Origin: Alphaproteobacteria bacterium
GTDB lineage: Bacteria; Pseudomonadota; Alphaproteobacteria; Rs-D84; SZUA-605
Reading direction: 5' to 3'
NCBI GenBank assembly: GCA_031549385.1
Contig: JAVBPW010000002.1
Location: 1-64,000 of the forward strand
DNA: 64,000 nt
A model generated the notes under the pieces. That model saw only the letters and a list, made by a program, of their open reading frames with translations, made no database searches and was not told the origin of the DNA. Positions 1 to 64,000 of this stretch are shown here, piece by piece; within the stretch, counting starts at the first letter, position 1; each line of letters opens with the position of its first letter. The translations under genes were made by a program, and so were the position numbers.

Positions 1-141
1 GGAAAATTGACCCAAAGATTTGGAGGAAAGTTGAACTATGTAACAAAGAATGGGTCAACAGTGGGAGTAGGCTTTGAAATGGATATCAGAGAGAACTATG
101 AATCACAAGAAATCCGAGTAGACTTAGGCTATAGATTCTAA
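1..141 (+). CDS. 3' end of an outer-membrane beta-barrel protein (autotransporter-like), truncated by window edge
   Basis: Frame 1 reads GKLTQRFGGKLNYVTKNGSTVGVGFEMDIRENYESQEIRVDLGYRF*; alternating beta-strand pattern with terminal YRF BAM signal; followed by a terminator. Confidence 0.65.
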   Translation, partial: GKLTQRFGGKLNYVTKNGSTVGVGFEMDIRENYESQEIRVDLGYRF

Positions 142-158
142 GAGTTGGATAGAAAAAT

Positions 159-188
159 AAAAAGGCCAGAGTAAAATCTGGCTTTTTA
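159..188 (+). terminator. Intrinsic terminator
   Basis: AAAAAGGCCAGA-GTAAAA-TCTGGCTTTTT hairpin after the stop at 141. Confidence 0.8.
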
Positions 189-228
189 ATTATATATTTA
201 ATGGTATCATAATACCTTATTAATTTTC

Positions 229-257
229 TTGACATTTATCAAGGGTTACAGCATAAT
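229..257 (+). promoter_or_regulatory. sigma70 promoter of the rplM operon
   Basis: TTGACA-17-CATAAT. Confidence 0.7.
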
Positions 258-289
258 ATCACGAGTTTAATTAAAAAAAGGAAAATGTA

Positions 290-760
290 ATGAGAAAAAC
301 ATATTCTGCGAAAAAATCAGAATGCAAGGCAGATTGGTTCATCATCGATGCTACTGACTGCGTAGTTGGAAGACTTGCTTCTTTTATTGCTATGAGATTA
401 CGTGGTAAGCATAAACCTATGTATACTCCTAATTTAGATTGTGGAGATAATATCATTGTTATTAATGCTGATAAAGTATATTTCACAGGTAATAAAGTAG
501 AAGACAAAAGATATTACCGTCACACAGGATATGCTGGTGGTCTTAAAGAAACTAGCCCAGAAAAATTATTAGCTGGAAAATATTCTAATAGAATTTTAGA
601 AAAAGCAGTTGAAAGAATGATTTCAAGAAACCCATTAGGACGTGAACAAATGACTAAATTACACGTTTATACTGGCGTTGCTCATAAACACGAAGCTCAA
701 AAACCTCAAGTTATTGACTTTGCATCTTTGAATCCTAAAAACGTAAGGAGAGTAAAATAA
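290..760 (+). CDS. rplM: 50S ribosomal protein L13
   Basis: [40 protein letters not shown]. Confidence 0.98.
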
Positions 761-1173
761 TGGCTGAAGTAAAAAAAGAAGTTCTAAAAGTATCTAATTA
801 CGCTACTGGAAAAAGAAAGAATGCTATTGCTCGTGTTTGGTTAAAACCTGGTAAAGGTAAAATAGTTGTTAATGGTCGTGAAGTTTTAGATTATTTTAAA
901 AGACCAGTTTTACAATTGGTTATGAACCAACCTTTCTTAGTTACTAAGAGAGAAGGTATGTATGATGTTAATGCTACTGTTACTGGTGGTGGACTTTCAG
1001 GTCAAGCTGGAGCTGTTAAACATGGTATTTCAAAAGTATTGGATCAATTAGAACCTGGATTACATTCTGCTTTAAAAGAAGCTGGATTCTTAACTAGAGA
1101 CTCAAGAATTGTTGAAAGAAAGAAACCTGGACAAGCTAAAGCTAGAAAGAGATTCCAATTCTCTAAGAGATAA
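760..1173 (+). CDS. rpsI: 30S ribosomal protein S9
   Basis: [41 protein letters not shown]. Confidence 0.98.
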
Positions 1174-1194
1174 TTTTAATAAAGGAATAAAAAA

Positions 1195-1488
1195 ATGTTT
1201 GCAATTATAAAAACTGGTGGAAAACAATATAAAGTAGCTAAAGACGATATTATCTTTATTGAAAAAATCGATGGAGATGGAAAAATCGAATTTAATGAAG
1301 TTCTTATGATAGATGATAAAATTGGAACTCCATTTATTAGCGGTGCTAAAGTTGTTGGACAAATATTAGAACAAAAAAAAGATGATAAAGTTCTAATCTT
1401 TAAAAAGAAAAGAAGACATAACTATCGTAGATTACGTGGTCATCGTCAATTGTTAACCGTTGTTAAGATAACTGATATCAAAGCGTAA
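1195..1488 (+). CDS. rplU: 50S ribosomal protein L21
   Basis: MFAIIKTGGKQYKV, FKKKRRHNYRRLRGHRQ. Confidence 0.98.
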   Translation: MFAIIKTGGKQYKVAKDDIIFIEKIDGDGKIEFNEVLMIDDKIGTPFISGAKVVGQILEQKKDDKVLIFKKKRRHNYRRLRGHRQLLTVVKITDIKA

Positions 1489-1498
1489 GGAGTAAAGT

Positions 1499-1753
1499 AT
1501 GGCAACACATAAAGCTGGGGGTTCGACCCAAAATGGAAGAGATTCCGCAGGAAGAAGACTTGGTATTAAAAAGTATGGTGGACAAACTGTAATACCTGGC
1601 AATATCATTATTCGTCAACGTGGTACAAAATATCACCCTGGATTGAATGTTGGTATGGGTAAAGATCATACTATTTTCTCTAAGATCGAAGGCGTTGTTG
1701 AATTTAAGCGCGGAAGAAACGATAAGAATGTTGTTTCCGTTATGCCAAAATAA
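1499..1753 (+). CDS. rpmA: 50S ribosomal protein L27
   Basis: [34 protein letters not shown]. Confidence 0.98.
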
Positions 1754-2115
1754 TGTCTGACTGGGAAAAAATTATAAAAGAAATTCAGCCTTTGAAAAAG
1801 AAGGCTGTTTCTTTTTCATCCCAAAAATTGAAATTAAAAAATCCTAAAGAAAGCTCAGTTAAAACTAATTGGACTCCAAAAGAGCCTAAGGTATACCCTA
1901 GATTAGATTTACATGGTTTTACTGAAGAAGGTGCGTTTGAAAGAATAAAGGCTTTCTTTGAAGCTAATAAAGGTCAAGAAGTACGTGTTATTACTGGAAA
2001 ATCTGGAATACTTAGACAAAACTTTCCAAGATGGTGTGAATTAGGTGTTTTATCAAAATATTGTAAATATATAAAACTTGAAGAAACGGGTGGGTCTTTT
2101 TTAGTGAAATTGTAA
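1753..2115 (+). CDS. Smr/MutS2 C-terminal domain protein
   Basis: LDLHGFT..A, VITGKSG, GGSFLV Smr motifs; TAATG-coupled to rpmA. Confidence 0.9.
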   Translation: MSDWEKIIKEIQPLKKKAVSFSSQKLKLKNPKESSVKTNWTPKEPKVYPRLDLHGFTEEGAFERIKAFFEANKGQEVRVITGKSGILRQNFPRWCELGVLSKYCKYIKLEETGGSFLVKL

Positions 2116-2188
2116 TAAAAACTTGAGAAATCTGAGATTTTATATTAAATAAAAAATGTAAACTTAATTTAATAAACTTAAAAAATAT

Positions 2189-2491
2189 ATGAAGATAAAA
2201 ACAATGTACCTTGTTGCCTATATGTTAGGTATGCCTACTATACCACTTGATGAACGGCAACTTGAAATGGATGCAGAAAAGGAAGTAAATGAAAAATTTC
2301 CTGATTTGTATAGGGATGAAGTTCTCAATAATTATCCTGAGATAGAGAGTTATTTTGGAGAATTTCTCAAGTCTACTATAAATGCTACAACCCCGAAAGA
2401 GTATATTGAGGGGGTATTCCAAATAATCCATAAAGCACAATTACCCTTGGAATTGGATATTCGATCAAAAAGGTATTTTGAAACAGGTTAG
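2189..2491 (+). CDS. Orphan hypothetical protein (100 aa)
   Basis: Clean ORF, AAACTTA x2 leader, own terminator; no recognisable motif. Confidence 0.65.
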   Translation: MKIKTMYLVAYMLGMPTIPLDERQLEMDAEKEVNEKFPDLYRDEVLNNYPEIESYFGEFLKSTINATTPKEYIEGVFQIIHKAQLPLELDIRSKRYFETG

Positions 2492-2497
2492 GACTAT

Positions 2498-2521
2498 AAG
2501 ACGGCTTTTGCCGTCTTTTTT
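2498..2521 (+). terminator. Intrinsic terminator
   Basis: AAGACGGC-TTTT-GCCGTCTT plus T-run. Confidence 0.85.
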
Positions 2522-2525
2522 GTTC

Positions 2526-2645
2526 TGGTAGTTGAATTTTGGCTGTAAAAGTATTTAAAATTATGTCACCATATCACGTAGCTTTTGTACGCTCAGGGTT
2601 CCATAATTTCAAATACTTCTGTCCTCGCTCAAAATTGAACAACCA
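2526..2645. repeat. Dispersed palindromic hairpin element, copy 1
   Basis: Core TCACGTA-GCTTTTG-TACGCTCA (2574-2595); arms AAGTATTT/AAATACTT, AAATTATG/CATAATTT, AATTTTG-GC/GC-T-CAAAATT. Confidence 0.9.
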
Positions 2646-2655
2646 TATAAAATAC

Positions 2656-2684
2656 TTGACAAATGTTAATTTTTGTGCTATATA
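2656..2684 (+). promoter_or_regulatory. sigma70 promoter
   Basis: TTGACA-17-TATATA with TG extended -10. Confidence 0.75.
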
Positions 2685-2730
2685 TAAGTTGTTAATATAA
2701 ACCTAAAAAACAAACATAATATTAAAAAAA

Positions 2731-3108
2731 ATGAAAGATTTGCAAATTTTAAACAATGGAAGGCTTTATGACTTCTTTGATGTAGAAAAAACCTTTTCAA
2801 AGAAAGAAATCAAGTCAGTCATAAGGCATCTTAGTTCTATATCTGATAAAGAAGTACAAGAGATGATTATAGAAGATTCCTTATGGGGTTTTCTTTGGAC
2901 TGTTAATGAAACGGTAAAAGAAAAGAGAAATTCGTTGAATAAAGAAATCCTTCAAGGATTATGGAAAAATAGAAAAACGTTTTACATTTTTCTTCAATTT
3001 ATGAAAAGAGGATATTTTGAACACTTTATTTATGTTGAATTTTTACATTTCTATAACCGGAAGTATCGTCCTGTAAGGCGGTTCGTTAGAAACTTGTGTT
3101 TCAATTAA
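2731..3108 (+). CDS. Orphan hypothetical protein (125 aa)
   Basis: ORF between promoter and terminator; SD-less A-rich leader. Confidence 0.7.
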   Translation: MKDLQILNNGRLYDFFDVEKTFSKKEIKSVIRHLSSISDKEVQEMIIEDSLWGFLWTVNETVKEKRNSLNKEILQGLWKNRKTFYIFLQFMKRGYFEHFIYVEFLHFYNRKYRPVRRFVRNLCFN

Positions 3109-3112
3109 TATT

Positions 3113-3136
3113 AAGGAGCTTTGTGCTCCTTTTTTT
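3113..3136 (+). terminator. Intrinsic terminator
   Basis: AAGGAGC-TTTGT-GCTCCTT plus T-run. Confidence 0.85.
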
Positions 3137-3206
3137 ATTTTCATTTTTCTTGAAAAGGGGGATTAAATCATTAACATTATTACAAATATAAAAAAGGAAG
3201 AGAATA

Positions 3207-4139
3207 ATGGAAAAATTAGTTATTATTGGATCAGGTTGCGCTGGATTGACTGCTGCTATTTATGCTACACGTGCTTTGCTTAATCCTCTTGTTATTATTG
3301 GTAATCATGATGGTGGAGCTTTGACTGATACTATGGAAGTTGAAAATTTTCCTGGATTTCCTGAACCAGTTAGTGGGGCAGAAATTTTAGGTAATATGAA
3401 AAAACAAGCTAAAAATTTAGGTGCTAGATTCCAATCTGGAATGGTTGAAAAAATTGAAAAGCTTGATGATAAAGCAGGGTTCATTATTCATATAAAAGGG
3501 AAAGATTCTATTCAAGCTTATTCTGTGATTATTGCAACTGGGGCGACTGCTCGTTGGTTGGGATGTAAGGGCGAAGATAAGTTTAGAGGACATGGGGTTT
3601 CTGTGTGTGCTACATGTGATGGATTCTTTTATAAAGAAAAAAAAGTAGCCGTTGTTGGTGGTGGAAATACTGCTTTGTGTGATGCTAAATATTTATCAAA
3701 ACTTGCTGAAAAAGTTTATATTGTTTATCGTCGTGGAGAATTTAGAACTAATTTTAAAATGGTTGAAGAATTAAAGAAAACTCCTAATGTTGAATTGGTT
3801 CTTGAATCAGTTGTTGAAGAAGTTAAGGGGGACGATTTAGTTAAATCTATTATTGTTAAAAATCTTAAAAGTGATGATACAAAAGAATTAGAAGTTGATG
3901 GTGTTTTTGTTGCTATTGGTTGTGATCCTAATACTAAATTTGTTGATGGTTTAATCAATTTGGATGATGCTGGTTTTATTGAATTAAAATCTGGAACAAC
4001 TGAAACTTCTATGGAAGGAATTTTTGCTTGTGGTGATTGTGCTAATCCAAAGCATCAACAAGCTGTGATTGCTGCTGGGCATGGTGCAGAGGCTGCTATT
4101 GCTTGTGAACATTTTATAATGGAAAGGTGGCCAAATTAA
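3207..4139 (+). CDS. trxB: Thioredoxin-disulfide reductase
   Basis: IIGSGCAGLTAAIY, VENFPGF, CATCDG active site, VVGGGNTA, GIFACGD. Confidence 0.96.
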   Translation: MEKLVIIGSGCAGLTAAIYATRALLNPLVIIGNHDGGALTDTMEVENFPGFPEPVSGAEILGNMKKQAKNLGARFQSGMVEKIEKLDDKAGFIIHIKGKDSIQAYSVIIATGATARWLGCKGEDKFRGHGVSVCATCDGFFYKEKKVAVVGGGNTALCDAKYLSKLAEKVYIVYRRGEFRTNFKMVEELKKTPNVELVLESVVEEVKGDDLVKSIIVKNLKSDDTKELEVDGVFVAIGCDPNTKFVDGLINLDDAGFIELKSGTTETSMEGIFACGDCANPKHQQAVIAAGHGAEAAIACEHFIMERWPN

Positions 4140-5506
4140 TGAATTCATTTAAGTTACCTAATGGGATTAATGAAGATACTATACGTGCTATTTCTCGTAT
4201 AAAAAATGAGTCCTCTTGGGTGCTTGATTTCAGATTGAAAGCTTATCAGACTTGGTTAAAAATGGAAGAACCTCATTGGGCAGAATTTAATTATGAGCCT
4301 ATTGATTATTCTTCGTTTTCATATTTTGCTTTGCCACAAAAAAAACAACCTAAAAATTTAGAAGAAGTAGATCCTAGAATTTTAAAAATCTATCAAGAAC
4401 TTGGTATTCCTTTGAATGAAAGAGAAAAATTATCTGGTATTGCTGTGGACGCGGTTGTTGATTCTCAATCTGTTGCTACTACTTATAAAGATGAACTTAA
4501 AAAATTAGGAATTGTTTTTTGTTCGTTTTCTGAAGCATTAAAAGAACATAAAGATTTAGTTCAAAAATATATGAACTCTGTTGTTACTGTTAATGATAAT
4601 TTCTTTTCTGCATTGAATGCTGCTGTGTTTTCTGATGGGACTTTTATTTATATTCCTAAAGGAGTTAAATGTCCTATTGAATTATCAACTTATTTTAGAT
4701 TGGATGCAGAAAAAACTGGGCAGTTTGAAAGGACATTAATTATTGCTGATGAGGGTTCTGAATTATCCTATTTAGAAGGGTGTTCTGCTCCATCTTATGA
4801 TGAGCGACAATTGCATTGTGGGATAGTTGAAATTGTTGCGTTAAAAAATTCTAAGGTATTTTATTCTACTGTGCAAAATTGGTATTCAGGGGATGAAAAA
4901 GGTAAGGGTGGAATTTATAATTTTGTTACTAAGAGAGCTATACTTGAAGAGAATACTTATGTTAAATGGACACAGTTAGAAGTAGGTTCTTTATATACTT
5001 GGAAATATCCTTCTTGTATTTTAAAAGGTGATAATTCTAAAGGAGAATTTTATTCGGTTACACTTACTAATAAAATGCAAGCGGCTGACACTGGAACAAA
5101 GATGATTCACATTGGAAAAAATACTACTTCCAATATTATTGCTAAAGGAATTTCTGTTGGTAATTCTAATCAAACTTACAGAAGCTTAGTTAAGATTGCA
5201 AAGGCTGCTACTAACTCACATAATCAAACTAAATGTGATGGGATTTTAGTTGGTGGAAGTAATAAAAATAATACTGTGCCAGTTATTGAAAATAATAATA
5301 ATTCTTCATCTGTTACTCATGAGGCTACTACATCTAAGGTAGATACTCGCAAGCTAAATTACTTGCAAAGTAAGGGGATGAGTGAGGATGAGGCTATATC
5401 TTTGATTATAAATGGGTTCTGTAAAAATATCATAGATCAATTGCCTAATGAATTTGCTTTTGAAGCTAAACAATTGATTAATGTAGCTCTTTCTGGTAAA
5501 TTATAA
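4127..5506 (+). CDS. sufB: Fe-S cluster assembly protein SufB (start 4127 GTG or 4139 ATG)
   Basis: DNFFSALNAAVFSDGTFIYIPKGV, GQFERTLIIA, YLEGCSAP, YSTVQNWY, TWKYPS, QAADTGTKM. Confidence 0.95.
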   Translation: MAKLMNSFKLPNGINEDTIRAISRIKNESSWVLDFRLKAYQTWLKMEEPHWAEFNYEPIDYSSFSYFALPQKKQPKNLEEVDPRILKIYQELGIPLNEREKLSGIAVDAVVDSQSVATTYKDELKKLGIVFCSFSEALKEHKDLVQKYMNSVVTVNDNFFSALNAAVFSDGTFIYIPKGVKCPIELSTYFRLDAEKTGQFERTLIIADEGSELSYLEGCSAPSYDERQLHCGIVEIVALKNSKVFYSTVQNWYSGDEKGKGGIYNFVTKRAILEENTYVKWTQLEVGSLYTWKYPSCILKGDNSKGEFYSVTLTNKMQAADTGTKMIHIGKNTTSNIIAKGISVGNSNQTYRSLVKIAKAATNSHNQTKCDGILVGGSNKNNTVPVIENNNNSSSVTHEATTSKVDTRKLNYLQSKGMSEDEAISLIINGFCKNIIDQLPNEFAFEAKQLINVALSGKL

Positions 5507-5514
5507 ACTTTTTG

Positions 5515-5542
5515 TTGACATAATAATTTTTTTGTTTAAAAT
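5515..5542 (+). promoter_or_regulatory. sigma70 promoter
   Basis: TTGACA-16-TAAAAT. Confidence 0.65.
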
Positions 5543-5589
5543 GGTATATCCGTTTTATATATAATCAAACTTAATAAAATAAACTTAGT

Positions 5590-5862
5590 ATGAACAACAG
5601 TAATGTGAGTAACAAAGAGCTAAAACAAATGATTGAAGCAGGGTTGTGGGGGCAATTGTCCACACATTCAAGCTATCCTGAGAGTATCCAAGTAAGGATA
5701 ATGCACACTGTTCCAACAGACCAAGTTGGATTGTTTATTGGCAAATGCCAATCACAAAAGGCCCAAAAAAGATTTAAAGGGCGAGTGGCAACTTTCAGTA
5801 AGAATGAGCAAATACGTATGAATAACAGGTTTGGAAAATACCTCCAACCGGAAACTGCGTAA
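5590..5862 (+). CDS. Orphan hypothetical protein (90 aa)
   Basis: ORF after promoter and AAACTTA x2 leader. Confidence 0.65.
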   Translation: MNNSNVSNKELKQMIEAGLWGQLSTHSSYPESIQVRIMHTVPTDQVGLFIGKCQSQKAQKRFKGRVATFSKNEQIRMNNRFGKYLQPETA

Positions 5863-5926
5863 AAAGCAAAAACTTATCTTTGTTTAATTGTGAAAAAAAC
5901 TGTTAAAAATTAACACCTGTTGGTGT

Positions 5927-5950
5927 GGCGTCCTTTAAGGGCGCCCTTTT
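5927..5950 (+). terminator. Intrinsic terminator-like hairpin
   Basis: GGCGTCCT-TTA-AGGGCGCC-CTTTT. Confidence 0.7.
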
Positions 5951-5980
5951 ATTGCAACTAATTTAAAACCTAAAAATAAC

Positions 5981-6115
5981 ATGAGTAATCTTAGTAATGA
6001 TGAGAAGCCAAGGCGCTTAAGTGCAAAGGAAGTTCGTGAAATGAACAGAAGAAATTCTGGAAAAAGGAATGTCCAAAACCGGGGTAAAAGCTCCGGAAAA
6101 AAGGAACAAAGTTAG
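5981..6115 (+). CDS. Small basic orphan protein (44 aa; below the ORF-track cutoff)
   Basis: MSNLSNDEKPRRLSAKEVREMNRRNSGKRNVQNRGKSSGKKEQS*; AAACCTA leader and own terminator. Confidence 0.55.
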   Translation: MSNLSNDEKPRRLSAKEVREMNRRNSGKRNVQNRGKSSGKKEQS

Positions 6116-6134
6116 TTATAGTTTATTAATCTTT

Positions 6135-6159
6135 AGCCACTCGAAAGGGTGGTTTTTTT
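6135..6159 (+). terminator. Intrinsic terminator
   Basis: AGCCACTC-GAAA-GGGTGGTT plus T-run. Confidence 0.85.
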
Positions 6160-6177
6160 CTAATTTTCAATACTGGC

Positions 6178-6207
6178 TTGACTTTTGGTGTTTTTGCACT
6201 ATATAAT
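6178..6207 (+). promoter_or_regulatory. sigma70 promoter
   Basis: TTGACT-16-TATATA or -18-TATAAT. Confidence 0.65.
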
Positions 6208-6251
6208 CTTCGAACTTATTAAAAATCAAACCTATAAATAAACTTAAATTT

Positions 6252-6500
6252 ATGTATCAATATTGTTTCGAAGCGCTTAAAAATGCGAATGATTGGAGGT
6301 CTATCTTAGACTTTTTTGAATTCTTAAGTCCTCGACAGAGGATAGAGTTTTATCAAAATGCTCCTGTGGAGTATGTTGAGTTGGGAATTCTTCTTGATGG
6401 AGGTTATACTCCATCTGATCATGATCGTTTTTTAAGAGAAAGGCTTGATGAAGAAGAAATAAGTGAATTATTTTTTAATTCAGAAGCGCTTGTTATGTGA
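6252..6500 (+). CDS. Orphan acidic hypothetical protein (82 aa)
   Basis: ORF with promoter, AAACCTA/AAACTTA leader and terminator. Confidence 0.65.
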   Translation: MYQYCFEALKNANDWRSILDFFEFLSPRQRIEFYQNAPVEYVELGILLDGGYTPSDHDRFLRERLDEEEISELFFNSEALVM

Positions 6501-6504
6501 CTAC

Positions 6505-6541
6505 AAAAAATATTGCTCCTTTTATGGAGCAATAATTTTTT
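6505..6541. terminator. Bidirectional terminator
   Basis: TATTGCTCC-TTTTAT-GGAGCAATA flanked by A and T runs between convergent genes. Confidence 0.8.
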
Positions 6542-6562
6542 ACCTGATATTTAGGGGAAATT

Positions 6563-7216
6563 TTATTTAATTTTTGAATTTATATATTTTAATGCTTCTT
6601 CTATTGTTTGTTTTTCTGTTAGCTTGGTATTATCTAATAAAAATGCATCTTTTGCCATTTTTAATGGTGAAATTTTTCTTGTTTGATCGTTGTTATCACG
6701 AATTGCTAATTCTTCTGTAACTTGTTTTAAATTAACTTTTTTACCTTTTAATTTTAATTCGTCATATCTTCTTTTTCCTCTTGTTTCAAGAGAGGCTGTT
6801 AGAAATATTTTAATAGGTGCTTTTGGAAAAGCTTCTGTTTGAATATTACGACCACTTATTATAAAACCATCATATTCATCTTTTAATTCTTTTACTAAAT
6901 TATGTAAAAGTTTTATTAATCCATAAGAAATTTCTTTTACACCACCTATACAACTTGTTAATGTTGATACTTCACTGGATTTTAAATCTTTATCTTTTAA
7001 TGCTTTTTGAATGTCTTCATATTTCATTTTCTTGATTAATTTTAATGCAGCTTTTTCATCATTTGTTCCTTGTCTTATTAAGTACAAAGATAATGAACGA
7101 AGAGCTACACCAGTATCAAGGTGAAGAAATTTTAGCTTTTTTGCAAGAGCTATACATAAAGAAGTTTTACCAGATGCTGATGTACCATCAAGTGCAACTA
7201 TTATAGGCCTTTTCAT
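6563..7216 (-). CDS. cmk: Cytidylate kinase
   Basis: IIVALDGTSASGKT P-loop, HLDTG, KIFLTASLETRGKRR, RDNND..R..SPL; start placed at MKRPII. Confidence 0.9.
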   Translation of the reverse strand: MKRPIIVALDGTSASGKTSLCIALAKKLKFLHLDTGVALRSLSLYLIRQGTNDEKAALKLIKKMKYEDIQKALKDKDLKSSEVSTLTSCIGGVKEISYGLIKLLHNLVKELKDEYDGFIISGRNIQTEAFPKAPIKIFLTASLETRGKRRYDELKLKGKKVNLKQVTEELAIRDNNDQTRKISPLKMAKDAFLLDNTKLTEKQTIEEALKYINSKIK

Positions 7217-7217
7217 T

Positions 7218-8459
7218 TTATGCCTTCTTTTTTGTGTTTGCATAAATTGTTAGTGGAGCACTGTGATGTTCAACAGTTTCTTTATTTACTATCAATTCTT
7301 CTACATTCTTATTGTCTGGAATATTAAACATAGGTTCAAGTAATAATTGTTCCATGATTGAACGCAATCCTCTTGCTCCTGTCTTTCTTTTTAATGCTTC
7401 GTCTGCTATTGCAACAAGAGCATCTTCTGTGAATTTTAGCTTTACATTTTCCATTGCAAATAATGCTTCATATTGCTTTGTTAAAGCATTCTTTGGTTTT
7501 GTTAGAATTTGTATTAATGCATCACGATCTAAATCATCTAATGTTGCTATCAGTGGCATACGTCCAATTAATTCTGGAATAAGACCAAATTTTACTAGGT
7601 CTTGAACTTCTACTTTTTTGAATAGTTCTGATAATTGATGTGAACTTTTTGATTTAACTTCTGCACCAAATCCCATTGAAGTTTGGTTTGTTCTTTTTTC
7701 TATAATTTTATCCAAGCCATCAAAAGCTCCACCACATACAAACAATATGTTTGATGTATCAATTTGAACTAGTTCTTGTTGTGGGTGTTTTCTTCCACCT
7801 TGTGGTGTTATTGATGCAATTGTACCTTCCATTAATTTTAATAATGCTTGTTGTACGCCTTCACCAGATACATCACGTGTTAATGATGGATTGTCTGATT
7901 TTCTTGTAATCTTATCAATTTCGTCAATATAGATTATTCCTTGTTGGGCTTTTTCTACATCATAATCTGCAGCTTGTAATAGTTTAGAAATTATTGTTTC
8001 TACGTCGTCTCCTACATATCCTGCTTCAGTTAATGTTGTTGCGTCTGCAATTGCAAATGGAACATCCAATACTCTTGCAAGAGTTTGTGCAAGTAATGTT
8101 TTTCCTGAACCTGTTGAACCAATCAATAAGATATTTGATTTTTGAATTTCTACTTCATTTTCTTCAAGTTTGCTTAAATGTCTTTTATAGTGATTATAAA
8201 CAGCAACTGATAAAATCTTTTTTGCAGATGTTTGGCCAATAACAAATTCATCCAATGCTTTATATAATTGTGATGGTGTTGGAATATCTTTATATTGTTT
8301 TAGATTTTGTTTTTTATTATTGTCTTTAATAATATCTACGCACAATGTAATACATTCATCACAGATAAATGTAGATGGACCAGCAATGAGCTTTTTAACC
8401 TCATGTTGTGATTTTCCACAAAATGAACAGTACTTAGTTAATTTTTTTGTATCTTCCAT
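7218..8459 (-). CDS. clpX: ATP-dependent Clp protease ATP-binding subunit ClpX
   Basis: CSFCGK zinc finger, [38 protein letters not shown]. Confidence 0.98.
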
Positions 8460-8469
8460 ATCATTCCTT

Positions 8470-8596
8470 TAAACTTTATTCTATGGACTGCGATTCAAAA
8501 GGATTAAAAATTGTGACACGCATCACGTAGCTATATGTATGCTCAGGTGTCCCAGATTTTAAATACTTTTGTTCTCGTCTCATATAATTAAGTTTA
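8470..8596. repeat. Dispersed palindromic hairpin element, copy 2 (between clpP and clpX)
   Basis: Core TCACGTA-GCTATATG-TATGCTCA; arms GACAC/GTGTC, CAAAAG/CTTTTG, TATG-GAC/GTC-T-CATA. Confidence 0.9.
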
Positions 8597-8614
8597 CCTT
8601 TATTTATATCTGTG

Positions 8615-9226
8615 TTATCCGTTTTGGTTTGCGTTTCTTGTTGTGAAAACTTTATCTATAAGGCCAAAAGATTTTGCTTCTTCTGCTGACATAAAGTTAT
8701 CTCTTTCTGTTGCTTGTTCAACTGCCTTTATTGTTTGGCCTGTGTGTTTTGAAAGCAATGTATTTAATTTTTGTTTTGTTTTAATTATTTCTTTTGCATG
8801 GATTTCAATGTCAGTTGCTTGACCTTGAGCTCCGCCTAATGGTTGGTGTATCATTATTCTTGCATTTGGGAGAGCTATTCTTTTGCCCTTTGTTCCACCT
8901 GATAGTAGGAAAGCACCCATTGATGAGGCTGATCCTATACAGATTGTTGATACATCACATCTTATATATTGCATAGTATCGTAAATTGCAAGCCCTGCGT
9001 CTACTTCTCCACCTGGAGAGTTGATGTAGATAGAAATGTCTTTATCTGCATTTTCTGATTCTAAAAATAGGAGCTGTGCACAAACTAGTGAGGCTGTTAC
9101 TGAATTTATTGGACCTGTTAAAAATATTATTCTTTCTTTTAAAAGCCTTGAAAACACGTCATATGCGCGTTCTCCGCGACCTGTACTTTCAACAACCATT
9201 GGGACTAAATCGGCGTGTATGTTCAT
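8615..9226 (-). CDS. clpP: ATP-dependent Clp protease proteolytic subunit
   Basis: [37 protein letters not shown]. Confidence 0.98.
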
Positions 9227-9337
9227 AAATAACTCCATTTAATTATTAGATGTTGTTTATTCTAGCAATTTTTTTTGAAATTTTCATCAAAAATTTTGTG
9301 TCTTTTTCAAAATTTTGGACTTGATTTTTAAAATAGC

Positions 9338-10024
9338 CTAAATTTTAGGGAATTTTTCTTCTCTGACCCCAGCTTTTTCAAGGTCTTTGAGTTGATAAGG
9401 ACCATATGAGAATCGTGTTAATTCTTTAACTTGATGACCTAAGTATTCGAAAATGCGACGTATTTCTCTGTTTTTTCCTTCTGTAAGATATACATTTAAG
9501 GAAGAAAATTTGTCGTTTTGGTCTAAAATTTCTGCTTTTAATCCTTTGTAGTTAAAACCATCTATCGTTATTCCCTTTTCAAGGGAGGTTAGTGTTGGTT
9601 TTGTTATTTTACCTTCTATTTTTATCTTATAACCTCTGATTTGGTTTCCTCTTTCAAGCTTTTCTTTCAATTTTGCATCGTTTGTAAGCAAAAGTAGGCC
9701 TTTTGAGTTGAAATCGAGTCGTCCTATATAATGGAAGTTAGCTAATTCTTTAGGTAGGATATCAAATATTGTAGGTCTGCCTTTTTCATCACTGTGCGAT
9801 GTTATGTAGTTTGCTGGTTTATGGAAAGCTATTAGGCGTTTTTCTATCTTTAGGTTTATTGTTTTACCGTTTATTTCAATTTTGTCTCCCGTTGTGGCTT
9901 GTTGGCCTAATACAGCTGGTTTGCTATTTACTTTAACCTTACCATCGCGAATCAGTTGTTCAGCGGCTCTTCTTGAATATAAATTACTTGATGCTATTAA
10001 TTTTGTTAGGTATTCTAACTTCAT
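9338..10024 (-). CDS. rRNA pseudouridine synthase (RsuA/RluB family)
   Basis: S4 domain (SRRAAEQLI), GRLD catalytic motif, EGKNREIRR. Confidence 0.92.
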   Translation of the reverse strand: MKLEYLTKLIASSNLYSRRAAEQLIRDGKVKVNSKPAVLGQQATTGDKIEINGKTINLKIEKRLIAFHKPANYITSHSDEKGRPTIFDILPKELANFHYIGRLDFNSKGLLLLTNDAKLKEKLERGNQIRGYKIKIEGKITKPTLTSLEKGITIDGFNYKGLKAEILDQNDKFSSLNVYLTEGKNREIRRIFEYLGHQVKELTRFSYGPYQLKDLEKAGVREEKFPKI

Positions 10025-10548
10025 TCTTTGCCAACTATTACAGATGCTTCACGAAGGACTTCGCTGCCCATCATATAGCCAGCTTCTGCTTCTGTAATGA
10101 CTATATTATTTTTTCCTTTTTGAAACATAATTGCATTGTGATACATTGGGTTAAATTCTTGACCCTGGGCTTCTATTTTTCTTATGTTATGCTTTTTTAA
10201 TATTTCTAAAAAAGAGTTATAAATTGATTTAAATCCAGTTATTGTTGATTGTAGTTCTTCTGATTGTTTTAAATTTTCAAGAGCACGGAAGGCATAATCA
10301 TAACTATCCAGTATAGATATAATATCTTTTGCAAAGCTTTTTGTTTTTGATGCAGATTGTTTTTCAATTTCAATTTGTGATCTGTGTTTTATGTTTTGAA
10401 TTTCTGCTAATGCACGTAAAGCTTGATCTTTCCAATCAATTTCGTCTGCTTTTTTATTTTGGTTTTCAGCAATAGGTTCACATGTGCATTCGTCAATATG
10501 ACATTCACAATTAGCTTCTTCGAAATTCTTTATATTTTCTTCTTTCAT
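10021..10548 (-). CDS. grpE: Nucleotide exchange factor GrpE
   Basis: LRALAEIQN, EFNPMYHNA, GYMMGSEVLREASVIV. Confidence 0.93.
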   Translation of the reverse strand: MKEENIKNFEEANCECHIDECTCEPIAENQNKKADEIDWKDQALRALAEIQNIKHRSQIEIEKQSASKTKSFAKDIISILDSYDYAFRALENLKQSEELQSTITGFKSIYNSFLEILKKHNIRKIEAQGQEFNPMYHNAIMFQKGKNNIVITEAEAGYMMGSEVLREASVIVGKE

Positions 10549-10663
10549 AATAGTTTTTCCTGTTGATTTATTCTAACATAATGTAGTAAAAAAGCCAGAC
10601 TTTTCAAGAATTATTTTTAAATAGCTCTTCCCAAATAAATTTGGCTTTGTTATAATCAAAAAT

Positions 10664-12481
10664 ATGGATGATAGATTAAAAGTAGTTTTGCATGAAGACG
10701 GTATAAAAAGGTACAGTTGTGGACCTTTACGTAAAGGACTTAAAAAACGCAAAAAGTTCTTTAATTTTAAATTCTATAAAAAATCTTTTTTAATTCTTTT
10801 TTGGCTTAGCATACTTGTTGGTTTTTATATTGTTGTTTTGTTTTTACAAATGCCTTCATTTAATTCTATGTTAGCAGTTGAGAGAAAGCCTTCTATTGTT
10901 GTACTTGATGAAAGTGGAAAGAAAATTGCTGGTATTAATGATAACTATGGGTTGATTACTGAATCTTCTGATTTGCCACCTCATGTTTGGCAGGCTATTG
11001 TTGCTATTGAAGATAAGCGTTTCTTTAAGCACAGGGGAATTGATTATCGAGGACTTACTCGAGCAACTTTTGTTAATCTTTTTACGGGTAAGCCTATGCA
11101 GGGGGGAAGTACTATTACTCAGCAGGTAGCTAAAAATATATTCTTGTCTTCTAAACGTAACTTTAATAGAAAAATTATTGAGCTCATTTTATCAGGAATG
11201 TTGGAGAGAAAGTTTACTAAAGAACAAATATTAAATCTTTATATGAACAGAGTTTCACTTGCTTCTGGTAAATATGGATTGGATGCTGCTGCACATGAAA
11301 TATTTAATAAATCTTTAAAAAATTTAGAAATTTGGGAAGCTGCTTCTTTAGCCGGTATGCTTAAGGCGCCTACTACTTATAGTCCTTTTAGAAATCCTGA
11401 ATTTAATATTGGAAGAACTAGAGTTGTTTTGAGGGAAATGGAGCAACAAGGTTATATTACTAAAGCAGAATATGATAGGGAAGTTAAAAGAATAAAGTTT
11501 GATAAAAAGAAACAAGTAGGTCATGCTTCAAGATATTTTGCTGATATGGTTGTTACAGAAGTAAAATCTTTAATAGGAGATATTAATGAGGATATTGTAG
11601 TTAGAACTACATTAGATACTAAGATGCAACAATATGCTCAAGATATGCTTAATCAAGTATTAGATGGCTCTGAATTAGAAGGTGCTGTGGTTATATTTGA
11701 TTATGATGGAAAAGTTAAAACTGTTGTTGGGGGAAGAGATTATCAAAAAAGCCAATTTAATAGAGCTTATCAAGCTAAACGTCAATCTGGTTCTGCTTTT
11801 AAGCCTTTTGTATACCTCGCTGGGTTTGAAAATGGTATGAAACTTACTGATCCTGTTTATGATGAAGCTATTGAAATTGATGGTTGGAGCCCAAAAAACT
11901 ACAACAAGAGATATTTAGGTAAGGTTAGTTTAACCTATGCTTTTGCTCAAAGTATTAATACTATACCTCTTAAGATTACTCAACAGGTTGGGTTGAGGTC
12001 TGTTGTTAGAACTGCTAAGAAAATGGGAGTGGTTGCAGATTATAGATATGATATGAGTTTGGTTCTTGGATCTAATGAAATTAGCCTTTTTGATTTGACT
12101 GTTGGATATATTCCATTTGCAAATGGTGGGTATGGTATGACACCTACATTAATTACTGAAATAAGAGGGGATGAGGGAATTAAATGGAGCAAAAATAGTA
12201 TTGCTAAAACCCGTTTGATTGAAAAAGGTAATTATGAAGATATGAGAACTTTACTTCGTGAAGTTATAGTTAATGGGTCAGGTAAGAGAGCTTATTACCC
12301 TGGGCTTTTGGGTGGTAAAACAGGAACTTCATCTGAAAATAAAGATGCTTGGTTTATAGGTTTTGATGATGAATATGTTGCAGGGGTGTGGGTTGGAAAT
12401 GATGATAGTGCACCTATGTCGGATGATGTGCTGGGGGGGACGTTGCCGGCGATTGTGTTTAGAATGATATTGAAAAAATAA
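10664..12481 (+). CDS. Class A penicillin-binding protein (PBP1A family)
   Basis: N-terminal TM; EDKRF..H.GID and GGSTITQQ transglycosylase motifs; SAFK, SIN, KTG transpeptidase motifs. Confidence 0.93.
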   Translation: MDDRLKVVLHEDGIKRYSCGPLRKGLKKRKKFFNFKFYKKSFLILFWLSILVGFYIVVLFLQMPSFNSMLAVERKPSIVVLDESGKKIAGINDNYGLITESSDLPPHVWQAIVAIEDKRFFKHRGIDYRGLTRATFVNLFTGKPMQGGSTITQQVAKNIFLSSKRNFNRKIIELILSGMLERKFTKEQILNLYMNRVSLASGKYGLDAAAHEIFNKSLKNLEIWEAASLAGMLKAPTTYSPFRNPEFNIGRTRVVLREMEQQGYITKAEYDREVKRIKFDKKKQVGHASRYFADMVVTEVKSLIGDINEDIVVRTTLDTKMQQYAQDMLNQVLDGSELEGAVVIFDYDGKVKTVVGGRDYQKSQFNRAYQAKRQSGSAFKPFVYLAGFENGMKLTDPVYDEAIEIDGWSPKNYNKRYLGKVSLTYAFAQSINTIPLKITQQVGLRSVVRTAKKMGVVADYRYDMSLVLGSNEISLFDLTVGYIPFANGGYGMTPTLITEIRGDEGIKWSKNSIAKTRLIEKGNYEDMRTLLREVIVNGSGKRAYYPGLLGGKTGTSSENKDAWFIGFDDEYVAGVWVGNDDSAPMSDDVLGGTLPAIVFRMILKK

Positions 12482-12590
12482 TTCTGTTGACTGCGATTCA
12501 AAAGGATTAAAAATTTCAAGACACATCACGTATGTTTAATACGCTCAGGTTTTAAAATTTTCAATACTTCCGTTTTCGCTAAATTATATG
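12479..12590. repeat. Dispersed palindromic hairpin element, copy 3 (outer arms mismatched, possibly chimeric)
   Basis: Core TCACGTA-TGTTTAA-TACGCTCA; left arm shares 27 identical nt with copy 2 and 24 of 25 nt with copy 7. Confidence 0.9.
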
Positions 12591-12634
12591 AAGTTTATGG
12601 ATAGTCTTTGTAAAACTATGATTATTCTTTTTTG

Positions 12635-12663
12635 TTGACATATTTCAAAGTTACACCTATATT
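12635..12663 (+). promoter_or_regulatory. sigma70 promoter driving an ORF-less region
   Basis: TTGACA-17-TATATT. Confidence 0.75.
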
Positions 12664-12669
12664 ATGCTT

Positions 12670-12999
12670 GGTTTAGTTAAAAATTTAAATATAAGATTAT
12701 AGAAAAAAAACTTTAAAATATACCTGAAAGGGTAAGATATCTGCCTCTGCTTCTCAGATAGGGTCATTTGGTAGAACAAGGAACCTTGAGTTCCCTACGA
12801 GGGCCATATGGCTAAGAAAAGGGGGGACTTATACGGGATTTGGCTCCTCCCTTTTTAAAAATATTTAAAAAGACGATAGCGCTGGATTTGGATCAGACCG
12901 GTTTTTAAGTTTACGGTAGCATTCGATATATAAGACACCTGAAATAATTCTTATACAACATCTATCGAGATTTTTAACCCCCTTTAGTGGGGGTTTTTT
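12670..12999 (+). ncRNA. Candidate structured ncRNA (~330 nt), family not recognised
   Basis: Bounded by a consensus promoter and terminator; no substantial ORF; locally GC-rich with at least 5 hairpins. Confidence 0.5.
12976..12999. terminator. Intrinsic terminator
   Basis: AACCCCC-TTTAGT-GGGGGTT plus T-run; abuts the convergent methyltransferase stop. Confidence 0.85.
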
Positions 13000-14257
13000 A
13001 TTTTGCAAATAATGATATTACTTCCAAATGGTTTGTATATGGAAACTGGTCAACTGGTGTTATTTTTTCTAATATATATCCACTGTCACACAATATTTTG
13101 GCATCTCTTGCAAATGTTGATGGGTCGCATGAGATATAAATAATTAATGGAACTTTTGTTTTTGATAATTCTTCCACTTGGGATAATGCTCCTGCACGTG
13201 GTGGGTCGAGGATTACTATATCAAATTTTTCTAAGTCTTTTTGTTTTACAGGATCATCAAATAAATTTTGTTCTATTGCTTTGATTTTTCCTTTTCCATA
13301 TTCTTTTAATTTTTCTACAGATGGGGAGAATATGTCATAGCCTGTTACTTCGCCTAGCTTAGATAGAGGAATTGTAAATGTTCCAAGACCACAAAATAAA
13401 TCCGCCACCACCAACCTGACGTTGGACGCTTTATTGTTTTTTATGTATTCAAGTACGATTTTTTTTAATAAGTTTTCACCTTGAAGACTTGGTTGTAAGA
13501 ATGCTGATGGTGGAAATGGAATTATTGCGTCTTCAAATTTTACTACTGGAGTTTTTGAGGTGTAAATTATTTCTTTTCCTGCTCTTGTTATTTGAATTAC
13601 ATTATTTGCTTTTCCGAATTCTGAAAATTTTTCTGTTAGGTCTAAATCTATTGTTGGTACTCTGTGTGGTGACCATGTGAAGTCTAATCCATTTTCAACT
13701 TCAGTTATATTTACGAATCCTGTTTCACCTTTTTTTGTAATGCTTTTTAGTAAGTTATAAGTTGGTTTTATTATGTTATTTAATGCGTCAGTTAAAAGAG
13801 GGCAGTGTGGAATGTTTATTGTGTAGTGAGTTGCTGCTTCTTTGAAACCCAATACAAAATTATCACCAAAGTTTTTATATGATAAAGATACTCTTCGTCT
13901 TGAATTTTGTCCTACCTTTTTTAAAGGTATTATAGTTTTAGATTCTATATTTTTATGCTTTAAAGAATTATTTAAAACTTGGTTTTTATATTCATCATAA
14001 TAATCTGTTGATAAATGTTGTGCACAGCATCCACCGCATTTTGTATAAAATGGGCAAATTGGTTCTGCTCTTTTAGGAGATTTATTTATTATATTTTTTA
14101 ATATATATTTTGTTTCTCTTTTTTCTTTTACTATTTCTATTTCAACTTCTTCATTTGGAAGTGTAAAAGGAATATAGACTTTTTTGTCATTGTAAATTGC
14201 AATGCCATCACAAGAATCGCCTAAATCAGTTATTTTAAGTTTTATTATTTCATTCAT
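12998..14257 (-). CDS. rlmD: 23S rRNA m5U methyltransferase (RlmD/TrmA family)
   Basis: TRAM domain, CPFYTKCGGC..QH Fe-S motif, AFLQ, DLFCGLG, DPPRAG, YISCDP.TFARD, DQFPYT.HLE. Confidence 0.88.
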   Translation of the reverse strand: MNEIIKLKITDLGDSCDGIAIYNDKKVYIPFTLPNEEVEIEIVKEKRETKYILKNIINKSPKRAEPICPFYTKCGGCCAQHLSTDYYDEYKNQVLNNSLKHKNIESKTIIPLKKVGQNSRRRVSLSYKNFGDNFVLGFKEAATHYTINIPHCPLLTDALNNIIKPTYNLLKSITKKGETGFVNITEVENGLDFTWSPHRVPTIDLDLTEKFSEFGKANNVIQITRAGKEIIYTSKTPVVKFEDAIIPFPPSAFLQPSLQGENLLKKIVLEYIKNNKASNVRLVVADLFCGLGTFTIPLSKLGEVTGYDIFSPSVEKLKEYGKGKIKAIEQNLFDDPVKQKDLEKFDIVILDPPRAGALSQVEELSKTKVPLIIYISCDPSTFARDAKILCDSGYILEKITPVDQFPYTNHLEVISLFAK

Positions 14258-14296
14258 GAGTGCTTATTATAAGCTTGAAAATGGTATTTTCAACTA

Positions 14297-14833
14297 TTAA
14301 GCTACTTTCTTTACTAATTCATTATCTATTTTGTTTGAATAAGAATCTGTGAAATTATCTGGAAGTTCTTTTTCTTTTTCGTTTTCATTTTGAGCGGCAA
14401 AGGTTTGAATGAATAAAAAATCAGATAGTCTGTTAAAGTATTTTAATACAAATGTTAAATCCATGTAGTCTTGTCTGTCTAATGATACTATTGTTCTTTC
14501 TATACGTCTGCAAATTGCACGAGCCATAGAAACAAAGCCTTTTGGATTTATGAATTTATTTGGAATTGATGAGTTGTGTGACATTATATAATTTTCAAGT
14601 TCATTTGTTTTTTGGAGAAGTTTTTCATTGTTCGATGATTTCAAATATAAATATCCCATGACTTCTGATAAATATGTTTGAATGTCATCAAATTTGTCAC
14701 CTGATAGGCCTAGGATACAACTTAATTCGTCAACTTCACCAAGCAAGTGGATAATAGGATCCGCTTTTGAAACAACTTCATTTAATAATTTTGTTTGCCC
14801 TTTGTCACCGAATTTTGTTGTTATTAAAGCCAT
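14297..14833 (-). CDS. ATP:cob(I)alamin adenosyltransferase (PduO type)
   Basis: TKFGDKGQT, GEVDELS..LG, ARAICRRIER, YFNRLSDFLF. Confidence 0.88.
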   Translation of the reverse strand: MALITTKFGDKGQTKLLNEVVSKADPIIHLLGEVDELSCILGLSGDKFDDIQTYLSEVMGYLYLKSSNNEKLLQKTNELENYIMSHNSSIPNKFINPKGFVSMARAICRRIERTIVSLDRQDYMDLTFVLKYFNRLSDFLFIQTFAAQNENEKEKELPDNFTDSYSNKIDNELVKKVA

Positions 14834-14888
14834 CTTTTACCTCCTCCCTTTTAAAATTTAGCTTGTTCTTTTATTCCTTATTTTTTTC

Positions 14889-16790
14889 TCAGATTAAATC
14901 ACACTTTCCACCAGCACAAGCCATCTCTTGAAGGAACATTGTGTTGTTGTCTTCTTCAATTACTTGTGATAAATCGATTTCGTCTAATTTGCTTTCCATT
15001 GAAAGATACTTTTCTTCTGTAACAGCTTCAAATGGCATTTGTGGGTAGAAATTATTTTCAAATGGTAGAATAGAAATTCCATTATAGAATTCTTTGTTAT
15101 TCCACATCCATTGACCAATTGGTTCCCATTCGTTGTCTTTAACTGATACAGTTACTGAAATATTGTTTGTGTTAACACCTTTTTGATGTCCACCCAATAC
15201 CCAGTTTTGGAAAACTGTTTTTACTCGGTTTAATAATTCTAAACTTGATTCTTCTTCACGAATGATAGCATTTTCTGGAGCTTTCATTGGAATTGAGATA
15301 ACTGCTTGACCCTCTGGTTTCATCACATCATCTTCAATTAATTGAGGTAGGTTTTTCAAAAGATAACCATAAATATCTTCGTTCTTTAAAACTCGTATTC
15401 TTCTGATGTAATATTTAGAATGCCATGCGTGAATTCCTGATGATGTTCCTAATACTCCTGAAGCTGTTCCTGATGGTTTTATACATGTTACACGTTCAGC
15501 TGGATTTATGCCTATTAATTTAGCAACTTCTTCATTTGATTCACAAGCTTTTTTTGCTGCTGCTGCAAGGTCTAAATTAATTAGGTTTTTATTTGAAGCT
15601 TGGCCTGTTAATGATACTCCTAGTAATGCTCCTTTTTCTGATGTTTCTTTCCAGATTGGACGAAGGTATGGGAAGTTTGTATATGATGCTTGAAGAGTTC
15701 CTAGGATAGCAGCATATTTTGCTCTTAATTCTAATTCTTCTTGATTGTTAATTCCGTTTGCATTGATTTCTGTTAAGTTACAGAATTGGTGTGGTTGTAG
15801 AGAGATTTCTACACATGGGTTTGTTCCCCAAGTTACATCATTAGTCCAGAATAATCCTGGTTCGCCTACACCTGACTTTTTTATTATTTCCCAAAGTTTG
15901 AAAAATTCTTCTTTTGTTGTGTTTGCACGGTCTAATACTACTGAATTATTAGACATACATCTTTGTGAATTTGTATTCCAAAATTCACCTGTTTTTGCAT
16001 TCAACATTAATTCATCATCTTTGTCAAATAAACAAATTGTAGCACTTCTTCTTACTCCACCTGATACTACGCAAACTGCTAGGTGACAAACTATATCATA
16101 AGCATCAATTGTTCTTAAGTTTTTTTGTCCTGAACCTAATAATCTTTTGAATAAATGTCTTACTTCTGTTAATGCCATAAGTAATGGTTCTGGTCCAGGA
16201 GCTTTTGCACCTGAAGTTTTAATTAGGGAACCCTTTGGACGGATTAAAGAATAATCCAGTTCCAAAGTTGGGGAATTTGGTGTGAAATATGAGGCTATTA
16301 GGCGACGTGCAGCTTCTGCCCAGCCTTCTATAGAATCTGGTATAACAAAAACTTCCACTTTATTTGGATCTGGTTGATGGATCTGTGGAAGTTTTTCTAT
16401 ATTATGTTTTTGAACGCTAAATCCTACCCCGGAGCCGCATAGGAGGAGGTACATAGCTTCGTCAAATGCTCTTACATCATCAATCGGTGAAAATGAACAG
16501 TTGTACATTCTGCAATTGTTTTTTTCAATTGGTAATCCACTGAATTGCATTGAACGCATTGATGGAAGGATTTTTTTGTCCAAAACATATTGATATGTTT
16601 CTTCAATAAGGTCAGAAATTTGAGGGAATTTTAGAATATGCATTCTTTTGTTTCTTTCACAAAGTTCTTCCCAAGTTTCGCGACGCTTCTTTTCTGGAAC
16701 GTATTTTACGTATTTCATATATACTATAATGTCAGATAGAACTTTTTGTGACTTGTTTAAGATGCTTGTTCTTAATTCGTTTTGATTCAT
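14889..16790 (-). CDS. nrdJ: Class II (adenosylcobalamin-dependent) ribonucleotide reductase
   Basis: PSMRSMQF, YNCSF, GSGVGFSV, SGGVRRSA, TNPCVEI, CNLTE, IKPSGT, C-terminal CAGGKC; followed by PduO; start placed at MNQNE. Confidence 0.92.
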   Translation of the reverse strand: MNQNELRTSILNKSQKVLSDIIVYMKYVKYVPEKKRRETWEELCERNKRMHILKFPQISDLIEETYQYVLDKKILPSMRSMQFSGLPIEKNNCRMYNCSFSPIDDVRAFDEAMYLLLCGSGVGFSVQKHNIEKLPQIHQPDPNKVEVFVIPDSIEGWAEAARRLIASYFTPNSPTLELDYSLIRPKGSLIKTSGAKAPGPEPLLMALTEVRHLFKRLLGSGQKNLRTIDAYDIVCHLAVCVVSGGVRRSATICLFDKDDELMLNAKTGEFWNTNSQRCMSNNSVVLDRANTTKEEFFKLWEIIKKSGVGEPGLFWTNDVTWGTNPCVEISLQPHQFCNLTEINANGINNQEELELRAKYAAILGTLQASYTNFPYLRPIWKETSEKGALLGVSLTGQASNKNLINLDLAAAAKKACESNEEVAKLIGINPAERVTCIKPSGTASGVLGTSSGIHAWHSKYYIRRIRVLKNEDIYGYLLKNLPQLIEDDVMKPEGQAVISIPMKAPENAIIREEESSLELLNRVKTVFQNWVLGGHQKGVNTNNISVTVSVKDNEWEPIGQWMWNNKEFYNGISILPFENNFYPQMPFEAVTEEKYLSMESKLDEIDLSQVIEEDNNTMFLQEMACAGGKCDLI

Positions 16791-16883
16791 TTTCGCCTCG
16801 TTTTCCCTTAAAATACATACTTTGAGCGTCATTTGTCAATTTTGTCTAAAATAGCACCTACAGTATGTCGATTTTTCTCCTAA

Positions 16884-16899
16884 CCACAATATATAGTAT
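16884..16899. promoter_or_regulatory. NrdR box upstream of nrdJ
   Basis: CCACAATATATAGTAT matches the consensus acaCwAtATaTwGtgt, ~95 bp upstream of an RNR gene. Confidence 0.7.
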
Positions 16900-17058
16900 G
16901 TGAAAAAATAATGCTATTAAAAAAAAATCAAAAATTTGAATATTTACGCTTGACTTTTAAAAAACCCAAAAAACACTGTCTTTTTTAAAAAAATAGTGTA
17001 TTATTGTTTTTTAAAGAGAGATAATTTTAAGAGAAAATTTTTTAAAAAAGGAGCTAAT

Positions 17059-17868
17059 ATGAAGCATATAAAATTAATACTGGTACTATTACTTTTATTT
17101 GTTATAGGTGTTATTACATGGGGAAATATTATAATCGGAAGTAAAGGTCAAATCTTTGAAAATACACTAAATTTAGCAGGTGGAACCGAGTCAAATTCGA
17201 GTCTTTTTTTACTTTTTATACTACCTTGTTTCTTGTTATTGTTTTTGGTAGTTTTTTTAGGTTTTGTTATTATAAGAGTGGGGTCTATTAAAACTGAGGA
17301 ACATTTCTTGAAAAATCAAAATTCTATGCTTGCGAATATGGAAACGTTGTCTAAAACTATGTTGGAACAAAGGCAATTAGCCTATACATCTGCTTTTTTT
17401 GCTCAATTACCAATTATTTATCAAAGTTTGTACGACTCTGTAATTAAAATTGTGAGCTATTCTTTTTTCTTTCCAGAAAGGTTTAAACATGAGAATTCAG
17501 ACCTTTTTTCTTTTTGTAGAGTGTTTTTAGCAGAAGTAGCTAAGAATCCAGAAATGGTTATCAAAATCAGACAGACATTCAAAAAGAATGAAAAAATACA
17601 ATTAGAAATGGCTACTACTCAAATTAAATATGAAAGATTCCTTAAGGCTTTGAAAATCTATGACAGAGATCAATTTGTGTACCAATATATAAATGATGGA
17701 GTCGTAGGTGAAGTTATGGATATTCTTATTTCTTCATATGAAGATGTGAAAACACAATATGTAGCTGAAATGCAAGAAAAAGAGAAAGAAAAACAGACTG
17801 AAAAGTTTGAAGAAGCTAAATCAGAAGAGGAAACCTCATCTTTACTTGCTTCTATTAGTTTTGAGTAG
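17059..17868 (+). CDS. Hypothetical membrane protein (2 TM plus helical domain)
   Basis: AAGGAG RBS before ATG 17059; two hydrophobic segments. Confidence 0.75.
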   Translation: MKHIKLILVLLLLFVIGVITWGNIIIGSKGQIFENTLNLAGGTESNSSLFLLFILPCFLLLFLVVFLGFVIIRVGSIKTEEHFLKNQNSMLANMETLSKTMLEQRQLAYTSAFFAQLPIIYQSLYDSVIKIVSYSFFFPERFKHENSDLFSFCRVFLAEVAKNPEMVIKIRQTFKKNEKIQLEMATTQIKYERFLKALKIYDRDQFVYQYINDGVVGEVMDILISSYEDVKTQYVAEMQEKEKEKQTEKFEEAKSEEETSSLLASISFE

Positions 17869-17896
17869 CTTTGAGTCAACTTTTTTGTTTTAAGTC

Positions 17897-17924
17897 TTGA
17901 CAAAGTCAGTTTTGCCATTATATT
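17897..17924 (+). promoter_or_regulatory. sigma70 promoter
   Basis: TTGACA-16-TATATT. Confidence 0.65.
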
Positions 17925-17930
17925 GATAAA

Positions 17931-18045
17931 TGATTAATAATACAATATACCTGTTTCGCTGCGAAAGCGGCATTGAGACAGCCCCTACAAAAAAATCTTT
18001 TTTTGTAACTTTCCTATGGGTGGCCTCTTTTGGCTGCCCTTTTTT
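17931..18045 (+). ncRNA. Candidate three-hairpin small RNA (~115 nt)
   Basis: Promoter, CTGTTTC-GCTGC-GAAA-GCGGC-ATT-GAGACAG hairpin, second hairpin, terminator; no ORF. Confidence 0.5.
18018..18045 (+). terminator. Intrinsic terminator
   Basis: GGGTGGCC-TCTTTT-GGCTGCCC-TTTTTT. Confidence 0.85.
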
Positions 18046-18064
18046 ATTTATTTTTGGTGAATAT

Positions 18065-18092
18065 TTGACAAATTATAAAAATATGCTATATT
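18065..18092 (+). promoter_or_regulatory. sigma70 promoter
   Basis: TTGACA-16-TATATT with TG extended -10. Confidence 0.7.
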
Positions 18093-18098
18093 TAATAT

Positions 18099-18285
18099 TA
18101 TAGATGATACGAATCGATTCTATAAGTCTATTTCGAGCCTGTCTTGAAATTAAATTCATCAAAAATTACTAGTTTACTTGCAAGACGGGCCCGCATGCTA
18201 AGTCTATATTTAGTTTCATATATAGGGTAAGTGAGAATTCCACAGTTGATACCTTGATAAAACTCAACGTTTTGTAGACCAAATT
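18099..18285 (+). ncRNA. Candidate structured ncRNA (~190 nt), convergent with def
   Basis: Promoter followed by ORF-less sequence with GCCTGTCTTG/CAAGACGGGC stem and smaller hairpins; no clear terminator. Confidence 0.35.
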
Positions 18286-18294
18286 AGAATATTT

Positions 18295-18810
18295 CTATTC
18301 TTCTTCCCATTTTCTTAATATTTTTGCGAATTTTTTTACTGCTAAATCTTTTTTGAGTTTTGATAGGTGGTCAATGAATACAACTCCATTTAAATGGTCG
18401 ATTTCATGTTGTATACATCTTCCCATTAAACCGTCATATTTGTTTTTGTGTTTTTTCCCTGTTTCATCTTGGAATTCAACTTCTACTTCGCATGGGCGTT
18501 CTATATCTACTCCAAGGCCTGGGAACGATAGGCAACCTTCTTCTCTTTTTATTGTGTCAGAACTTGCTTTTACTATTTTAGGGTTAATAAAAATTTGTGG
18601 TTTTGGATCTTTGCCTGAATCTGGATGAATTGGATCAATTACTATTATCCTTTTATTTAATCCTACTTGAGGAGCAGCTAGACCTACACCAGTTGCTTCA
18701 TACATTAATGATAACATGTCGTTGCATGTTTTTTTTAATGCATCGTCAAAGACTTCTACATCTTTTGAAGCTTTTAATAGGCCTTCATATGGATAAAGGT
18801 AGATTTTCAT
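18295..18810 (-). CDS. def: Peptide deformylase
   Basis: GVGLAAPQVG, EGCLS, QHEIDHLNG. Confidence 0.97.
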   Translation of the reverse strand: MKIYLYPYEGLLKASKDVEVFDDALKKTCNDMLSLMYEATGVGLAAPQVGLNKRIIVIDPIHPDSGKDPKPQIFINPKIVKASSDTIKREEGCLSFPGLGVDIERPCEVEVEFQDETGKKHKNKYDGLMGRCIQHEIDHLNGVVFIDHLSKLKKDLAVKKFAKILRKWEEE

Positions 18811-18871
18811 TTTTTCCTTTCATTTGTTATATTTTTCGTTATATTTTCTAATATAGTAGAGGATATTGAAA

Positions 18872-19864
18872 ATGACAACTATAAACTTATTCATTTTGCT
18901 AGTCTTTGCAGTTATGGCTGTTATTATTTTGGTTTTGTTAATTCGAAAACCACAAAGGGAAGATTCTTCTGTTTTATTGCAACAATTGTTCTTATCCCAA
19001 AATGACCTTAAAGATAAGGTTGGGGCTCAATTTAATTTAATAGAACAACGTTTAGGAGAAGGGCTTTATCAAAGCTCTGTTAAGACTTCTGAAATAATGA
19101 ATAAGCTTCATGAAAGATTGGCTCTTATAGATGAAGCTCAAAAGAATATTAAACAACTTGGTGGGGAAGTGGCTAATTTTACTTCTTTGCTTTCTAATAA
19201 GCAATCTCGTGGTGCTTATGGTGAAATGCAAATGGAAGATTTAGTTAAGGAAATGTTGCCGCCTAATATTTATGAATTTCAATATGTACTTAAAAATGGA
19301 AAAAGATGTGATTGCTTGATTAAGATGCCTCAACCAACTGGTAACATAGTTATTGATGCTAAGTTTCCATTGGAGGCATATCAAGCTTTGATAAGGGCAA
19401 ATACTGAAGTAGATAAACTTAATGCTGAAAGATTTTTTAGAGATAGTGTTACTAAACATATAAAAGATATTGCAGAAAAATATGTTGGTGGAGAAGATAC
19501 TGGAGATAGCGCTGTTATGTTTTTACCTTCTGAATCTGTTTATGCTGAACTTTTTGGTAACTTTGAAAATTTAGTTAATGTTTCTTTTAAAAATAGAGTT
19601 TGGATTACTTCGCCAACTACATTGATGGCTACTCTTACTACTATGCGTGCTGTTTTGAAAGATGCTAAGATTAAAGAACAAACTAAAATTATTCAAAAAG
19701 AATTGATGGCGCTTAATGATGATATGTCTAGATTGCAAACTCGAGTTACTAATTTAGATTCTCATTTTAAATTAGCTCAAAAAGATGTGGAAGAAATTGG
19801 AGTGTCTGCTAATAAAATTGTGAATAGATCAAAAAAAATACAAGAAATTGAAACATCAGAATAA
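18872..19864 (+). CDS. rmuC: DNA recombination protein RmuC
   Basis: N-terminal TM and coiled coil, RGAYGE, IDAKFP, HIKDIAEKY, MFLPSE, SPTTLMA. Confidence 0.93.
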   Translation: MTTINLFILLVFAVMAVIILVLLIRKPQREDSSVLLQQLFLSQNDLKDKVGAQFNLIEQRLGEGLYQSSVKTSEIMNKLHERLALIDEAQKNIKQLGGEVANFTSLLSNKQSRGAYGEMQMEDLVKEMLPPNIYEFQYVLKNGKRCDCLIKMPQPTGNIVIDAKFPLEAYQALIRANTEVDKLNAERFFRDSVTKHIKDIAEKYVGGEDTGDSAVMFLPSESVYAELFGNFENLVNVSFKNRVWITSPTTLMATLTTMRAVLKDAKIKEQTKIIQKELMALNDDMSRLQTRVTNLDSHFKLAQKDVEEIGVSANKIVNRSKKIQEIETSE

Positions 19865-19920
19865 TTATTGATAAACGAATCTAAACTGTTTATTATTAAT
19901 TTAAAATATTGGAGAGAATA

Positions 19921-20697
19921 ATGTTTAAATTTATTAATGAAATTGGAAGATTGGCGCTGGGTGCTTTTGCTACTGTTGGAGAATTTATACAATTCCTTTT
20001 GAAATCTATTTGGGCTTGTATTACTCCACCTTATTACTTTTCTTTGATTGTTAAGCAATGTTTTCGAGTAGGGTATTATTCTTTGCCTGTTATTGGACTT
20101 ACTGCTTTGTTTGCAGGAATGGTGCTTGCACTTCAGAGTTATTCTGGGTTCTCTGCGTTTTCTGCTGATGAAGCTGTGGCTACTGTTGTTGCTATTGCTA
20201 TGGTTAGAGAAATGGGACCTGTGTTTGCTGGACTTATGGTTGCTGGGCGAGTTGGTTCTGCTATGGCTGCTGAAATTGGAACTATGAGAGTTTCAGAACA
20301 AATCGATGCGCTTAGAACGTTGTCTGTGAATCCTTTTTCTTATCTTATTGCACCTCGTATGATTGCTACAGTTTTAATGTTGCCGCTTCTTGTTTTGATT
20401 GCTGATATTATTGGAATATTTGGAGGATTTATTGTAGGTGTTGATCAACTTGGTTTTAATCCTTCTTTTTATATTCAGAAAACTTATGAAGCTATTGATT
20501 ACATAGATGTTATGTCTGGTGTTGTTAAAGCACTTGCTTTTGGTTTAATTATTTCTGCACTTGGTTGTTATAATGGATATAATTCAAAAGGTGGAGCTGA
20601 AGGTGTGGGGGTTGCTACTACTTCTGCTGTGGTTTCATCTTCTGTACTTGTGTTATTACTTAATTACTTTATTACAGGATTATTCTTTACTAAATAG
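19921..20697 (+). CDS. mlaE: MlaE family ABC transporter permease
   Basis: REMGPV, GRVGSAMAAEIGTMRVSEQIDAL, GGAEGVG.ATT. Confidence 0.94.
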   Translation: MFKFINEIGRLALGAFATVGEFIQFLLKSIWACITPPYYFSLIVKQCFRVGYYSLPVIGLTALFAGMVLALQSYSGFSAFSADEAVATVVAIAMVREMGPVFAGLMVAGRVGSAMAAEIGTMRVSEQIDALRTLSVNPFSYLIAPRMIATVLMLPLLVLIADIIGIFGGFIVGVDQLGFNPSFYIQKTYEAIDYIDVMSGVVKALAFGLIISALGCYNGYNSKGGAEGVGVATTSAVVSSSVLVLLLNYFITGLFFTK

Positions 20698-20706
20698 GAA
20701 AATGAT

Positions 20707-21477
20707 ATGAACGTTCAGAAAAATAAAATAGAAATTAAAAATGTTTATAAATCTTTTGGATCTAAACATGTTTTAAAAGATTTTAACCTTGATATAAAAA
20801 AAGGCGAATCAGTTGTTATTATTGGACCTTCTGGTATTGGTAAATCTGTTTTATTAAAATGTATATTAGGCCTTTTGGAATGTGATAGTGGAATTATTAA
20901 ACTTGATGGTCAAAAAATTAATGGGGTTAAAGAAAAAGAACGTGATCAAATAAATAAAAAAATTGGAATGCTTTTCCAAAATGCTGCTTTGTTTGATAGT
21001 TTGAATATTTGGGAAAATGTTTCTTTCAGAGATATTATGGAAAAGAAGCAAAACAGATGGGAAGCTAAAAAATCTGCTTTGAAATATTTGGAATCTGTTA
21101 ATCTTTCTAAAAGTGTTGCTGATATGTATCCAGTTGACCTTAGTGGTGGTATGAAAAAACGTGTGGCACTTGCACGTGCAGTTGCTCAATATCCTGAAGT
21201 GATTTTATTTGATGAACCTACTACTGGACTTGATCCTATTACTTCTGATGTTATTAATGATCTTATTATAAAACTTTCAAAACAAATTGGGGCGACTACT
21301 ATTACTATTACTCATGATATTAAATCTGCTCTTAAAATTGCTGATACAATTGCTTTTCTTTATGATGGGCACATTATGTGGAAGGGAAGTGTGGAAGAGT
21401 TTAAGACAACTAATAATCCGTACATAAAACAAATGAAGACTGGGTCTTCAATAGGCCCAATCAAACCCCTAGTTTAA
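20707..21477 (+). CDS. mlaF: MlaF family ABC transporter ATPase
   Basis: GPSGIGKS, LFQNAALFDS, LSGGMKKRVALARA, DEPTTGLDP. Confidence 0.93.
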   Translation: MNVQKNKIEIKNVYKSFGSKHVLKDFNLDIKKGESVVIIGPSGIGKSVLLKCILGLLECDSGIIKLDGQKINGVKEKERDQINKKIGMLFQNAALFDSLNIWENVSFRDIMEKKQNRWEAKKSALKYLESVNLSKSVADMYPVDLSGGMKKRVALARAVAQYPEVILFDEPTTGLDPITSDVINDLIIKLSKQIGATTITITHDIKSALKIADTIAFLYDGHIMWKGSVEEFKTTNNPYIKQMKTGSSIGPIKPLV

Positions 21478-21607
21478 AAAAACTTCTGAAAATTTGATGC
21501 AAATAACAAGAGTTGAAAAGTTGGTTCACAATCACGTATGTTTAATACGCTCATGCGAACACAATTTTCAACTTTCTTATTTTCTCTAAATTTTGATAAG
21601 TTTTTTT
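21476..21607. repeat. Dispersed palindromic hairpin element, copy 4 (between convergent mlaF and addB)
   Basis: Core TCACGTA-TGTTTAA-TACGCTCA; arms GTTCACA/TGCGAAC, AGTTGAAAA/TTTTCAACT, AAAATTT-GA/TC-T-AAATTTT. Confidence 0.9.
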
Positions 21608-21630
21608 TTCAAAATAATAAAGTGAATTAT

Positions 21631-24360
21631 TTATAATTCTTTTTGGCGGGAGAGATACTTGTAATCACTATATGATTTTTCGTCTAACTTTTTTGTTGTG
21701 TATGAAGTTTCTTGTTGCTGGTACTTTTTAAGCATTGATTGAAGCTTTGGTAAAAGTTCTGCTTTTATTTCTTCATAATCTTTTTTTGTTATTGTGGTTT
21801 TGCTGTTGTCTATTCCATTTAACTTTATGTATGAAAGTGAATTTACTTCTTCGTCTTTGATAAATCCGAATCCTTTGTTTTCTGCTATTAATGCAGCTAA
21901 TACTAATTGTAATTTTATTCCTTTTTTTATGTCAGATTTTTCTGGAAGAGTTCCTGTTTTGTAATCTATTACATCATAGGTTTTGTTTGGATACATATTT
22001 ATGCGGTCGCATTTTGTTCCTACTGTAAAGTCTGGAATGATTTGCCATTCACCTTTGTCTTCTGGGTAGCCTTTGTGTTGTCCGAACTCTTTTTCTAATT
22101 CGATTGCATAATTTGCTATTGTTCCAAATCTTGATGATAGAAATGAAGCTGTTGCTAATGATATGTTTGATAATTTTAATTCTCTATCAAAAATTTGTAT
22201 TAATTCATTTTTAGTTAAAGTTGGATTTAGTGTGAATTCTTCCATTCCTTTATGGACTATGTTCCCAAAAGTTGCGTGAATTTTTTCTTCATTAGAATCG
22301 TCTAGTTTCCTCAACTTTAAAATTGTTTTTGCATATATTCCATATGGATCTTCAAGAAGTTTTTCTATGTCAGTTGCATAAAGTTTTTTTGGTCTGCTTG
22401 ATAATGGTGGGTTGTATGAAGATATTTCAACTTTATCAAATTCGATTGGAAAATCTGATGATGTGATTTGTTCATAGTTTTCGAATTCTTTTAATTTCAA
22501 TCCTGAGAAATTCAATATAGCTTCAAGTTTTTCTATAAATCTTGATTGTATTTGTGGAGTGCCTAATACTTTTTGACTTCTTGTTAAAAGAACTTCTTTC
22601 TGACAAAATATTTGTTCAAAATCGTGGGCTTGAAGGCCTGTTTTTCTTTTTAATGATGGAAGCTTTAATATTTGTCTTAGTCTTTCATTTAAAAATGGAT
22701 CTTCATCTTTTTCTTTTGGAAAATGACCTTCATTCAACATTGTTAGTATGTATTTGTCTGCTTTGAAAAGTCTTGCTTCTATTGTTCCTAAGATTGTACA
22801 GAATTCTTCTTTGCGTGTTTGACGCACTGATTCTGTTGAAAAGAATTCATTTAAAATAGTTATATAGTTTGATGAATTTATTAAAGTTGTTTCTTTTAAT
22901 AGTTTGTTTATAAAATCCTTTCCTGCAGAACTTAATTCATCATTCCATATTTTTGGATATAGTGATTGAATTACGTCTAAATTTATTTGAAGAAGTTCAT
23001 TAAAGGAGATTTGACTTGTCTTTAATGCTTCTTTCAATGGGATTAATTTATTTAAAAATGATTCTAGTTCTTTGACTATATCTTTATATTCATTTTCAAG
23101 CTTTTTATAGTGTTTTGTTATACTTGTTATGTTTTGTTTTCTTAAAACTATTTCAGCTTCTTTTGTATTTTTGAATATTGAAAAAGGTGTCTTTATACAA
23201 TTTAAAAATGATGCTAGCGAATCAGTTGATATGAATTCATAGAGCTTGTTAAAGATTTCTCCAACCAATGTTTTTCCAAAACTGATAGGAAAACTTGTAT
23301 CGTATGGAATGTTTATTTTATTTAATACAGCTATAATTTGATTCATTAGGTTCGTGTTGTCACATACTACACAAACTGATTTATTTTGCTTTATTGTTTT
23401 ATGAATGTCATAGCATATGCATAGAGCTTCTTGTTCTATATCATAGGCATTTAAATATGTTATATTTTCAATTGTTTTATTTGTGAATTTTGAATCTTGC
23501 CATGTATGTGTTTGGTCTATTGGTTTATGTAGCTCATGCATCAATAATATTTTTTCATCATTTGTAATTTTATACTTTTCATAATTCAAGGATTCAAAAT
23601 TTGAAAGATCTAATTCTTTTACTAATTGCAATATTGAATATTGCGGATGAGTAGGGGATAATTCTTCTTTAAAGTTTAAATATTTTTCATCAAAGCTTGG
23701 AAGGAATAAATAAAAATTTTCTTTTGAACTTAGTTTTTTTATTATTTTTTGAGTTGGTATTAATGAGGCTGTAGTGCCGGCTATTATTACTTTTCCTTTT
23801 GTGTATAAAGAAAGGTAATCACCAAATGATAGGTATGTTTGAATTTTATCTTTGGTATTATCTGTTAATTCTTTTTCTTTTAAAATAATTGGATAAAATT
23901 CAGTTATGATATTTAAGAATTCTATATTCTTTTTTGAGAATTCTGAAAGATTTTCTTTTTTGATTTCTTCTAATTTATCCCAAGATATCATTTCTTTTGT
24001 TGAAGTGTCTAAAATGTCTGACAGTTCTTTTGCTAATGCAAAGCAGGATGAGAATTTTAATTCTGGGTTTGCTTTTTGAATTAAAGTGTTTAATAAAAAT
24101 AATTTCTCAAATTCTGAAATGGTTTTGTTGTTTTCTTTTTCTATTAAATGAATGAAATTGTCTTGAGCCGAATCGAGAGGCAATATCGTAGGTAGCAATA
24201 AACTTGAACTTTTTGAATTTTGTATAAGAAGTTTTTTTAGTATTTTACATGATCGGCTTGTTGGAAGCAGAATAATATCATTTAAATCAAAATTATCTTG
24301 GATAAAGTCAGCTATGACTTCCAAAAATGAGCAATTTAAAGGAATATTGTATGTTTTCAT
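21631..24360 (-). CDS. addB: Double-strand break repair protein AddB (PD-(D/E)XK nuclease)
   Basis: ILLPTSRS, IIAGTT, ILGTIEARL, LNEGHFP, DPYGIYA, CDRI..VIDYKTG, LQL; alphaproteobacterial AddB layout; start placed at MKTYN. Confidence 0.85.
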   Translation of the reverse strand: MKTYNIPLNCSFLEVIADFIQDNFDLNDIILLPTSRSCKILKKLLIQNSKSSSLLLPTILPLDSAQDNFIHLIEKENNKTISEFEKLFLLNTLIQKANPELKFSSCFALAKELSDILDTSTKEMISWDKLEEIKKENLSEFSKKNIEFLNIITEFYPIILKEKELTDNTKDKIQTYLSFGDYLSLYTKGKVIIAGTTASLIPTQKIIKKLSSKENFYLFLPSFDEKYLNFKEELSPTHPQYSILQLVKELDLSNFESLNYEKYKITNDEKILLMHELHKPIDQTHTWQDSKFTNKTIENITYLNAYDIEQEALCICYDIHKTIKQNKSVCVVCDNTNLMNQIIAVLNKINIPYDTSFPISFGKTLVGEIFNKLYEFISTDSLASFLNCIKTPFSIFKNTKEAEIVLRKQNITSITKHYKKLENEYKDIVKELESFLNKLIPLKEALKTSQISFNELLQINLDVIQSLYPKIWNDELSSAGKDFINKLLKETTLINSSNYITILNEFFSTESVRQTRKEEFCTILGTIEARLFKADKYILTMLNEGHFPKEKDEDPFLNERLRQILKLPSLKRKTGLQAHDFEQIFCQKEVLLTRSQKVLGTPQIQSRFIEKLEAILNFSGLKLKEFENYEQITSSDFPIEFDKVEISSYNPPLSSRPKKLYATDIEKLLEDPYGIYAKTILKLRKLDDSNEEKIHATFGNIVHKGMEEFTLNPTLTKNELIQIFDRELKLSNISLATASFLSSRFGTIANYAIELEKEFGQHKGYPEDKGEWQIIPDFTVGTKCDRINMYPNKTYDVIDYKTGTLPEKSDIKKGIKLQLVLAALIAENKGFGFIKDEEVNSLSYIKLNGIDNSKTTITKKDYEEIKAELLPKLQSMLKKYQQQETSYTTKKLDEKSYSDYKYLSRQKEL

Positions 24361-24429
24361 AGGTGTAATTTTACTTCCTTTTTGTAATAATACAATTATA
24401 ATCTGAAGTAGAAGAAAAAGGGGAAATTT

Positions 24430-25200
24430 ATGAAAATTGCATCTTTCAATGTTAATTCTATTAGAGCTCATTTAATTAATGTTTTGCAATGGGTGGAAGA
24501 AACTTCACCAGATATTATTTTACTACAAGAATTAAAATGTGAAGAGTTCCAATTCCCATATTGGGACTTTGAAATGATGGGATATAATATTGCAGTTTTA
24601 GGACAAAAAAGTTGGAACGGAGTTGCGGTGCTTTCTAAATTTAAAATAGAAGACCGAATCGATCATATACCAGGGGGAGATAATTCATCTTCAAGATATT
24701 TAGAAGTGTTTACTGGTGGTGTTAGAGTGGCTTCTATTTATTTGCCTAATGGAAATCCTTTAGGAGGAGAAAAGTTCAAATATAAAATGGATTGGATGGA
24801 TGCTCTTCATAAACATATGGAAGTTCTTTCAAAATATGATGAGCCAATTTTATTGGGTGGGGATTTTAATGTTATTCCTAAAGATATGGATGTTTATGAT
24901 CCAGCTTCATTTAAAAATGATGCAGTTATGCAACCAGAAGTTAGAAAAGCATTTTTCGAATTTGAAAAAACTGGATTTAAATCTGCTAAAGAAATTTTAT
25001 ATCCTGAAAAAGTTATGTATTCTTATTGGGATTATTTCAGAGGATTGCGCCAAAAAAATAGAGGCATTTTATTAGATTTCTTTTTACTCAATAAGCAGGC
25101 GCAAGATAAGTTGGTTGATTTTGGAGTAGATGAGGAGCCAAGGGATAGACCTCAGTCTTCTGACCACACACCAATCTGGATTGAGTTAAAATCTATCTAA
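24430..25200 (+). CDS. xth: Exodeoxyribonuclease III
   Basis: MKIASFNVNS, LQELK, YLPNG, GDFN, YSYWDY, SDHTP. Confidence 0.96.
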   Translation: MKIASFNVNSIRAHLINVLQWVEETSPDIILLQELKCEEFQFPYWDFEMMGYNIAVLGQKSWNGVAVLSKFKIEDRIDHIPGGDNSSSRYLEVFTGGVRVASIYLPNGNPLGGEKFKYKMDWMDALHKHMEVLSKYDEPILLGGDFNVIPKDMDVYDPASFKNDAVMQPEVRKAFFEFEKTGFKSAKEILYPEKVMYSYWDYFRGLRQKNRGILLDFFLLNKQAQDKLVDFGVDEEPRDRPQSSDHTPIWIELKSI

Positions 25201-25311
25201 TCAGTTGCGATTCAAAAGGATTAAAAATTCGTTCACAATCACGTAGCGTTAGTACGCTCATGCGAACTCACTTTTAATACTTTTGTTCTCACTTGATTAT
25301 CTAAATTTTAA
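25186..25311. repeat. Dispersed palindromic hairpin element, copy 5 (between convergent xth and comEC; outer arm overlaps the xth stop)
   Basis: Core TCACGTA-GCGTTAG-TACGCTCA; arms GTTCACA/TGCGAAC, CAAAAG/CTTTTG, TAATCA-GT/AC-T-TGATTA. Confidence 0.9.
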
Positions 25312-25330
25312 TGATATTTGTTGGAAGGAA

Positions 25331-26968
25331 TTATTTTATTTTTTCTAATGATTCATTTCTGTTAAAGAAATAAATTAATGCAGCTACACAACCAAATGAT
25401 AATTGAAAGCCAACATTAAATAATGAATATGGGGAAATGAGCAATATTATAAATGCTGAAATGGCTAAATTGTTTAATGAAATTCCACGTCGGTTTAAAA
25501 GAATTGCTATTAATCCTATTGTTGTCATTATGAATGTTCGCTGAATTGGTACTGCACTTCCTGAAATAAAAAAATATGCTAAAGTTATAAAAAATGTTAT
25601 TACCGCTGCTATTTTCTTTGTGTCTTTTAATTGAGAATTTGAAATTAATAATAGGCTATATCTGAAAATGAAAAAGCAAATAATAGTCAATAGTCCCATG
25701 TGGAAGCCAGATACTGATAGTAAGTGAGAAATACCAGCTTGCTTAAATGAATTGTCTGAGTCTTCTGGCATTGCATAACGTTCGCCTGTTATTAATGTCG
25801 TTGCAAATAAGCGCTCTTCTTTATTTTCACCTTTTAACATTTTTTTTATTAACCCATAGCGAAACTTTTCTATTTTTTCTTTTGGATTTAATGGAGGAGT
25901 GTCTATTATTTCTATGCCACTGTCTATGTATCCAACTGCGTCTATGTTTTTATAGTATGCATAAGTTTTGAAATCAAAACCATGCTTGGTTGATTTATTT
26001 GATAATGGAAATAATGTTGCTCTGAAGCAAATATTTTGGCCTATATCTAAGTTTTCATGATTTTCATTTACTTTTAAACGAATCCTTTTTACGTATTGGA
26101 TACCGTCTTTGTTTAAAGCTTTTAAATTGTTTAAAACTAAACGTCTTGATTTATCCATTACTTGAATTTGTTCTATATGAGCTTCAAAGTCTTTTTTAAA
26201 TACTGGGTATCTTAAAAATTCTCTTTTGTTTAATACTGTGTGAAGATACATTGTTGATATACCTAACGCAAAAGATAATATCAAATAACCAAAAAATGTA
26301 GCAGGGCGATATTTAAAGCTTGGTAGGTATGGAATTTTATGATTGTGTTTATATTGTCTTGGAAAGAGTATTCTTTTTAATCCTTGTAAATTGTATTTAT
26401 CTAATAATTTTATTGTATATTTTGTTAGTTTCTTTTTTATGGATTTTAAACTTTCTATAAATTTTCTGAAATAAAAGAATGGTTGTGAAAGCATTTCCAT
26501 TAAATATTTAAATGGAGTACTGTTTGTTAGCCATTTCAGTGGTAGAATAGAAAAGAAACCTCTTACCATTGACCATAAAATTCTGAATAATGTGCCTGAC
26601 ATGAAGTATCTTAAATATGAGAATACTTTTAAAACTATGGTAATTGAGAATATCAAAGCAAACAATTGTGAGAATAATGGTAATAATATTAACAAGAATA
26701 AGAATTTTAAAATTTTAAAGAAAACAAATTTAATTATTTTCATTGGTGTTAGTAAGTTATATCTTAATATTACTTTTCTTATTGTGTTTGAAAAAAGACT
26801 GCAAATAAATAAAAGTAAACAAAGAATTATTATAGCATAAACAAAAAATGTTTTTAGTTTGAAGAAGATTGCTATACCTAATGCAAAAAAAATTATTAGC
26901 AAAAGGGGAAAGTTTTGTTTTTCCCCATTTGCAAAGTTTGATAATTTTCTTGTTAGATGTTTAATCAT
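25331..26968 (-). CDS. comEC: ComEC/Rec2 competence protein, C-terminally short and with an N-terminal insertion
   Basis: GFDFKTYAY, LITGER, AGISHLLSVSGFH, SAVPIQRTFIM, VGFQLSF; ends ~20 aa after the last motif. Confidence 0.8.
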   Translation of the reverse strand: MIKHLTRKLSNFANGEKQNFPLLLIIFFALGIAIFFKLKTFFVYAIIILCLLLFICSLFSNTIRKVILRYNLLTPMKIIKFVFFKILKFLFLLILLPLFSQLFALIFSITIVLKVFSYLRYFMSGTLFRILWSMVRGFFSILPLKWLTNSTPFKYLMEMLSQPFFYFRKFIESLKSIKKKLTKYTIKLLDKYNLQGLKRILFPRQYKHNHKIPYLPSFKYRPATFFGYLILSFALGISTMYLHTVLNKREFLRYPVFKKDFEAHIEQIQVMDKSRRLVLNNLKALNKDGIQYVKRIRLKVNENHENLDIGQNICFRATLFPLSNKSTKHGFDFKTYAYYKNIDAVGYIDSGIEIIDTPPLNPKEKIEKFRYGLIKKMLKGENKEERLFATTLITGERYAMPEDSDNSFKQAGISHLLSVSGFHMGLLTIICFFIFRYSLLLISNSQLKDTKKIAAVITFFITLAYFFISGSAVPIQRTFIMTTIGLIAILLNRRGISLNNLAISAFIILLISPYSLFNVGFQLSFGCVAALIYFFNRNESLEKIK

Positions 26969-27709
26969 TTAGAATCTCATCATACCGCCATTTACGTGTA
27001 TTGTTTGACCTGTTATATATTCAGCTTCAGTTGATGCTAAATATAATGCTGCATAAGCTATATCTTCTGGTCTTCCAAATTTTTGTGATGGAATTTGATT
27101 CATCATAACTTCTTTTATTTCAGGTGAAAGTACATCTGTCATCTTTGACATTATAAATCCAGGTGCAATTGCATTTACTGTTACATTTCTTCTTGCAAAT
27201 TCCATTGCTAAAGTTTTTGATAATCCAATTAAACCTGCTTTTGATGCTACATAGTTTGCTTGTCCTGCGTTACCCATTACACCTACGATTGATGAGATAT
27301 TTATAACTCTTCCATAACGTCTTTTTGACATTCCAGCAATTACTTGTTGTGTTAATTTAAATACTGCAGTTAGATTAACATTGATAACTTCATTCCATTC
27401 TTCGTCTTTCATACGCATTGCAAGAGTGTCTCTTGTTAATCCTGCATTGTTTACTAGGATATCAATCTGTCCTGTTAATTCTTCTGCTCTTTTTGCAAAA
27501 TCTTCAATACCTGGTAAGTTGCCTAAATCAAAATTTAGTGTAAAAACTCTTTCTTTTAATTCTTCTTTAATAGATTTTAGAGCTTCTTCATTTCTTCCAG
27601 TTATTATTACTGTTGCTCCAGCTTGGTGTAGAGTTTTTGCTATTGCAAGTCCTATCCCAGAAGTTGATCCTGTTACTAAAGCTGTTTTACCAGTTAAGTC
27701 AAAAAACAT
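26969..27709 (-). CDS. fabG: 3-oxoacyl-ACP reductase
   Basis: TGSTSGIG, NNAGLTRD, GNAGQANYVASK, NAIAPGFI, GQTIHVNGG. Confidence 0.96.
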   Translation of the reverse strand: MFFDLTGKTALVTGSTSGIGLAIAKTLHQAGATVIITGRNEEALKSIKEELKERVFTLNFDLGNLPGIEDFAKRAEELTGQIDILVNNAGLTRDTLAMRMKDEEWNEVINVNLTAVFKLTQQVIAGMSKRRYGRVINISSIVGVMGNAGQANYVASKAGLIGLSKTLAMEFARRNVTVNAIAPGFIMSKMTDVLSPEIKEVMMNQIPSQKFGRPEDIAYAALYLASTEAEYITGQTIHVNGGMMRF

Positions 27710-27773
27710 TATATTTTCCTTTTTTAAAGTTAATTTATTGTGATTTTAATGATTTTTTTTGCTTTTTCAATCT

Positions 27774-28853
27774 TTACATTTGTTGTGTCAATTGTTCTTG
27801 CATTTCAAATGTTCCAAAGATAACCCAAGCTATTACCACAGCAATTAAAAGGATTGCAACGGAGTTCAAAATATTAGCAATTGATTCAATTTTTTTAATA
27901 GAGTCTTCTAAGAACCCGTCTGCTACATTTTCTAATGCTTCTTCGAAATTATCAAGTTCCGAATAAATTTGTAAGTCGCCTATTAATTCAGTATCTGGAA
28001 AGTTTTGTTTACTTAGATATAAAGCGTTTCCTAAGTTTTCTCCTTCAGAAACAAATGATAATACTTTTCCTATTCTGTCTGCTAGGTATGGAGATGAATT
28101 GTCTTTTAAAATTCCTAATGCTTTTGATATAGGTGTTCCTGATTTTACAAGTGATGATAAAGATAGTAACCAAGATACTCCTGTAAACATTCTGTATAAT
28201 GACCATGGTGGAAATTTATCAAATATTACTCTGAATCTGTTTGTCCAAATTGGCATTGTAATAGCTATTGCTGCTACGATTACAATTATTACTATTGGAA
28301 ATAACCACCAATATAGTGCCATAAAATCTGATACTCCTGCAAGAGTTAATGCAGTACCTGTCCATATGATTTTTTTACCAGCAGCTTCTGTTAGTGGTGG
28401 AACCAAATATAAACTTACCATAATTAAAATTAAGAATACTAAAACAAGCAAAAATAATGGATAAGCAAATGCGCTTATAATTGGGCCTATGATTCTTGAT
28501 GATCCATCTGATACTTTTATAACGTGAACTAATGCTTTTTCTAAACGAGCTACATCACCAACTGTTAACATCAACTTTTCACGAGCTGGAACCCAATTGC
28601 CTAATGCATCTCCAAAAGTTTCTCCATTTTCTAATCCTCTTTGCCATGATGAAATTGCTATTGCCATAGGTTCAGATGGCTTTTTACCATTTACTGATGC
28701 AATATTCCATAATCTGTCTAATGATGCCATAAGAGTAAAATTATTGCGTAATAGGGCAGCTAGTTTTTTATAAAATTTCAAACGTTCTGTGTTTGAACTT
28801 TTAACCATAAATTTTGCGTATGCTAAATTTAAACTTTGAAGTGATAATGCCAT
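27774..28853 (-). CDS. pilR: Type IVb pilus inner-membrane platform protein (PilR/GspF family)
   Basis: Two GspF-like repeats, AFAYP-TM, FDKFPPWSLYR (R64 PilR-like), GENLGNAL; follows the ATPase. Confidence 0.8.
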   Translation of the reverse strand: MALSLQSLNLAYAKFMVKSSNTERLKFYKKLAALLRNNFTLMASLDRLWNIASVNGKKPSEPMAIAISSWQRGLENGETFGDALGNWVPAREKLMLTVGDVARLEKALVHVIKVSDGSSRIIGPIISAFAYPLFLLVLVFLILIMVSLYLVPPLTEAAGKKIIWTGTALTLAGVSDFMALYWWLFPIVIIVIVAAIAITMPIWTNRFRVIFDKFPPWSLYRMFTGVSWLLSLSSLVKSGTPISKALGILKDNSSPYLADRIGKVLSFVSEGENLGNALYLSKQNFPDTELIGDLQIYSELDNFEEALENVADGFLEDSIKKIESIANILNSVAILLIAVVIAWVIFGTFEMQEQLTQQM

Positions 28854-30511
28854 TAGAAAAGCTCCTTTTCATCTAAGAATCCACACCAACGTTCTACATC
28901 GTCAATTGATACTAATCCTTTTAACATTTTTTCTATTGCATATTCTCTAAGAGAAACTCCACCAAGCTCTTTTTTCCAATATTCAATTGCTTCGTCTGTT
29001 TTTCTTTCTAAGGCTAGGCCTAATAGTTTTGCGTCAGGAAGAATTATTTCAAATACTCCAATACGACCTGTTACACCTTTACCTTTACATACATCGCAAC
29101 CTGGTCCTTTTGTATATGCCATGTCTGCTTTTTGTTGGCCTATTGTTTTTAAAGCTCTTCTGTATGCTGGATTATCTGTTGCACCTCTTAATGATTTTTT
29201 GCAATTAGGGCAAAGTCTTTTAAATAATCTTTGTGATACTAATCCTTTCATTAAAGATGCATCGCCTAATTTAAAATCTTCTACACCCATATCAAGAAGA
29301 CGAGTTAAAATTGCTATCGCAGAATTAGCGTGAAGTGTTGTCCAAACGTTGTGACCTGATAAAGCTCCACGGAATGTTAAATCCGCTGCTGATTTTGTTC
29401 TGATTTCTCCAACCATCATTGCGTCAGGGTCTGAACGAAGAGCAGCTGCAAGAGCAGATGTAAACGCTGCATCTTTTTCTTCTTCTGTTGCAGTGTTTGT
29501 CACAGGCATTTGGCGTGATCCTGGAATAGGGTATTCAGGTGGATCTTCCACTGTGATTAAATTTATTTCATAATTTCTTTCTTTTAACATTAGAATCATG
29601 TTTTGTTGTAAAGTAGTAGATTTTCCAGATCCTGTTGGACCAGCTATGATACATAATCCTGTTGGAAAGCTACGCATTTTGTAAAATAATTCTAATTGAT
29701 GTGGTTCTAATCCTAAAGTTTCTAATCCTCTTCCTGCATCTTGGCTTGCATACAAAAGTCGCATAACCAAATATTGAGAACCAAAGGCTATTGGATTGAA
29801 TTGTAAACGTATAGCTAATACATTTCTTGGAAGATATAAATCTTTTGAACCACGTAGTGGAGTATCTCCTAATTTTTGTGCTGCTTGGAATTCATTTTGA
29901 GCATAGTTTGAGTCAGATATATCAGCAGATGCAAATACAGAACGTACAAATGCTTCACCCCATGTGCCATCAAATTCCATCATCTTTTGCATTGTACCAT
30001 CCATTCTGAAAAGAATTGTTGTTTCATTTCCTACAATTACGTGAATATCTGATACTCCGCGTTCTGCTGCTTTTGAAACTATATCTACATAGTCTTTTTG
30101 AATTTGATTATTAAACGCGTCTAAATTAGGAATTAAATTTTTCTTTTTTAAATTTTCTTTGTAGATTTCATTTAAATTTCCAAGAGAAGTATATACAGTG
30201 CTTGTTATTTTATTTTTTGTTTTATTAAGTAATGAAACAAAACTTAAAACTTGTCCATCATATTTATGAGTGTTTGAAATTACTAATGTTCCATCTGAAA
30301 AATATGCTAAAATGTTTTTTGTTTCATGATTTAATGCTAGCTTTTCACCTGTATCTGTTAGAAGGCGATTGTTTGGAACAAATAATGTTTTGATTAATTC
30401 TGCGGCAGTAATTTCACGTGCTACAGTTTTTGGTTTTTCTGTTGCAGGTTTTGCAGCGTCTGTTTTTGTAACAGGTTGTGCTGGTGTAATAGGTGTTTTT
30501 TGTTCTGCCAT
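28853..30511 (-). CDS. pilQ: Type IV pilus assembly ATPase (PilQ/GspE family)
   Basis: SDIH, GPTGSGKST, ITVEDPPEY, LRSDPD..MVGEIR, TTLHAN, CPNC..CDVC zinc site. Confidence 0.88.
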   Translation of the reverse strand: MAEQKTPITPAQPVTKTDAAKPATEKPKTVAREITAAELIKTLFVPNNRLLTDTGEKLALNHETKNILAYFSDGTLVISNTHKYDGQVLSFVSLLNKTKNKITSTVYTSLGNLNEIYKENLKKKNLIPNLDAFNNQIQKDYVDIVSKAAERGVSDIHVIVGNETTILFRMDGTMQKMMEFDGTWGEAFVRSVFASADISDSNYAQNEFQAAQKLGDTPLRGSKDLYLPRNVLAIRLQFNPIAFGSQYLVMRLLYASQDAGRGLETLGLEPHQLELFYKMRSFPTGLCIIAGPTGSGKSTTLQQNMILMLKERNYEINLITVEDPPEYPIPGSRQMPVTNTATEEEKDAAFTSALAAALRSDPDAMMVGEIRTKSAADLTFRGALSGHNVWTTLHANSAIAILTRLLDMGVEDFKLGDASLMKGLVSQRLFKRLCPNCKKSLRGATDNPAYRRALKTIGQQKADMAYTKGPGCDVCKGKGVTGRIGVFEIILPDAKLLGLALERKTDEAIEYWKKELGGVSLREYAIEKMLKGLVSIDDVERWCGFLDEKELF

Positions 30512-30512
30512 T

Positions 30513-31535
30513 TTAATTTTGCTTCATTTTTAATGGGTATAATTTTTTACCTTTTTCAAAAACTATTCCATCTTGTGGAGATATAGAGCGAACTATTATT
30601 CCATCTCCTATTGTTGTTCCTTGACGAACAGTTATTTTTTTGTTTTGTGGTATATTTAATAAAGTTGCTGTTAAATTTCCACCAATTCCCATAATGCTTT
30701 TAATTTCATACACAGATGTTACTTCAAATGTCTTAGAAGAATCTTCTGGTTGAACTGGAGTGCTTACTTCTGATACATATGATGGACCTGCATCAGATGG
30801 TGCTGAACTTACTGATTCAGAACTTTCTGCACTTACTTGTTCAAGTTTTCTGATTTCATTATCTAATTTCAATTGGTCTCTTTTTAATTTAGATAATTCA
30901 AGTTCCATCTGTTTGTGTTTTGTTTCTAAATCAAGTACAAATTTTTCATTTTCAAGTTCTGAAAGTTTTGTAAATAATGAGTCTGAAAAATCTAATGATA
31001 GTAATGGATGTAAATATTTTGAATCTGATGGAATTACTATTAATTCATTTTTTTCAACTACATCAACAGGTTGTCCATTTATACTTGGAGCAGCTGAAGA
31101 ATTTGTGAATTGTTCAAAAGGTATATTTGTTGGCTGAACAGGTTGTTCAGGCATAGGTTGTGGTTGTTGTGGAGCTTCAACAAAAGGAATAGGTTGTTCC
31201 TCCATTGGTTGTGGAGCAGGTTCAACAGCTGGTGCTGGTTGTATTTCTGGAGCAGGCTGAACAATTGGAGCAGGTTGAACTTGAGGTTCATCTGGAAATA
31301 CTTCGTTTTGTGCAAGAGATGATAATATTTCTTGTTTTTGTGGGTCTTGCTCTACATATAGTTCATCTTCTGGAATATCTTCGTTTGTGATGTCTACTGA
31401 TAATGGCATATCGTCCATTAAATCAATTGGTTCTGATGGTGCAGGCATTGATACGTTAATTTCTTCTTGTGCAGATAAACGACTAGACGCGCATATTACT
31501 GCTATTAAAAAAAACAATATACTAATCTTTTTCAT
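30513..31535 (-). CDS. Secreted PilP-like pilus accessory protein with Pro/Gln-rich linker and coiled coil
   Basis: Signal peptide; C-terminal IMGIGGNLTATL..VRQG..IGDGIIVRSIS resembles the type IVb PilP domain; position between pilO and pilQ. Confidence 0.6.
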   Translation of the reverse strand: MKKISILFFLIAVICASSRLSAQEEINVSMPAPSEPIDLMDDMPLSVDITNEDIPEDELYVEQDPQKQEILSSLAQNEVFPDEPQVQPAPIVQPAPEIQPAPAVEPAPQPMEEQPIPFVEAPQQPQPMPEQPVQPTNIPFEQFTNSSAAPSINGQPVDVVEKNELIVIPSDSKYLHPLLSLDFSDSLFTKLSELENEKFVLDLETKHKQMELELSKLKRDQLKLDNEIRKLEQVSAESSESVSSAPSDAGPSYVSEVSTPVQPEDSSKTFEVTSVYEIKSIMGIGGNLTATLLNIPQNKKITVRQGTTIGDGIIVRSISPQDGIVFEKGKKLYPLKMKQN

Positions 31536-32859
31536 AAACACGCCCTTCAACCTTCCATGTCTGAGACTTTTGATCCCAAACTATTTCTTTAAACTCAGCA
31601 CTTCCTATTGACCTAAATAGCTTTGCCCACTCTATTATATCCAATTTTGAGTTAAAAGTAAACTTCATAAATGAAAATTTTTTAATAATATTTCCATTTA
31701 TCGCTTGGTCTTCTAAAAATTCAGTCTGAATTTTGATTGAAGTTCGTTGAGAAAAGGCTAAAAACCTCTTCTTTACTATATCTTTTGGTTCTGTTGGAGC
31801 TATACTTACCTTTGTAAATTTTGGTTGTGATATTGAAGTTGATACATTTTCTCCGTTATCGTCAAATTTTACATTAACATTGCCTAAGATTGGTTTGAAA
31901 TATTTATCAAACGCTTTTGAAATTATAGAAATATCACCTTGATTTCTTGTGTATGATGCTTCTATAGTTGTTGGATTACATGTAATAGTTTTTAAATCCC
32001 ATCCAAATATTGGTTTTGAATATAGAGATACTGCCTTTTTACAAATTGCAGCAAATTCTATTATATCATCCATTTCTTGCCATGGAAGAGTTGGGTCTTT
32101 TTGTTTTACTATTAAAGGTTGCTCAGGTTGAACTGTTGCAGAAGTTCCTGGAGCTGTTTGTACAGTTTGTCCTTCAGGTTGACCTTTATCTAATTTTTCT
32201 GGCTTATACTTTTCAAGTAATGCAGAATCTTGTTTAGGCTTTTTTGGAGCAGGGCTTATTAATCTTAATAAAGAGTTTTTATATACTAATGCTATAAATA
32301 AAACAAAGATAGAAATCAAAATTATGTTTTGAAGAGTTGATTGTTTTTTTAATGGCAATAATCTTTGATAGCTTTCTCTTTCAAATAATTCTTCTATTGT
32401 TGTTGGTGATGAACCATCAACTCTCCATTCAACTGGTGCGATTTTATATGCCCAATCTGGAAGTTCTAATAATTTTAAATAATGTGCTTTTGCTTCATCT
32501 TCTGTTTCAAATAATGCATCATCTTCTGGTAAGATAAGTCCGTTTCTTACTGCACATAACCAATAACCTTGTTGTGTTTTTAAACAAGATAAAATTGATG
32601 GTTTGTCTTTTAATACTGATGTTAATGAAATAGCTGCTACAAATTGTTTATCTCTGTGACCTAGTTCACGGAATGCTAGTCCATATTGAGCATTACCAAA
32701 TGTTTTTATGCAATAATAGTTTGCTTGTGGGACTAATGACTTTGATGTTTTTTCTATTTCAAGAAGAGGGTTCTTCTTGTCGTTTAATGGTTGCCAAAAA
32801 AGTCCTACTGCGTAAGACTTATTGGCAACTATTATAACTTGTTTAAAGTTCTTGTTCAT
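31522..32859 (-). CDS. pilO: Type IVb pilus protein PilO (PilO2 family)
   Basis: YAVGLFWQPL, YWLCAVRNGLILPEDD, central TM, PW and GW motifs in the periplasmic part. Confidence 0.8.
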   Translation of the reverse strand: MNKNFKQVIIVANKSYAVGLFWQPLNDKKNPLLEIEKTSKSLVPQANYYCIKTFGNAQYGLAFRELGHRDKQFVAAISLTSVLKDKPSILSCLKTQQGYWLCAVRNGLILPEDDALFETEDEAKAHYLKLLELPDWAYKIAPVEWRVDGSSPTTIEELFERESYQRLLPLKKQSTLQNIILISIFVLFIALVYKNSLLRLISPAPKKPKQDSALLEKYKPEKLDKGQPEGQTVQTAPGTSATVQPEQPLIVKQKDPTLPWQEMDDIIEFAAICKKAVSLYSKPIFGWDLKTITCNPTTIEASYTRNQGDISIISKAFDKYFKPILGNVNVKFDDNGENVSTSISQPKFTKVSIAPTEPKDIVKKRFLAFSQRTSIKIQTEFLEDQAINGNIIKKFSFMKFTFNSKLDIIEWAKLFRSIGSAEFKEIVWDQKSQTWKVEGRVYEKD

Positions 32860-32894
32860 ATTTCCCCTTCACAATATGAAGGAACTACCAATCT

Positions 32895-34469
32895 TTAGTA
32901 GGTTGGTGTTCCCCAAGCTTCAGAATGTCTTTCTTCTGGATCAAGTGGGGATGCTATGATTTGTGGTGTTATCATGATAACTAGGATATTTCTTTCACTT
33001 ATTGTTTCTCGTCCCCCTCCAAGAGTCATAAAGTTAGGATCACCTACACCATATCTTGTATCTGAATTATTACCTTTTTCGAATCCAGTTAATATCAATG
33101 TTTGACCTGATTTTAACACAGCTTCTTGTAAGAATGATCTTTCTTCAATTCTTGGAAGTTGTAAGTCAATATTGTTGATAGTCATCTTATCGAAGCCTAA
33201 TAATTCTCTTAAAGACATTTTAAACATTAATAGTAATCTTCCATTTTCAAAAATGTTTGGTAGAAGTTGTAAGTTAAAACCTACATTTTCTTCTTTAGGT
33301 TCTACACCTGTTTGACCTTGATTTTGAGTGAATTCACTAATTTCAATCTTATCAATGTATTTAAATGTTTGTGTGTTGTTAACTGGAGCAACTCTGTTAT
33401 TACGTGTTGTTACAGTTGCTGTTGTTACTACAGAAATTTGACCTTGTTTTGCAAGTGCTTGGATAGCTGCAGATGTTCCAGAGAAGTCTTCAAGAGCTCC
33501 TGTTCCATTTACAATAGCCATGTTTCCACTTTGCATAAATGGTGTTTGTGAGAATGGATTCCTGTATGATCCGTTACCTGTTCCAAGTTCAAGTCCAGCT
33601 GTGTTTTTGAAAAGTAAATTTAAGTCTAATCCTACAGTGTTACTATCGTTAATTGTAACTTGTAAAACTCTTACAGTAATAGATACCATTTTTGATAATC
33701 TTCTGTTCTTTTCTTTTACATATTGGCTTACTTTTTCAATTGTTGCAGGTGTTCCTGTTACGGTGATTGTTCCTGTTGAAACTGCAACTGTTGCTCCACC
33801 ATCTGGAACTAATGTTGCTAATTCAGTTTTAATATCATTCCATTCATCTAATTCAATATTTGTTGTTAGAGAATCGCCTGTTTCACCTTTTTTACCAAGT
33901 GACATATTTGAATTATATGATGACTTTGTTGCAAGTGAATAGATAGTAAATGTTTTTGTTAACTTTTTGAACATAGTAATTTTACGTCCATCATAATACC
34001 AATTTACTCCTGTTTCTGTTCCGATTTTATTTAAAAGACCAGAAAGGGTTCCTGTATATGATAGTTCCATAGAATCCATATTTTTTGGATCAACAGAATC
34101 GTCAAAATCAATTAAAATGTCTGTCAATGCAGTTATTTGATTTGCAATATCATTTAATTTTTCTTGCTTGTCTGTTACAATTGTTATTCCTAATGGAGTT
34201 TCTAATCTCTTAGGTAATGGTTCTCTGTTTTTTCTGTTTACAGATTGATTTCCTAACCAGATGTCTTTTGAAACTTCAACTGTGTCATATTTCAATTGCT
34301 TTGCAGGATTTTTTGCACGTTCTAAATTTTCTGCAGCTTCTTTGTATTGATCAGCAACTTCTGTGTTTACTGACTCAGTTGCCTGAGGATCGCAAGAACA
34401 CATAAAGAACACTGAAGAAATTACTAGTAAAGAAGTTACTAATTTATTTTTATTAATCTGCATTTTCAT
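32895..34469 (-). CDS. pilN: Type IVb pilus lipoprotein secretin (PilN/BfpB family)
   Basis: Lipobox FFMCSC, YTGTLSGLLN, GTITVTGTP, AIQALAKQG, LKSGQTLILTGFE, VIMITP. Confidence 0.88.
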   Translation of the reverse strand: MKMQINKNKLVTSLLVISSVFFMCSCDPQATESVNTEVADQYKEAAENLERAKNPAKQLKYDTVEVSKDIWLGNQSVNRKNREPLPKRLETPLGITIVTDKQEKLNDIANQITALTDILIDFDDSVDPKNMDSMELSYTGTLSGLLNKIGTETGVNWYYDGRKITMFKKLTKTFTIYSLATKSSYNSNMSLGKKGETGDSLTTNIELDEWNDIKTELATLVPDGGATVAVSTGTITVTGTPATIEKVSQYVKEKNRRLSKMVSITVRVLQVTINDSNTVGLDLNLLFKNTAGLELGTGNGSYRNPFSQTPFMQSGNMAIVNGTGALEDFSGTSAAIQALAKQGQISVVTTATVTTRNNRVAPVNNTQTFKYIDKIEISEFTQNQGQTGVEPKEENVGFNLQLLPNIFENGRLLLMFKMSLRELLGFDKMTINNIDLQLPRIEERSFLQEAVLKSGQTLILTGFEKGNNSDTRYGVGDPNFMTLGGGRETISERNILVIMITPQIIASPLDPEERHSEAWGTPTY

Positions 34470-35124
34470 CCTCCAATGTTTTTACAACTAATACTTTGTT
34501 TCCGAAGTAGAACTTTGCATATGGAGGAGGTGATGCTCTTCCAAATGATCTTACTAATGCTGATGCTACGTCAGTAAATCTTCCTTTAAATATAGCAGAC
34601 GCTTTTAAAGGATATTCTCTGTTTGTACTCCAAACAATTTCCCATCCTTCAAGAGTTGCCCATTCTTCGATAATTTCACGAACTGTTTTTCCATCTTTTG
34701 CAACCCATTCGCGAATCATGTCAGGACGATATTCTTTTTCGCCTTCCATTTGTGATACACCATATTCGTTTATAGTATATACTTCTTGTTCGCTAATCAT
34801 TGGTGCTACTGGAGCGTTAGATCCAGAAAGAGTTTGATATCCATTGTTTTCAATTAATTTAACATTAGATAATTTCATAACACTATCTTCTTCACCATTA
34901 ATTAAAAAATTATCAGGAGGTGTAAGAGATGCTCCACCACTCCATCCATCAGTTGGTGCGTTATTCATATCTTGAGCAGCATGTCCACCAAAATTTAGTG
35001 TTTTGTTTTGTGAATAATAATCAGCTTCAGAGCCAATCAAAGGCCAAGCTGGTGGTGTGTCTGAATCTGCAAATGCAGGGACACATAATAGTGCACAAAT
35101 AGCAATAATAATTTTGAATTTCAT
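34453..35124 (-). CDS. TcpQ-domain protein (PilL C-terminal-like)
   Basis: Signal peptide; W...GKTVREIIEEWA..EGWEIVW....YPL..A..F.G.F..A pattern. Confidence 0.75.
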   Translation of the reverse strand: MKFKIIIAICALLCVPAFADSDTPPAWPLIGSEADYYSQNKTLNFGGHAAQDMNNAPTDGWSGGASLTPPDNFLINGEEDSVMKLSNVKLIENNGYQTLSGSNAPVAPMISEQEVYTINEYGVSQMEGEKEYRPDMIREWVAKDGKTVREIIEEWATLEGWEIVWSTNREYPLKASAIFKGRFTDVASALVRSFGRASPPPYAKFYFGNKVLVVKTLEDENAD

Positions 35125-35248
35125 TTATTTCCTTCCCCTATAAGTCCTTAACTAGTTCCATTTATAAACATATATCTTTATAATTTCAAGAGAAAAATGT
35201 AATTCAGATTACTTTAAGTGATAAAGAAATAAAAAGTTTTATATAATA

Positions 35249-37381
35249 CTATTTTTTCATCAAAAATATTGGTAGTGGAGATGGTTGAGGAATCGCAGCT
35301 TTCTCTTTTAATTTGTCATCTTTAAACCATAATGGTGTTTCTGCTTCAATTGGATAATCCATTTCACCTTGAATTAATACATAATGTTTTCCAAATCCTA
35401 TGTTTAGCATATCTTTTGCAGATATAATTCTGCTTTTAACCATATTCTTTTCTGTTTCAACTGTATTTCCTTTTTCAGTTTTTTCATTCCAGATTTCATC
35501 CCAACCTTTTTTGAATTTGTTTTCAATATCTGTCATGTGACCTACTAGTTTTTCGAATCTTTCAGCTGCTTCATTATTGTTTTGTCTAAATATGATTTTT
35601 GCTGCTGTATTTGATATCATTGTTTCTACTGCTTCTTTTCCATATCGTTCTTCAATTTGATTTAAATCTTGTCCAATTAAAAGATATGATACTTTTTGTC
35701 CACGACCAATTGCAGGTCCGTTTATAACTGCGTCTAATTTTGGCATTTGTGGAAATTCGTCAAGTACAAATAATGTTGGGAATGGTCCCATTTTTCCATC
35801 ACGTTCACTTGTTGAATCTGGTTTGTTTGTTATTAAATAACGTGACATTAATTCTATAAAGATAGCAGAGATTTTTCCTAGTGCTACTGCGTCTGTTTGG
35901 TTTACACTTAAATAAACAGTTACAGGTTTCATTTTTCCATCACGAGGGTCTATCATTCCTCTTAAATATTTAAATTTAATATCATTGCGCATTGTTCTTT
36001 GACGAACAGCTTCGTTGTTGAAAATATTTATTTCTGTTAAGAATGTTGATATAACTGATGCTCTTTCTTTGTCACCTGCATTTGCTAGTTTTGTTAGTTC
36101 TTGAATTGCACGACGGGAGTAATTAAAACGTTGTCCTTCTTTTACTAAACTTTGTAAAATTTCTTTCATTGCGTCTGTTTGACCTGCACTATAATCACCC
36201 ATTTCTTTTCTTTTATTTATTGCGTCTGCAGTTTTGATTTGAAGATTTGTTATTAAGTCTAACATCATTGGAAAACAAGCTTCTTTGCCTGTCCATTCTT
36301 GTGGAATATTATCCCATGTTCCAACTGGTACAAAATTTGATGCATTTAATTTTCCTTCACGAAGAAGTACTAATGCACCTGATGCTAGGTTATCAACCAT
36401 AGACATATAATATGAAGCTAATAATCTTGCATCTTCTGTATCAAATGTGTGGTCTTGCATTCTTTTTAAGAAGTAATCACTTGCTCTTGCTCTTTCACAT
36501 TTTGATACTATTAAATGTACGAATCCTGTTAAGGCATTTCGGCCTGCTATTGACCAATATGTGTCACCTTTAGTATTTGATTGAATCATTACGTTTACCA
36601 TTGATTCTACATACATATCTCTTTCTGGTCCAAGTGGTGGAATACTATCTGGGGCTAATGGATTCCATGATGGGTAAAAAATTCCTTTTTGTGGGTCGTC
36701 TTGTTTTCCCCAATCTATTGTAAATGATACTCCTATTTTTCCACGGTATCCTGAAGTCATTTCAGAAAGTTCTGGCTTTGGGTCGTTTACTATCATACTT
36801 ACGGTATCATTTTCAAATAATGTTGCTGCCACAATACCGGCTGATTTTCCAGTTCCTGGAGGAGCAAAACAAAGTACAGAAAATGTTTCGTTTAATTTTA
36901 TGTATGTCTTTTTTATTTTTCCAAGAACAAATATGAATCCATCTTTTACTATTTTCATGTTTTTAACATCATCTTCAGTTGCTTTATGTCCATCGCCATA
37001 TGCTTTTACATATTTTTTGTATGGATTTAATTTTCCTATAAAATATTTTGCTACTGGAGCTGTGAAAAGTGGAAGGAATATTATTCCATGAAACATATCT
37101 GGAGCTGTAAAAAATGATGGGAGCCATACATATAAATAATAACGGAAGATTTCTAATCCACCTGTTTTTACAATTTCTTCCATATATCTTGAAAATAAAA
37201 TAGGAAAGTTGTTATCAAAACCATTGCGAGCTAAATATTCTGCAGGGATTGCAAAAATACAAGCTATGTAAACTAAAACATAGTAAAGAGTCCAGGCTTT
37301 TATTCTCCAAATAATGCTCTGGGTCTTTTCTTTGCTTTTTTTATCAAATGATTTTTCAAATCTTTTTTCAATTAGTGCCAT
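35249..37381 (-). CDS. virD4: Type IV secretion coupling protein (VirD4/TraG family)
   Basis: Two N-terminal TMs, APPGTGKS Walker A, VNDPKPE, WNPL, LFVLDEF Walker B, GQDLNQIEERYG, ISN. Confidence 0.9.
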   Translation of the reverse strand: MALIEKRFEKSFDKKSKEKTQSIIWRIKAWTLYYVLVYIACIFAIPAEYLARNGFDNNFPILFSRYMEEIVKTGGLEIFRYYLYVWLPSFFTAPDMFHGIIFLPLFTAPVAKYFIGKLNPYKKYVKAYGDGHKATEDDVKNMKIVKDGFIFVLGKIKKTYIKLNETFSVLCFAPPGTGKSAGIVAATLFENDTVSMIVNDPKPELSEMTSGYRGKIGVSFTIDWGKQDDPQKGIFYPSWNPLAPDSIPPLGPERDMYVESMVNVMIQSNTKGDTYWSIAGRNALTGFVHLIVSKCERARASDYFLKRMQDHTFDTEDARLLASYYMSMVDNLASGALVLLREGKLNASNFVPVGTWDNIPQEWTGKEACFPMMLDLITNLQIKTADAINKRKEMGDYSAGQTDAMKEILQSLVKEGQRFNYSRRAIQELTKLANAGDKERASVISTFLTEINIFNNEAVRQRTMRNDIKFKYLRGMIDPRDGKMKPVTVYLSVNQTDAVALGKISAIFIELMSRYLITNKPDSTSERDGKMGPFPTLFVLDEFPQMPKLDAVINGPAIGRGQKVSYLLIGQDLNQIEERYGKEAVETMISNTAAKIIFRQNNNEAAERFEKLVGHMTDIENKFKKGWDEIWNEKTEKGNTVETEKNMVKSRIISAKDMLNIGFGKHYVLIQGEMDYPIEAETPLWFKDDKLKEKAAIPQPSPLPIFLMKK

Positions 37382-37513
37382 ACACCCCTCGTTATATGGA
37401 TATTTATGTTTCTTTTGTATGATAACCTACTTTCCAAAAAAAAGAAAGAAAATATTTGCATAACGCATTTGTTTATGCTACAATTACTTATATTTAATAA
37501 AGGAGTTTTTGAA

Positions 37514-37852
37514 ATGAATAAAAGATTTTTGCCATTTTTCGCACTATTAGGAATATTTGGTTTATGTGCTGTGTTGCCAGCAGATGCTTTTGCACAAGCT
37601 GCAGTTTTGGCTAAACAAGCAGGTAATGTTTTTAAAAATATTAGAACATTAGTTTATATTGCAGCTGCTATTGCTATTATATGGCAAGGTGCAGATATGA
37701 TTATGAATGGTGGAACAGCTATTAATTGGGCGCCAATAAGAGGTATTGCTTATGGTCTTATTCTTGTTTATGCAGCAAGCTGGATTGTACAAGGTTTAGT
37801 TGCTCTTACAGGTGGTGGCAATGAAGGCGGTATAATCGGAGCTAATTTCTAG
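37514..37852 (+). CDS. VirB2/TrbC-like pilin
   Basis: AGGAG RBS; long signal peptide ending AFA-Q; two hydrophobic helices joined by a W-containing loop; divergent from virD4. Confidence 0.6.
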   Translation: MNKRFLPFFALLGIFGLCAVLPADAFAQAAVLAKQAGNVFKNIRTLVYIAAAIAIIWQGADMIMNGGTAINWAPIRGIAYGLILVYAASWIVQGLVALTGGGNEGGIIGANF

Positions 37853-37871
37853 AAATAGAATTTTAAAAAAT

Positions 37872-37901
37872 AAAATCCCCTGACAAAAAGGGGATTTTTT
37901 T
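37872..37901 (+). terminator. Intrinsic terminator
   Basis: AAAATCCCCT-GACAAAA-AGGGGATTTT plus T-run. Confidence 0.85.
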
Positions 37902-37957
37902 GTTTGCATTTGCAAGTTTTTTTATTAACCTTATAACTTATAAAAAAGGAGACTTTT

Positions 37958-39112
37958 ATGACTACATTAAATAATGAACAACGTTTTAATATTATCACTC
38001 GTAATTTAGAAGAAATTATTGGCGAGGATGATTTACGATATATGTTGGATAGTGGAGCTCCTATTAATCACTATATAGGTTTTGAAATTTCTGGAAAGCC
38101 TCATATTGGACAGGCTTTGATTGTTATGCAAAAAGTTAAAGATTTAATGGACGCAGGGGTTAATGTTAATTTCTTGCTTGCTGATTTGCATACATACTTA
38201 AATGGAAAGCTTAATGGTGATATGAAGTTAATTGCTGAAGTGAGAGATGGTTACTTTACTGAAATTATTAAAGCTTCAATTATGATGCTTGGAGGGGAAC
38301 CTGAAAAATTAAACTTTATTAAAGGTGGGGAATATTATGCTGCCCATCCTGATTACTGGACCACATTTTTAGAAATTTCTAAAAACACTACACTTGCTCG
38401 AATTGAACGTTCTATTTCTATTATGGGAAGAACAGATGGTGAATCTCAAGACTTTGGAACATTGTGTTATCCTCCTATGCAAGCAGCTGATATTTTTGCG
38501 ATGAAAATTAATATTGTTCAAGGTGGAATTGATCAAAGAAAAATTCATGTGGTTATGAGAGATGTGGCTAAATATATTAAAACTAATGCGCCTGAATTTA
38601 ATGGAAAATTTTTAAAGCCAGTTGCTATTCATACTCCACTTTTACCTGCGCTTGATGCCCCAGCTGTTTGGCCATTGCCTGAAGGTTGTGATATGAAGCA
38701 AATGCAAATAGATATGAAGATGAGTAAGTCTAAACCTGGTGGAGCTATTTATATCGACGATGAACCAGAAAAAATTAAGAAAACTATTATGAAAGGTTTT
38801 TGTGCTGAAAAAGAAATTGAATATAATCCTATTTTAGAATGGGTTAAAATGATTGTGTTCGATAGAGATGGGAAGGAAATTACTATTGTCAGACCAGAAC
38901 AATATGGTGGAAATATTTCTTTTAAAGATTATGAAGATTTGAAAAAGAAATTTGCTGATGGTTTGGTGCATCCTATTGATGTGAAAAACTTTTTGGCAGA
39001 TTACTTAATAAATCTTTTTGCACCAGCGAGAGAACATTTTGCAAAATCTCCGTATAGGGAAATGAAAGCAAGGACAGAAGAAATTTTAGAATCAGTTAAA
39101 AAGAAGAGATAA
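37958..39112 (+). CDS. tyrS: Tyrosine--tRNA ligase, archaeal/eukaryal type
   Basis: HYIGFEISGKPHIGQ, LADLHTYLN.K, YPPMQAADIF, GGIDQRKIH, KMSKS, VHPIDVK; no S4-like C-terminal domain. Confidence 0.88.
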   Translation: MTTLNNEQRFNIITRNLEEIIGEDDLRYMLDSGAPINHYIGFEISGKPHIGQALIVMQKVKDLMDAGVNVNFLLADLHTYLNGKLNGDMKLIAEVRDGYFTEIIKASIMMLGGEPEKLNFIKGGEYYAAHPDYWTTFLEISKNTTLARIERSISIMGRTDGESQDFGTLCYPPMQAADIFAMKINIVQGGIDQRKIHVVMRDVAKYIKTNAPEFNGKFLKPVAIHTPLLPALDAPAVWPLPEGCDMKQMQIDMKMSKSKPGGAIYIDDEPEKIKKTIMKGFCAEKEIEYNPILEWVKMIVFDRDGKEITIVRPEQYGGNISFKDYEDLKKKFADGLVHPIDVKNFLADYLINLFAPAREHFAKSPYREMKARTEEILESVKKKR

Positions 39113-39115
39113 TGG

Positions 39116-39236
39116 GACGCGTTGAAAATGGGCTGTAAACAAAAAGAAATGAAAATTACCAAACAATCACGTATGTTTAATACGCTCATGCTTGGAAATT
39201 TTAATTTTTTTCGTTTTCGTTCCATTTTGAACGGTC
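39116..39236. repeat. Dispersed palindromic hairpin element, copy 6 (between tyrS and cysS)
   Basis: Core TCACGTA-TGTTTAA-TACGCTCA; arms CCAAACA/TGCTTGG, AAAATT/AATTTT, AAAATGG-GC/GT-T-CCATTTT. Confidence 0.9.
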
Positions 39237-39256
39237 GTGGATAATAAGGATAAGAT

Positions 39257-40672
39257 ATGATAGGGAAAGTGAAAGTATTTAATACTATGACAAGAAAGGT
39301 AGAAGATTTTGAGCCAGTACATGCTGGAAAGGTTGGGTTTTATTCTTGTGGGCCTACTGTTTATTCTGAACCTCATATTGGGAATACTAGAGCTGCTTTG
39401 TTTGCTGACTTGTTAAAGAAAATGTTAGTACTTGCAGGATATGATGTTAAACATGTTATGAATATTACTGATGTAGGACATTTAGTTGGTGATAGTGATG
39501 ATGGTGAAGATAAAATAGAAAAAGAAGCTTCTGCTAAAGGAATAACTGCAAAAGATATTGCTGAAAAATATACTAAGATATTTTTTGATTATACTTCTGT
39601 TTTAAATATTAATATTCCTGATGTTGTTGCTAAAGTTACTGACCATATTCCAGAACAAATTGATTTTATTAAAGTATTGGAAGAAAAGGGTTTTACCTAT
39701 CAAACATCTGATGGAATTTATTTTGATACTTCAAAATTAAACGATTATGGTAAATTGGCAAAACTTGATATTGAAGGTTTGGAAGCTGGATCAAGAGTTG
39801 ATGTAGGTGAAAAGAAAAATTTAACTGATTTTGCTTTGTGGAAGTTTTCTCCATCAGATGGAGCTAAGAGACAACAAGAATGGAATAGCCCTTGGGGTGT
39901 TGGTTTTCCTGGTTGGCATCTTGAATGTTCAGCATTATCTTTAAAATATTTAGGATTTCCTTTTGATATTCATTCTGGTGGGTCTGATGCTATACCAGTT
40001 CATCATACTAATGAAATAGCTCAAAATGAAGCATACTGTGGATGTAATAGTGTTAAATATTGGATGCATGTAGGAATGCTTATTATGCCAGGGGGGGCTA
40101 AAATGTCTAAATCTCTTGGGCATAAGCAAACAGTTAAAACTGAACTGTTAGATAAGGGTATTGATCCGCTTGCTTATAGATATCTATGTTTGACTGCTCA
40201 TTATAGGTCGCAAATGATATTTTCTGAGGAAGCTTTAAGAGATAGTGCAACTGCATTGAAAAGATTACAAGCTAAGGCTTTGAAGATTAAAGAAGAAGCT
40301 AAAGATAGTACTACAGTTGGAGAAATAAGTGAAGGGGTTCAAGGTTTTTGCAAAAGAATTTCAGATGCTTTATTTGATGATCTACAAACTCCTAATGCTT
40401 TAGTTGCTTTCCGTGAAGCTTTGGATAGTGATATTTCAAATGTAGAAAAGCTATATATTATTGAACGATTTGATTCTGTATTTTGTTTGGATCTTTTAAA
40501 AGAAAAAGCAGAATTGGAAATTCCTCAAGAAGTACAAGATTTGCTTGAAAAACGTCAAATTGCACGTGCTAATAAAGATTTTAAGGCTTCTGATGAGTTG
40601 AGAGATAAGATTGCAGCGCTGGGGTTTGTTGTTAAGGATGGAAAAGATGGGCAAACTGTAGAAAAGATTTAA
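39257..40672 (+). CDS. cysS: Cysteine--tRNA ligase
   Basis: YSCGPTVY, HIGN, MNITDVGH, DFALWK, GFPGWHLECS, HHTNEIAQ, KMSKS. Confidence 0.97.
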   Translation: MIGKVKVFNTMTRKVEDFEPVHAGKVGFYSCGPTVYSEPHIGNTRAALFADLLKKMLVLAGYDVKHVMNITDVGHLVGDSDDGEDKIEKEASAKGITAKDIAEKYTKIFFDYTSVLNINIPDVVAKVTDHIPEQIDFIKVLEEKGFTYQTSDGIYFDTSKLNDYGKLAKLDIEGLEAGSRVDVGEKKNLTDFALWKFSPSDGAKRQQEWNSPWGVGFPGWHLECSALSLKYLGFPFDIHSGGSDAIPVHHTNEIAQNEAYCGCNSVKYWMHVGMLIMPGGAKMSKSLGHKQTVKTELLDKGIDPLAYRYLCLTAHYRSQMIFSEEALRDSATALKRLQAKALKIKEEAKDSTTVGEISEGVQGFCKRISDALFDDLQTPNALVAFREALDSDISNVEKLYIIERFDSVFCLDLLKEKAELEIPQEVQDLLEKRQIARANKDFKASDELRDKIAALGFVVKDGKDGQTVEKI

Positions 40673-40696
40673 GAAGTGATAATATATGTTAAAAAT

Positions 40697-40718
40697 GGAG
40701 CTGAAAAAGCTCCTTTTT
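40697..40718 (+). terminator. Intrinsic terminator
   Basis: GGAGCT-GAAAA-AGCTCC-TTTTT. Confidence 0.8.
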
Positions 40719-40748
40719 GATTGATAAATATAAATTATCAGATTTTAG

Positions 40749-40776
40749 TTGACAAATATATAAAAAGAGCTATATT
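40749..40776 (+). promoter_or_regulatory. sigma70 promoter
   Basis: TTGACA-16-TATATT. Confidence 0.7.
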
Positions 40777-40815
40777 TAGAGTATTCTTAGTAGAAATAAA
40801 CTTAAAAATAAAAAT

Positions 40816-41295
40816 ATGAGACCAGATGAAATTTTTAATAATCTGAAGCAGGGTAAGGCTTCTGTAGAAGATTTTTCCCAATATGTTAGAGAAAATCCTA
40901 TGAAAGTAACATTTACTGGGGTTATTAACTCTATAAGGGGTTGGTTTGATCACGTTTTACAAATGCAAATAATTAATGCCTTTATTGATATTCGGCCTAT
41001 ATCAGATGCTGGGTTTGAAGCGTTAATTACCGAGGCTTCTTTTCGAAAGGGTTTATACTTTTTGGAAATTGTTGTTGAGAAAACAAGGTTTTCAGAAAAA
41101 ACAGAGGCTGCGTTTGTGTATCAATGTTTGGTGAAGGAATGGGATGATTTGTTGAATGATTATTATAAAAAATATAATTTTCATAATGCTACATTTGACT
41201 TCATGCTGCAAATTGAAAAGTTTAAACAGACGCTAAACAATGCGGTGAAACAAGGAAGGCCACTCAAGTGGCTCCAAAAAATATTGTGTTCATGA
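40816..41295 (+). CDS. Orphan hypothetical protein (159 aa)
   Basis: Own promoter, AAACTTA SD-less leader, downstream terminator-like hairpin at 41327-41357. Confidence 0.7.
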   Translation: MRPDEIFNNLKQGKASVEDFSQYVRENPMKVTFTGVINSIRGWFDHVLQMQIINAFIDIRPISDAGFEALITEASFRKGLYFLEIVVEKTRFSEKTEAAFVYQCLVKEWDDLLNDYYKKYNFHNATFDFMLQIEKFKQTLNNAVKQGRPLKWLQKILCS

Positions 41296-41371
41296 GTTAA
41301 GTTTTATGTGTTAGTGAAGTGAGATTGGGGGCTAGTGATAGGCCTCCTTTCTTTTTTATTGAAAAGGTATT

Positions 41372-41395
41372 AAAAAAGAGGGCAATTGCCCTCTT
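41372..41395 (-). terminator. Intrinsic terminator of pal
   Basis: AAGAGGGC-AATT-GCCCTCTT with an A-run on the left. Confidence 0.8.
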
Positions 41396-41414
41396 AATTT
41401 TTTGAAGTTAAATC

Positions 41415-41864
41415 TTATTTAACTACAGATACTCCGCGACGGTTCTTTGACCATGCTTCTTCTGTGTTACCCAATACTTCTGGTCTTTCTTTTCCATAAG
41501 ATATTGTTGTAATACGAGATGAATCAACGCCTTTTGATGCTAAATATTCTTTAACAGCATTAGCACGTCTTGCACCTAAAGCTTGGTTGTATTCTCTTGT
41601 TCCTCTTTCGTCACAATGTCCTTCAACTTTCAAAGCTTTGTCTTTGAATGTTTCTAGCCATAATGCTTGCATATCAAGAGTTGATTGTGCGTCTGATCTG
41701 ATATCTGATCTGTCAAAATCAAAGTACACTTTGTTTCCTGCACGAGCTACGAAGTCTTGTGCTGTTCCTGGTGTTATTCCATCAATTGGATCTGGCAATT
41801 GGCTTGTAGATCCGCAAGCTGATAATAATAGAGCAGTCATTGCAATGCTTAGAACTTTTTTCAT
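41415..41864 (-). CDS. pal: Peptidoglycan-associated lipoprotein Pal
   Basis: Lipobox LSAC, VYFDFD, EGHCDERGTREYN.ALG.RRA, ISYGKERP, NRR. Confidence 0.96.
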   Translation of the reverse strand: MKKVLSIAMTALLLSACGSTSQLPDPIDGITPGTAQDFVARAGNKVYFDFDRSDIRSDAQSTLDMQALWLETFKDKALKVEGHCDERGTREYNQALGARRANAVKEYLASKGVDSSRITTISYGKERPEVLGNTEEAWSKNRRGVSVVK

Positions 41865-41947
41865 AATTTTCTCCTTTACTTAAGTTACTTTTAAAAGTAT
41901 GCTTGCATATTATATAAAAAATAATTGAAAATTGCAAGGGGTAATGT

Positions 41948-42688
41948 GTGGAAGATCCTATAATTTTGAAAAATTTGTTGGATTTTTTTATTCAAGCAGG
42001 TGTGGATGAAAACATCTCTGAAGAAAGCATTGACAATTATGAAATAAAGAAATCTAAAAATACTATTACTATTAATAAACAAGAGAATTCTGCGTTTGTT
42101 AAAAATGTTTCTGTTTCAGAAAAGACTGAAAAATTCCTTGAAAATGTTGATACATTAGATGGCTTGAAACAAGCGTTATTTGATTTTGATAATGAATTAA
42201 AAAATTATTGTATTAATACTATTTTTGGAAGGGGAGTTTATAATCCTATTGTTTTGGTTCTTGGGGAAATGCCTAATGCTGATACCGATAAAAGTGGAAA
42301 TGCTTTTTCTGGAAATAGTGGTGTTCTTCTTGAAAAAATGTTAGGTGCTATTGGTCTTTCTGATCAAAATAATGCCTTTTTAAGTTATGTCTTTCCTTAT
42401 AAAACACCAGGGAATAGAGTGCCTACTACTGATGAAATGTCTGTTATGATTCCGTTTGCAAAAAGATTGATTAAACTTTTAAATCCTAAGATTGTTATAA
42501 GTTTGGGAGTTGTGCCTCTTAATGCTTTGACCGATAACAATTATACTATTTCAAAAAATCATGGAGATGTGGTTGATTATAATGGTGTTAAATTTGTTGC
42601 TATCCATGAACCTGATGTGCTTTTGATGGATCTATCTAAGAAGGTGGTGGCGTGGGAAGATCTTCAAAATATCCAAAAATTATTTTAA
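41948..42688 (+). CDS. Uracil-DNA glycosylase family 4-like protein
   Basis: LGEMP...D..G..FSG.SG.LL.KML.AIGL, PGNRVPT..E, LNPKIVISLG. Confidence 0.8.
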   Translation: MEDPIILKNLLDFFIQAGVDENISEESIDNYEIKKSKNTITINKQENSAFVKNVSVSEKTEKFLENVDTLDGLKQALFDFDNELKNYCINTIFGRGVYNPIVLVLGEMPNADTDKSGNAFSGNSGVLLEKMLGAIGLSDQNNAFLSYVFPYKTPGNRVPTTDEMSVMIPFAKRLIKLLNPKIVISLGVVPLNALTDNNYTISKNHGDVVDYNGVKFVAIHEPDVLLMDLSKKVVAWEDLQNIQKLF

Positions 42689-42819
42689 AAACTAATTCTG
42701 TTGACTGTGATTCAAAAAGAGTCGAAAGTTCACTTCACAATCACGTATGTTTAATACGCTCATGCGAAGATGACTTTCAACTTTTTTGTTCTCGTCTAAC
42801 ATAATTAATTTTTTTAAAA
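42683..42819. repeat. Dispersed palindromic hairpin element, copy 7
   Basis: Core TCACGTA-TGTTTAA-TACGCTCA; arms CTTCACA/TGCGAAG, GAAAGT/ACTTTC, TGTT-GAC/GTC-T-AACA. Confidence 0.9.
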
Positions 42820-42906
42820 AAGTTTGCTCTTGTTTTAATTTTTTATTTGCTTGAAATTTTGGGAAAATTTTGGTAGCTTTTTTCTATATGTAAAAAGGAG
42901 TTTGTT

Positions 42907-43764
42907 TTGAAGAATCCTAAAGTTTCTGTGCTTATACCTGTATTTAATACTCAAGAAGAACATTTGAGAATGGCTATTGATAGCGTTTTATCTCAAACTT
43001 ATAAAGACTTTGAAGTTATTATAGTTAATAATTCACCTGAAAATGCAAATGTAAATAAGGTTTTGAAGACTTATACTGATAAACGTATTAAGTTTTTTAC
43101 TAATAAAAAAAATATGGGAATTTCAGATACTCGTAATCAAATGGTTGATCTTGCAACTGGCGAATACCTAGCTGTTATGGATCATGATGATATTTCTTTG
43201 CCTAATAGATTTGAAGAAGAAGTTAAATATTTAGATGCTCACCCAGAAGTAGGAGTTGTTTCTTGTTGGGTTAAAACCTATCCTGTTGGTAAATTATGGA
43301 AATATCCAGTGGAAAGTTCTGATATCAAAGTTGCTTTAATGGAAAAAAGTTTGATTGCTCATTCACCTGCTATGATCAGAAAGAAAGTTTTAACTGATAA
43401 TAAAATTAAATATGAATCTGCTTTTTCACCAGCTGAAGATTATGCGTTGTGGTGCAGATTAATTAATCTTACTGAATTCCATAATATTCCAGAAGTTTTA
43501 TTCCATTATAGAATGCATGAAACAAATGCTCATAAGGTTTTTAGTGATAAAATGGAAAAGGCTACTTATGCTGTGAGAGATTTTGTGCAAAAACAAAATC
43601 CAGTTTTATATCAACAATATTTATCAAGAATTACCTATAAAACTGTTACTAATCTTTTTGGATTTATTCCTTTTTTACTTACTAAGAAAAAGGGGAATTG
43701 TATTAAGTATTATCTGTTTAGAGTAATTCCTGTGTTTACATCAAAAACAAAATCTATTATTTAA
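42907..43764 (+). CDS. Glycosyltransferase family 2 (TTG start)
   Basis: PKVSVLIPVFN, SVLSQTY.DFE, GEYLAVMDHDD, AEDY.LW; AAGGAG RBS. Confidence 0.93.
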   Translation: MKNPKVSVLIPVFNTQEEHLRMAIDSVLSQTYKDFEVIIVNNSPENANVNKVLKTYTDKRIKFFTNKKNMGISDTRNQMVDLATGEYLAVMDHDDISLPNRFEEEVKYLDAHPEVGVVSCWVKTYPVGKLWKYPVESSDIKVALMEKSLIAHSPAMIRKKVLTDNKIKYESAFSPAEDYALWCRLINLTEFHNIPEVLFHYRMHETNAHKVFSDKMEKATYAVRDFVQKQNPVLYQQYLSRITYKTVTNLFGFIPFLLTKKKGNCIKYYLFRVIPVFTSKTKSII

Positions 43765-43860
43765 AAGATTGTTGTAATTTTTAATAAATTGAATATTATT
43801 ATAAATAAATAGGATTTAATTCCTATATATTTGTTGTAATTTGAATTTCAGGAGTTACCT

Positions 43861-44841
43861 ATGATAAAGATTTTTAAAAAATTGAATAAAAAACATAATG
43901 ACGAAGGTTTGTATAGAAATACGTATGAAAAACAATTTATGAAATCATATGTTGATTTTTTTGAATCTGATAAGTTTGAAGACACTTATAAACGTTTTGT
44001 TAAAAATATGGATGAACAAAGCACTCTGGAAATTGCTCGTATAGTTAATAGAATTAAATTAGCTTATTACTCTGATGAAAAAAGAATTGATATGTTTAAT
44101 GAAATTGAAAAAAAGGAAATGAAGCTTTCAAAAGATATGCAAAAAGATGTTGTTAAGATGTCAGATAATATGTTTTGCTATAAAGATTACTTTATGCCTT
44201 TTAATATGTTTGCTCCTGATATTTTTTATTCAGAATGTCACGTAAAAGGATTTGATTATCCACAAAGATTTGCTGATAAGGCTATTATGGATGTTGGAGC
44301 TATGATTGGTGATAGTGCTATTATTTTAGCTCGTCATACTAATGATAAGGTTTATTCTTTTGAACCTATTGATACTAATTATAAAGCTTTGCTTGCAACT
44401 ATTAAAATGAACGAATTGGAAGGTAAAATTATTCCTGAGAATTTAGCTTTGTCATCAGAAAATGGAAGTATTACTATTTCTTTATGTTCTGATGAAGTTA
44501 ATGGTGGCGCTTCTTTTGATGCTCGAAATGGGGAAATGAGATCCGTTGTTGTGAAAACTCAAACTTTAGATGAATATGTTGCTAAGAACAAAATTAAAGT
44601 TGGGCTTATTAAAGTTGATATTGAAGGTGCTGAACAAGAATTTTTAAAAGGGGCTATGAATGTTATTAAAACTCAAAGACCTTCTTTGGCTTTGAGTATC
44701 TATCATAAAGTGGAAGATTTGTTTGCAATTAAAATTATTGTTGATAATTTAAATTTAGGGTATAAATTTAAAGTAAAACGAACCTATGATGGGTTAATTT
44801 ATAATGAAACACTTTTACTTTGTGAGGTTGAAAAACAATGA
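43861..44841 (+). CDS. FkbM family methyltransferase
   Basis: DVGAMIGD, VYSFEP, TLD, LIKVDIEGAE, LALSIYH. Confidence 0.92.
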   Translation: MIKIFKKLNKKHNDEGLYRNTYEKQFMKSYVDFFESDKFEDTYKRFVKNMDEQSTLEIARIVNRIKLAYYSDEKRIDMFNEIEKKEMKLSKDMQKDVVKMSDNMFCYKDYFMPFNMFAPDIFYSECHVKGFDYPQRFADKAIMDVGAMIGDSAIILARHTNDKVYSFEPIDTNYKALLATIKMNELEGKIIPENLALSSENGSITISLCSDEVNGGASFDARNGEMRSVVVKTQTLDEYVAKNKIKVGLIKVDIEGAEQEFLKGAMNVIKTQRPSLALSIYHKVEDLFAIKIIVDNLNLGYKFKVKRTYDGLIYNETLLLCEVEKQ

Positions 44842-45746
44842 TTTATGATTGCTTTACTCTTTTTAATGAATTTGATGTCTTAGAAATTCGTCTTAATGTT
44901 CTTAATGATGTTGTTGATAAATTTGTTATAGTTGAAGGTGATAAAACTCATTCTGGTTTAGATAAACCTTTGTATTTTAAACAAGTTCAGACAAGATTTG
45001 AAAAATTTAAAGATAAGATAATTTATATCGCTGTGGAAGATTTTCCACCTTATAACAATAATTCTTGGGAATATGAAAATTATCAAAGAAATTGTATTGC
45101 TATTGGACTTACAAAAGCAAAGCCTGATGATATTATTTTAGTTTCTGATTTAGACGAAATACCAAGACCAGAAAAAATATTAGAATATAAAGATCAAGCT
45201 GGAATAGTAACTTTTGAACAAGATTTCTTTTACTATTTCTTGAATTGTAAGGGAATTCCTGGAAAAAGTAAGAAAGCTAAACGAAGAAGACAAGGCAAAT
45301 TTTTGGGAACTCGTATGATGTCTTATAAAGATTTTTTACATGGTTTGGATAATGTTGATTTGCCTGAAACAGAATATTATATCAAAAAATATTGTACTGG
45401 AACTACTGCTACTAAAATTAGACAATATGATAAGGGAGTTATTATAAAAGATGGTGGTTGGCATTTTTCATACCTTGGTGGAGTTGAGGCTATTATTAAA
45501 AAAATTAAAGCATTTGGACATCAAGAATTTAATTCAGAGAAATTTACTGATGCTAATAAAATACGAAAACTTATTGAAAGTGGAAGAGATATTTTTGGTA
45601 GAAAGCAAGTTATGTTTGAATTTGTAAAGATAGATGATAGTTATCCTAAATATATTATTGAAAATAAAGAAAAGTATGACTATTTGGTATTTAAGCCTTC
45701 AAAGTGGTACAAATTTAAGAGATTTTTTAAGAATTTATTTAGATAG
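44838..45746 (+). CDS. Glycosyltransferase family 17 (beta-1,4-GlcNAc transferase-like)
   Basis: MIYDCF.LFNE.D.LEIR, E..QRN, SDLDEIP, GGWHFSY, FGHQE. Confidence 0.88.
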   Translation: MIYDCFTLFNEFDVLEIRLNVLNDVVDKFVIVEGDKTHSGLDKPLYFKQVQTRFEKFKDKIIYIAVEDFPPYNNNSWEYENYQRNCIAIGLTKAKPDDIILVSDLDEIPRPEKILEYKDQAGIVTFEQDFFYYFLNCKGIPGKSKKAKRRRQGKFLGTRMMSYKDFLHGLDNVDLPETEYYIKKYCTGTTATKIRQYDKGVIIKDGGWHFSYLGGVEAIIKKIKAFGHQEFNSEKFTDANKIRKLIESGRDIFGRKQVMFEFVKIDDSYPKYIIENKEKYDYLVFKPSKWYKFKRFFKNLFR

Positions 45747-45794
45747 TTTGAAGATATCTTCCTATTTATTAATCTATAAAACAAAAGGATATAT

Positions 45795-46616
45795 ATGAAT
45801 ACAGACCGCTCAAAAATATACAATATCCGTCTTACGGATAATGATCCAAGAACTTATTCTATTAATTGGATTGATAAGAAAAATGCTAAAGTTTTAGATG
45901 TTGGTTGTGCATGTGGCGATTTTGTTGAAAATCTTAAAAAGTTAAAAGAAGTTTCTGCTTGGGGTATGGATTATAATCAAGGAAGCTTGGATATAGCTGA
46001 AAAAACAAAGGCGTTTGAGGAATTATTTCAAGTTGATTTAAATAATTTTGATGAAAATAAATATTCTAAGTTTAATTCCTTTTTTGATTATATAGTTTTT
46101 GGTGATGTGTTAGAACATATAATTAATCCTGAAAAAGTTTTAGAGGTATTTAAAAAGTTATTAAAAAAAGATGGATGCTTTTTAATTTCATTACCTAATG
46201 TTGCTCATGCAAGTATTAAAGCTAATTTATTGATTGATAATTTTGATTATACAGAAAATGGTCTTCTTGATAAAACTCATGTAAGATTTTTTACTTATAA
46301 AACAATTGCTAAATTCTATGCTGATTTGAATTTAGAAATCTTAGATTATAAATATACTAATTGGGCTGGGATTAAAGGAACTCAATTAAATAATCCATAT
46401 AAGAAACTTCCGTTTTTAGTAAAAAGATTTATTTTGAAAGATCCTCATTCTCATGTTTGTCAGTATGTTACTAAGTTACAAATTTCTGATAAAAATATAG
46501 AAGAGTTGAATGAGAAAAATTTAAAAATTTTAAAAGATGGAACTAAGGGATTAAGAGCTAAACCTAGAGGTTTAAAAAAATTAATTTATAAAGCTTTTAA
46601 AAGACTTTTTTCCTAG
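45795..46616 (+). CDS. Class I SAM-dependent methyltransferase (glycan-associated)
   Basis: VLDVGCACG, FDYIVFGDVLEH, SLPNVAH, GLLDKTHVRFFT. Confidence 0.9.
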   Translation: MNTDRSKIYNIRLTDNDPRTYSINWIDKKNAKVLDVGCACGDFVENLKKLKEVSAWGMDYNQGSLDIAEKTKAFEELFQVDLNNFDENKYSKFNSFFDYIVFGDVLEHIINPEKVLEVFKKLLKKDGCFLISLPNVAHASIKANLLIDNFDYTENGLLDKTHVRFFTYKTIAKFYADLNLEILDYKYTNWAGIKGTQLNNPYKKLPFLVKRFILKDPHSHVCQYVTKLQISDKNIEELNEKNLKILKDGTKGLRAKPRGLKKLIYKAFKRLFS

Positions 46617-46695
46617 TTTGAAAATTTTAATATTTCTTGATTAAAGATTAGAATCTGATACACTTTAATATGTATAGTTTTTATATCAAAAATGG

Positions 46696-48705
46696 ATGGG
46701 TAAAATGAAACTAGGTAGAAAAGTATTAATATCAACAATATCTCTTGTTGTTATTTGTGGATTGGCTTGTACTGTTGCTAATTATTTTAAAAAGAAAAAT
46801 TCAAATAATTCTCAAAAAGAAGCAACTGCAGTTACTGCAAAAATGAATGATGCTCTTTTGAGCTATTTACCATTTGAAGATAAACAAGATTTTGAAGATG
46901 CTCAAAGAGGATTTATTGCTACTATTGCAGATTTAAACTTAAAAAGTGAACAAGGGCATACTATTTGGAGTATGACAGATTATGCTTTTTTGAATAATGA
47001 AAAAGCTCCAGCTACTGTTAATCCAAGTTTATGGAGACAGTCTAGAATTAATATGTTTAATGGACTTTTCAAAGTTACTGATAGAATTTATCAAGTACGT
47101 GGTTTTGATTTGTCTAATATGACTATATTGGAAGGAGATACTGGAATTATAGTTATAGATCCTCTTGCATCTGCGGAAACTGCTAAAGTTGCTTTGGAGC
47201 TTTATTTTAAACATCGTCCAAAGAAGCCTATTGTTGCTGTTATTCATACTCATTCTCATATAGACCATTATGGTGGTGTTAGAGGTATTATTTCTGAGGA
47301 AGATGTAAAATCTGGAAAAATTAAATTAATTGCACCTGATGGTTTTTTTAAGGCTGCTATTTCTGAAAATGTTTATGCTGGAAATGCTATGGGGCGTCGT
47401 GCACTTTATCATACTGGAGCATTACTTAAAAAAAGTGAAAAAGGTCAAGTTGATGACGGTTTAGGTAAAACAGCTTCAATTGGAACAAATACTATTATAG
47501 AGCCAACAACTATTATCAAAACGACTGGTGAAAAAATGACAGTTGATGGAATTGATATTGTGTTTTTAATGGCTCCTGGTACAGAAGCGCCTGCAGAAAT
47601 GTTGATGTATTATCCTCAATTTAAAGCTCTTAATGCCGCTGAAGATTGCACTCATAATTTGCATAACCTTTATACTCTTCGTGGAGCAGAAGTTCGTGAT
47701 GCTAATCAATGGTGGAAAACTTTGAATAATGCTATTGAAATGTTTGGCTCAGATGTAGAAGTTATGTTTGCTCAACATCATTGGCCAATTTGGGATAATA
47801 ATAGAGTAAATGAAATGCTTGCTTCTCAAAGAGATATGTATAAATATTTACATGATTATTCACTTAATTTAATTAATAAAGGTTATACTATGATTGAGAT
47901 TGGTGAGTTAGTTAAATTGCCAGAAAATTTAGATAAAAAATTTTATAATAGAGGATATTATGGTTCTGTTAACCATGATGTTAAGGCTGTATATCAAAAA
48001 TATATTGGTTTTTATAGTGGTAATCCTGCTGATCTTTATCAGTTGCCACCAGAAGATGCTGCAAAGAAATATGTAGAATATATGGGTGGTGCTGATCATG
48101 TTATTAGAAAAGCAAAACAAGATTACAAAGATGGAAACTATCGTTGGGTTGCTCAAGTTATGAACCAAGTTGTTTTTGCTTATCCTAATAATCAAGAAGC
48201 TAAAGATTTAGAAGCTGATGCATTAGAACAATTAGGTTATCAAGCAGAATCTGGAACTTGGAGAAATAATTTCTTATTTGGTGCACAAGAGCTTAGAGGT
48301 GGAGTTATAAAACTTCCTACTGCAGGAATTGCTTCACCTGATACTATTAGAGGGATGACAACAGATATGGTGTTTGATTTAATGGGTATTCGTCTTGATG
48401 TTAAAAAAGCTGATGGAAAATTATTATCATTTAATGTAGAAAATAAAGAAAAAAGTGAAAAATATCTATTAAAATTAAGTAACTCAGCTTTAGTTTATAC
48501 ACAAAATAAATCAGATAATAAAGCTGATGCTACTATTGTTTTATATTCTTCTTCAGATTTAGCAGAAATTATTGGTGGAATTGCTAAATTAGATGATAAA
48601 GTTAAAGCTGGTAAGATTAAAATAACAGGAGATAAATCTAAATTTGAAGATTTGTTAAATATGCAAGAAGTGTTTGATCAAAACTTTAATATTGTTACTC
48701 CATAA
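46696..48705 (+). CDS. Alkyl/aryl sulfatase (SdsA1/YjcS type, metallo-beta-lactamase fold)
   Basis: TVNPSLWRQ, YQVRGFDLSN, HSHIDHYGG, HNLYTLRGA.VRD, QHHWP, C-terminal SCP2-like domain. Confidence 0.93.
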   Translation: MGKMKLGRKVLISTISLVVICGLACTVANYFKKKNSNNSQKEATAVTAKMNDALLSYLPFEDKQDFEDAQRGFIATIADLNLKSEQGHTIWSMTDYAFLNNEKAPATVNPSLWRQSRINMFNGLFKVTDRIYQVRGFDLSNMTILEGDTGIIVIDPLASAETAKVALELYFKHRPKKPIVAVIHTHSHIDHYGGVRGIISEEDVKSGKIKLIAPDGFFKAAISENVYAGNAMGRRALYHTGALLKKSEKGQVDDGLGKTASIGTNTIIEPTTIIKTTGEKMTVDGIDIVFLMAPGTEAPAEMLMYYPQFKALNAAEDCTHNLHNLYTLRGAEVRDANQWWKTLNNAIEMFGSDVEVMFAQHHWPIWDNNRVNEMLASQRDMYKYLHDYSLNLINKGYTMIEIGELVKLPENLDKKFYNRGYYGSVNHDVKAVYQKYIGFYSGNPADLYQLPPEDAAKKYVEYMGGADHVIRKAKQDYKDGNYRWVAQVMNQVVFAYPNNQEAKDLEADALEQLGYQAESGTWRNNFLFGAQELRGGVIKLPTAGIASPDTIRGMTTDMVFDLMGIRLDVKKADGKLLSFNVENKEKSEKYLLKLSNSALVYTQNKSDNKADATIVLYSSSDLAEIIGGIAKLDDKVKAGKIKITGDKSKFEDLLNMQEVFDQNFNIVTP

Positions 48706-48710
48706 TAAAT

Positions 48711-48736
48711 AAAGCTCCTGAAAAGGAGCTTTTTTA
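48711..48736 (+). terminator. Intrinsic terminator (identical to 50794-50819)
   Basis: AAAGCTCCT-GAAA-AGGAGCTTT-TTTA. Confidence 0.85.
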
Positions 48737-48741
48737 GACAC

Positions 48742-48774
48742 AAAAATAAGGGGAATTTATCCCCTTTATTTTTT
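48742..48774 (-). terminator. Intrinsic terminator of the EF-hand gene
   Basis: AAAAATAAGGGGA-ATTTA-TCCCCTTTATTTTT. Confidence 0.75.
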
Positions 48775-48785
48775 AAAAGGTTATA

Positions 48786-49121
48786 TTATTTATTACCTTT
48801 TTTTCCACCTTTTTGGCCTTTACCTTCGCCGTCTTTTTTCCATTCACCTTTATGTTCTTCTTTGAATGATTTCATTTCTTCTTTTGTGATACATCCATCA
48901 CCATCTTTGTCCATTTTATCAGCATCATTTGCCATTGGGCCTTTTAATTGTGTTTTATCTAAACATCCATCAACAAACTTTTTTTCCCAATCTGGTTTTT
49001 CACCTTTCATACCTTTATGATCGCCTGATGGTTTCCCTTTTGGACCTTTTGTTGTTGTATCATTAGCCATTACATTTGTTGAAATTAATGCAACTGTTAA
49101 AATAAATAATGCTTTTTTCAT
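48786..49121 (-). CDS. Small secreted EF-hand protein
   Basis: Signal peptide; DKDGDGCITKEE EF-hand loop; K/G-rich flanks. Confidence 0.75.
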   Translation of the reverse strand: MKKALFILTVALISTNVMANDTTTKGPKGKPSGDHKGMKGEKPDWEKKFVDGCLDKTQLKGPMANDADKMDKDGDGCITKEEMKSFKEEHKGEWKKDGEGKGQKGGKKGNK

Positions 49122-49233
49122 TTTGTTTCTCCTTTTGTTAAAGTGTTAGAATTTTATCACAAATTTGTCTTGCCAGCAATGATTTAAATTACTATTTTTA
49201 GATATGTGCAATTATGCGACAAGTGAGGTTTTC

Positions 49234-50031
49234 ATGCTAGGGGCTGTTATTGGTGATATTGTAGGTTCTGTTTATGAGTTTAATAATATTAAAACTAAAG
49301 AGTTTAAATTCTTTTCTGAAAAAGGATATTTTACAGATGATACTATTTTAACTTGTGCATCTGCTGACTGGTTGCTTAATGGAGGAAATGCTAAAGATTT
49401 CTTAGTTAAATGGGGAAATAAATATATTAATAGAAATGTTCAAGCTCCACAAACTCCTTTTGGAAAAGGTTTTATGGATTGGCTGAAGGATAAAGAACAC
49501 AAACCTTATATGGCTAATACTAATGGTTGTGTTATGAGAATTAGTCCTGTTGCTTATTTAATTAGAAATACAAAAGAAGCTTTAAAAAAAGCAGAGCAAT
49601 TTTCTAATGTTACTCATAATCATATTGAAAGTTTAAATGCTGTTAGAGCTTATATTGAAACTGTTCATAAATGTTTTAATAAAGAAAATTCTAATAGTGT
49701 TAGAAAATATATTTCAGATAAATATGGATATGATTTAACTAAATCAGTTGATGAAATAAGACAAGATTATAATAAATTTTATTGCACTTGTAAAAACTCT
49801 GTTCCTCAGGCTATTGTTTGTGCATTAGAAGCAAATTCATTTGAAGATGGAATCAGAAATGCTGTCTCACTTGGTGGAGATAGTGATACTCTTGCTTGTA
49901 TGTGTGGGGCTATTGTTGAGGCTCGATTTGGAATTCCTAATGATATTAAAGAAAAAGCTTTTCAATATTTAGATGATAATATAAAAAAAATTATTGCTCT
50001 AGAATATGATGAAAGAATCATTGATTTATAA
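49234..50031 (+). CDS. ADP-ribosylglycohydrolase family protein
   Basis: MLGAVIGDIVGS.YEF, FTDDT, NGCVMR, VTHNH, SLGGDSDT. Confidence 0.93.
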   Translation: MLGAVIGDIVGSVYEFNNIKTKEFKFFSEKGYFTDDTILTCASADWLLNGGNAKDFLVKWGNKYINRNVQAPQTPFGKGFMDWLKDKEHKPYMANTNGCVMRISPVAYLIRNTKEALKKAEQFSNVTHNHIESLNAVRAYIETVHKCFNKENSNSVRKYISDKYGYDLTKSVDEIRQDYNKFYCTCKNSVPQAIVCALEANSFEDGIRNAVSLGGDSDTLACMCGAIVEARFGIPNDIKEKAFQYLDDNIKKIIALEYDERIIDL

Positions 50032-50081
50032 ATAAAAAGATTCTAAGCTGATAATTATCATATTAAAAAAGGAGAAGAGAT

Positions 50082-50780
50082 ATGAAAAAATACTTTGCTG
50101 AAGTTATTGGAACTATGGTTTTAGTTTTCTTTGGAGTAGGTTCTGCAGTTCTTGCAGGAGCTTATATTGGTAATGTTGGAGTTGGACTTTGTTTTGGGGT
50201 TGCTGTTATTGCTATGGCTTATGCTTTGGGTGCTATTTCAGGAGCTCATCTTAATCCAGCTGTTTCACTTGGGATGCTTGCAAGTGGCAGAATGAAAGCT
50301 ACTGATTTTTTTGGTTATGTAGTTGCTCAATTTATTGGTGCTACACTTGGTGCATTACTTGTTTACTTTATTGTTATCGGTATGCCTGGTTATACTATTG
50401 CTGCTGGTCTTGGACAAAATGGATGGGGAATGGGATATGCTAGCGAATTTAATTTAACATCTGCTATATTGTTTGAACTTATTGCTACATTTATGTTTGT
50501 TAGAATTATTTTGGAAGTTACAGAACAAGATAGTAAACATGCAGGATTAGTTATTGGTTTAACATTAGCTGTATTATTAATGATTGGAATGCAAATTACT
50601 GGTGGATCACTTAATCCTGCTCGTAGTTTTGCTCCTGCTGTTATTGTAGGTGGAACTGCATTACAACAATTATGGTTGTTCTTAGTTGTTCCAGCTGCTG
50701 GTGGATTGTTAGCAGGACTTGTTCATCGTTTCTTTGGATTGAACAAAGTTTCAACAAAAAAGACAAATAAAAGAAAATAA
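50082..50780 (+). CDS. aqpZ: Aquaporin Z (MIP family)
   Basis: ISGAHLNPAVS and SLNPARSF NPA motifs. Confidence 0.92.
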   Translation: MKKYFAEVIGTMVLVFFGVGSAVLAGAYIGNVGVGLCFGVAVIAMAYALGAISGAHLNPAVSLGMLASGRMKATDFFGYVVAQFIGATLGALLVYFIVIGMPGYTIAAGLGQNGWGMGYASEFNLTSAILFELIATFMFVRIILEVTEQDSKHAGLVIGLTLAVLLMIGMQITGGSLNPARSFAPAVIVGGTALQQLWLFLVVPAAGGLLAGLVHRFFGLNKVSTKKTNKRK

Positions 50781-50793
50781 TTGTAAAAAAATA

Positions 50794-50819
50794 AAAGCTC
50801 CTGAAAAGGAGCTTTTTTA
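50794..50819. terminator. Bidirectional terminator (identical to 48711-48736)
   Basis: AAAGCTCCT-GAAA-AGGAGCTTT-TTTA between convergent genes. Confidence 0.85.
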
Positions 50820-50831
50820 TTTATAGTTTTT

Positions 50832-51323
50832 TTAAAAACGTCCAGATTCCATTTTCATGTCTGGTAAAGTGATTTTATCATAAAATGTATTATCTTGAGT
50901 AAAGATTATTTCTTTTATGTCAGATTTATCAACTTGAAAGATTGTTACTGGTTGCATTTTATAAGTTAGTTTTTCACCTACCTTAACACTGTAGTTAACA
51001 GTTAAAGTTTTGTCTTTTTGCTTTATAGATTTTACTGTAACTTCAGTTTGTTTGTCTGTTGGTGTTAATGCAATTGCTATTGTTCTTTTTGCTGAGTCAA
51101 TTGATGGTTGGTTGGACATTGTTCTTCCTACACCAAAGGAATATAAAAATTCATCTTGAGTATCTGCAACAAAGTAATTTACTGGATATTGTAATTTAAC
51201 AGTATTTTTTAGAAAGTATCCTGTTGATGGATAAAATTTTATTTCTGTTGTTTGAGCTTGAGCTTTACAAGCAGCAAGTGCTATAAATCCTACTGCTATT
51301 AATGCTATTGGTTTGATTTTCAT
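50832..51323 (-). CDS. Exported hypothetical protein (possible lipoprotein)
   Basis: AGGAG RBS; signal peptide with LAAC; beta-rich body. Confidence 0.7.
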   Translation of the reverse strand: MKIKPIALIAVGFIALAACKAQAQTTEIKFYPSTGYFLKNTVKLQYPVNYFVADTQDEFLYSFGVGRTMSNQPSIDSAKRTIAIALTPTDKQTEVTVKSIKQKDKTLTVNYSVKVGEKLTYKMQPVTIFQVDKSDIKEIIFTQDNTFYDKITLPDMKMESGRF

Positions 51324-51461
51324 TTTATGTTCTCCTTTTGGTTTTATAAGTTTATTTTTATTTAGGAAGTAAATCAATTATTTTCAACGGTTATATTTTT
51401 ATTGATTAGAAAAAGTATTTAATTATTATTAGAAGTATAATAAAAATATTTGGAGGTTAAA

Positions 51462-51872
51462 ATGCAATATAAAACTACTGGAAATGTTGATTTAAAAACT
51501 GCTGCTGTTATAGCATTTGTTGGGTTGATTTTTATGTGTGGGCTGTTTTATATAATGCCTAAATATAATGTTTATAGCAAAAGATTATCAGGAGAAGCTC
51601 AATTAGCTGAAGCTGAAAGTAATCGAAAGATTGCTGTTGCAGAAGCTGAGGCAAAAAAAGAAAGTGCTAAATCTTTAGCAGATGCTGAAGTTATTAGAGC
51701 TGAAGGGGTTGCTAAGGCTAATAAGATTATTGGAGATAGTTTGAAACAAAATGAAAGTTATTTAAGATATCTTTATATTCAAAGTCTTTCTGATTCAGAA
51801 ACAAGAGGAAATAAAATTATTTATATTCCAACTGAAGCAGGGTTACCTATTCTTGAAGCAGGAAGAAGATAA
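51462..51872 (+). CDS. Short SPFH/Band-7-related membrane protein
   Basis: One TM, then AEAEAKKESAK..AEVIRAEGVAKANKIIGDSL..YLRYL..IYIPTEAGLPILEA. Confidence 0.75.
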   Translation: MQYKTTGNVDLKTAAVIAFVGLIFMCGLFYIMPKYNVYSKRLSGEAQLAEAESNRKIAVAEAEAKKESAKSLADAEVIRAEGVAKANKIIGDSLKQNESYLRYLYIQSLSDSETRGNKIIYIPTEAGLPILEAGRR

Positions 51873-51879
51873 TTAACCT

Positions 51880-52440
51880 ATGAAATTTATATTAGTTTTT
51901 TTAGGAATTTTTCTTACTTCTTTATCAAGTTGGGCTAATGATAATCCTTTCTTTGGAAAAGATATGAAACAATCATATGGATTTAATACTGGATTTGGTG
52001 TGGACACTGGTTTTATTGTTCCACCTCCTGGACCATTTGTTCCTTTTACTATTATGAATTTTCAATATTCTATGCCAAATACTTTTTTTGAATTACCTGG
52101 ACGTCAATCTATTAACTTTGCTCAGACTTTAGGGTGGGGTGAAGATAGAGGTTGGGATTGGGAAGATTTTTCTATTCCTATTATATATTTATCTGAAGAT
52201 TTTGCATTTTTTTGGGGAAAAGATTGGTATGTTGGAAGTGGGTTAGGAATTGGATTTCAAGCTCATCAAAATGATCGTATTGGATCTAAGTTGCTTTTCC
52301 AATTTAAACTTCTTGCTGGATATAGGTTTTCTGATAAATGGGCAGGGGAATTTATTATTCAACATTTTTCTAATGGATCTACTACTGATCAAAATAATTC
52401 TTATGCTTTTTATGGATTGGGATTTACTTATAGTTTTTAG
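51880..52440 (+). CDS. PagL-like acyloxyacyl hydrolase (lipid A deacylase-like beta-barrel)
   Basis: Signal peptide, GSKLLFQ, QHFSNG catalytic motif, terminal YSF. Confidence 0.75.
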   Translation: MKFILVFLGIFLTSLSSWANDNPFFGKDMKQSYGFNTGFGVDTGFIVPPPGPFVPFTIMNFQYSMPNTFFELPGRQSINFAQTLGWGEDRGWDWEDFSIPIIYLSEDFAFFWGKDWYVGSGLGIGFQAHQNDRIGSKLLFQFKLLAGYRFSDKWAGEFIIQHFSNGSTTDQNNSYAFYGLGFTYSF

Positions 52441-52734
52441 TTATTTGTTACAATAAACTGCATATGTTGTTGGAATGTATATTCCACCTGTCATGAAATC
52501 TATAAATCCGTTTAAAGTATTTCTTGTTGTTTCAATTGAGTTTAAACCTGTTTTTGGACAAGCTTTATCTGCTTGAATTGAACTGCTTCCCCAAAGTCCC
52601 CAAACATAATGACGATGAGTTTCAATAAAACTTGCTTGAGCCATTTTTTTGTCAGGATTATCTAATTGTAAATGAGCTGGCGCACAGCCAGCTAATATTG
52701 CAATTGAAAATAATGCAAAATAAAAGTTTTTCAT
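52441..52734 (-). CDS. Bor/Iss family lipoprotein
   Basis: Lipobox LAGC; YVWGL, ADKAC, T.LNG...MTGGIY.P.T..VYC. Confidence 0.85.
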   Translation of the reverse strand: MKNFYFALFSIAILAGCAPAHLQLDNPDKKMAQASFIETHRHYVWGLWGSSSIQADKACPKTGLNSIETTRNTLNGFIDFMTGGIYIPTTYAVYCNK

Positions 52735-52846
52735 AATTTATATTTATACCTTAAATCAAAAGTTTTTGCAATATAATAAATGAAAAAAACTTGTATTATA
52801 GAATATCGTCTTTATAATAATTTTTATAATTATAAAAGGAATAAAA

Positions 52847-55800
52847 ATGATAAGAAAAATCCTCCCGCTTGTATCCTTAATTTTATTATCAACAAATGTT
52901 TTCGCTAAAGAATTAAAAGTAACTAGAATTACTCCAAATGGTGATGATGTTGAACCTATGTCTCAAATTGTTATTACTTTTAATCAAGATGTTGTTCCAA
53001 TTGGTGAAATGTCACGTAAGAAAGAAGAAATTCCTGTTAAGATTACTCCTAATTTAGATTGTAAGTGGAGATGGATTGATAATTCAAATCTTGCTTGTAT
53101 GCTTGAAGATGGAGATATGAAGGCGGCTACTAAGTATTCTGTTGAAGTTGGAGCTGTAAAAACTTTAAATGGAGAAGAGTTGCAAAAAACATATGAACAT
53201 TCTTTTATTACTCGTCGTCCTTTAGTTAGTTATTCTTACTTCCATCAATGGCAAGGTGCAAATATGCCTATATTTGTTGTGAATTTCGATCAACCTGTAC
53301 AAATAGATAGCCTTGAAGATGCTTTTTATTTTCAAGATAGCGCTTCTTCAAAAAAATATGATGCTAAAGTTGAGGTAAGAAAAGAAGAGTCTAGTAGAGT
53401 GTTTTATGTTTATCCTGCTGTAGAACTTGCAGCTTATAGAACTTATTCTCTTTATACTACTGGAGAATTTTCTTCAAAGTTAGGAGATGAAAAAAGAAAA
53501 AATGAAAAGAAAGAATTACAAAAATTTGCTACTTTTCCTGCAACCCCAAAATTCTTAGGGTTCTCATGTTCAGATGGTGATAATAAGGATGTAAAAGATT
53601 ATAATGTAGAGGATTGTGATCCGTCTAATTATTCAACTATGGTATTTAATGTGCCTGTTAAGGCTAATGCATTGAAGTATGCTAAAGTTACTCCTTCTAT
53701 TTCAATTGATGAAGAAGAGAATCAAAATCAAAAATATAGCAATGATAGTTATACTCCAATGATTTGGGATAATAGCCATAGTGTGGGGAAAAAGTATTAT
53801 GTTTATTTGCCTAGATTCTTGAAGTCTGGGGTTGAATATAAAATCAGTTTTGATAGTAAATTAAAAGATGTATTTGGAAGAGGTTTTGAAGATGGAGTTG
53901 GAACCATTTCATTTGGACCGAGAAGTCCTTATGTTAATGTGAAGTATTCTATGTCAGTTTTGGAAAAACAGGAACAAACTGAAATTCCTGTGTTTATTAC
54001 TAATATTTCAAATTTAGACTTTGACTGTGTTAGTGTGACTGCTGATGGAGTTAAGAAAAAAAGTGAAACTAAAAAATATGATTATCCAAAAAATATAGCT
54101 GTTGGAACTTCACTTGGAGTTAGAAAGTTACTTTCAGATAAATCGGGTATTGTTGCTTGTAAATTAACTTCAAATGATTTGAAAAAGGATAAAAAAGAAG
54201 TTTTTGTTTCTATTGTTACCCCTTGGAACTTAAGTATTAAGGTTGGACATTATAATTCTTCTGTTTGGGTGACTGATATGAAAACTGGACTTCCTGTTGA
54301 AGGTGCTAAGGTTTCTTTTTATAAGAGTACTACAAAAAATATTGGTGACAGAGAAGATTTAGATTCAAAAAAGACTGATAAAAATGGTCTTGCAATTCTT
54401 GGTGGGGTTAAAGAAATGGATCCTAAACTTGAATTTATTAATTCTTGGGATAATGAAAAAGATAAACTTTTTGTTAGAGTAGAAAAAGGTGGTGAACTTG
54501 CTATTATGCCATTTACTTATGATTTTAAAGTTTGGATTGATGGTATTCCTACTTATTTAGAAAGGGAAAATTCTCATATTAAAGTTTGGGGAATTACTCC
54601 ACAAGTTGTTTATAAAAAAGGCCAAGTTGTTGATTTTAAACTTTTTGTTAGAGATGATTTGAATGAAACTTTAGGATTGGCACGTAAGAAGAAAAGATTC
54701 TTGTTTATACCTTATTATAAAACTCCTTCTTTAACTGTTACTGTTGTAGATCCCCTTGGAAAAGAAGTTTATAAAAATTCTGGAGTTAAATTATCAAAAC
54801 TTGGTACTTTTGTTGATGATTTCAAATTGAGCAAAACGGCTGTTTCTGGAACATATATGATGAAGGCATCTATTGATGATGCAAAGTATTCATCTTTGTA
54901 TCCTTTAGAATTTGTGGTTTCTGATTTTAATGCTTCTAATTTTAAAGTGGAAACTTTATTGAGTGCTAAATCTTATAAGTCTGGAGATACATTGAAAGTG
55001 TCTACTGAGGCTAGTTTGCTTTCTGGAGCTCCTTATACTGCAAAAGAAGCAAGAATTAATGTTGAAGTGCAACCTAGTCATTTTGATGTAAGTAATCCTT
55101 TGTTATATAAATATAATTTTCCATATCCTTCATATGATGAAAAGAATGTTACTGTATTAAGTGAAGATTTTGCATTGAGCACAAAAGGAAAGGCAGAGGC
55201 TTTGGTTAAACTGAAAGATTATGATATTCCTTATGCTAAAATTATTGTGGAAAGTTCTGTGAAAGACGATAATGGTAAGGCTATTGCTTCATCTTCTGTT
55301 GCTGACTTTTTTGGAGTAGATAGATTTATTGGAATAAGAAATACTGATTTTGATTACAGAGCAGGAAAAGAATTCCAAATTGAATATGCTGTTGTTGATA
55401 CTAAAGGTGAAATTGTTAGTGCAGCTTCTGTAAATGGAACTCTTGAAATTTCTGAAGTTTCTTTTTCTAAGATAAAAGGAAGTGGAAATGTTTATGAAGA
55501 AAAACGTGAACAAAAATGGAGTAAGGTTGCATCATGTAAAGGAACTTCTTCGATTTCTGAACAATTATGTAAACTTAAAGTTAATAAAAGTGGAGAATAT
55601 AGAATAACTTTTGAAGGAAAAGATACTAAAGGAAAAAAAGTTAAAAATTCTTCAGAATTTTATGTTACAGGAAAAGACTATGTTCTTTGGGCTAAAGATA
55701 AAGGAGATGTTTCTTTTGTTGATCTTGTGCCAAATAAATCATCATATAAAATTGGAGATGTAGCTAAATTTATGGTGAAAAATCCATATCCTGGTGCTTA

Positions 55801-58531
55801 TGCTTATGTTTCAATTGAGAGAAATGGAATTATAGAAACAACAGTTAAAAAACTTAATAATAGTATGGAATTTATAGAAGTGCCTATAAAAGATAACTAT
55901 ATGCCAGGGTTTTATTTGTCAGTGACTATATTTTCACCCCGTGTTGATAAAGCTCCACAAGAAAGTGCTGATGGAAAGGTTATATTAGATCTTGGAAAAC
56001 CTTCTGTAAAAATGGGATATATAAGGGTACCTGTTATTGATAGTAATAAAAAAATTGTTATGGAAGTTTCTTCTGACAAAGCAAAATACAAACCAAGACA
56101 AAAAGCTAAAGTTACTGTTAAGTTGAGTGAAAAAGATCGCAAAGCTGATTTGACTGCTATTGTAATTGATGAAGGGGTTTTGGAATTACAAAGAGGCAAA
56201 TTAAATAATTATGACATTTATAGTGCTTTTTATAAATTAGGAGATCTTGATCTTGTAAACTATAATACTTTACTTAATCTTGTTGGTCGTCAAAAAGTTG
56301 AAACTAAAGGTCAATCACAAGGTGGTGATGGTGGTGGTGGAATTGAAATGAGAAATGATTTCAAATTCATTGCTTATTATAATAATAATTTAAAAGCTAA
56401 TGGAAGAGGAGAAGCTACCTTTGAAGTTAATCTTCCTGATAATTTGACAAGATGGAAAGTTATTGTTATTGCTGCTGGAACAGATAGATTTGGACATAAT
56501 GTTGCAAATATTGATGTGGATAATGAAATAGAAGTTAGAAAAGTTGCTCCTAATCAAATTGGAGAAGGTGACAAATCTTCCATTGGATTGTCTGTTACTA
56601 ATCGTACAGATAAAAAACAAAAGGTAAAAGTTGAAATCAATGTGACTGGGGATATTACAAAACCAGTGCAAATTTCAAAAGATATAGAATTAAATCCTAT
56701 GGAAAAGAAGTCTGTGCTTGCTGATGTTTTAGCCTCTAATCTGCCTATTGATGCTTCAAAGGGTAATGGTATTATTAAGGTAGAGGCAAAAGCTTATAGT
56801 GCTGAGTTTAAAGATGGTATGGTTTATAGTGTTCCTGTTTTGAAACTTAGATCTTTTGATGTGGCTACAGAATATAGCTCTTTACCATCTGATCAAAAGG
56901 AATTGAAGATACCTATAAAAATTCCAAGTGGTATTTACGATGATGTTGGGGGAATGTCTGTTACATTTAGTCCTACATTAATGAGTGGATTGGAAGAGTC
57001 ATTTATATATATGAGAGATTACCCATATCCATGTTGGGAACAAAGATTGTCTGTTGCTGTAATGGCTATGAATTATAAGAATATGAAGAAATATGTTCCT
57101 TCTGTTGAATGGAAGGGAGCTGATAGCAATGTGATAAAGAATGTTTTAAATACTGCATCTGATTATCAGGCGCCAAATGGTGGTATGACTTACTTTATTG
57201 CAGAAGATTCTTATGTTTCTCCATATTTGAGTGCCTATACTGCCCTTGCTTTTACTTGGTTGAAGGATAATGGATATAAGGTTCCTAAAGATGTAGAAGA
57301 AAAATTACATAATTATTTAAAGAAGTATATGAAAACATCAGAAAAAGATCTTGTTAAGAATGCTACTATTAGGTCTATTATTTTGTACTCTTTAATAAAG
57401 GCTAATAATGCAACTGATTTAGATTTAAATAGATTGCAACCTGCTTTGAAAGATATGACATTACTTGGTAAAGCTTATTTTCTTAGCTCTGCAACTGAAT
57501 TAAAGAATGAAGATCTTAAAAAACAAGCATTGGATGCTATTATGGCAAATGCTAATACTACTTCAGGTAAGTATATGTTCTCTGATGCTTATGATTATAA
57601 AAATAATACATTCCTTATTACACCTATGCGTGATAATTGCGTTATATTGTCTGCTTTGACAAAGTTGAATGATGAAAGTATTAAAGAAGTTCCTATGAAA
57701 TTAGTGCGTACAATTATACAACAACGTAAATCTGGACGCTGGGTTAATACTCAGGAAAATGTATTCTGTCTTAATGCTTTAAGTGATTATGCGACAAAAT
57801 ATGAAAGTGAAAAAACAAAGCTAAATGTTAAAGCTGTGCTTGGAAATACTGAATTTGGTTCTGCTAAATTTGATAGTGTTAAAGATAAACCTGTTATTAT
57901 TTCTAAAAACTTTGTTTCTTCTGATATTGGTAAAAGTCAGGATTTAAAGTTTGAAAGAGATGGAAGTGGAATTGTTTATACTGAAGCTAAGATGAAATAT
58001 TCTTATAAAAAACCATTGGAAACTATTAATTCTGGAATTAGTGTAGAACGTGAATACTTGATTAAGAAAAATGGGGTTTGGGTGAAGTTAACTAAAGGGG
58101 CTAAATTAAAAAGAGGAGATTTAGTTAAAGTTAATATTATGGTATCTGCACCTGCTGCAAGGTCATTTGTTGTTGTAAATGATCCAGTGCCTGGTGGGTT
58201 AGAACCTTTAAATATGGAACTTGGAAATGTTTCATCAGTGGATGCTGGATATAATTCAAGCAAAAATCCATCTGATTCAATTTACTATAAGAAAAATAAT
58301 CCTATTGATTTTGGATCATTTTATTCAGGGTTTTATTTCAAAGAATTAAATCATGATGTTGTTAGATTTTATTCAGATTATTTGAATGCAGGAAATTACT
58401 ATCTTTCTTATGTGGCTCAAGTTGTTGCTTCTGGAAAGTTTAATGCTTATCCTGTTTTTGCTCATGAAATGTATGATGAGGATATTTATGGCAAAGGTAC
58501 ATTGGATACGTTTGAAATACTTGAAGATTAG
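52847..58531 (+). CDS. Bacterial alpha-2-macroglobulin
   Basis: 1894 aa; MG domains, R.DF, LPDNLTRW, thioester motif YPYPCWEQ, NTQEN, DPVPGGLE; paired with pbpC. Confidence 0.93.
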   Translation: MIRKILPLVSLILLSTNVFAKELKVTRITPNGDDVEPMSQIVITFNQDVVPIGEMSRKKEEIPVKITPNLDCKWRWIDNSNLACMLEDGDMKAATKYSVEVGAVKTLNGEELQKTYEHSFITRRPLVSYSYFHQWQGANMPIFVVNFDQPVQIDSLEDAFYFQDSASSKKYDAKVEVRKEESSRVFYVYPAVELAAYRTYSLYTTGEFSSKLGDEKRKNEKKELQKFATFPATPKFLGFSCSDGDNKDVKDYNVEDCDPSNYSTMVFNVPVKANALKYAKVTPSISIDEEENQNQKYSNDSYTPMIWDNSHSVGKKYYVYLPRFLKSGVEYKISFDSKLKDVFGRGFEDGVGTISFGPRSPYVNVKYSMSVLEKQEQTEIPVFITNISNLDFDCVSVTADGVKKKSETKKYDYPKNIAVGTSLGVRKLLSDKSGIVACKLTSNDLKKDKKEVFVSIVTPWNLSIKVGHYNSSVWVTDMKTGLPVEGAKVSFYKSTTKNIGDREDLDSKKTDKNGLAILGGVKEMDPKLEFINSWDNEKDKLFVRVEKGGELAIMPFTYDFKVWIDGIPTYLERENSHIKVWGITPQVVYKKGQVVDFKLFVRDDLNETLGLARKKKRFLFIPYYKTPSLTVTVVDPLGKEVYKNSGVKLSKLGTFVDDFKLSKTAVSGTYMMKASIDDAKYSSLYPLEFVVSDFNASNFKVETLLSAKSYKSGDTLKVSTEASLLSGAPYTAKEARINVEVQPSHFDVSNPLLYKYNFPYPSYDEKNVTVLSEDFALSTKGKAEALVKLKDYDIPYAKIIVESSVKDDNGKAIASSSVADFFGVDRFIGIRNTDFDYRAGKEFQIEYAVVDTKGEIVSAASVNGTLEISEVSFSKIKGSGNVYEEKREQKWSKVASCKGTSSISEQLCKLKVNKSGEYRITFEGKDTKGKKVKNSSEFYVTGKDYVLWAKDKGDVSFVDLVPNKSSYKIGDVAKFMVKNPYPGAYAYVSIERNGIIETTVKKLNNSMEFIEVPIKDNYMPGFYLSVTIFSPRVDKAPQESADGKVILDLGKPSVKMGYIRVPVIDSNKKIVMEVSSDKAKYKPRQKAKVTVKLSEKDRKADLTAIVIDEGVLELQRGKLNNYDIYSAFYKLGDLDLVNYNTLLNLVGRQKVETKGQSQGGDGGGGIEMRNDFKFIAYYNNNLKANGRGEATFEVNLPDNLTRWKVIVIAAGTDRFGHNVANIDVDNEIEVRKVAPNQIGEGDKSSIGLSVTNRTDKKQKVKVEINVTGDITKPVQISKDIELNPMEKKSVLADVLASNLPIDASKGNGIIKVEAKAYSAEFKDGMVYSVPVLKLRSFDVATEYSSLPSDQKELKIPIKIPSGIYDDVGGMSVTFSPTLMSGLEESFIYMRDYPYPCWEQRLSVAVMAMNYKNMKKYVPSVEWKGADSNVIKNVLNTASDYQAPNGGMTYFIAEDSYVSPYLSAYTALAFTWLKDNGYKVPKDVEEKLHNYLKKYMKTSEKDLVKNATIRSIILYSLIKANNATDLDLNRLQPALKDMTLLGKAYFLSSATELKNEDLKKQALDAIMANANTTSGKYMFSDAYDYKNNTFLITPMRDNCVILSALTKLNDESIKEVPMKLVRTIIQQRKSGRWVNTQENVFCLNALSDYATKYESEKTKLNVKAVLGNTEFGSAKFDSVKDKPVIISKNFVSSDIGKSQDLKFERDGSGIVYTEAKMKYSYKKPLETINSGISVEREYLIKKNGVWVKLTKGAKLKRGDLVKVNIMVSAPAARSFVVVNDPVPGGLEPLNMELGNVSSVDAGYNSSKNPSDSIYYKKNNPIDFGSFYSGFYFKELNHDVVRFYSDYLNAGNYYLSYVAQVVASGKFNAYPVFAHEMYDEDIYGKGTLDTFEILED

Positions 58532-60617
58532 TATTCTTGTTGTACTTGTCTTATTTGTATTTATTACAATAATAAATCTTTCAAAACTTCCTTCAAATTT
58601 AAATGTGGGAAGTTTTGAGAGTTCTCGAATTCAACTTATTGATAGAAATGGGAAAGTTTTATCTACTGTCTATGATGAAAGTCTGAATTTGGAAGATAAT
58701 TTAAAACTTTATGAAATACCTGAATTTTTTAAATCTGCTTTTATAATATCAGAAGATAAGCGTTTTTATTCACATTATGGGGTTGATGTTTTGGCTAAAA
58801 TTAATTCTGTGTATAAGGCTGTGCGTGGAAGCGATGTTAGAGGGGCAAGTACTGTTACAGAACAAGTTGTTAGGATTTTAAAGCCTAGGAAACGAAATTT
58901 ATTTTCCAAATGGTTGGAATTTATTGATGCTTTAAGATTGGATGCTAAATTTAGTAAAGATGAAATATTTGAGTTTTATTTAAATCAAGTGCCTTATGCT
59001 TCTAATAGACGTGGAGTTAAGCAGGCGGCTAATTACTATTTTGGAAGGTCAGTTGATAGTTTGTCAGAAGAAGAAATGATTGCACTTGTTGTATTAATTC
59101 GAGCACCATCAAAATATAATTTATATAAGGGATATCATAAGAGTTATTTGAAATCTATTAAGATTTTGGCTAATAAAATGGGAAAGGATATTGAAAAGGT
59201 TGATTTGCAAATTTATGAAAGAGAAGAAAGTGTTGATACATTTCATTTTAATGATTTTGTGAAGGCTAATTTACAAACACTTGGAATTAATAATGGTAAG
59301 ATTAAAACTACTATAGATATAAATATTCAAAAAGATGTGGGTGATTTACTTTATAATCATTTGCAAAATCTATCTAAATATGAGGTGAATAATGGAGCTG
59401 TTCTTGTAATAGACCGAGCAAGTGGTGAAATTTTAGCTTGGGTTAATGATAATTATCCAGAGACAGCTAGCTTTGATAAAGTGCTTGTAAAAAGGCAACC
59501 AGGTTCCTTACTTAAACCTTTTGCATATGCTAAAGCTTTTGAAAAAGGTTGGAATGGGGCTACTTTGATTGATGATGAGCCTATGATTACAAAAACTGCC
59601 AGTTCTGGGGTGCATAATTTTAAAAACTATAGTGAGAGATTTTATGGTATGGTTAGTGCGCGACAAGCTTTGGGAAATTCTTTAAATATTCCTGCTATTA
59701 AAACTGCTGAATTTGTTGGAATGGAAGAGTTTTTGAGTTTTCTTCATGAAGTAGGTTTGACATCATTAGATCAAGATGCAGAATTTTATGGTGATGGACT
59801 TGTACTTGGTAATGGAGAAGTTTCTCTTTATGAAATTGTTAGAGCTTATATGGTTTTGGCTAATCATGGAAATTATAGTGATTTGAAATATTTAAAAGAT
59901 TCTGTTGTTGATGGTAGAAAAGTAATTACTCCTGAAATTGCTGATATTATTAGCGATATATTATCTGATTCAAAGGCTAGAGAACTTGAATTTGGTGGAA
60001 GAGGGGCGTTAATGGATTTTCCAGTTCAGACGGCGATTAAAACGGGAACTTCTTCTGCTCATAGAAATGCTTGGTCAGTTGGATATAATAGCAAATATGT
60101 TGTTGGAATTTGGCTTGGAAATTTAGATTATTCTAAGACAACCAGTTTGACTGGAGCTAATTCGACTATATCTTTGCTCAGGAATATATTTGCTAAATTA
60201 AATAAAGAAATTGATATAAAACCTCTCGAAGTGCATAAAAATGTTTCATCACAAAAGGTTTGCTCAGATAAAGAATGTTTAGGATTAAAAAAAGAATTAT
60301 TTGTTGGTGGGCAAAATGTAAAACAAAGTGTAGTTTTAGTTGCGCAAAAAGAAATGAAGCTTATTATGCCTACTGAAGGTATGAATGTTGCTATTGATCC
60401 ACGTGTTCCAAAGAACTTACAAAAAATTAAATTCTATATAGATGCTAAACCAGAGAATTATAAGGTTGAATGGAAATTAAATGATAAAATTATTTATCAA
60501 GGAAATGATTCTGACTTCTTTTGGGCTATTGAAAAGGGAAGTTTTTTATTAGAAACTGTTATTTATGATGGAAGTAAAATAGTATTAAAGCAAAAGACTA
60601 ATTTTTCGGTGAAATAA
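58488..60617 (+). CDS. pbpC: Penicillin-binding protein 1C
   Basis: EDKRFYSH.GVD, RGASTVTEQ, RQPGSLLKP, SLN, KTGTS; GAGGA RBS before ATG 58488; adjacent to A2M. Confidence 0.9.
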   Translation: MAKVHWIRLKYLKISILVVLVLFVFITIINLSKLPSNLNVGSFESSRIQLIDRNGKVLSTVYDESLNLEDNLKLYEIPEFFKSAFIISEDKRFYSHYGVDVLAKINSVYKAVRGSDVRGASTVTEQVVRILKPRKRNLFSKWLEFIDALRLDAKFSKDEIFEFYLNQVPYASNRRGVKQAANYYFGRSVDSLSEEEMIALVVLIRAPSKYNLYKGYHKSYLKSIKILANKMGKDIEKVDLQIYEREESVDTFHFNDFVKANLQTLGINNGKIKTTIDINIQKDVGDLLYNHLQNLSKYEVNNGAVLVIDRASGEILAWVNDNYPETASFDKVLVKRQPGSLLKPFAYAKAFEKGWNGATLIDDEPMITKTASSGVHNFKNYSERFYGMVSARQALGNSLNIPAIKTAEFVGMEEFLSFLHEVGLTSLDQDAEFYGDGLVLGNGEVSLYEIVRAYMVLANHGNYSDLKYLKDSVVDGRKVITPEIADIISDILSDSKARELEFGGRGALMDFPVQTAIKTGTSSAHRNAWSVGYNSKYVVGIWLGNLDYSKTTSLTGANSTISLLRNIFAKLNKEIDIKPLEVHKNVSSQKVCSDKECLGLKKELFVGGQNVKQSVVLVAQKEMKLIMPTEGMNVAIDPRVPKNLQKIKFYIDAKPENYKVEWKLNDKIIYQGNDSDFFWAIEKGSFLLETVIYDGSKIVLKQKTNFSVK

Positions 60618-60618
60618 G

Positions 60619-60909
60619 ATGAAGACATTTAATGAAAAAGTTTATGACATTGTTCGACATATTCCTAAAGGAAAAGTTATGTCATATGGGCAGATTGCTC
60701 AAATGGCAGAAAATCCAGTTGCATCACGTGCTGTAGGTTATGCATTGTGCAGAGTTAAAAGTCTTGATGATATGCCATGTCAAAGAGTAGTTTTTAAAGA
60801 CGGAGCTTTATCTTCAAAATGGGCAGATATGCAATATCAAATGTTGAAAAATGAGGGTGTTGTTTTTACTAAAGCAAAAAAAGTAGATATGAAAAAGTGT
60901 CAGGTATAG
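60619..60909 (+). CDS. MGMT family / alkyltransferase-like protein (single domain)
   Basis: IPKGKVMSYGQIA, RAVGYAL, PCQRVV. Confidence 0.85.
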   Translation: MKTFNEKVYDIVRHIPKGKVMSYGQIAQMAENPVASRAVGYALCRVKSLDDMPCQRVVFKDGALSSKWADMQYQMLKNEGVVFTKAKKVDMKKCQV

Positions 60910-60912
60910 GTT

Positions 60913-61434
60913 TTAAAGGGCTGTACCTTTTTTAGGAATAGTAAAATTTGATACGTTTGTGCCTTCTTTTTCAAGTAATTTGATTTTGGTTTTTATTCCA
61001 CCAGCAAATCCTGTTAAACTCCCATTTGAACCAACTACACGGTGGCATGGAATTATAATTGATATTGGATTGTGCCCTACTGCCCCACCAACTGCTTGAG
61101 CAGATTTTATACCTATTTTTTTTGCAATATCACCATAAGTGATAACTTTACCATATGGGATTTGACATAAAATATTCCATACTTTTTGACGGAATTTTCC
61201 ACCTGTTGGAGATAATGGTAATTCAGAAATTGATGGTTTTTTCCCTGCGAAATATTTATCTAACCATTCTTTGGTTTTTATAAATATAGGACAGTCGTTT
61301 TTTTCTGTCATTTTTTGAGGTATTGTATTTCCATGATATTTTTGACCTTCTATCCAAAGTCCAACTAATTTATCGTCCTTACAAGCTAGAGTAAGATTTC
61401 CTATCGGTGATTTATATAATGTTGAATAATACAT
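60913..61434 (-). CDS. ogt: Methylated-DNA--protein-cysteine methyltransferase
   Basis: SPIG.L, IPYGKVITYGDIA, AVGGAVGHNP, PCHRVV, LTGFAGG. Confidence 0.95.
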   Translation of the reverse strand: MYYSTLYKSPIGNLTLACKDDKLVGLWIEGQKYHGNTIPQKMTEKNDCPIFIKTKEWLDKYFAGKKPSISELPLSPTGGKFRQKVWNILCQIPYGKVITYGDIAKKIGIKSAQAVGGAVGHNPISIIIPCHRVVGSNGSLTGFAGGIKTKIKLLEKEGTNVSNFTIPKKGTAL

Positions 61435-61582
61435 TATTTCTCCTTTGTGAAGTATCTATTATTAATTAGATTAACTATAAATTAAGAAAAATCAATAATA
61501 AGTTAGATTTAAAAAGATGTGAATTTAAAGTTCTTGATTTTTTATATTATAATATTATTCTCTTATAAGAGGAGAATATAAA

Positions 61583-62731
61583 ATGGCTTTTTCGAGAAAT
61601 TTTCATATGACTATTAAACCTATTGGTGCAGCTTGTAATATGAATTGTAAATATTGTTATTTTTTGAGTAAAATAAATTTATTAAATAGTTTTTCAAGAA
61701 TGTCCGATGAAACATTAGAAAATTTTATTAAATCATATATTCAAGCTCAAGATTCTGATGTGGTGTTTTTTACTTGGCATGGAGGAGAACCTACATTACT
61801 TGAAATAGATTTTTTTAGAAAAGTAATAGAGTTTCAAAAAAAATATTCCAATGGAAAATATATAGAAAATGATTTACAAACAAATGGATTATTAATTGAT
61901 GATACTTGGTGTAAATTCTTAAAAGAAAATAATTTTTTAATTGGTTTATCTGTTGATGGAGATGAAAATGGAAACTCTTATCGTCAAGATAATAATGGAA
62001 ATTCAGTTTTAAAGAAAACTATAGAAGTTGCAAAATTACTGAAGAAATATAATATTCCTTTTAATACATTAACTGTTATAAATAATAAAAATTCTAAGCG
62101 ACCTGTTGAAACTTATGAATTTTTAAAAAATATTATTGGATCTAATTATATGCAATTTATTCCAGCTGTTGAAATTAAAGATCATGAAAATACAGCTCCA
62201 GGATTTTGGAAGGAAAAAATTGAATTAGAAGAATATTCAGTGTCCCCTGAAGATTGGGGTAATTTTTTAACAGAAGTTTTTAATAATTGGTACGAAAATG
62301 ATAAAGGAAAAGTATTTATCTTTCTTTTTGAAAATTTTTTATCCTTATATTTAAATCGTGGACCTCAGATGTGTTTTTTTGAAAAAGAATGTTCACATGC
62401 TATGGCAATTGATAGAGATGGTTCTGTTTATGCTTGTGATCACTTTGTTTATCCAGAGTACAATTATGGAAATATAAATGATTTAAATTTAAATGAAATA
62501 GCTTTATCTGAAAAAAGGAAAAATTTTGCCAAATTAAAATCAAATTTGCATGAACAATGTTTGAATTGTGAATGGTTAAATTTGTGTAATGGAGAATGTC
62601 CAAAGAAAAGATTCCTAAAAACTTCTGATAAAAATGTTGGATTAAATTATTTATGTGAAGGATATAAAATTTTCTTTGCAAAAACAAAGAAAAGGATGTT
62701 GAATTTATCTAAATTATATGATAATGTTTAG
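61583..62731 (+). CDS. Anaerobic sulfatase-maturating radical SAM enzyme
   Basis: KP.GAACNMNCKYC, WHGGEPTL, QTNG, SVDG, YACDHFV, SPASM CxxCxxxxxCxGxC. Confidence 0.93.
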   Translation: MAFSRNFHMTIKPIGAACNMNCKYCYFLSKINLLNSFSRMSDETLENFIKSYIQAQDSDVVFFTWHGGEPTLLEIDFFRKVIEFQKKYSNGKYIENDLQTNGLLIDDTWCKFLKENNFLIGLSVDGDENGNSYRQDNNGNSVLKKTIEVAKLLKKYNIPFNTLTVINNKNSKRPVETYEFLKNIIGSNYMQFIPAVEIKDHENTAPGFWKEKIELEEYSVSPEDWGNFLTEVFNNWYENDKGKVFIFLFENFLSLYLNRGPQMCFFEKECSHAMAIDRDGSVYACDHFVYPEYNYGNINDLNLNEIALSEKRKNFAKLKSNLHEQCLNCEWLNLCNGECPKKRFLKTSDKNVGLNYLCEGYKIFFAKTKKRMLNLSKLYDNV

Positions 62732-62758
62732 TATAAATTGTTTTCATAGGAGGGAGAC

Positions 62759-64000
62759 ATGAACAAAAAATCTAGGTTTACTACAGCTATTGCTGTTGCT
62801 ACAGGTATTTCATTTGCACCATTTAATGTTTTTGCTGATTCACAATTACCAAAACCAGATACTGGTTTTAAAGGTGAAATTAATACAACTATTTTAAATT
62901 CAAAACCATATTGGCCTAAAAGACCTACAGCTCCAAAAGGTGCTCCTAATGTTGTTATTATTATGACTGATGATGTTGGTTTTAGTGCTGGATCAACTTG
63001 GGGAGGACCTATTAATACTCCTATACAAGATAAATTAGCAAATAGAGGTTTACGTTATAACCAATTTCATACAACTGCTGTTTCATCACCAACTCGTGCT
63101 GCTTTATTAACAGGAAGAAATCATCATACTGTTCATACTGCTGGAATTATGGAAGCATCTCTTGGTTATCCTGGTTGGGATACTTTGATGGGAAAAGATA
63201 CTGCAACTATTGCTGAAATTTTACGTTTAAGTGGTTATAATACTGCATGGTTTGGAAAAAATCACAATGTTCCTGATTTTGAAAATAATCCTATTGTTGG
63301 TCCTCATGATAGATGGCCAACAAGTTTAGGTTTTGAAAAATTTTATGGATTTATAGGTGGAGAATCTGATCAGTATTCACCATATTTATTGCATGATGGT
63401 ACAGAAAATATTTCACCATATGTAAGTAATCCAAATTATAACTTAAATGAGGATTTATCATTTCAAGCATCACATTGGATAAAACAACAAAAATCATTAG
63501 CTCCAGATAAGCCTTTCTTTGTTTACTATGTGCCTGGTGGTACTCATGCTCCACATCAAGTACCAGTAAAATGGTCAAATAAATATAAAGGAAAATTTGA
63601 TAAAGGTTGGGATGTGGTTCGTGAAGAAACTTTAGTTCGTCAAAAAAAATTAGGTATTGTTCCTGAAAATACAGCCTTAACTCCACGTCCAGAACAAATT
63701 CCAGCTTGGGATTCACTAAGTGCTGCTCAAAAAAAATTGTATGCTCGTCAAATGGAAGTTTATGCAGGATATCTTGAACAAACAGATTATGAAATCGGAC
63801 AAATGTTAAAGACTATTGAAGACTTAGGGGAAATGGATAATACAGTAGTTATTTATATACAAGGTGACAATGGTGCAAGTGGTGAAGGTGCTTTAACTGG
63901 ATCAGAAAATGAAAATTATGTATTTAATGCTCAAGTTGAAAAATTAGAAGATATAGATCTTGAAAAACTTGGAACACCTGATGCATATAATCATTATTCT
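62759..64000 (+). CDS. Secreted arylsulfatase, Ser-type (runs off the window; not in the ORF track)
   Basis: GGAG RBS; MNKKSRF signal peptide; APNVVIIMTDDVGF, TAVSSPTRAALLTGRNHH, FGKNH, THAPH, GDNG. Confidence 0.93.
   Translation, partial: MNKKSRFTTAIAVATGISFAPFNVFADSQLPKPDTGFKGEINTTILNSKPYWPKRPTAPKGAPNVVIIMTDDVGFSAGSTWGGPINTPIQDKLANRGLRYNQFHTTAVSSPTRAALLTGRNHHTVHTAGIMEASLGYPGWDTLMGKDTATIAEILRLSGYNTAWFGKNHNVPDFENNPIVGPHDRWPTSLGFEKFYGFIGGESDQYSPYLLHDGTENISPYVSNPNYNLNEDLSFQASHWIKQQKSLAPDKPFFVYYVPGGTHAPHQVPVKWSNKYKGKFDKGWDVVREETLVRQKKLGIVPENTALTPRPEQIPAWDSLSAAQKKLYARQMEVYAGYLEQTDYEIGQMLKTIEDLGEMDNTVVIYIQGDNGASGEGALTGSENENYVFNAQVEKLEDIDLEKLGTPDAYNHYS

Follow-up and report, generated by a model that had tools for sequence, protein, structure and literature searches.

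A gene-end palindromic DNA repeat in an alphaproteobacterial genome and its hairpin tip shared across bacterial phyla

We analysed a 64-kb stretch of alphaproteobacterial DNA (64,000 nucleotides, below called the window) and confirm that its seven hairpins are true copies of a dispersed DNA repeat located just 3' of genes. The tip of these hairpins, ATCA-CGTA-loop-TACG-CTCA, is common to long hairpins of many unrelated bacteria and is not lineage-specific. The best explanation is that the window hairpins form an AT-rich local branch of a multi-phylum family defined by the apical module ATCA-CGTA(T)-loop-(A)TACG-CTCA. With a probability of roughly 0.55, we regard the element as a non-autonomous palindromic repeat of the REP/ERIC/SPRITE kind, placed in the terminator position behind genes, that would act as a 3' stem-loop and spread as DNA with no transposase of its own.

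An earlier note on this DNA had reported seven such elements, and we found all of them, spaced 4-14 kb apart with housekeeping genes in between:

2526..2645, plus strand: copy 1, core 2573-2595; the most diverged of the seven, 98.4 bits with covariance model R1
8470..8596, plus strand: copy 2, core 8522-8545; between clpP and clpX (both minus strand), antisense to the operon
12479..12590, plus strand: copy 3, core 12525-12547; begins at the stop codon of a PBP1A-family gene (10664-12481)
21476..21607, plus strand: copy 4, core 21531-21553; begins at the stop codon of an ABC ATPase gene (20707-21477), convergent with addB
25186..25311, plus strand: copy 5, core 25238-25260; left outer arm over the final codons and stop of xth (24430-25200)
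39116..39236, plus strand: copy 6, core 39166-39188; most of the 144-nt tyrS-cysS spacer
42683..42819, plus strand: copy 7, core 42740-42762; 3 nt past the stop of a family-4 uracil-DNA glycosylase gene (41948-42688)

The tip ATCA-CGTA-(7-8 nt)-TA(C/T)G-CTCA is present in 7/7 window copies, and every inner and outer stem pair quoted in that note is present. By reading the copies we find the bulged T in 6/7, again as described; the exception is the copy at 12479, whose outer stem is degraded and which gives no single hairpin when folded. Copy 6 reaches from 7 nt 3' of the tyrS stop codon to 21 nt 5' of the cysS start and has no T-run after the hairpin, while copy 7 has a T-run 3' of the hairpin. 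Contigs of the DNA run that is possibly the source end within the copy at 21476-21607. Copy 1 is flanked by a canonical terminator (2498-2517) plus T-run on one side and by a promoter-like TTGACA..TATATA at ~2657-2685 on the other.

The host genome (0.93 Mb, 97% complete) contains 12 exact-core matches. A whole-genome nhmmer search gave 22 plus-strand matches, and R1 gave 31, which are the same number of distinct plus-strand copies, 22, and nine lower-scoring minus-strand self-matches of the palindrome. All 22 copies are carried by the G-rich strand. Stop-codon placement, single strand orientation and the cross-phylum tip are points absent from the earlier note.

Using the 17 full copies and 42 stem pairs, 80.8% of the cells are paired, compared with 66.0% in shuffles, and 0/500 shuffles reached as high a value. 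When the partners are slid by 1-3 columns, pairing is 35-49%. Changes on both sides are seen for 27 of the pairs. Pairs 24-117 and 25-116, where GC/CG, AU, UA and GU are all seen, adjoin the unpaired T, and the register proposed for the bulged T holds. However, ordinary terminator stems at a single orthologous site differ between species of one genus as much as the element stems do. Covariation, although real, is therefore weaker evidence for selection on shape than had been assumed. The elements are not in Rfam: there were 0 matches at the gathering threshold in the 64-kb window, none at E <= 1 in four host loci and none at E <= 0.1 in 20 cross-phylum loci.

A same-strand gene is found upstream of 19/22 host copies, and 18 of these copies lie -9 to +13 nt from its stop codon. 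None of the 22 copies is inside a gene, and the overlap is limited to the last codons. We show that the element lies immediately 3' of a gene, as a rule in sense orientation; the copy between clpP and clpX is an exception to this rule. Placement behind a co-oriented gene is also seen in relatives within the order. For an Opitutales genome, a co-oriented gene is 5' of 23/29 matches, several of them behind tRNA genes, and cross-phylum loci have elements behind 5S rRNA and also between 23S and 5S rRNA. In annotation, the element is a marker of gene ends and a cause of assembly breaks.

The 3' site of trxB was compared in 30 species of the sister genus. Eleven have the element, 15 have a terminator formed by an A-tract, a GC-stem and a T-tract, and four have something else. 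We thus show that in related species the same gene-end position holds an ordinary intrinsic terminator, and the trxB series offers a natural set of gains and losses in which to study how repeats of this kind take over from terminators. Most copies are not canonical intrinsic terminators, because a T-run (at least 6 T in the 8 nt after the hairpin) follows just 3/22 host copies. The element does not fit an intrinsic terminator, defined by a GC-rich stem with a U-tract right after it, but it does occupy the terminator position at trxB in the sister genus.

In a wider scan, the exact pattern ATCACGTAT-N3-6-ATACGCTCA occurs in at least 115 stretches. Among the matches listed, the record titles name Gamma- and Alphaproteobacteria, Campylobacter, Opitutales, Clostridia/Eubacteriales, Desulfovibrionales and Haliangium; Kangiella (with a copy in ybaB-recR), Marinicella sediminis and Fusibacter sp. 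JL216-2 are among the carriers. Of the 76 evaluable cases among the matches listed, 61 have the tip at the end of a hairpin of 20 or more spanning pairs, versus 5/33 in viral contigs. Next to the tip, a 7-bp stem is paired in 82.8% versus 63.8% after shuffling, with all pair types covarying (75 sequences). The arms contain orientation-specific motifs, GYGTTR in 20/61 and GCC[TG]NG in 30/61 copies, for which the swapped controls gave 0 and 2. Across phyla the neighbours are housekeeping genes with no relation to one another, such as frr, eno, rplL, ybaB-recR, ffh-rpsP and nusG. A phage origin was considered and rejected, as the viral contigs yielded mostly chance matches.

The distribution is patchy. 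Carriers within the order are 10/301 genomes, and the core model R2 at E <= 1e-5 matched 0/150 other alphaproteobacterial genomes, a set that may or may not include Rickettsia. Plasmids gave no relevant match to the element, and a gammaproteobacterial family member used as query had no match in 5,426 E. coli genomes. Should the tip prove to unite these elements across phyla, many "lineage-specific" hairpin repeats that hug stop codons would belong to a single ancient family, recognisable by its tip.

According to the earlier note, the partner enzyme should be encoded outside the window. No such enzyme was found in the whole 97%-complete genome: there are 0 matches to the Y1/RAYT transposase (PF01797) at E <= 1, and TnpB (PF07282), rve and reverse transcriptase are not found. 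The tyrosine recombinases are XerC, XerD and two generic ones. None of them reaches the integron-integrase cut-off; three of the four score 43.6-143.5 bits with TIGR02249 against a cut-off of 265, and the fourth has no match. What stands of the earlier interpretation is a dispersed non-coding hairpin repeat family with covarying stems and conserved irregularities; a partner enzyme elsewhere in the genome is not supported. Y1_Tnp is also absent from three multi-copy genomes of other phyla (G302, G303, G304), including one with at least 111 copies, and has one weak match each in two further genomes (G301 and G305). Contig C8 was tried as a parent IS and is unrelated to the element; its sub-threshold DDE_Tnp_1 match was the sole one found.

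Signs of expansion and turnover are seen. At least 111 copies are found in one 1.1-Mb genome, and there are tandem arrays, truncated copies (C7:342381, C7:387729) and chimeric arms in locus L341. Each copy of the Opitutales genome has outermost stems of its own, which look flank-derived and further weaken covariation as evidence for selection on shape. As the source of these outer stems, insertion into pre-existing terminator loops is disfavoured, since T-runs are on the wrong side and one palindrome extends into a tRNA 3' end. For close-strain empty sites, metagenomes were scanned with a neighbouring reductase, and the nearest match had 53% identity; R1 over 1.09 Mb of the 80 metagenome loci gave a single weak match (E 0.054). 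Three relatives have tyrS orthologues without the element, in a different synteny and with no precise empty site. Among sequencing runs, one DNA run, possibly the source, and no RNA run was listed as carrying this DNA. Two RNA runs of the same study have no contig over the four elements in 6001-26000 and are uninformative on expression.

The two strands of the element are not equivalent. The reverse-complement strand is more stable than the mRNA-sense strand in 15/16 host copies, 38/45 copies of the Opitutales genome and 61/68 copies across phyla. Mismatches of the sense strand across phyla are 454 pyrimidine-pyrimidine versus 80 purine-purine, and the internal loop of the tip forms tandem G.A pairs in the reverse strand only; G.U and A.C wobbles, used as a strand test, have roughly equal counts. 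Host copies occur only in that part of the genome, 56%, where GC3 skew is strong; 47% of the genes there are on the other strand. The chance of 19/19 copies following plus-strand genes is ~6e-6, for regions picked after the data were seen. Among loci from relatives, 13/15 have a positive local skew on the element strand, and in the Opitutales genome the orientation tracks the upstream gene, not the GC skew. The single-strand bias points to a replication link and is unexplained by a reading at the RNA level.

Such a bias would suit a single-stranded DNA element moved by an HUH/Y1 enzyme (REP/RAYT or an IS200/IS605-type miniature), with the tip and the flanking tetranucleotides read on the lagging-strand template. 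All 22 copies put the same strand on this template, the G-rich strand, the skew in the relatives agrees, and the conserved hairpin, the fixed 4-nt flanks and the bulged base are in line with it. However, the missing Y1_Tnp here and in the three multi-copy genomes, the missing TnpB here and the Opitutales orientation, set by the upstream gene, make this unlikely, and here the lagging-strand template carries the strand with the poorer fold. Strict polarity, confinement to the skewed 56% of the genome and long, imperfect, orientation-specific hairpins would also suit a replication-linked single-strand signal, such as a hairpin for priming or restart, comparable to the single-strand origins of plasmids, or a polar fork signal. 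We consider it highly improbable, given that the Opitutales genome shows no polarity, that few genomes of the order and none of the 150 others in the class have the element, that plasmids do not match and that the placement is tied to gene ends.

The folding bias can instead be read as a sign of multi-copy small-RNA genes, transcribed from the reverse strand and convergent with the neighbour, with purine-rich loops and tandem G.A in the RNA. The reverse strand folds better in 61/68 cross-phylum copies and its non-Watson-Crick positions are mostly G.A or A.G; the remaining support is by inference from general knowledge of RNA motifs. In many copies, however, a promoter would not fit: the next gene is 5-21 nt away at C7:438131, C7:373059 and window position 39120. 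Some copies are inside operons such as ybaB-recR and ffh-rpsP. Promoter-like sites near the window copies are at chance level and Rfam has no match; small-RNA genes are a distinctly improbable origin. The probability of attC-like recombination sites of an integron-type system is close to nil. The imperfect palindromes, the extrahelical base and the one orientation throughout resemble attC, but there is no integron integrase, the best tyrosine recombinases are XerC and XerD, and the elements lie 4-14 kb apart among housekeeping genes without cassette structure, which already contradicts this reading. Moreover, the tip rather than the base is conserved, and R''/R' boxes were not seen by reading.

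According to the preferred explanation, a REP/ERIC/SPRITE-like repeat behind genes, the element would be transcribed, either at the 3' end of the upstream message or as a hairpin between cistrons. By analogy with REP, ERIC, Correia and SPRITE, the RNA hairpin may act as a 3' stem-loop, i.e. as a transcript end, a barrier to 3' exonucleases or an attenuator. Spread and turnover would take place at the DNA level, with no need for a transposase of its own, probably by host replication or repair, with template switching or gene conversion among hairpins, or by a factor reading the extruded tip. As the spacing of the conserved halves is variable (loop of ~3 to 8 nt), the tip would be recognised in hairpin form rather than as a duplex site. 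Against this explanation, a role at the mRNA level does not predict the reverse-strand folding bias and the tandem G.A pairs; copy 1 is located behind an intact terminator, and copy 2 is antisense in clpP-clpX.

A bolder and rather doubtful idea is that the 22-24-nt apical module is the mark of a cross-phylum mobile hairpin without transposase. It would settle where terminators lie, 3' of protein, tRNA and rRNA genes, and lengthen by templated inverted copying of the flanks (fold-back or template-switch on the nascent strand). If true, this would be mobile DNA dependent only on host replication or repair and one conserved reader of the extruded tip. A conserved tip without a conserved enzyme leads to a concrete question: what reads the tip?

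Among known systems, Rickettsia RPE have a similar setting, an AT-rich small-genome alphaproteobacterial host and palindromes of ~100-150 bp reaching into coding sequence. RPE are reported to insert in frame inside genes, whereas 0/22 copies of the element are inside genes and at most the last codons are overlapped. The string that the earlier note gives as the putative RPE-1 core is, by reading, the reverse complement of the element tip. ERIC/IRU are ~127-bp imperfect palindromes of Enterobacteria and occur in both orientations. The element resembles them in size, in its single long imperfect hairpin and in its location in transcribed spacers and 3' regions, but no sequence relation was found (no match in the E. 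coli genomes) and the element is co-oriented with the upstream gene. Known repeats with the place and shape of transcription-end hairpins, able to insert into one another, are also similar; the element differs in lineage and sequence, in having a U-tract in just 3/22 copies and in its multi-phylum tip.

IS200/IS605 miniature elements (PATE) go with a TnpA/TnpB gene and have one hairpin per end; here that gene is absent and each element is a single hairpin. There is neither the integrase nor the single-gene cassette array of integron attC sites. TIR-type MITEs have direct target-site duplications and conserved terminal inverted repeats in common with a parent IS; in the element the termini are the most variable part, and rve has no match.

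According to PMC3733652, REPs are 20-40 bp long, have stems of 8-9 bp and carry at one end a GTAG or CGTC tag. Like the element, REP/BIME/REPIN are dispersed extragenic palindromes near or overlapping stop codons that can be co-transcribed with the upstream gene, and CGTC REPs occur in several phyla without a dedicated transposase (PMC3733652). The element differs by its 110-135 bp, its conserved apical module, the lack of an end tag and the lack of a RAYT gene in the genome; neither the RAYT gene, usually flanked by REPs, nor the short tagged palindrome of RAYT-mobilised REP/REPIN is found. In open-access text on RPE-1, the core strings and palindromic repeats that follow tRNA genes, we found no description of the tip itself. 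The kind of element, a non-autonomous gene-end palindromic repeat (REP/ERIC/SPRITE-like), is already known.

The seven hairpin elements that the earlier note described in the window, between 2526 and 42819, were all found at their coordinates, each with the tip ATCA-CGTA-(7-8 nt)-TA(C/T)G-CTCA. By reading, the bulged T is kept in six of the seven. The family is real and extends over the source genome (G000; 931,143 bp in 8 contigs, 30% G+C, 97% completeness, 0.19% contamination; the window is C4:1-64000), where we found 12 exact cores and 22 nhmmer matches, all on the plus strand. The covariance model R1 gives 31 matches, i.e. 22 distinct plus-strand copies spread over contigs C2, C4, C6 and C7, and nine of lower score on the minus strand, where these palindromes match themselves. 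The only sequencing run with matching DNA is labelled as an invertebrate gut metagenome.

The covariation of the stems was evaluated for a structure of 42 pairs in 17 full copies, against 500 shuffles. The copies are paired in 80.8% of the cells versus 66.0% when shuffled, none of the 500 shuffles reaches the observed value, and sliding the partner columns lowers it to 35-49%. In total 27 pairs are changed on both sides. The register with the bulged T is the covarying one, with pairs 24-117 and 25-116 found as GC/CG, AU, UA and GU, so both the stems and the bulge of the earlier note stand. Rfam has no match to the elements in the window (gathering threshold), at four G000 loci (E <= 1) or at 20 cross-phylum loci (E <= 0.1).

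A co-oriented gene lies directly 5' of 19 of the 22 copies in G000, and in 18 of these the element starts between -9 and +13 nt from the upstream stop codon. No single function unites the genes upstream (e.g. PBP1A, an ABC ATPase, xth, tyrS, uracil-DNA glycosylase). The remaining co-oriented case, the three exceptions and two close placements are:

2526..2645, plus strand: copy 1, the 19th co-oriented case, begins 38 nt from the upstream stop codon with an intact terminator in between
8470..8596, plus strand: copy 2, exception, in the clpP-clpX spacer and antisense to both genes
25186..25311, plus strand: copy 5, runs over the final codons of xth
39116..39236, plus strand: copy 6, occupies most of the tyrS-cysS spacer
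C6:21807, plus strand: exception, a weak match between two minus-strand genes
C7:392651, plus strand: exception, with a divergent gene on the 5' side

Copy 6 fills so much of its spacer that it would be co-transcribed if tyrS and cysS share a message. Promoter-like sites near the window copies are no more frequent than expected by chance, and a T-run follows the element in only 3 of the 22 copies.

The trxB protein of one species of a large sister genus was used as query, and 230 nt past the stop codon were read at 30 orthologous loci. Eleven species have the element, at or a few nt from the stop codon, fifteen have a canonical terminator (A-tract, GC stem, short loop, T-tract) and four have neither. 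Element and terminator share one slot. At nine of the 11 sites with the element, its end (AATTATAA or ATCTAA) includes the stop codon, and four of the 11 species carry tandem copies. At occupied sites one can still make out the T-rich stretch downstream and the end of the convergent gene. One copy (locus L341) has the arms of two variants, which indicates arm exchange between copies. The stems of the plain trxB terminators are unrelated from species to species, so the replacement of a whole stem with pairing kept is ordinary at such divergence and is not special evidence for an enzyme that recognises shape.

In G000 the plus strand of the contig carries every one of the 22 copies. According to third-codon-position skews, the plus strand is G- and T-rich in the copy-bearing regions, and the elements are therefore leading-strand sequence, on the lagging-strand template. 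In these regions 53% of the ORFs are on the plus strand; if the copies merely track genes, finding 19 of 19 behind plus-strand genes has p ~6e-6, with regions chosen post hoc. Confinement of the 22 copies to 56% of the genome has p ~3e-6, again for regions picked after the data were seen. Along the full length of contig C7 the AT3 skew gives one replication direction. Strong GC3 skew (about +0.4 / -0.3) is confined to C2, C4, C6 and C7:240-455 kb, as are the copies; in C1, C3, C5 and C7:0-240 kb the GC3 skew is near zero. Among relatives in the order, local GC skew is positive on the element strand at 13 of 15 loci. In the Opitutales MAG the orientation of the elements switches with gene blocks along the contig, independently of GC skew. 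Of the 11 copies in the complete genome of Fusibacter, 9 would be on the leading strand, assuming that the record starts at the origin, and a plain gene-strand bias also fits this split. Replication polarity is thus a trait of the source lineage and not a general rule.

Within the order the element is sparse. R1 matched 4 of 40 relatives, weakly and once or twice each, with the tip still kept. Of 301 genomes, G000 included, 10 contain the exact pattern TCACGTA-N5-8-TACGCTC and none contains its reversed control. At six loci of relatives the element is directly behind a co-oriented gene, and in one species three copies of 101 bp stand in tandem behind trxB. About 100 nt past the tyrS stop of a relative (L153, G010:C85) there is a different, near-perfect long palindrome with arms TGTCATCCTGAACTTGTTTCAG..., probably another hairpin repeat family of the order.

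A scan for the tip (ATCACGTAT-N3-6-ATACGCTCA, one genome per species) found at least 115 stretches. According to the record titles, the matches listed include Gammaproteobacteria (Kangiella, Marinicella, Thalassotalea, Pseudohongiella, MAGs), Alphaproteobacteria MAGs, Campylobacter and Helicobacteraceae MAGs, an Opitutales and a Puniceicoccaceae MAG, Eubacteriales, Christensenellaceae, Peptococcaceae and Lactobacillales MAGs, Fusibacter, Bacillus fonticola, Desulfovibrionales MAGs and a Haliangium MAG. Among the matches listed, 61 of 76 evaluable tips sit on a hairpin with at least 20 spanning pairs, versus 5 of 33 in viral contigs, the negative control for the same kind of scan, where only one looks family-like by eye.

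We aligned 75 sequences, 21 from the source order and 54 from elsewhere. As the tip was the search pattern, its conservation is partly ascertainment. The 7-bp stem beside it is 82.8% paired versus 63.8% when shuffled, with all Watson-Crick pair types at every position. GYGTTR is found on the 5' arm of 20 of 61 copies (none with sides swapped) and GCC[TG]NG on the 3' arm of 30 of 61 (two when swapped); they align with TGCRAWWC and GTTYTCG of the G000 copies. These arm motifs are independent evidence for a subset of copies. R2, the model from this alignment, has at least 111 matches in the Opitutales MAG (1.1 Mb), 19 in a Eubacteriales MAG, 11 each in Fusibacter and a Gammaproteobacteria MAG, and two in Kangiella. 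In 150 further alphaproteobacterial genomes, each from a different family, it has none (E <= 1e-5, stricter filters), so the distribution is patchy. Neither plasmids nor E. coli genomes gave a relevant match. Near-identical copies (L215, L189, L169, L225) carry Desulfovibrionales, Thermodesulfobacteriota and Bacteroidota MAG titles, which could be a binning error or recent transfer.

In the Opitutales MAG a co-oriented gene is 5' of 23 of 29 evaluable nhmmer matches (three contigs), mostly close, and several copies are immediately behind tRNA genes. Elsewhere, a pair of elements is found behind a 5S rRNA gene, and a single element separates 23S from 5S rRNA. At 44 cross-phylum loci the flanking ORFs are unrelated housekeeping genes that end just ahead of the element (frr, eno, rplL, ybaB before recR, ffh before rpsP, nusG, lolA, rplS). 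Together with G000, this gives a general rule: the element stands right behind a gene and in its sense orientation.

The Opitutales copies have conserved ends, TTTTGAGCG... and ...CATCTCAAA, outside which pairing goes on through copy-specific sequence for a median of 16 nt (range 3-31; crude ungapped count, 42 of 45 copies). Part of this pairing is subfamily-wide, with single-position differences matched on the opposite arm, and part is unique to one copy. In several unique stems the left side has a T-run behind the gene end and the right side an A-run, the wrong polarity for a terminator, and one palindrome extends into a tRNA 3' end. The outer stems look like the 5' flank copied in inverted form, presumably by fold-back or template-switch synthesis; they may also come from insertion into existing palindromes, or from palindrome growth after insertion. 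Nested copies are present at G302:C1:29689-29777, G302:C1:108 and G302:C2:32650-32738, with the element of one subfamily within the left arm of another.

Folded with RNA energies, 15 of 16 copies in G000, 38 of 45 in Opitutales and 61 of 68 across phyla are more stable as the reverse complement than as the gene-sense strand, with a mean difference of 4-7 kcal/mol. Wobble pairs are roughly equal between strands. Pyrimidine-pyrimidine versus purine-purine mismatches on the sense strand number 246 versus 33 in the Opitutales genome, 454 versus 80 in the cross-phylum copies and 63 versus 41 in G000; the former are G.A-type pairs on the reverse strand. There, by reading, the 4x4 loop ATCA/CTCA becomes UGAG/UGAU, two tandem G.A pairs, which are known to be stable, flanked by U.U and G.U. 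Nothing else speaks as strongly as this pattern against a role at the mRNA level alone, and it is hard to square with the gene-end rule. The loop between the tip halves varies from ~3 to 8 nt, which favours recognition of an extruded hairpin and argues against a duplex site with fixed spacing.

The earlier note placed a partner enzyme outside the window, an expectation that G000 does not bear out: Y1_Tnp, TnpB zinc ribbon, rve and RVT_1 profiles are without match anywhere in it, and none of its four tyrosine recombinases (XerC, XerD and two generic) reaches the integron-integrase cut-off. DDE_Tnp_1 has a single sub-threshold match, on the 2.8-kb contig C8; this contig, considered as a source, is unrelated to the element. 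Y1_Tnp is absent in three of five multi-copy genomes examined. Among 107 ORFs flanking cross-phylum loci the lone transposase-like match is a Transposase_31 (YhgA-like) at L225, i.e. there is no recurring transposase.

Other features observed in the window are:

12635-12663: promoter-like site, TTGACA, 17 nt, TATATT
12684-13030: exact-match contig from an RNA run, depth 19.6
12979-12993: terminator, ~300 nt past the promoter-like site
52847-58531: 1894-aa ORF without NCBIfam match

The region 12635-13030 has no plus-strand ORF of at least 25 aa and no Rfam match, and could hold a small RNA that is not yet catalogued, or else a tiny gene.

The hairpin family is best compared with the palindromic repeats of the REP, ERIC, Correia, SPRITE and RPE type. 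Membership tests place it outside REP, and by their descriptions ERIC and RPE also differ from it. No dedicated enzyme was found for it, and it is further distinguished by its strict placement at gene ends, in alternation with terminators, and by a tip common to several phyla.
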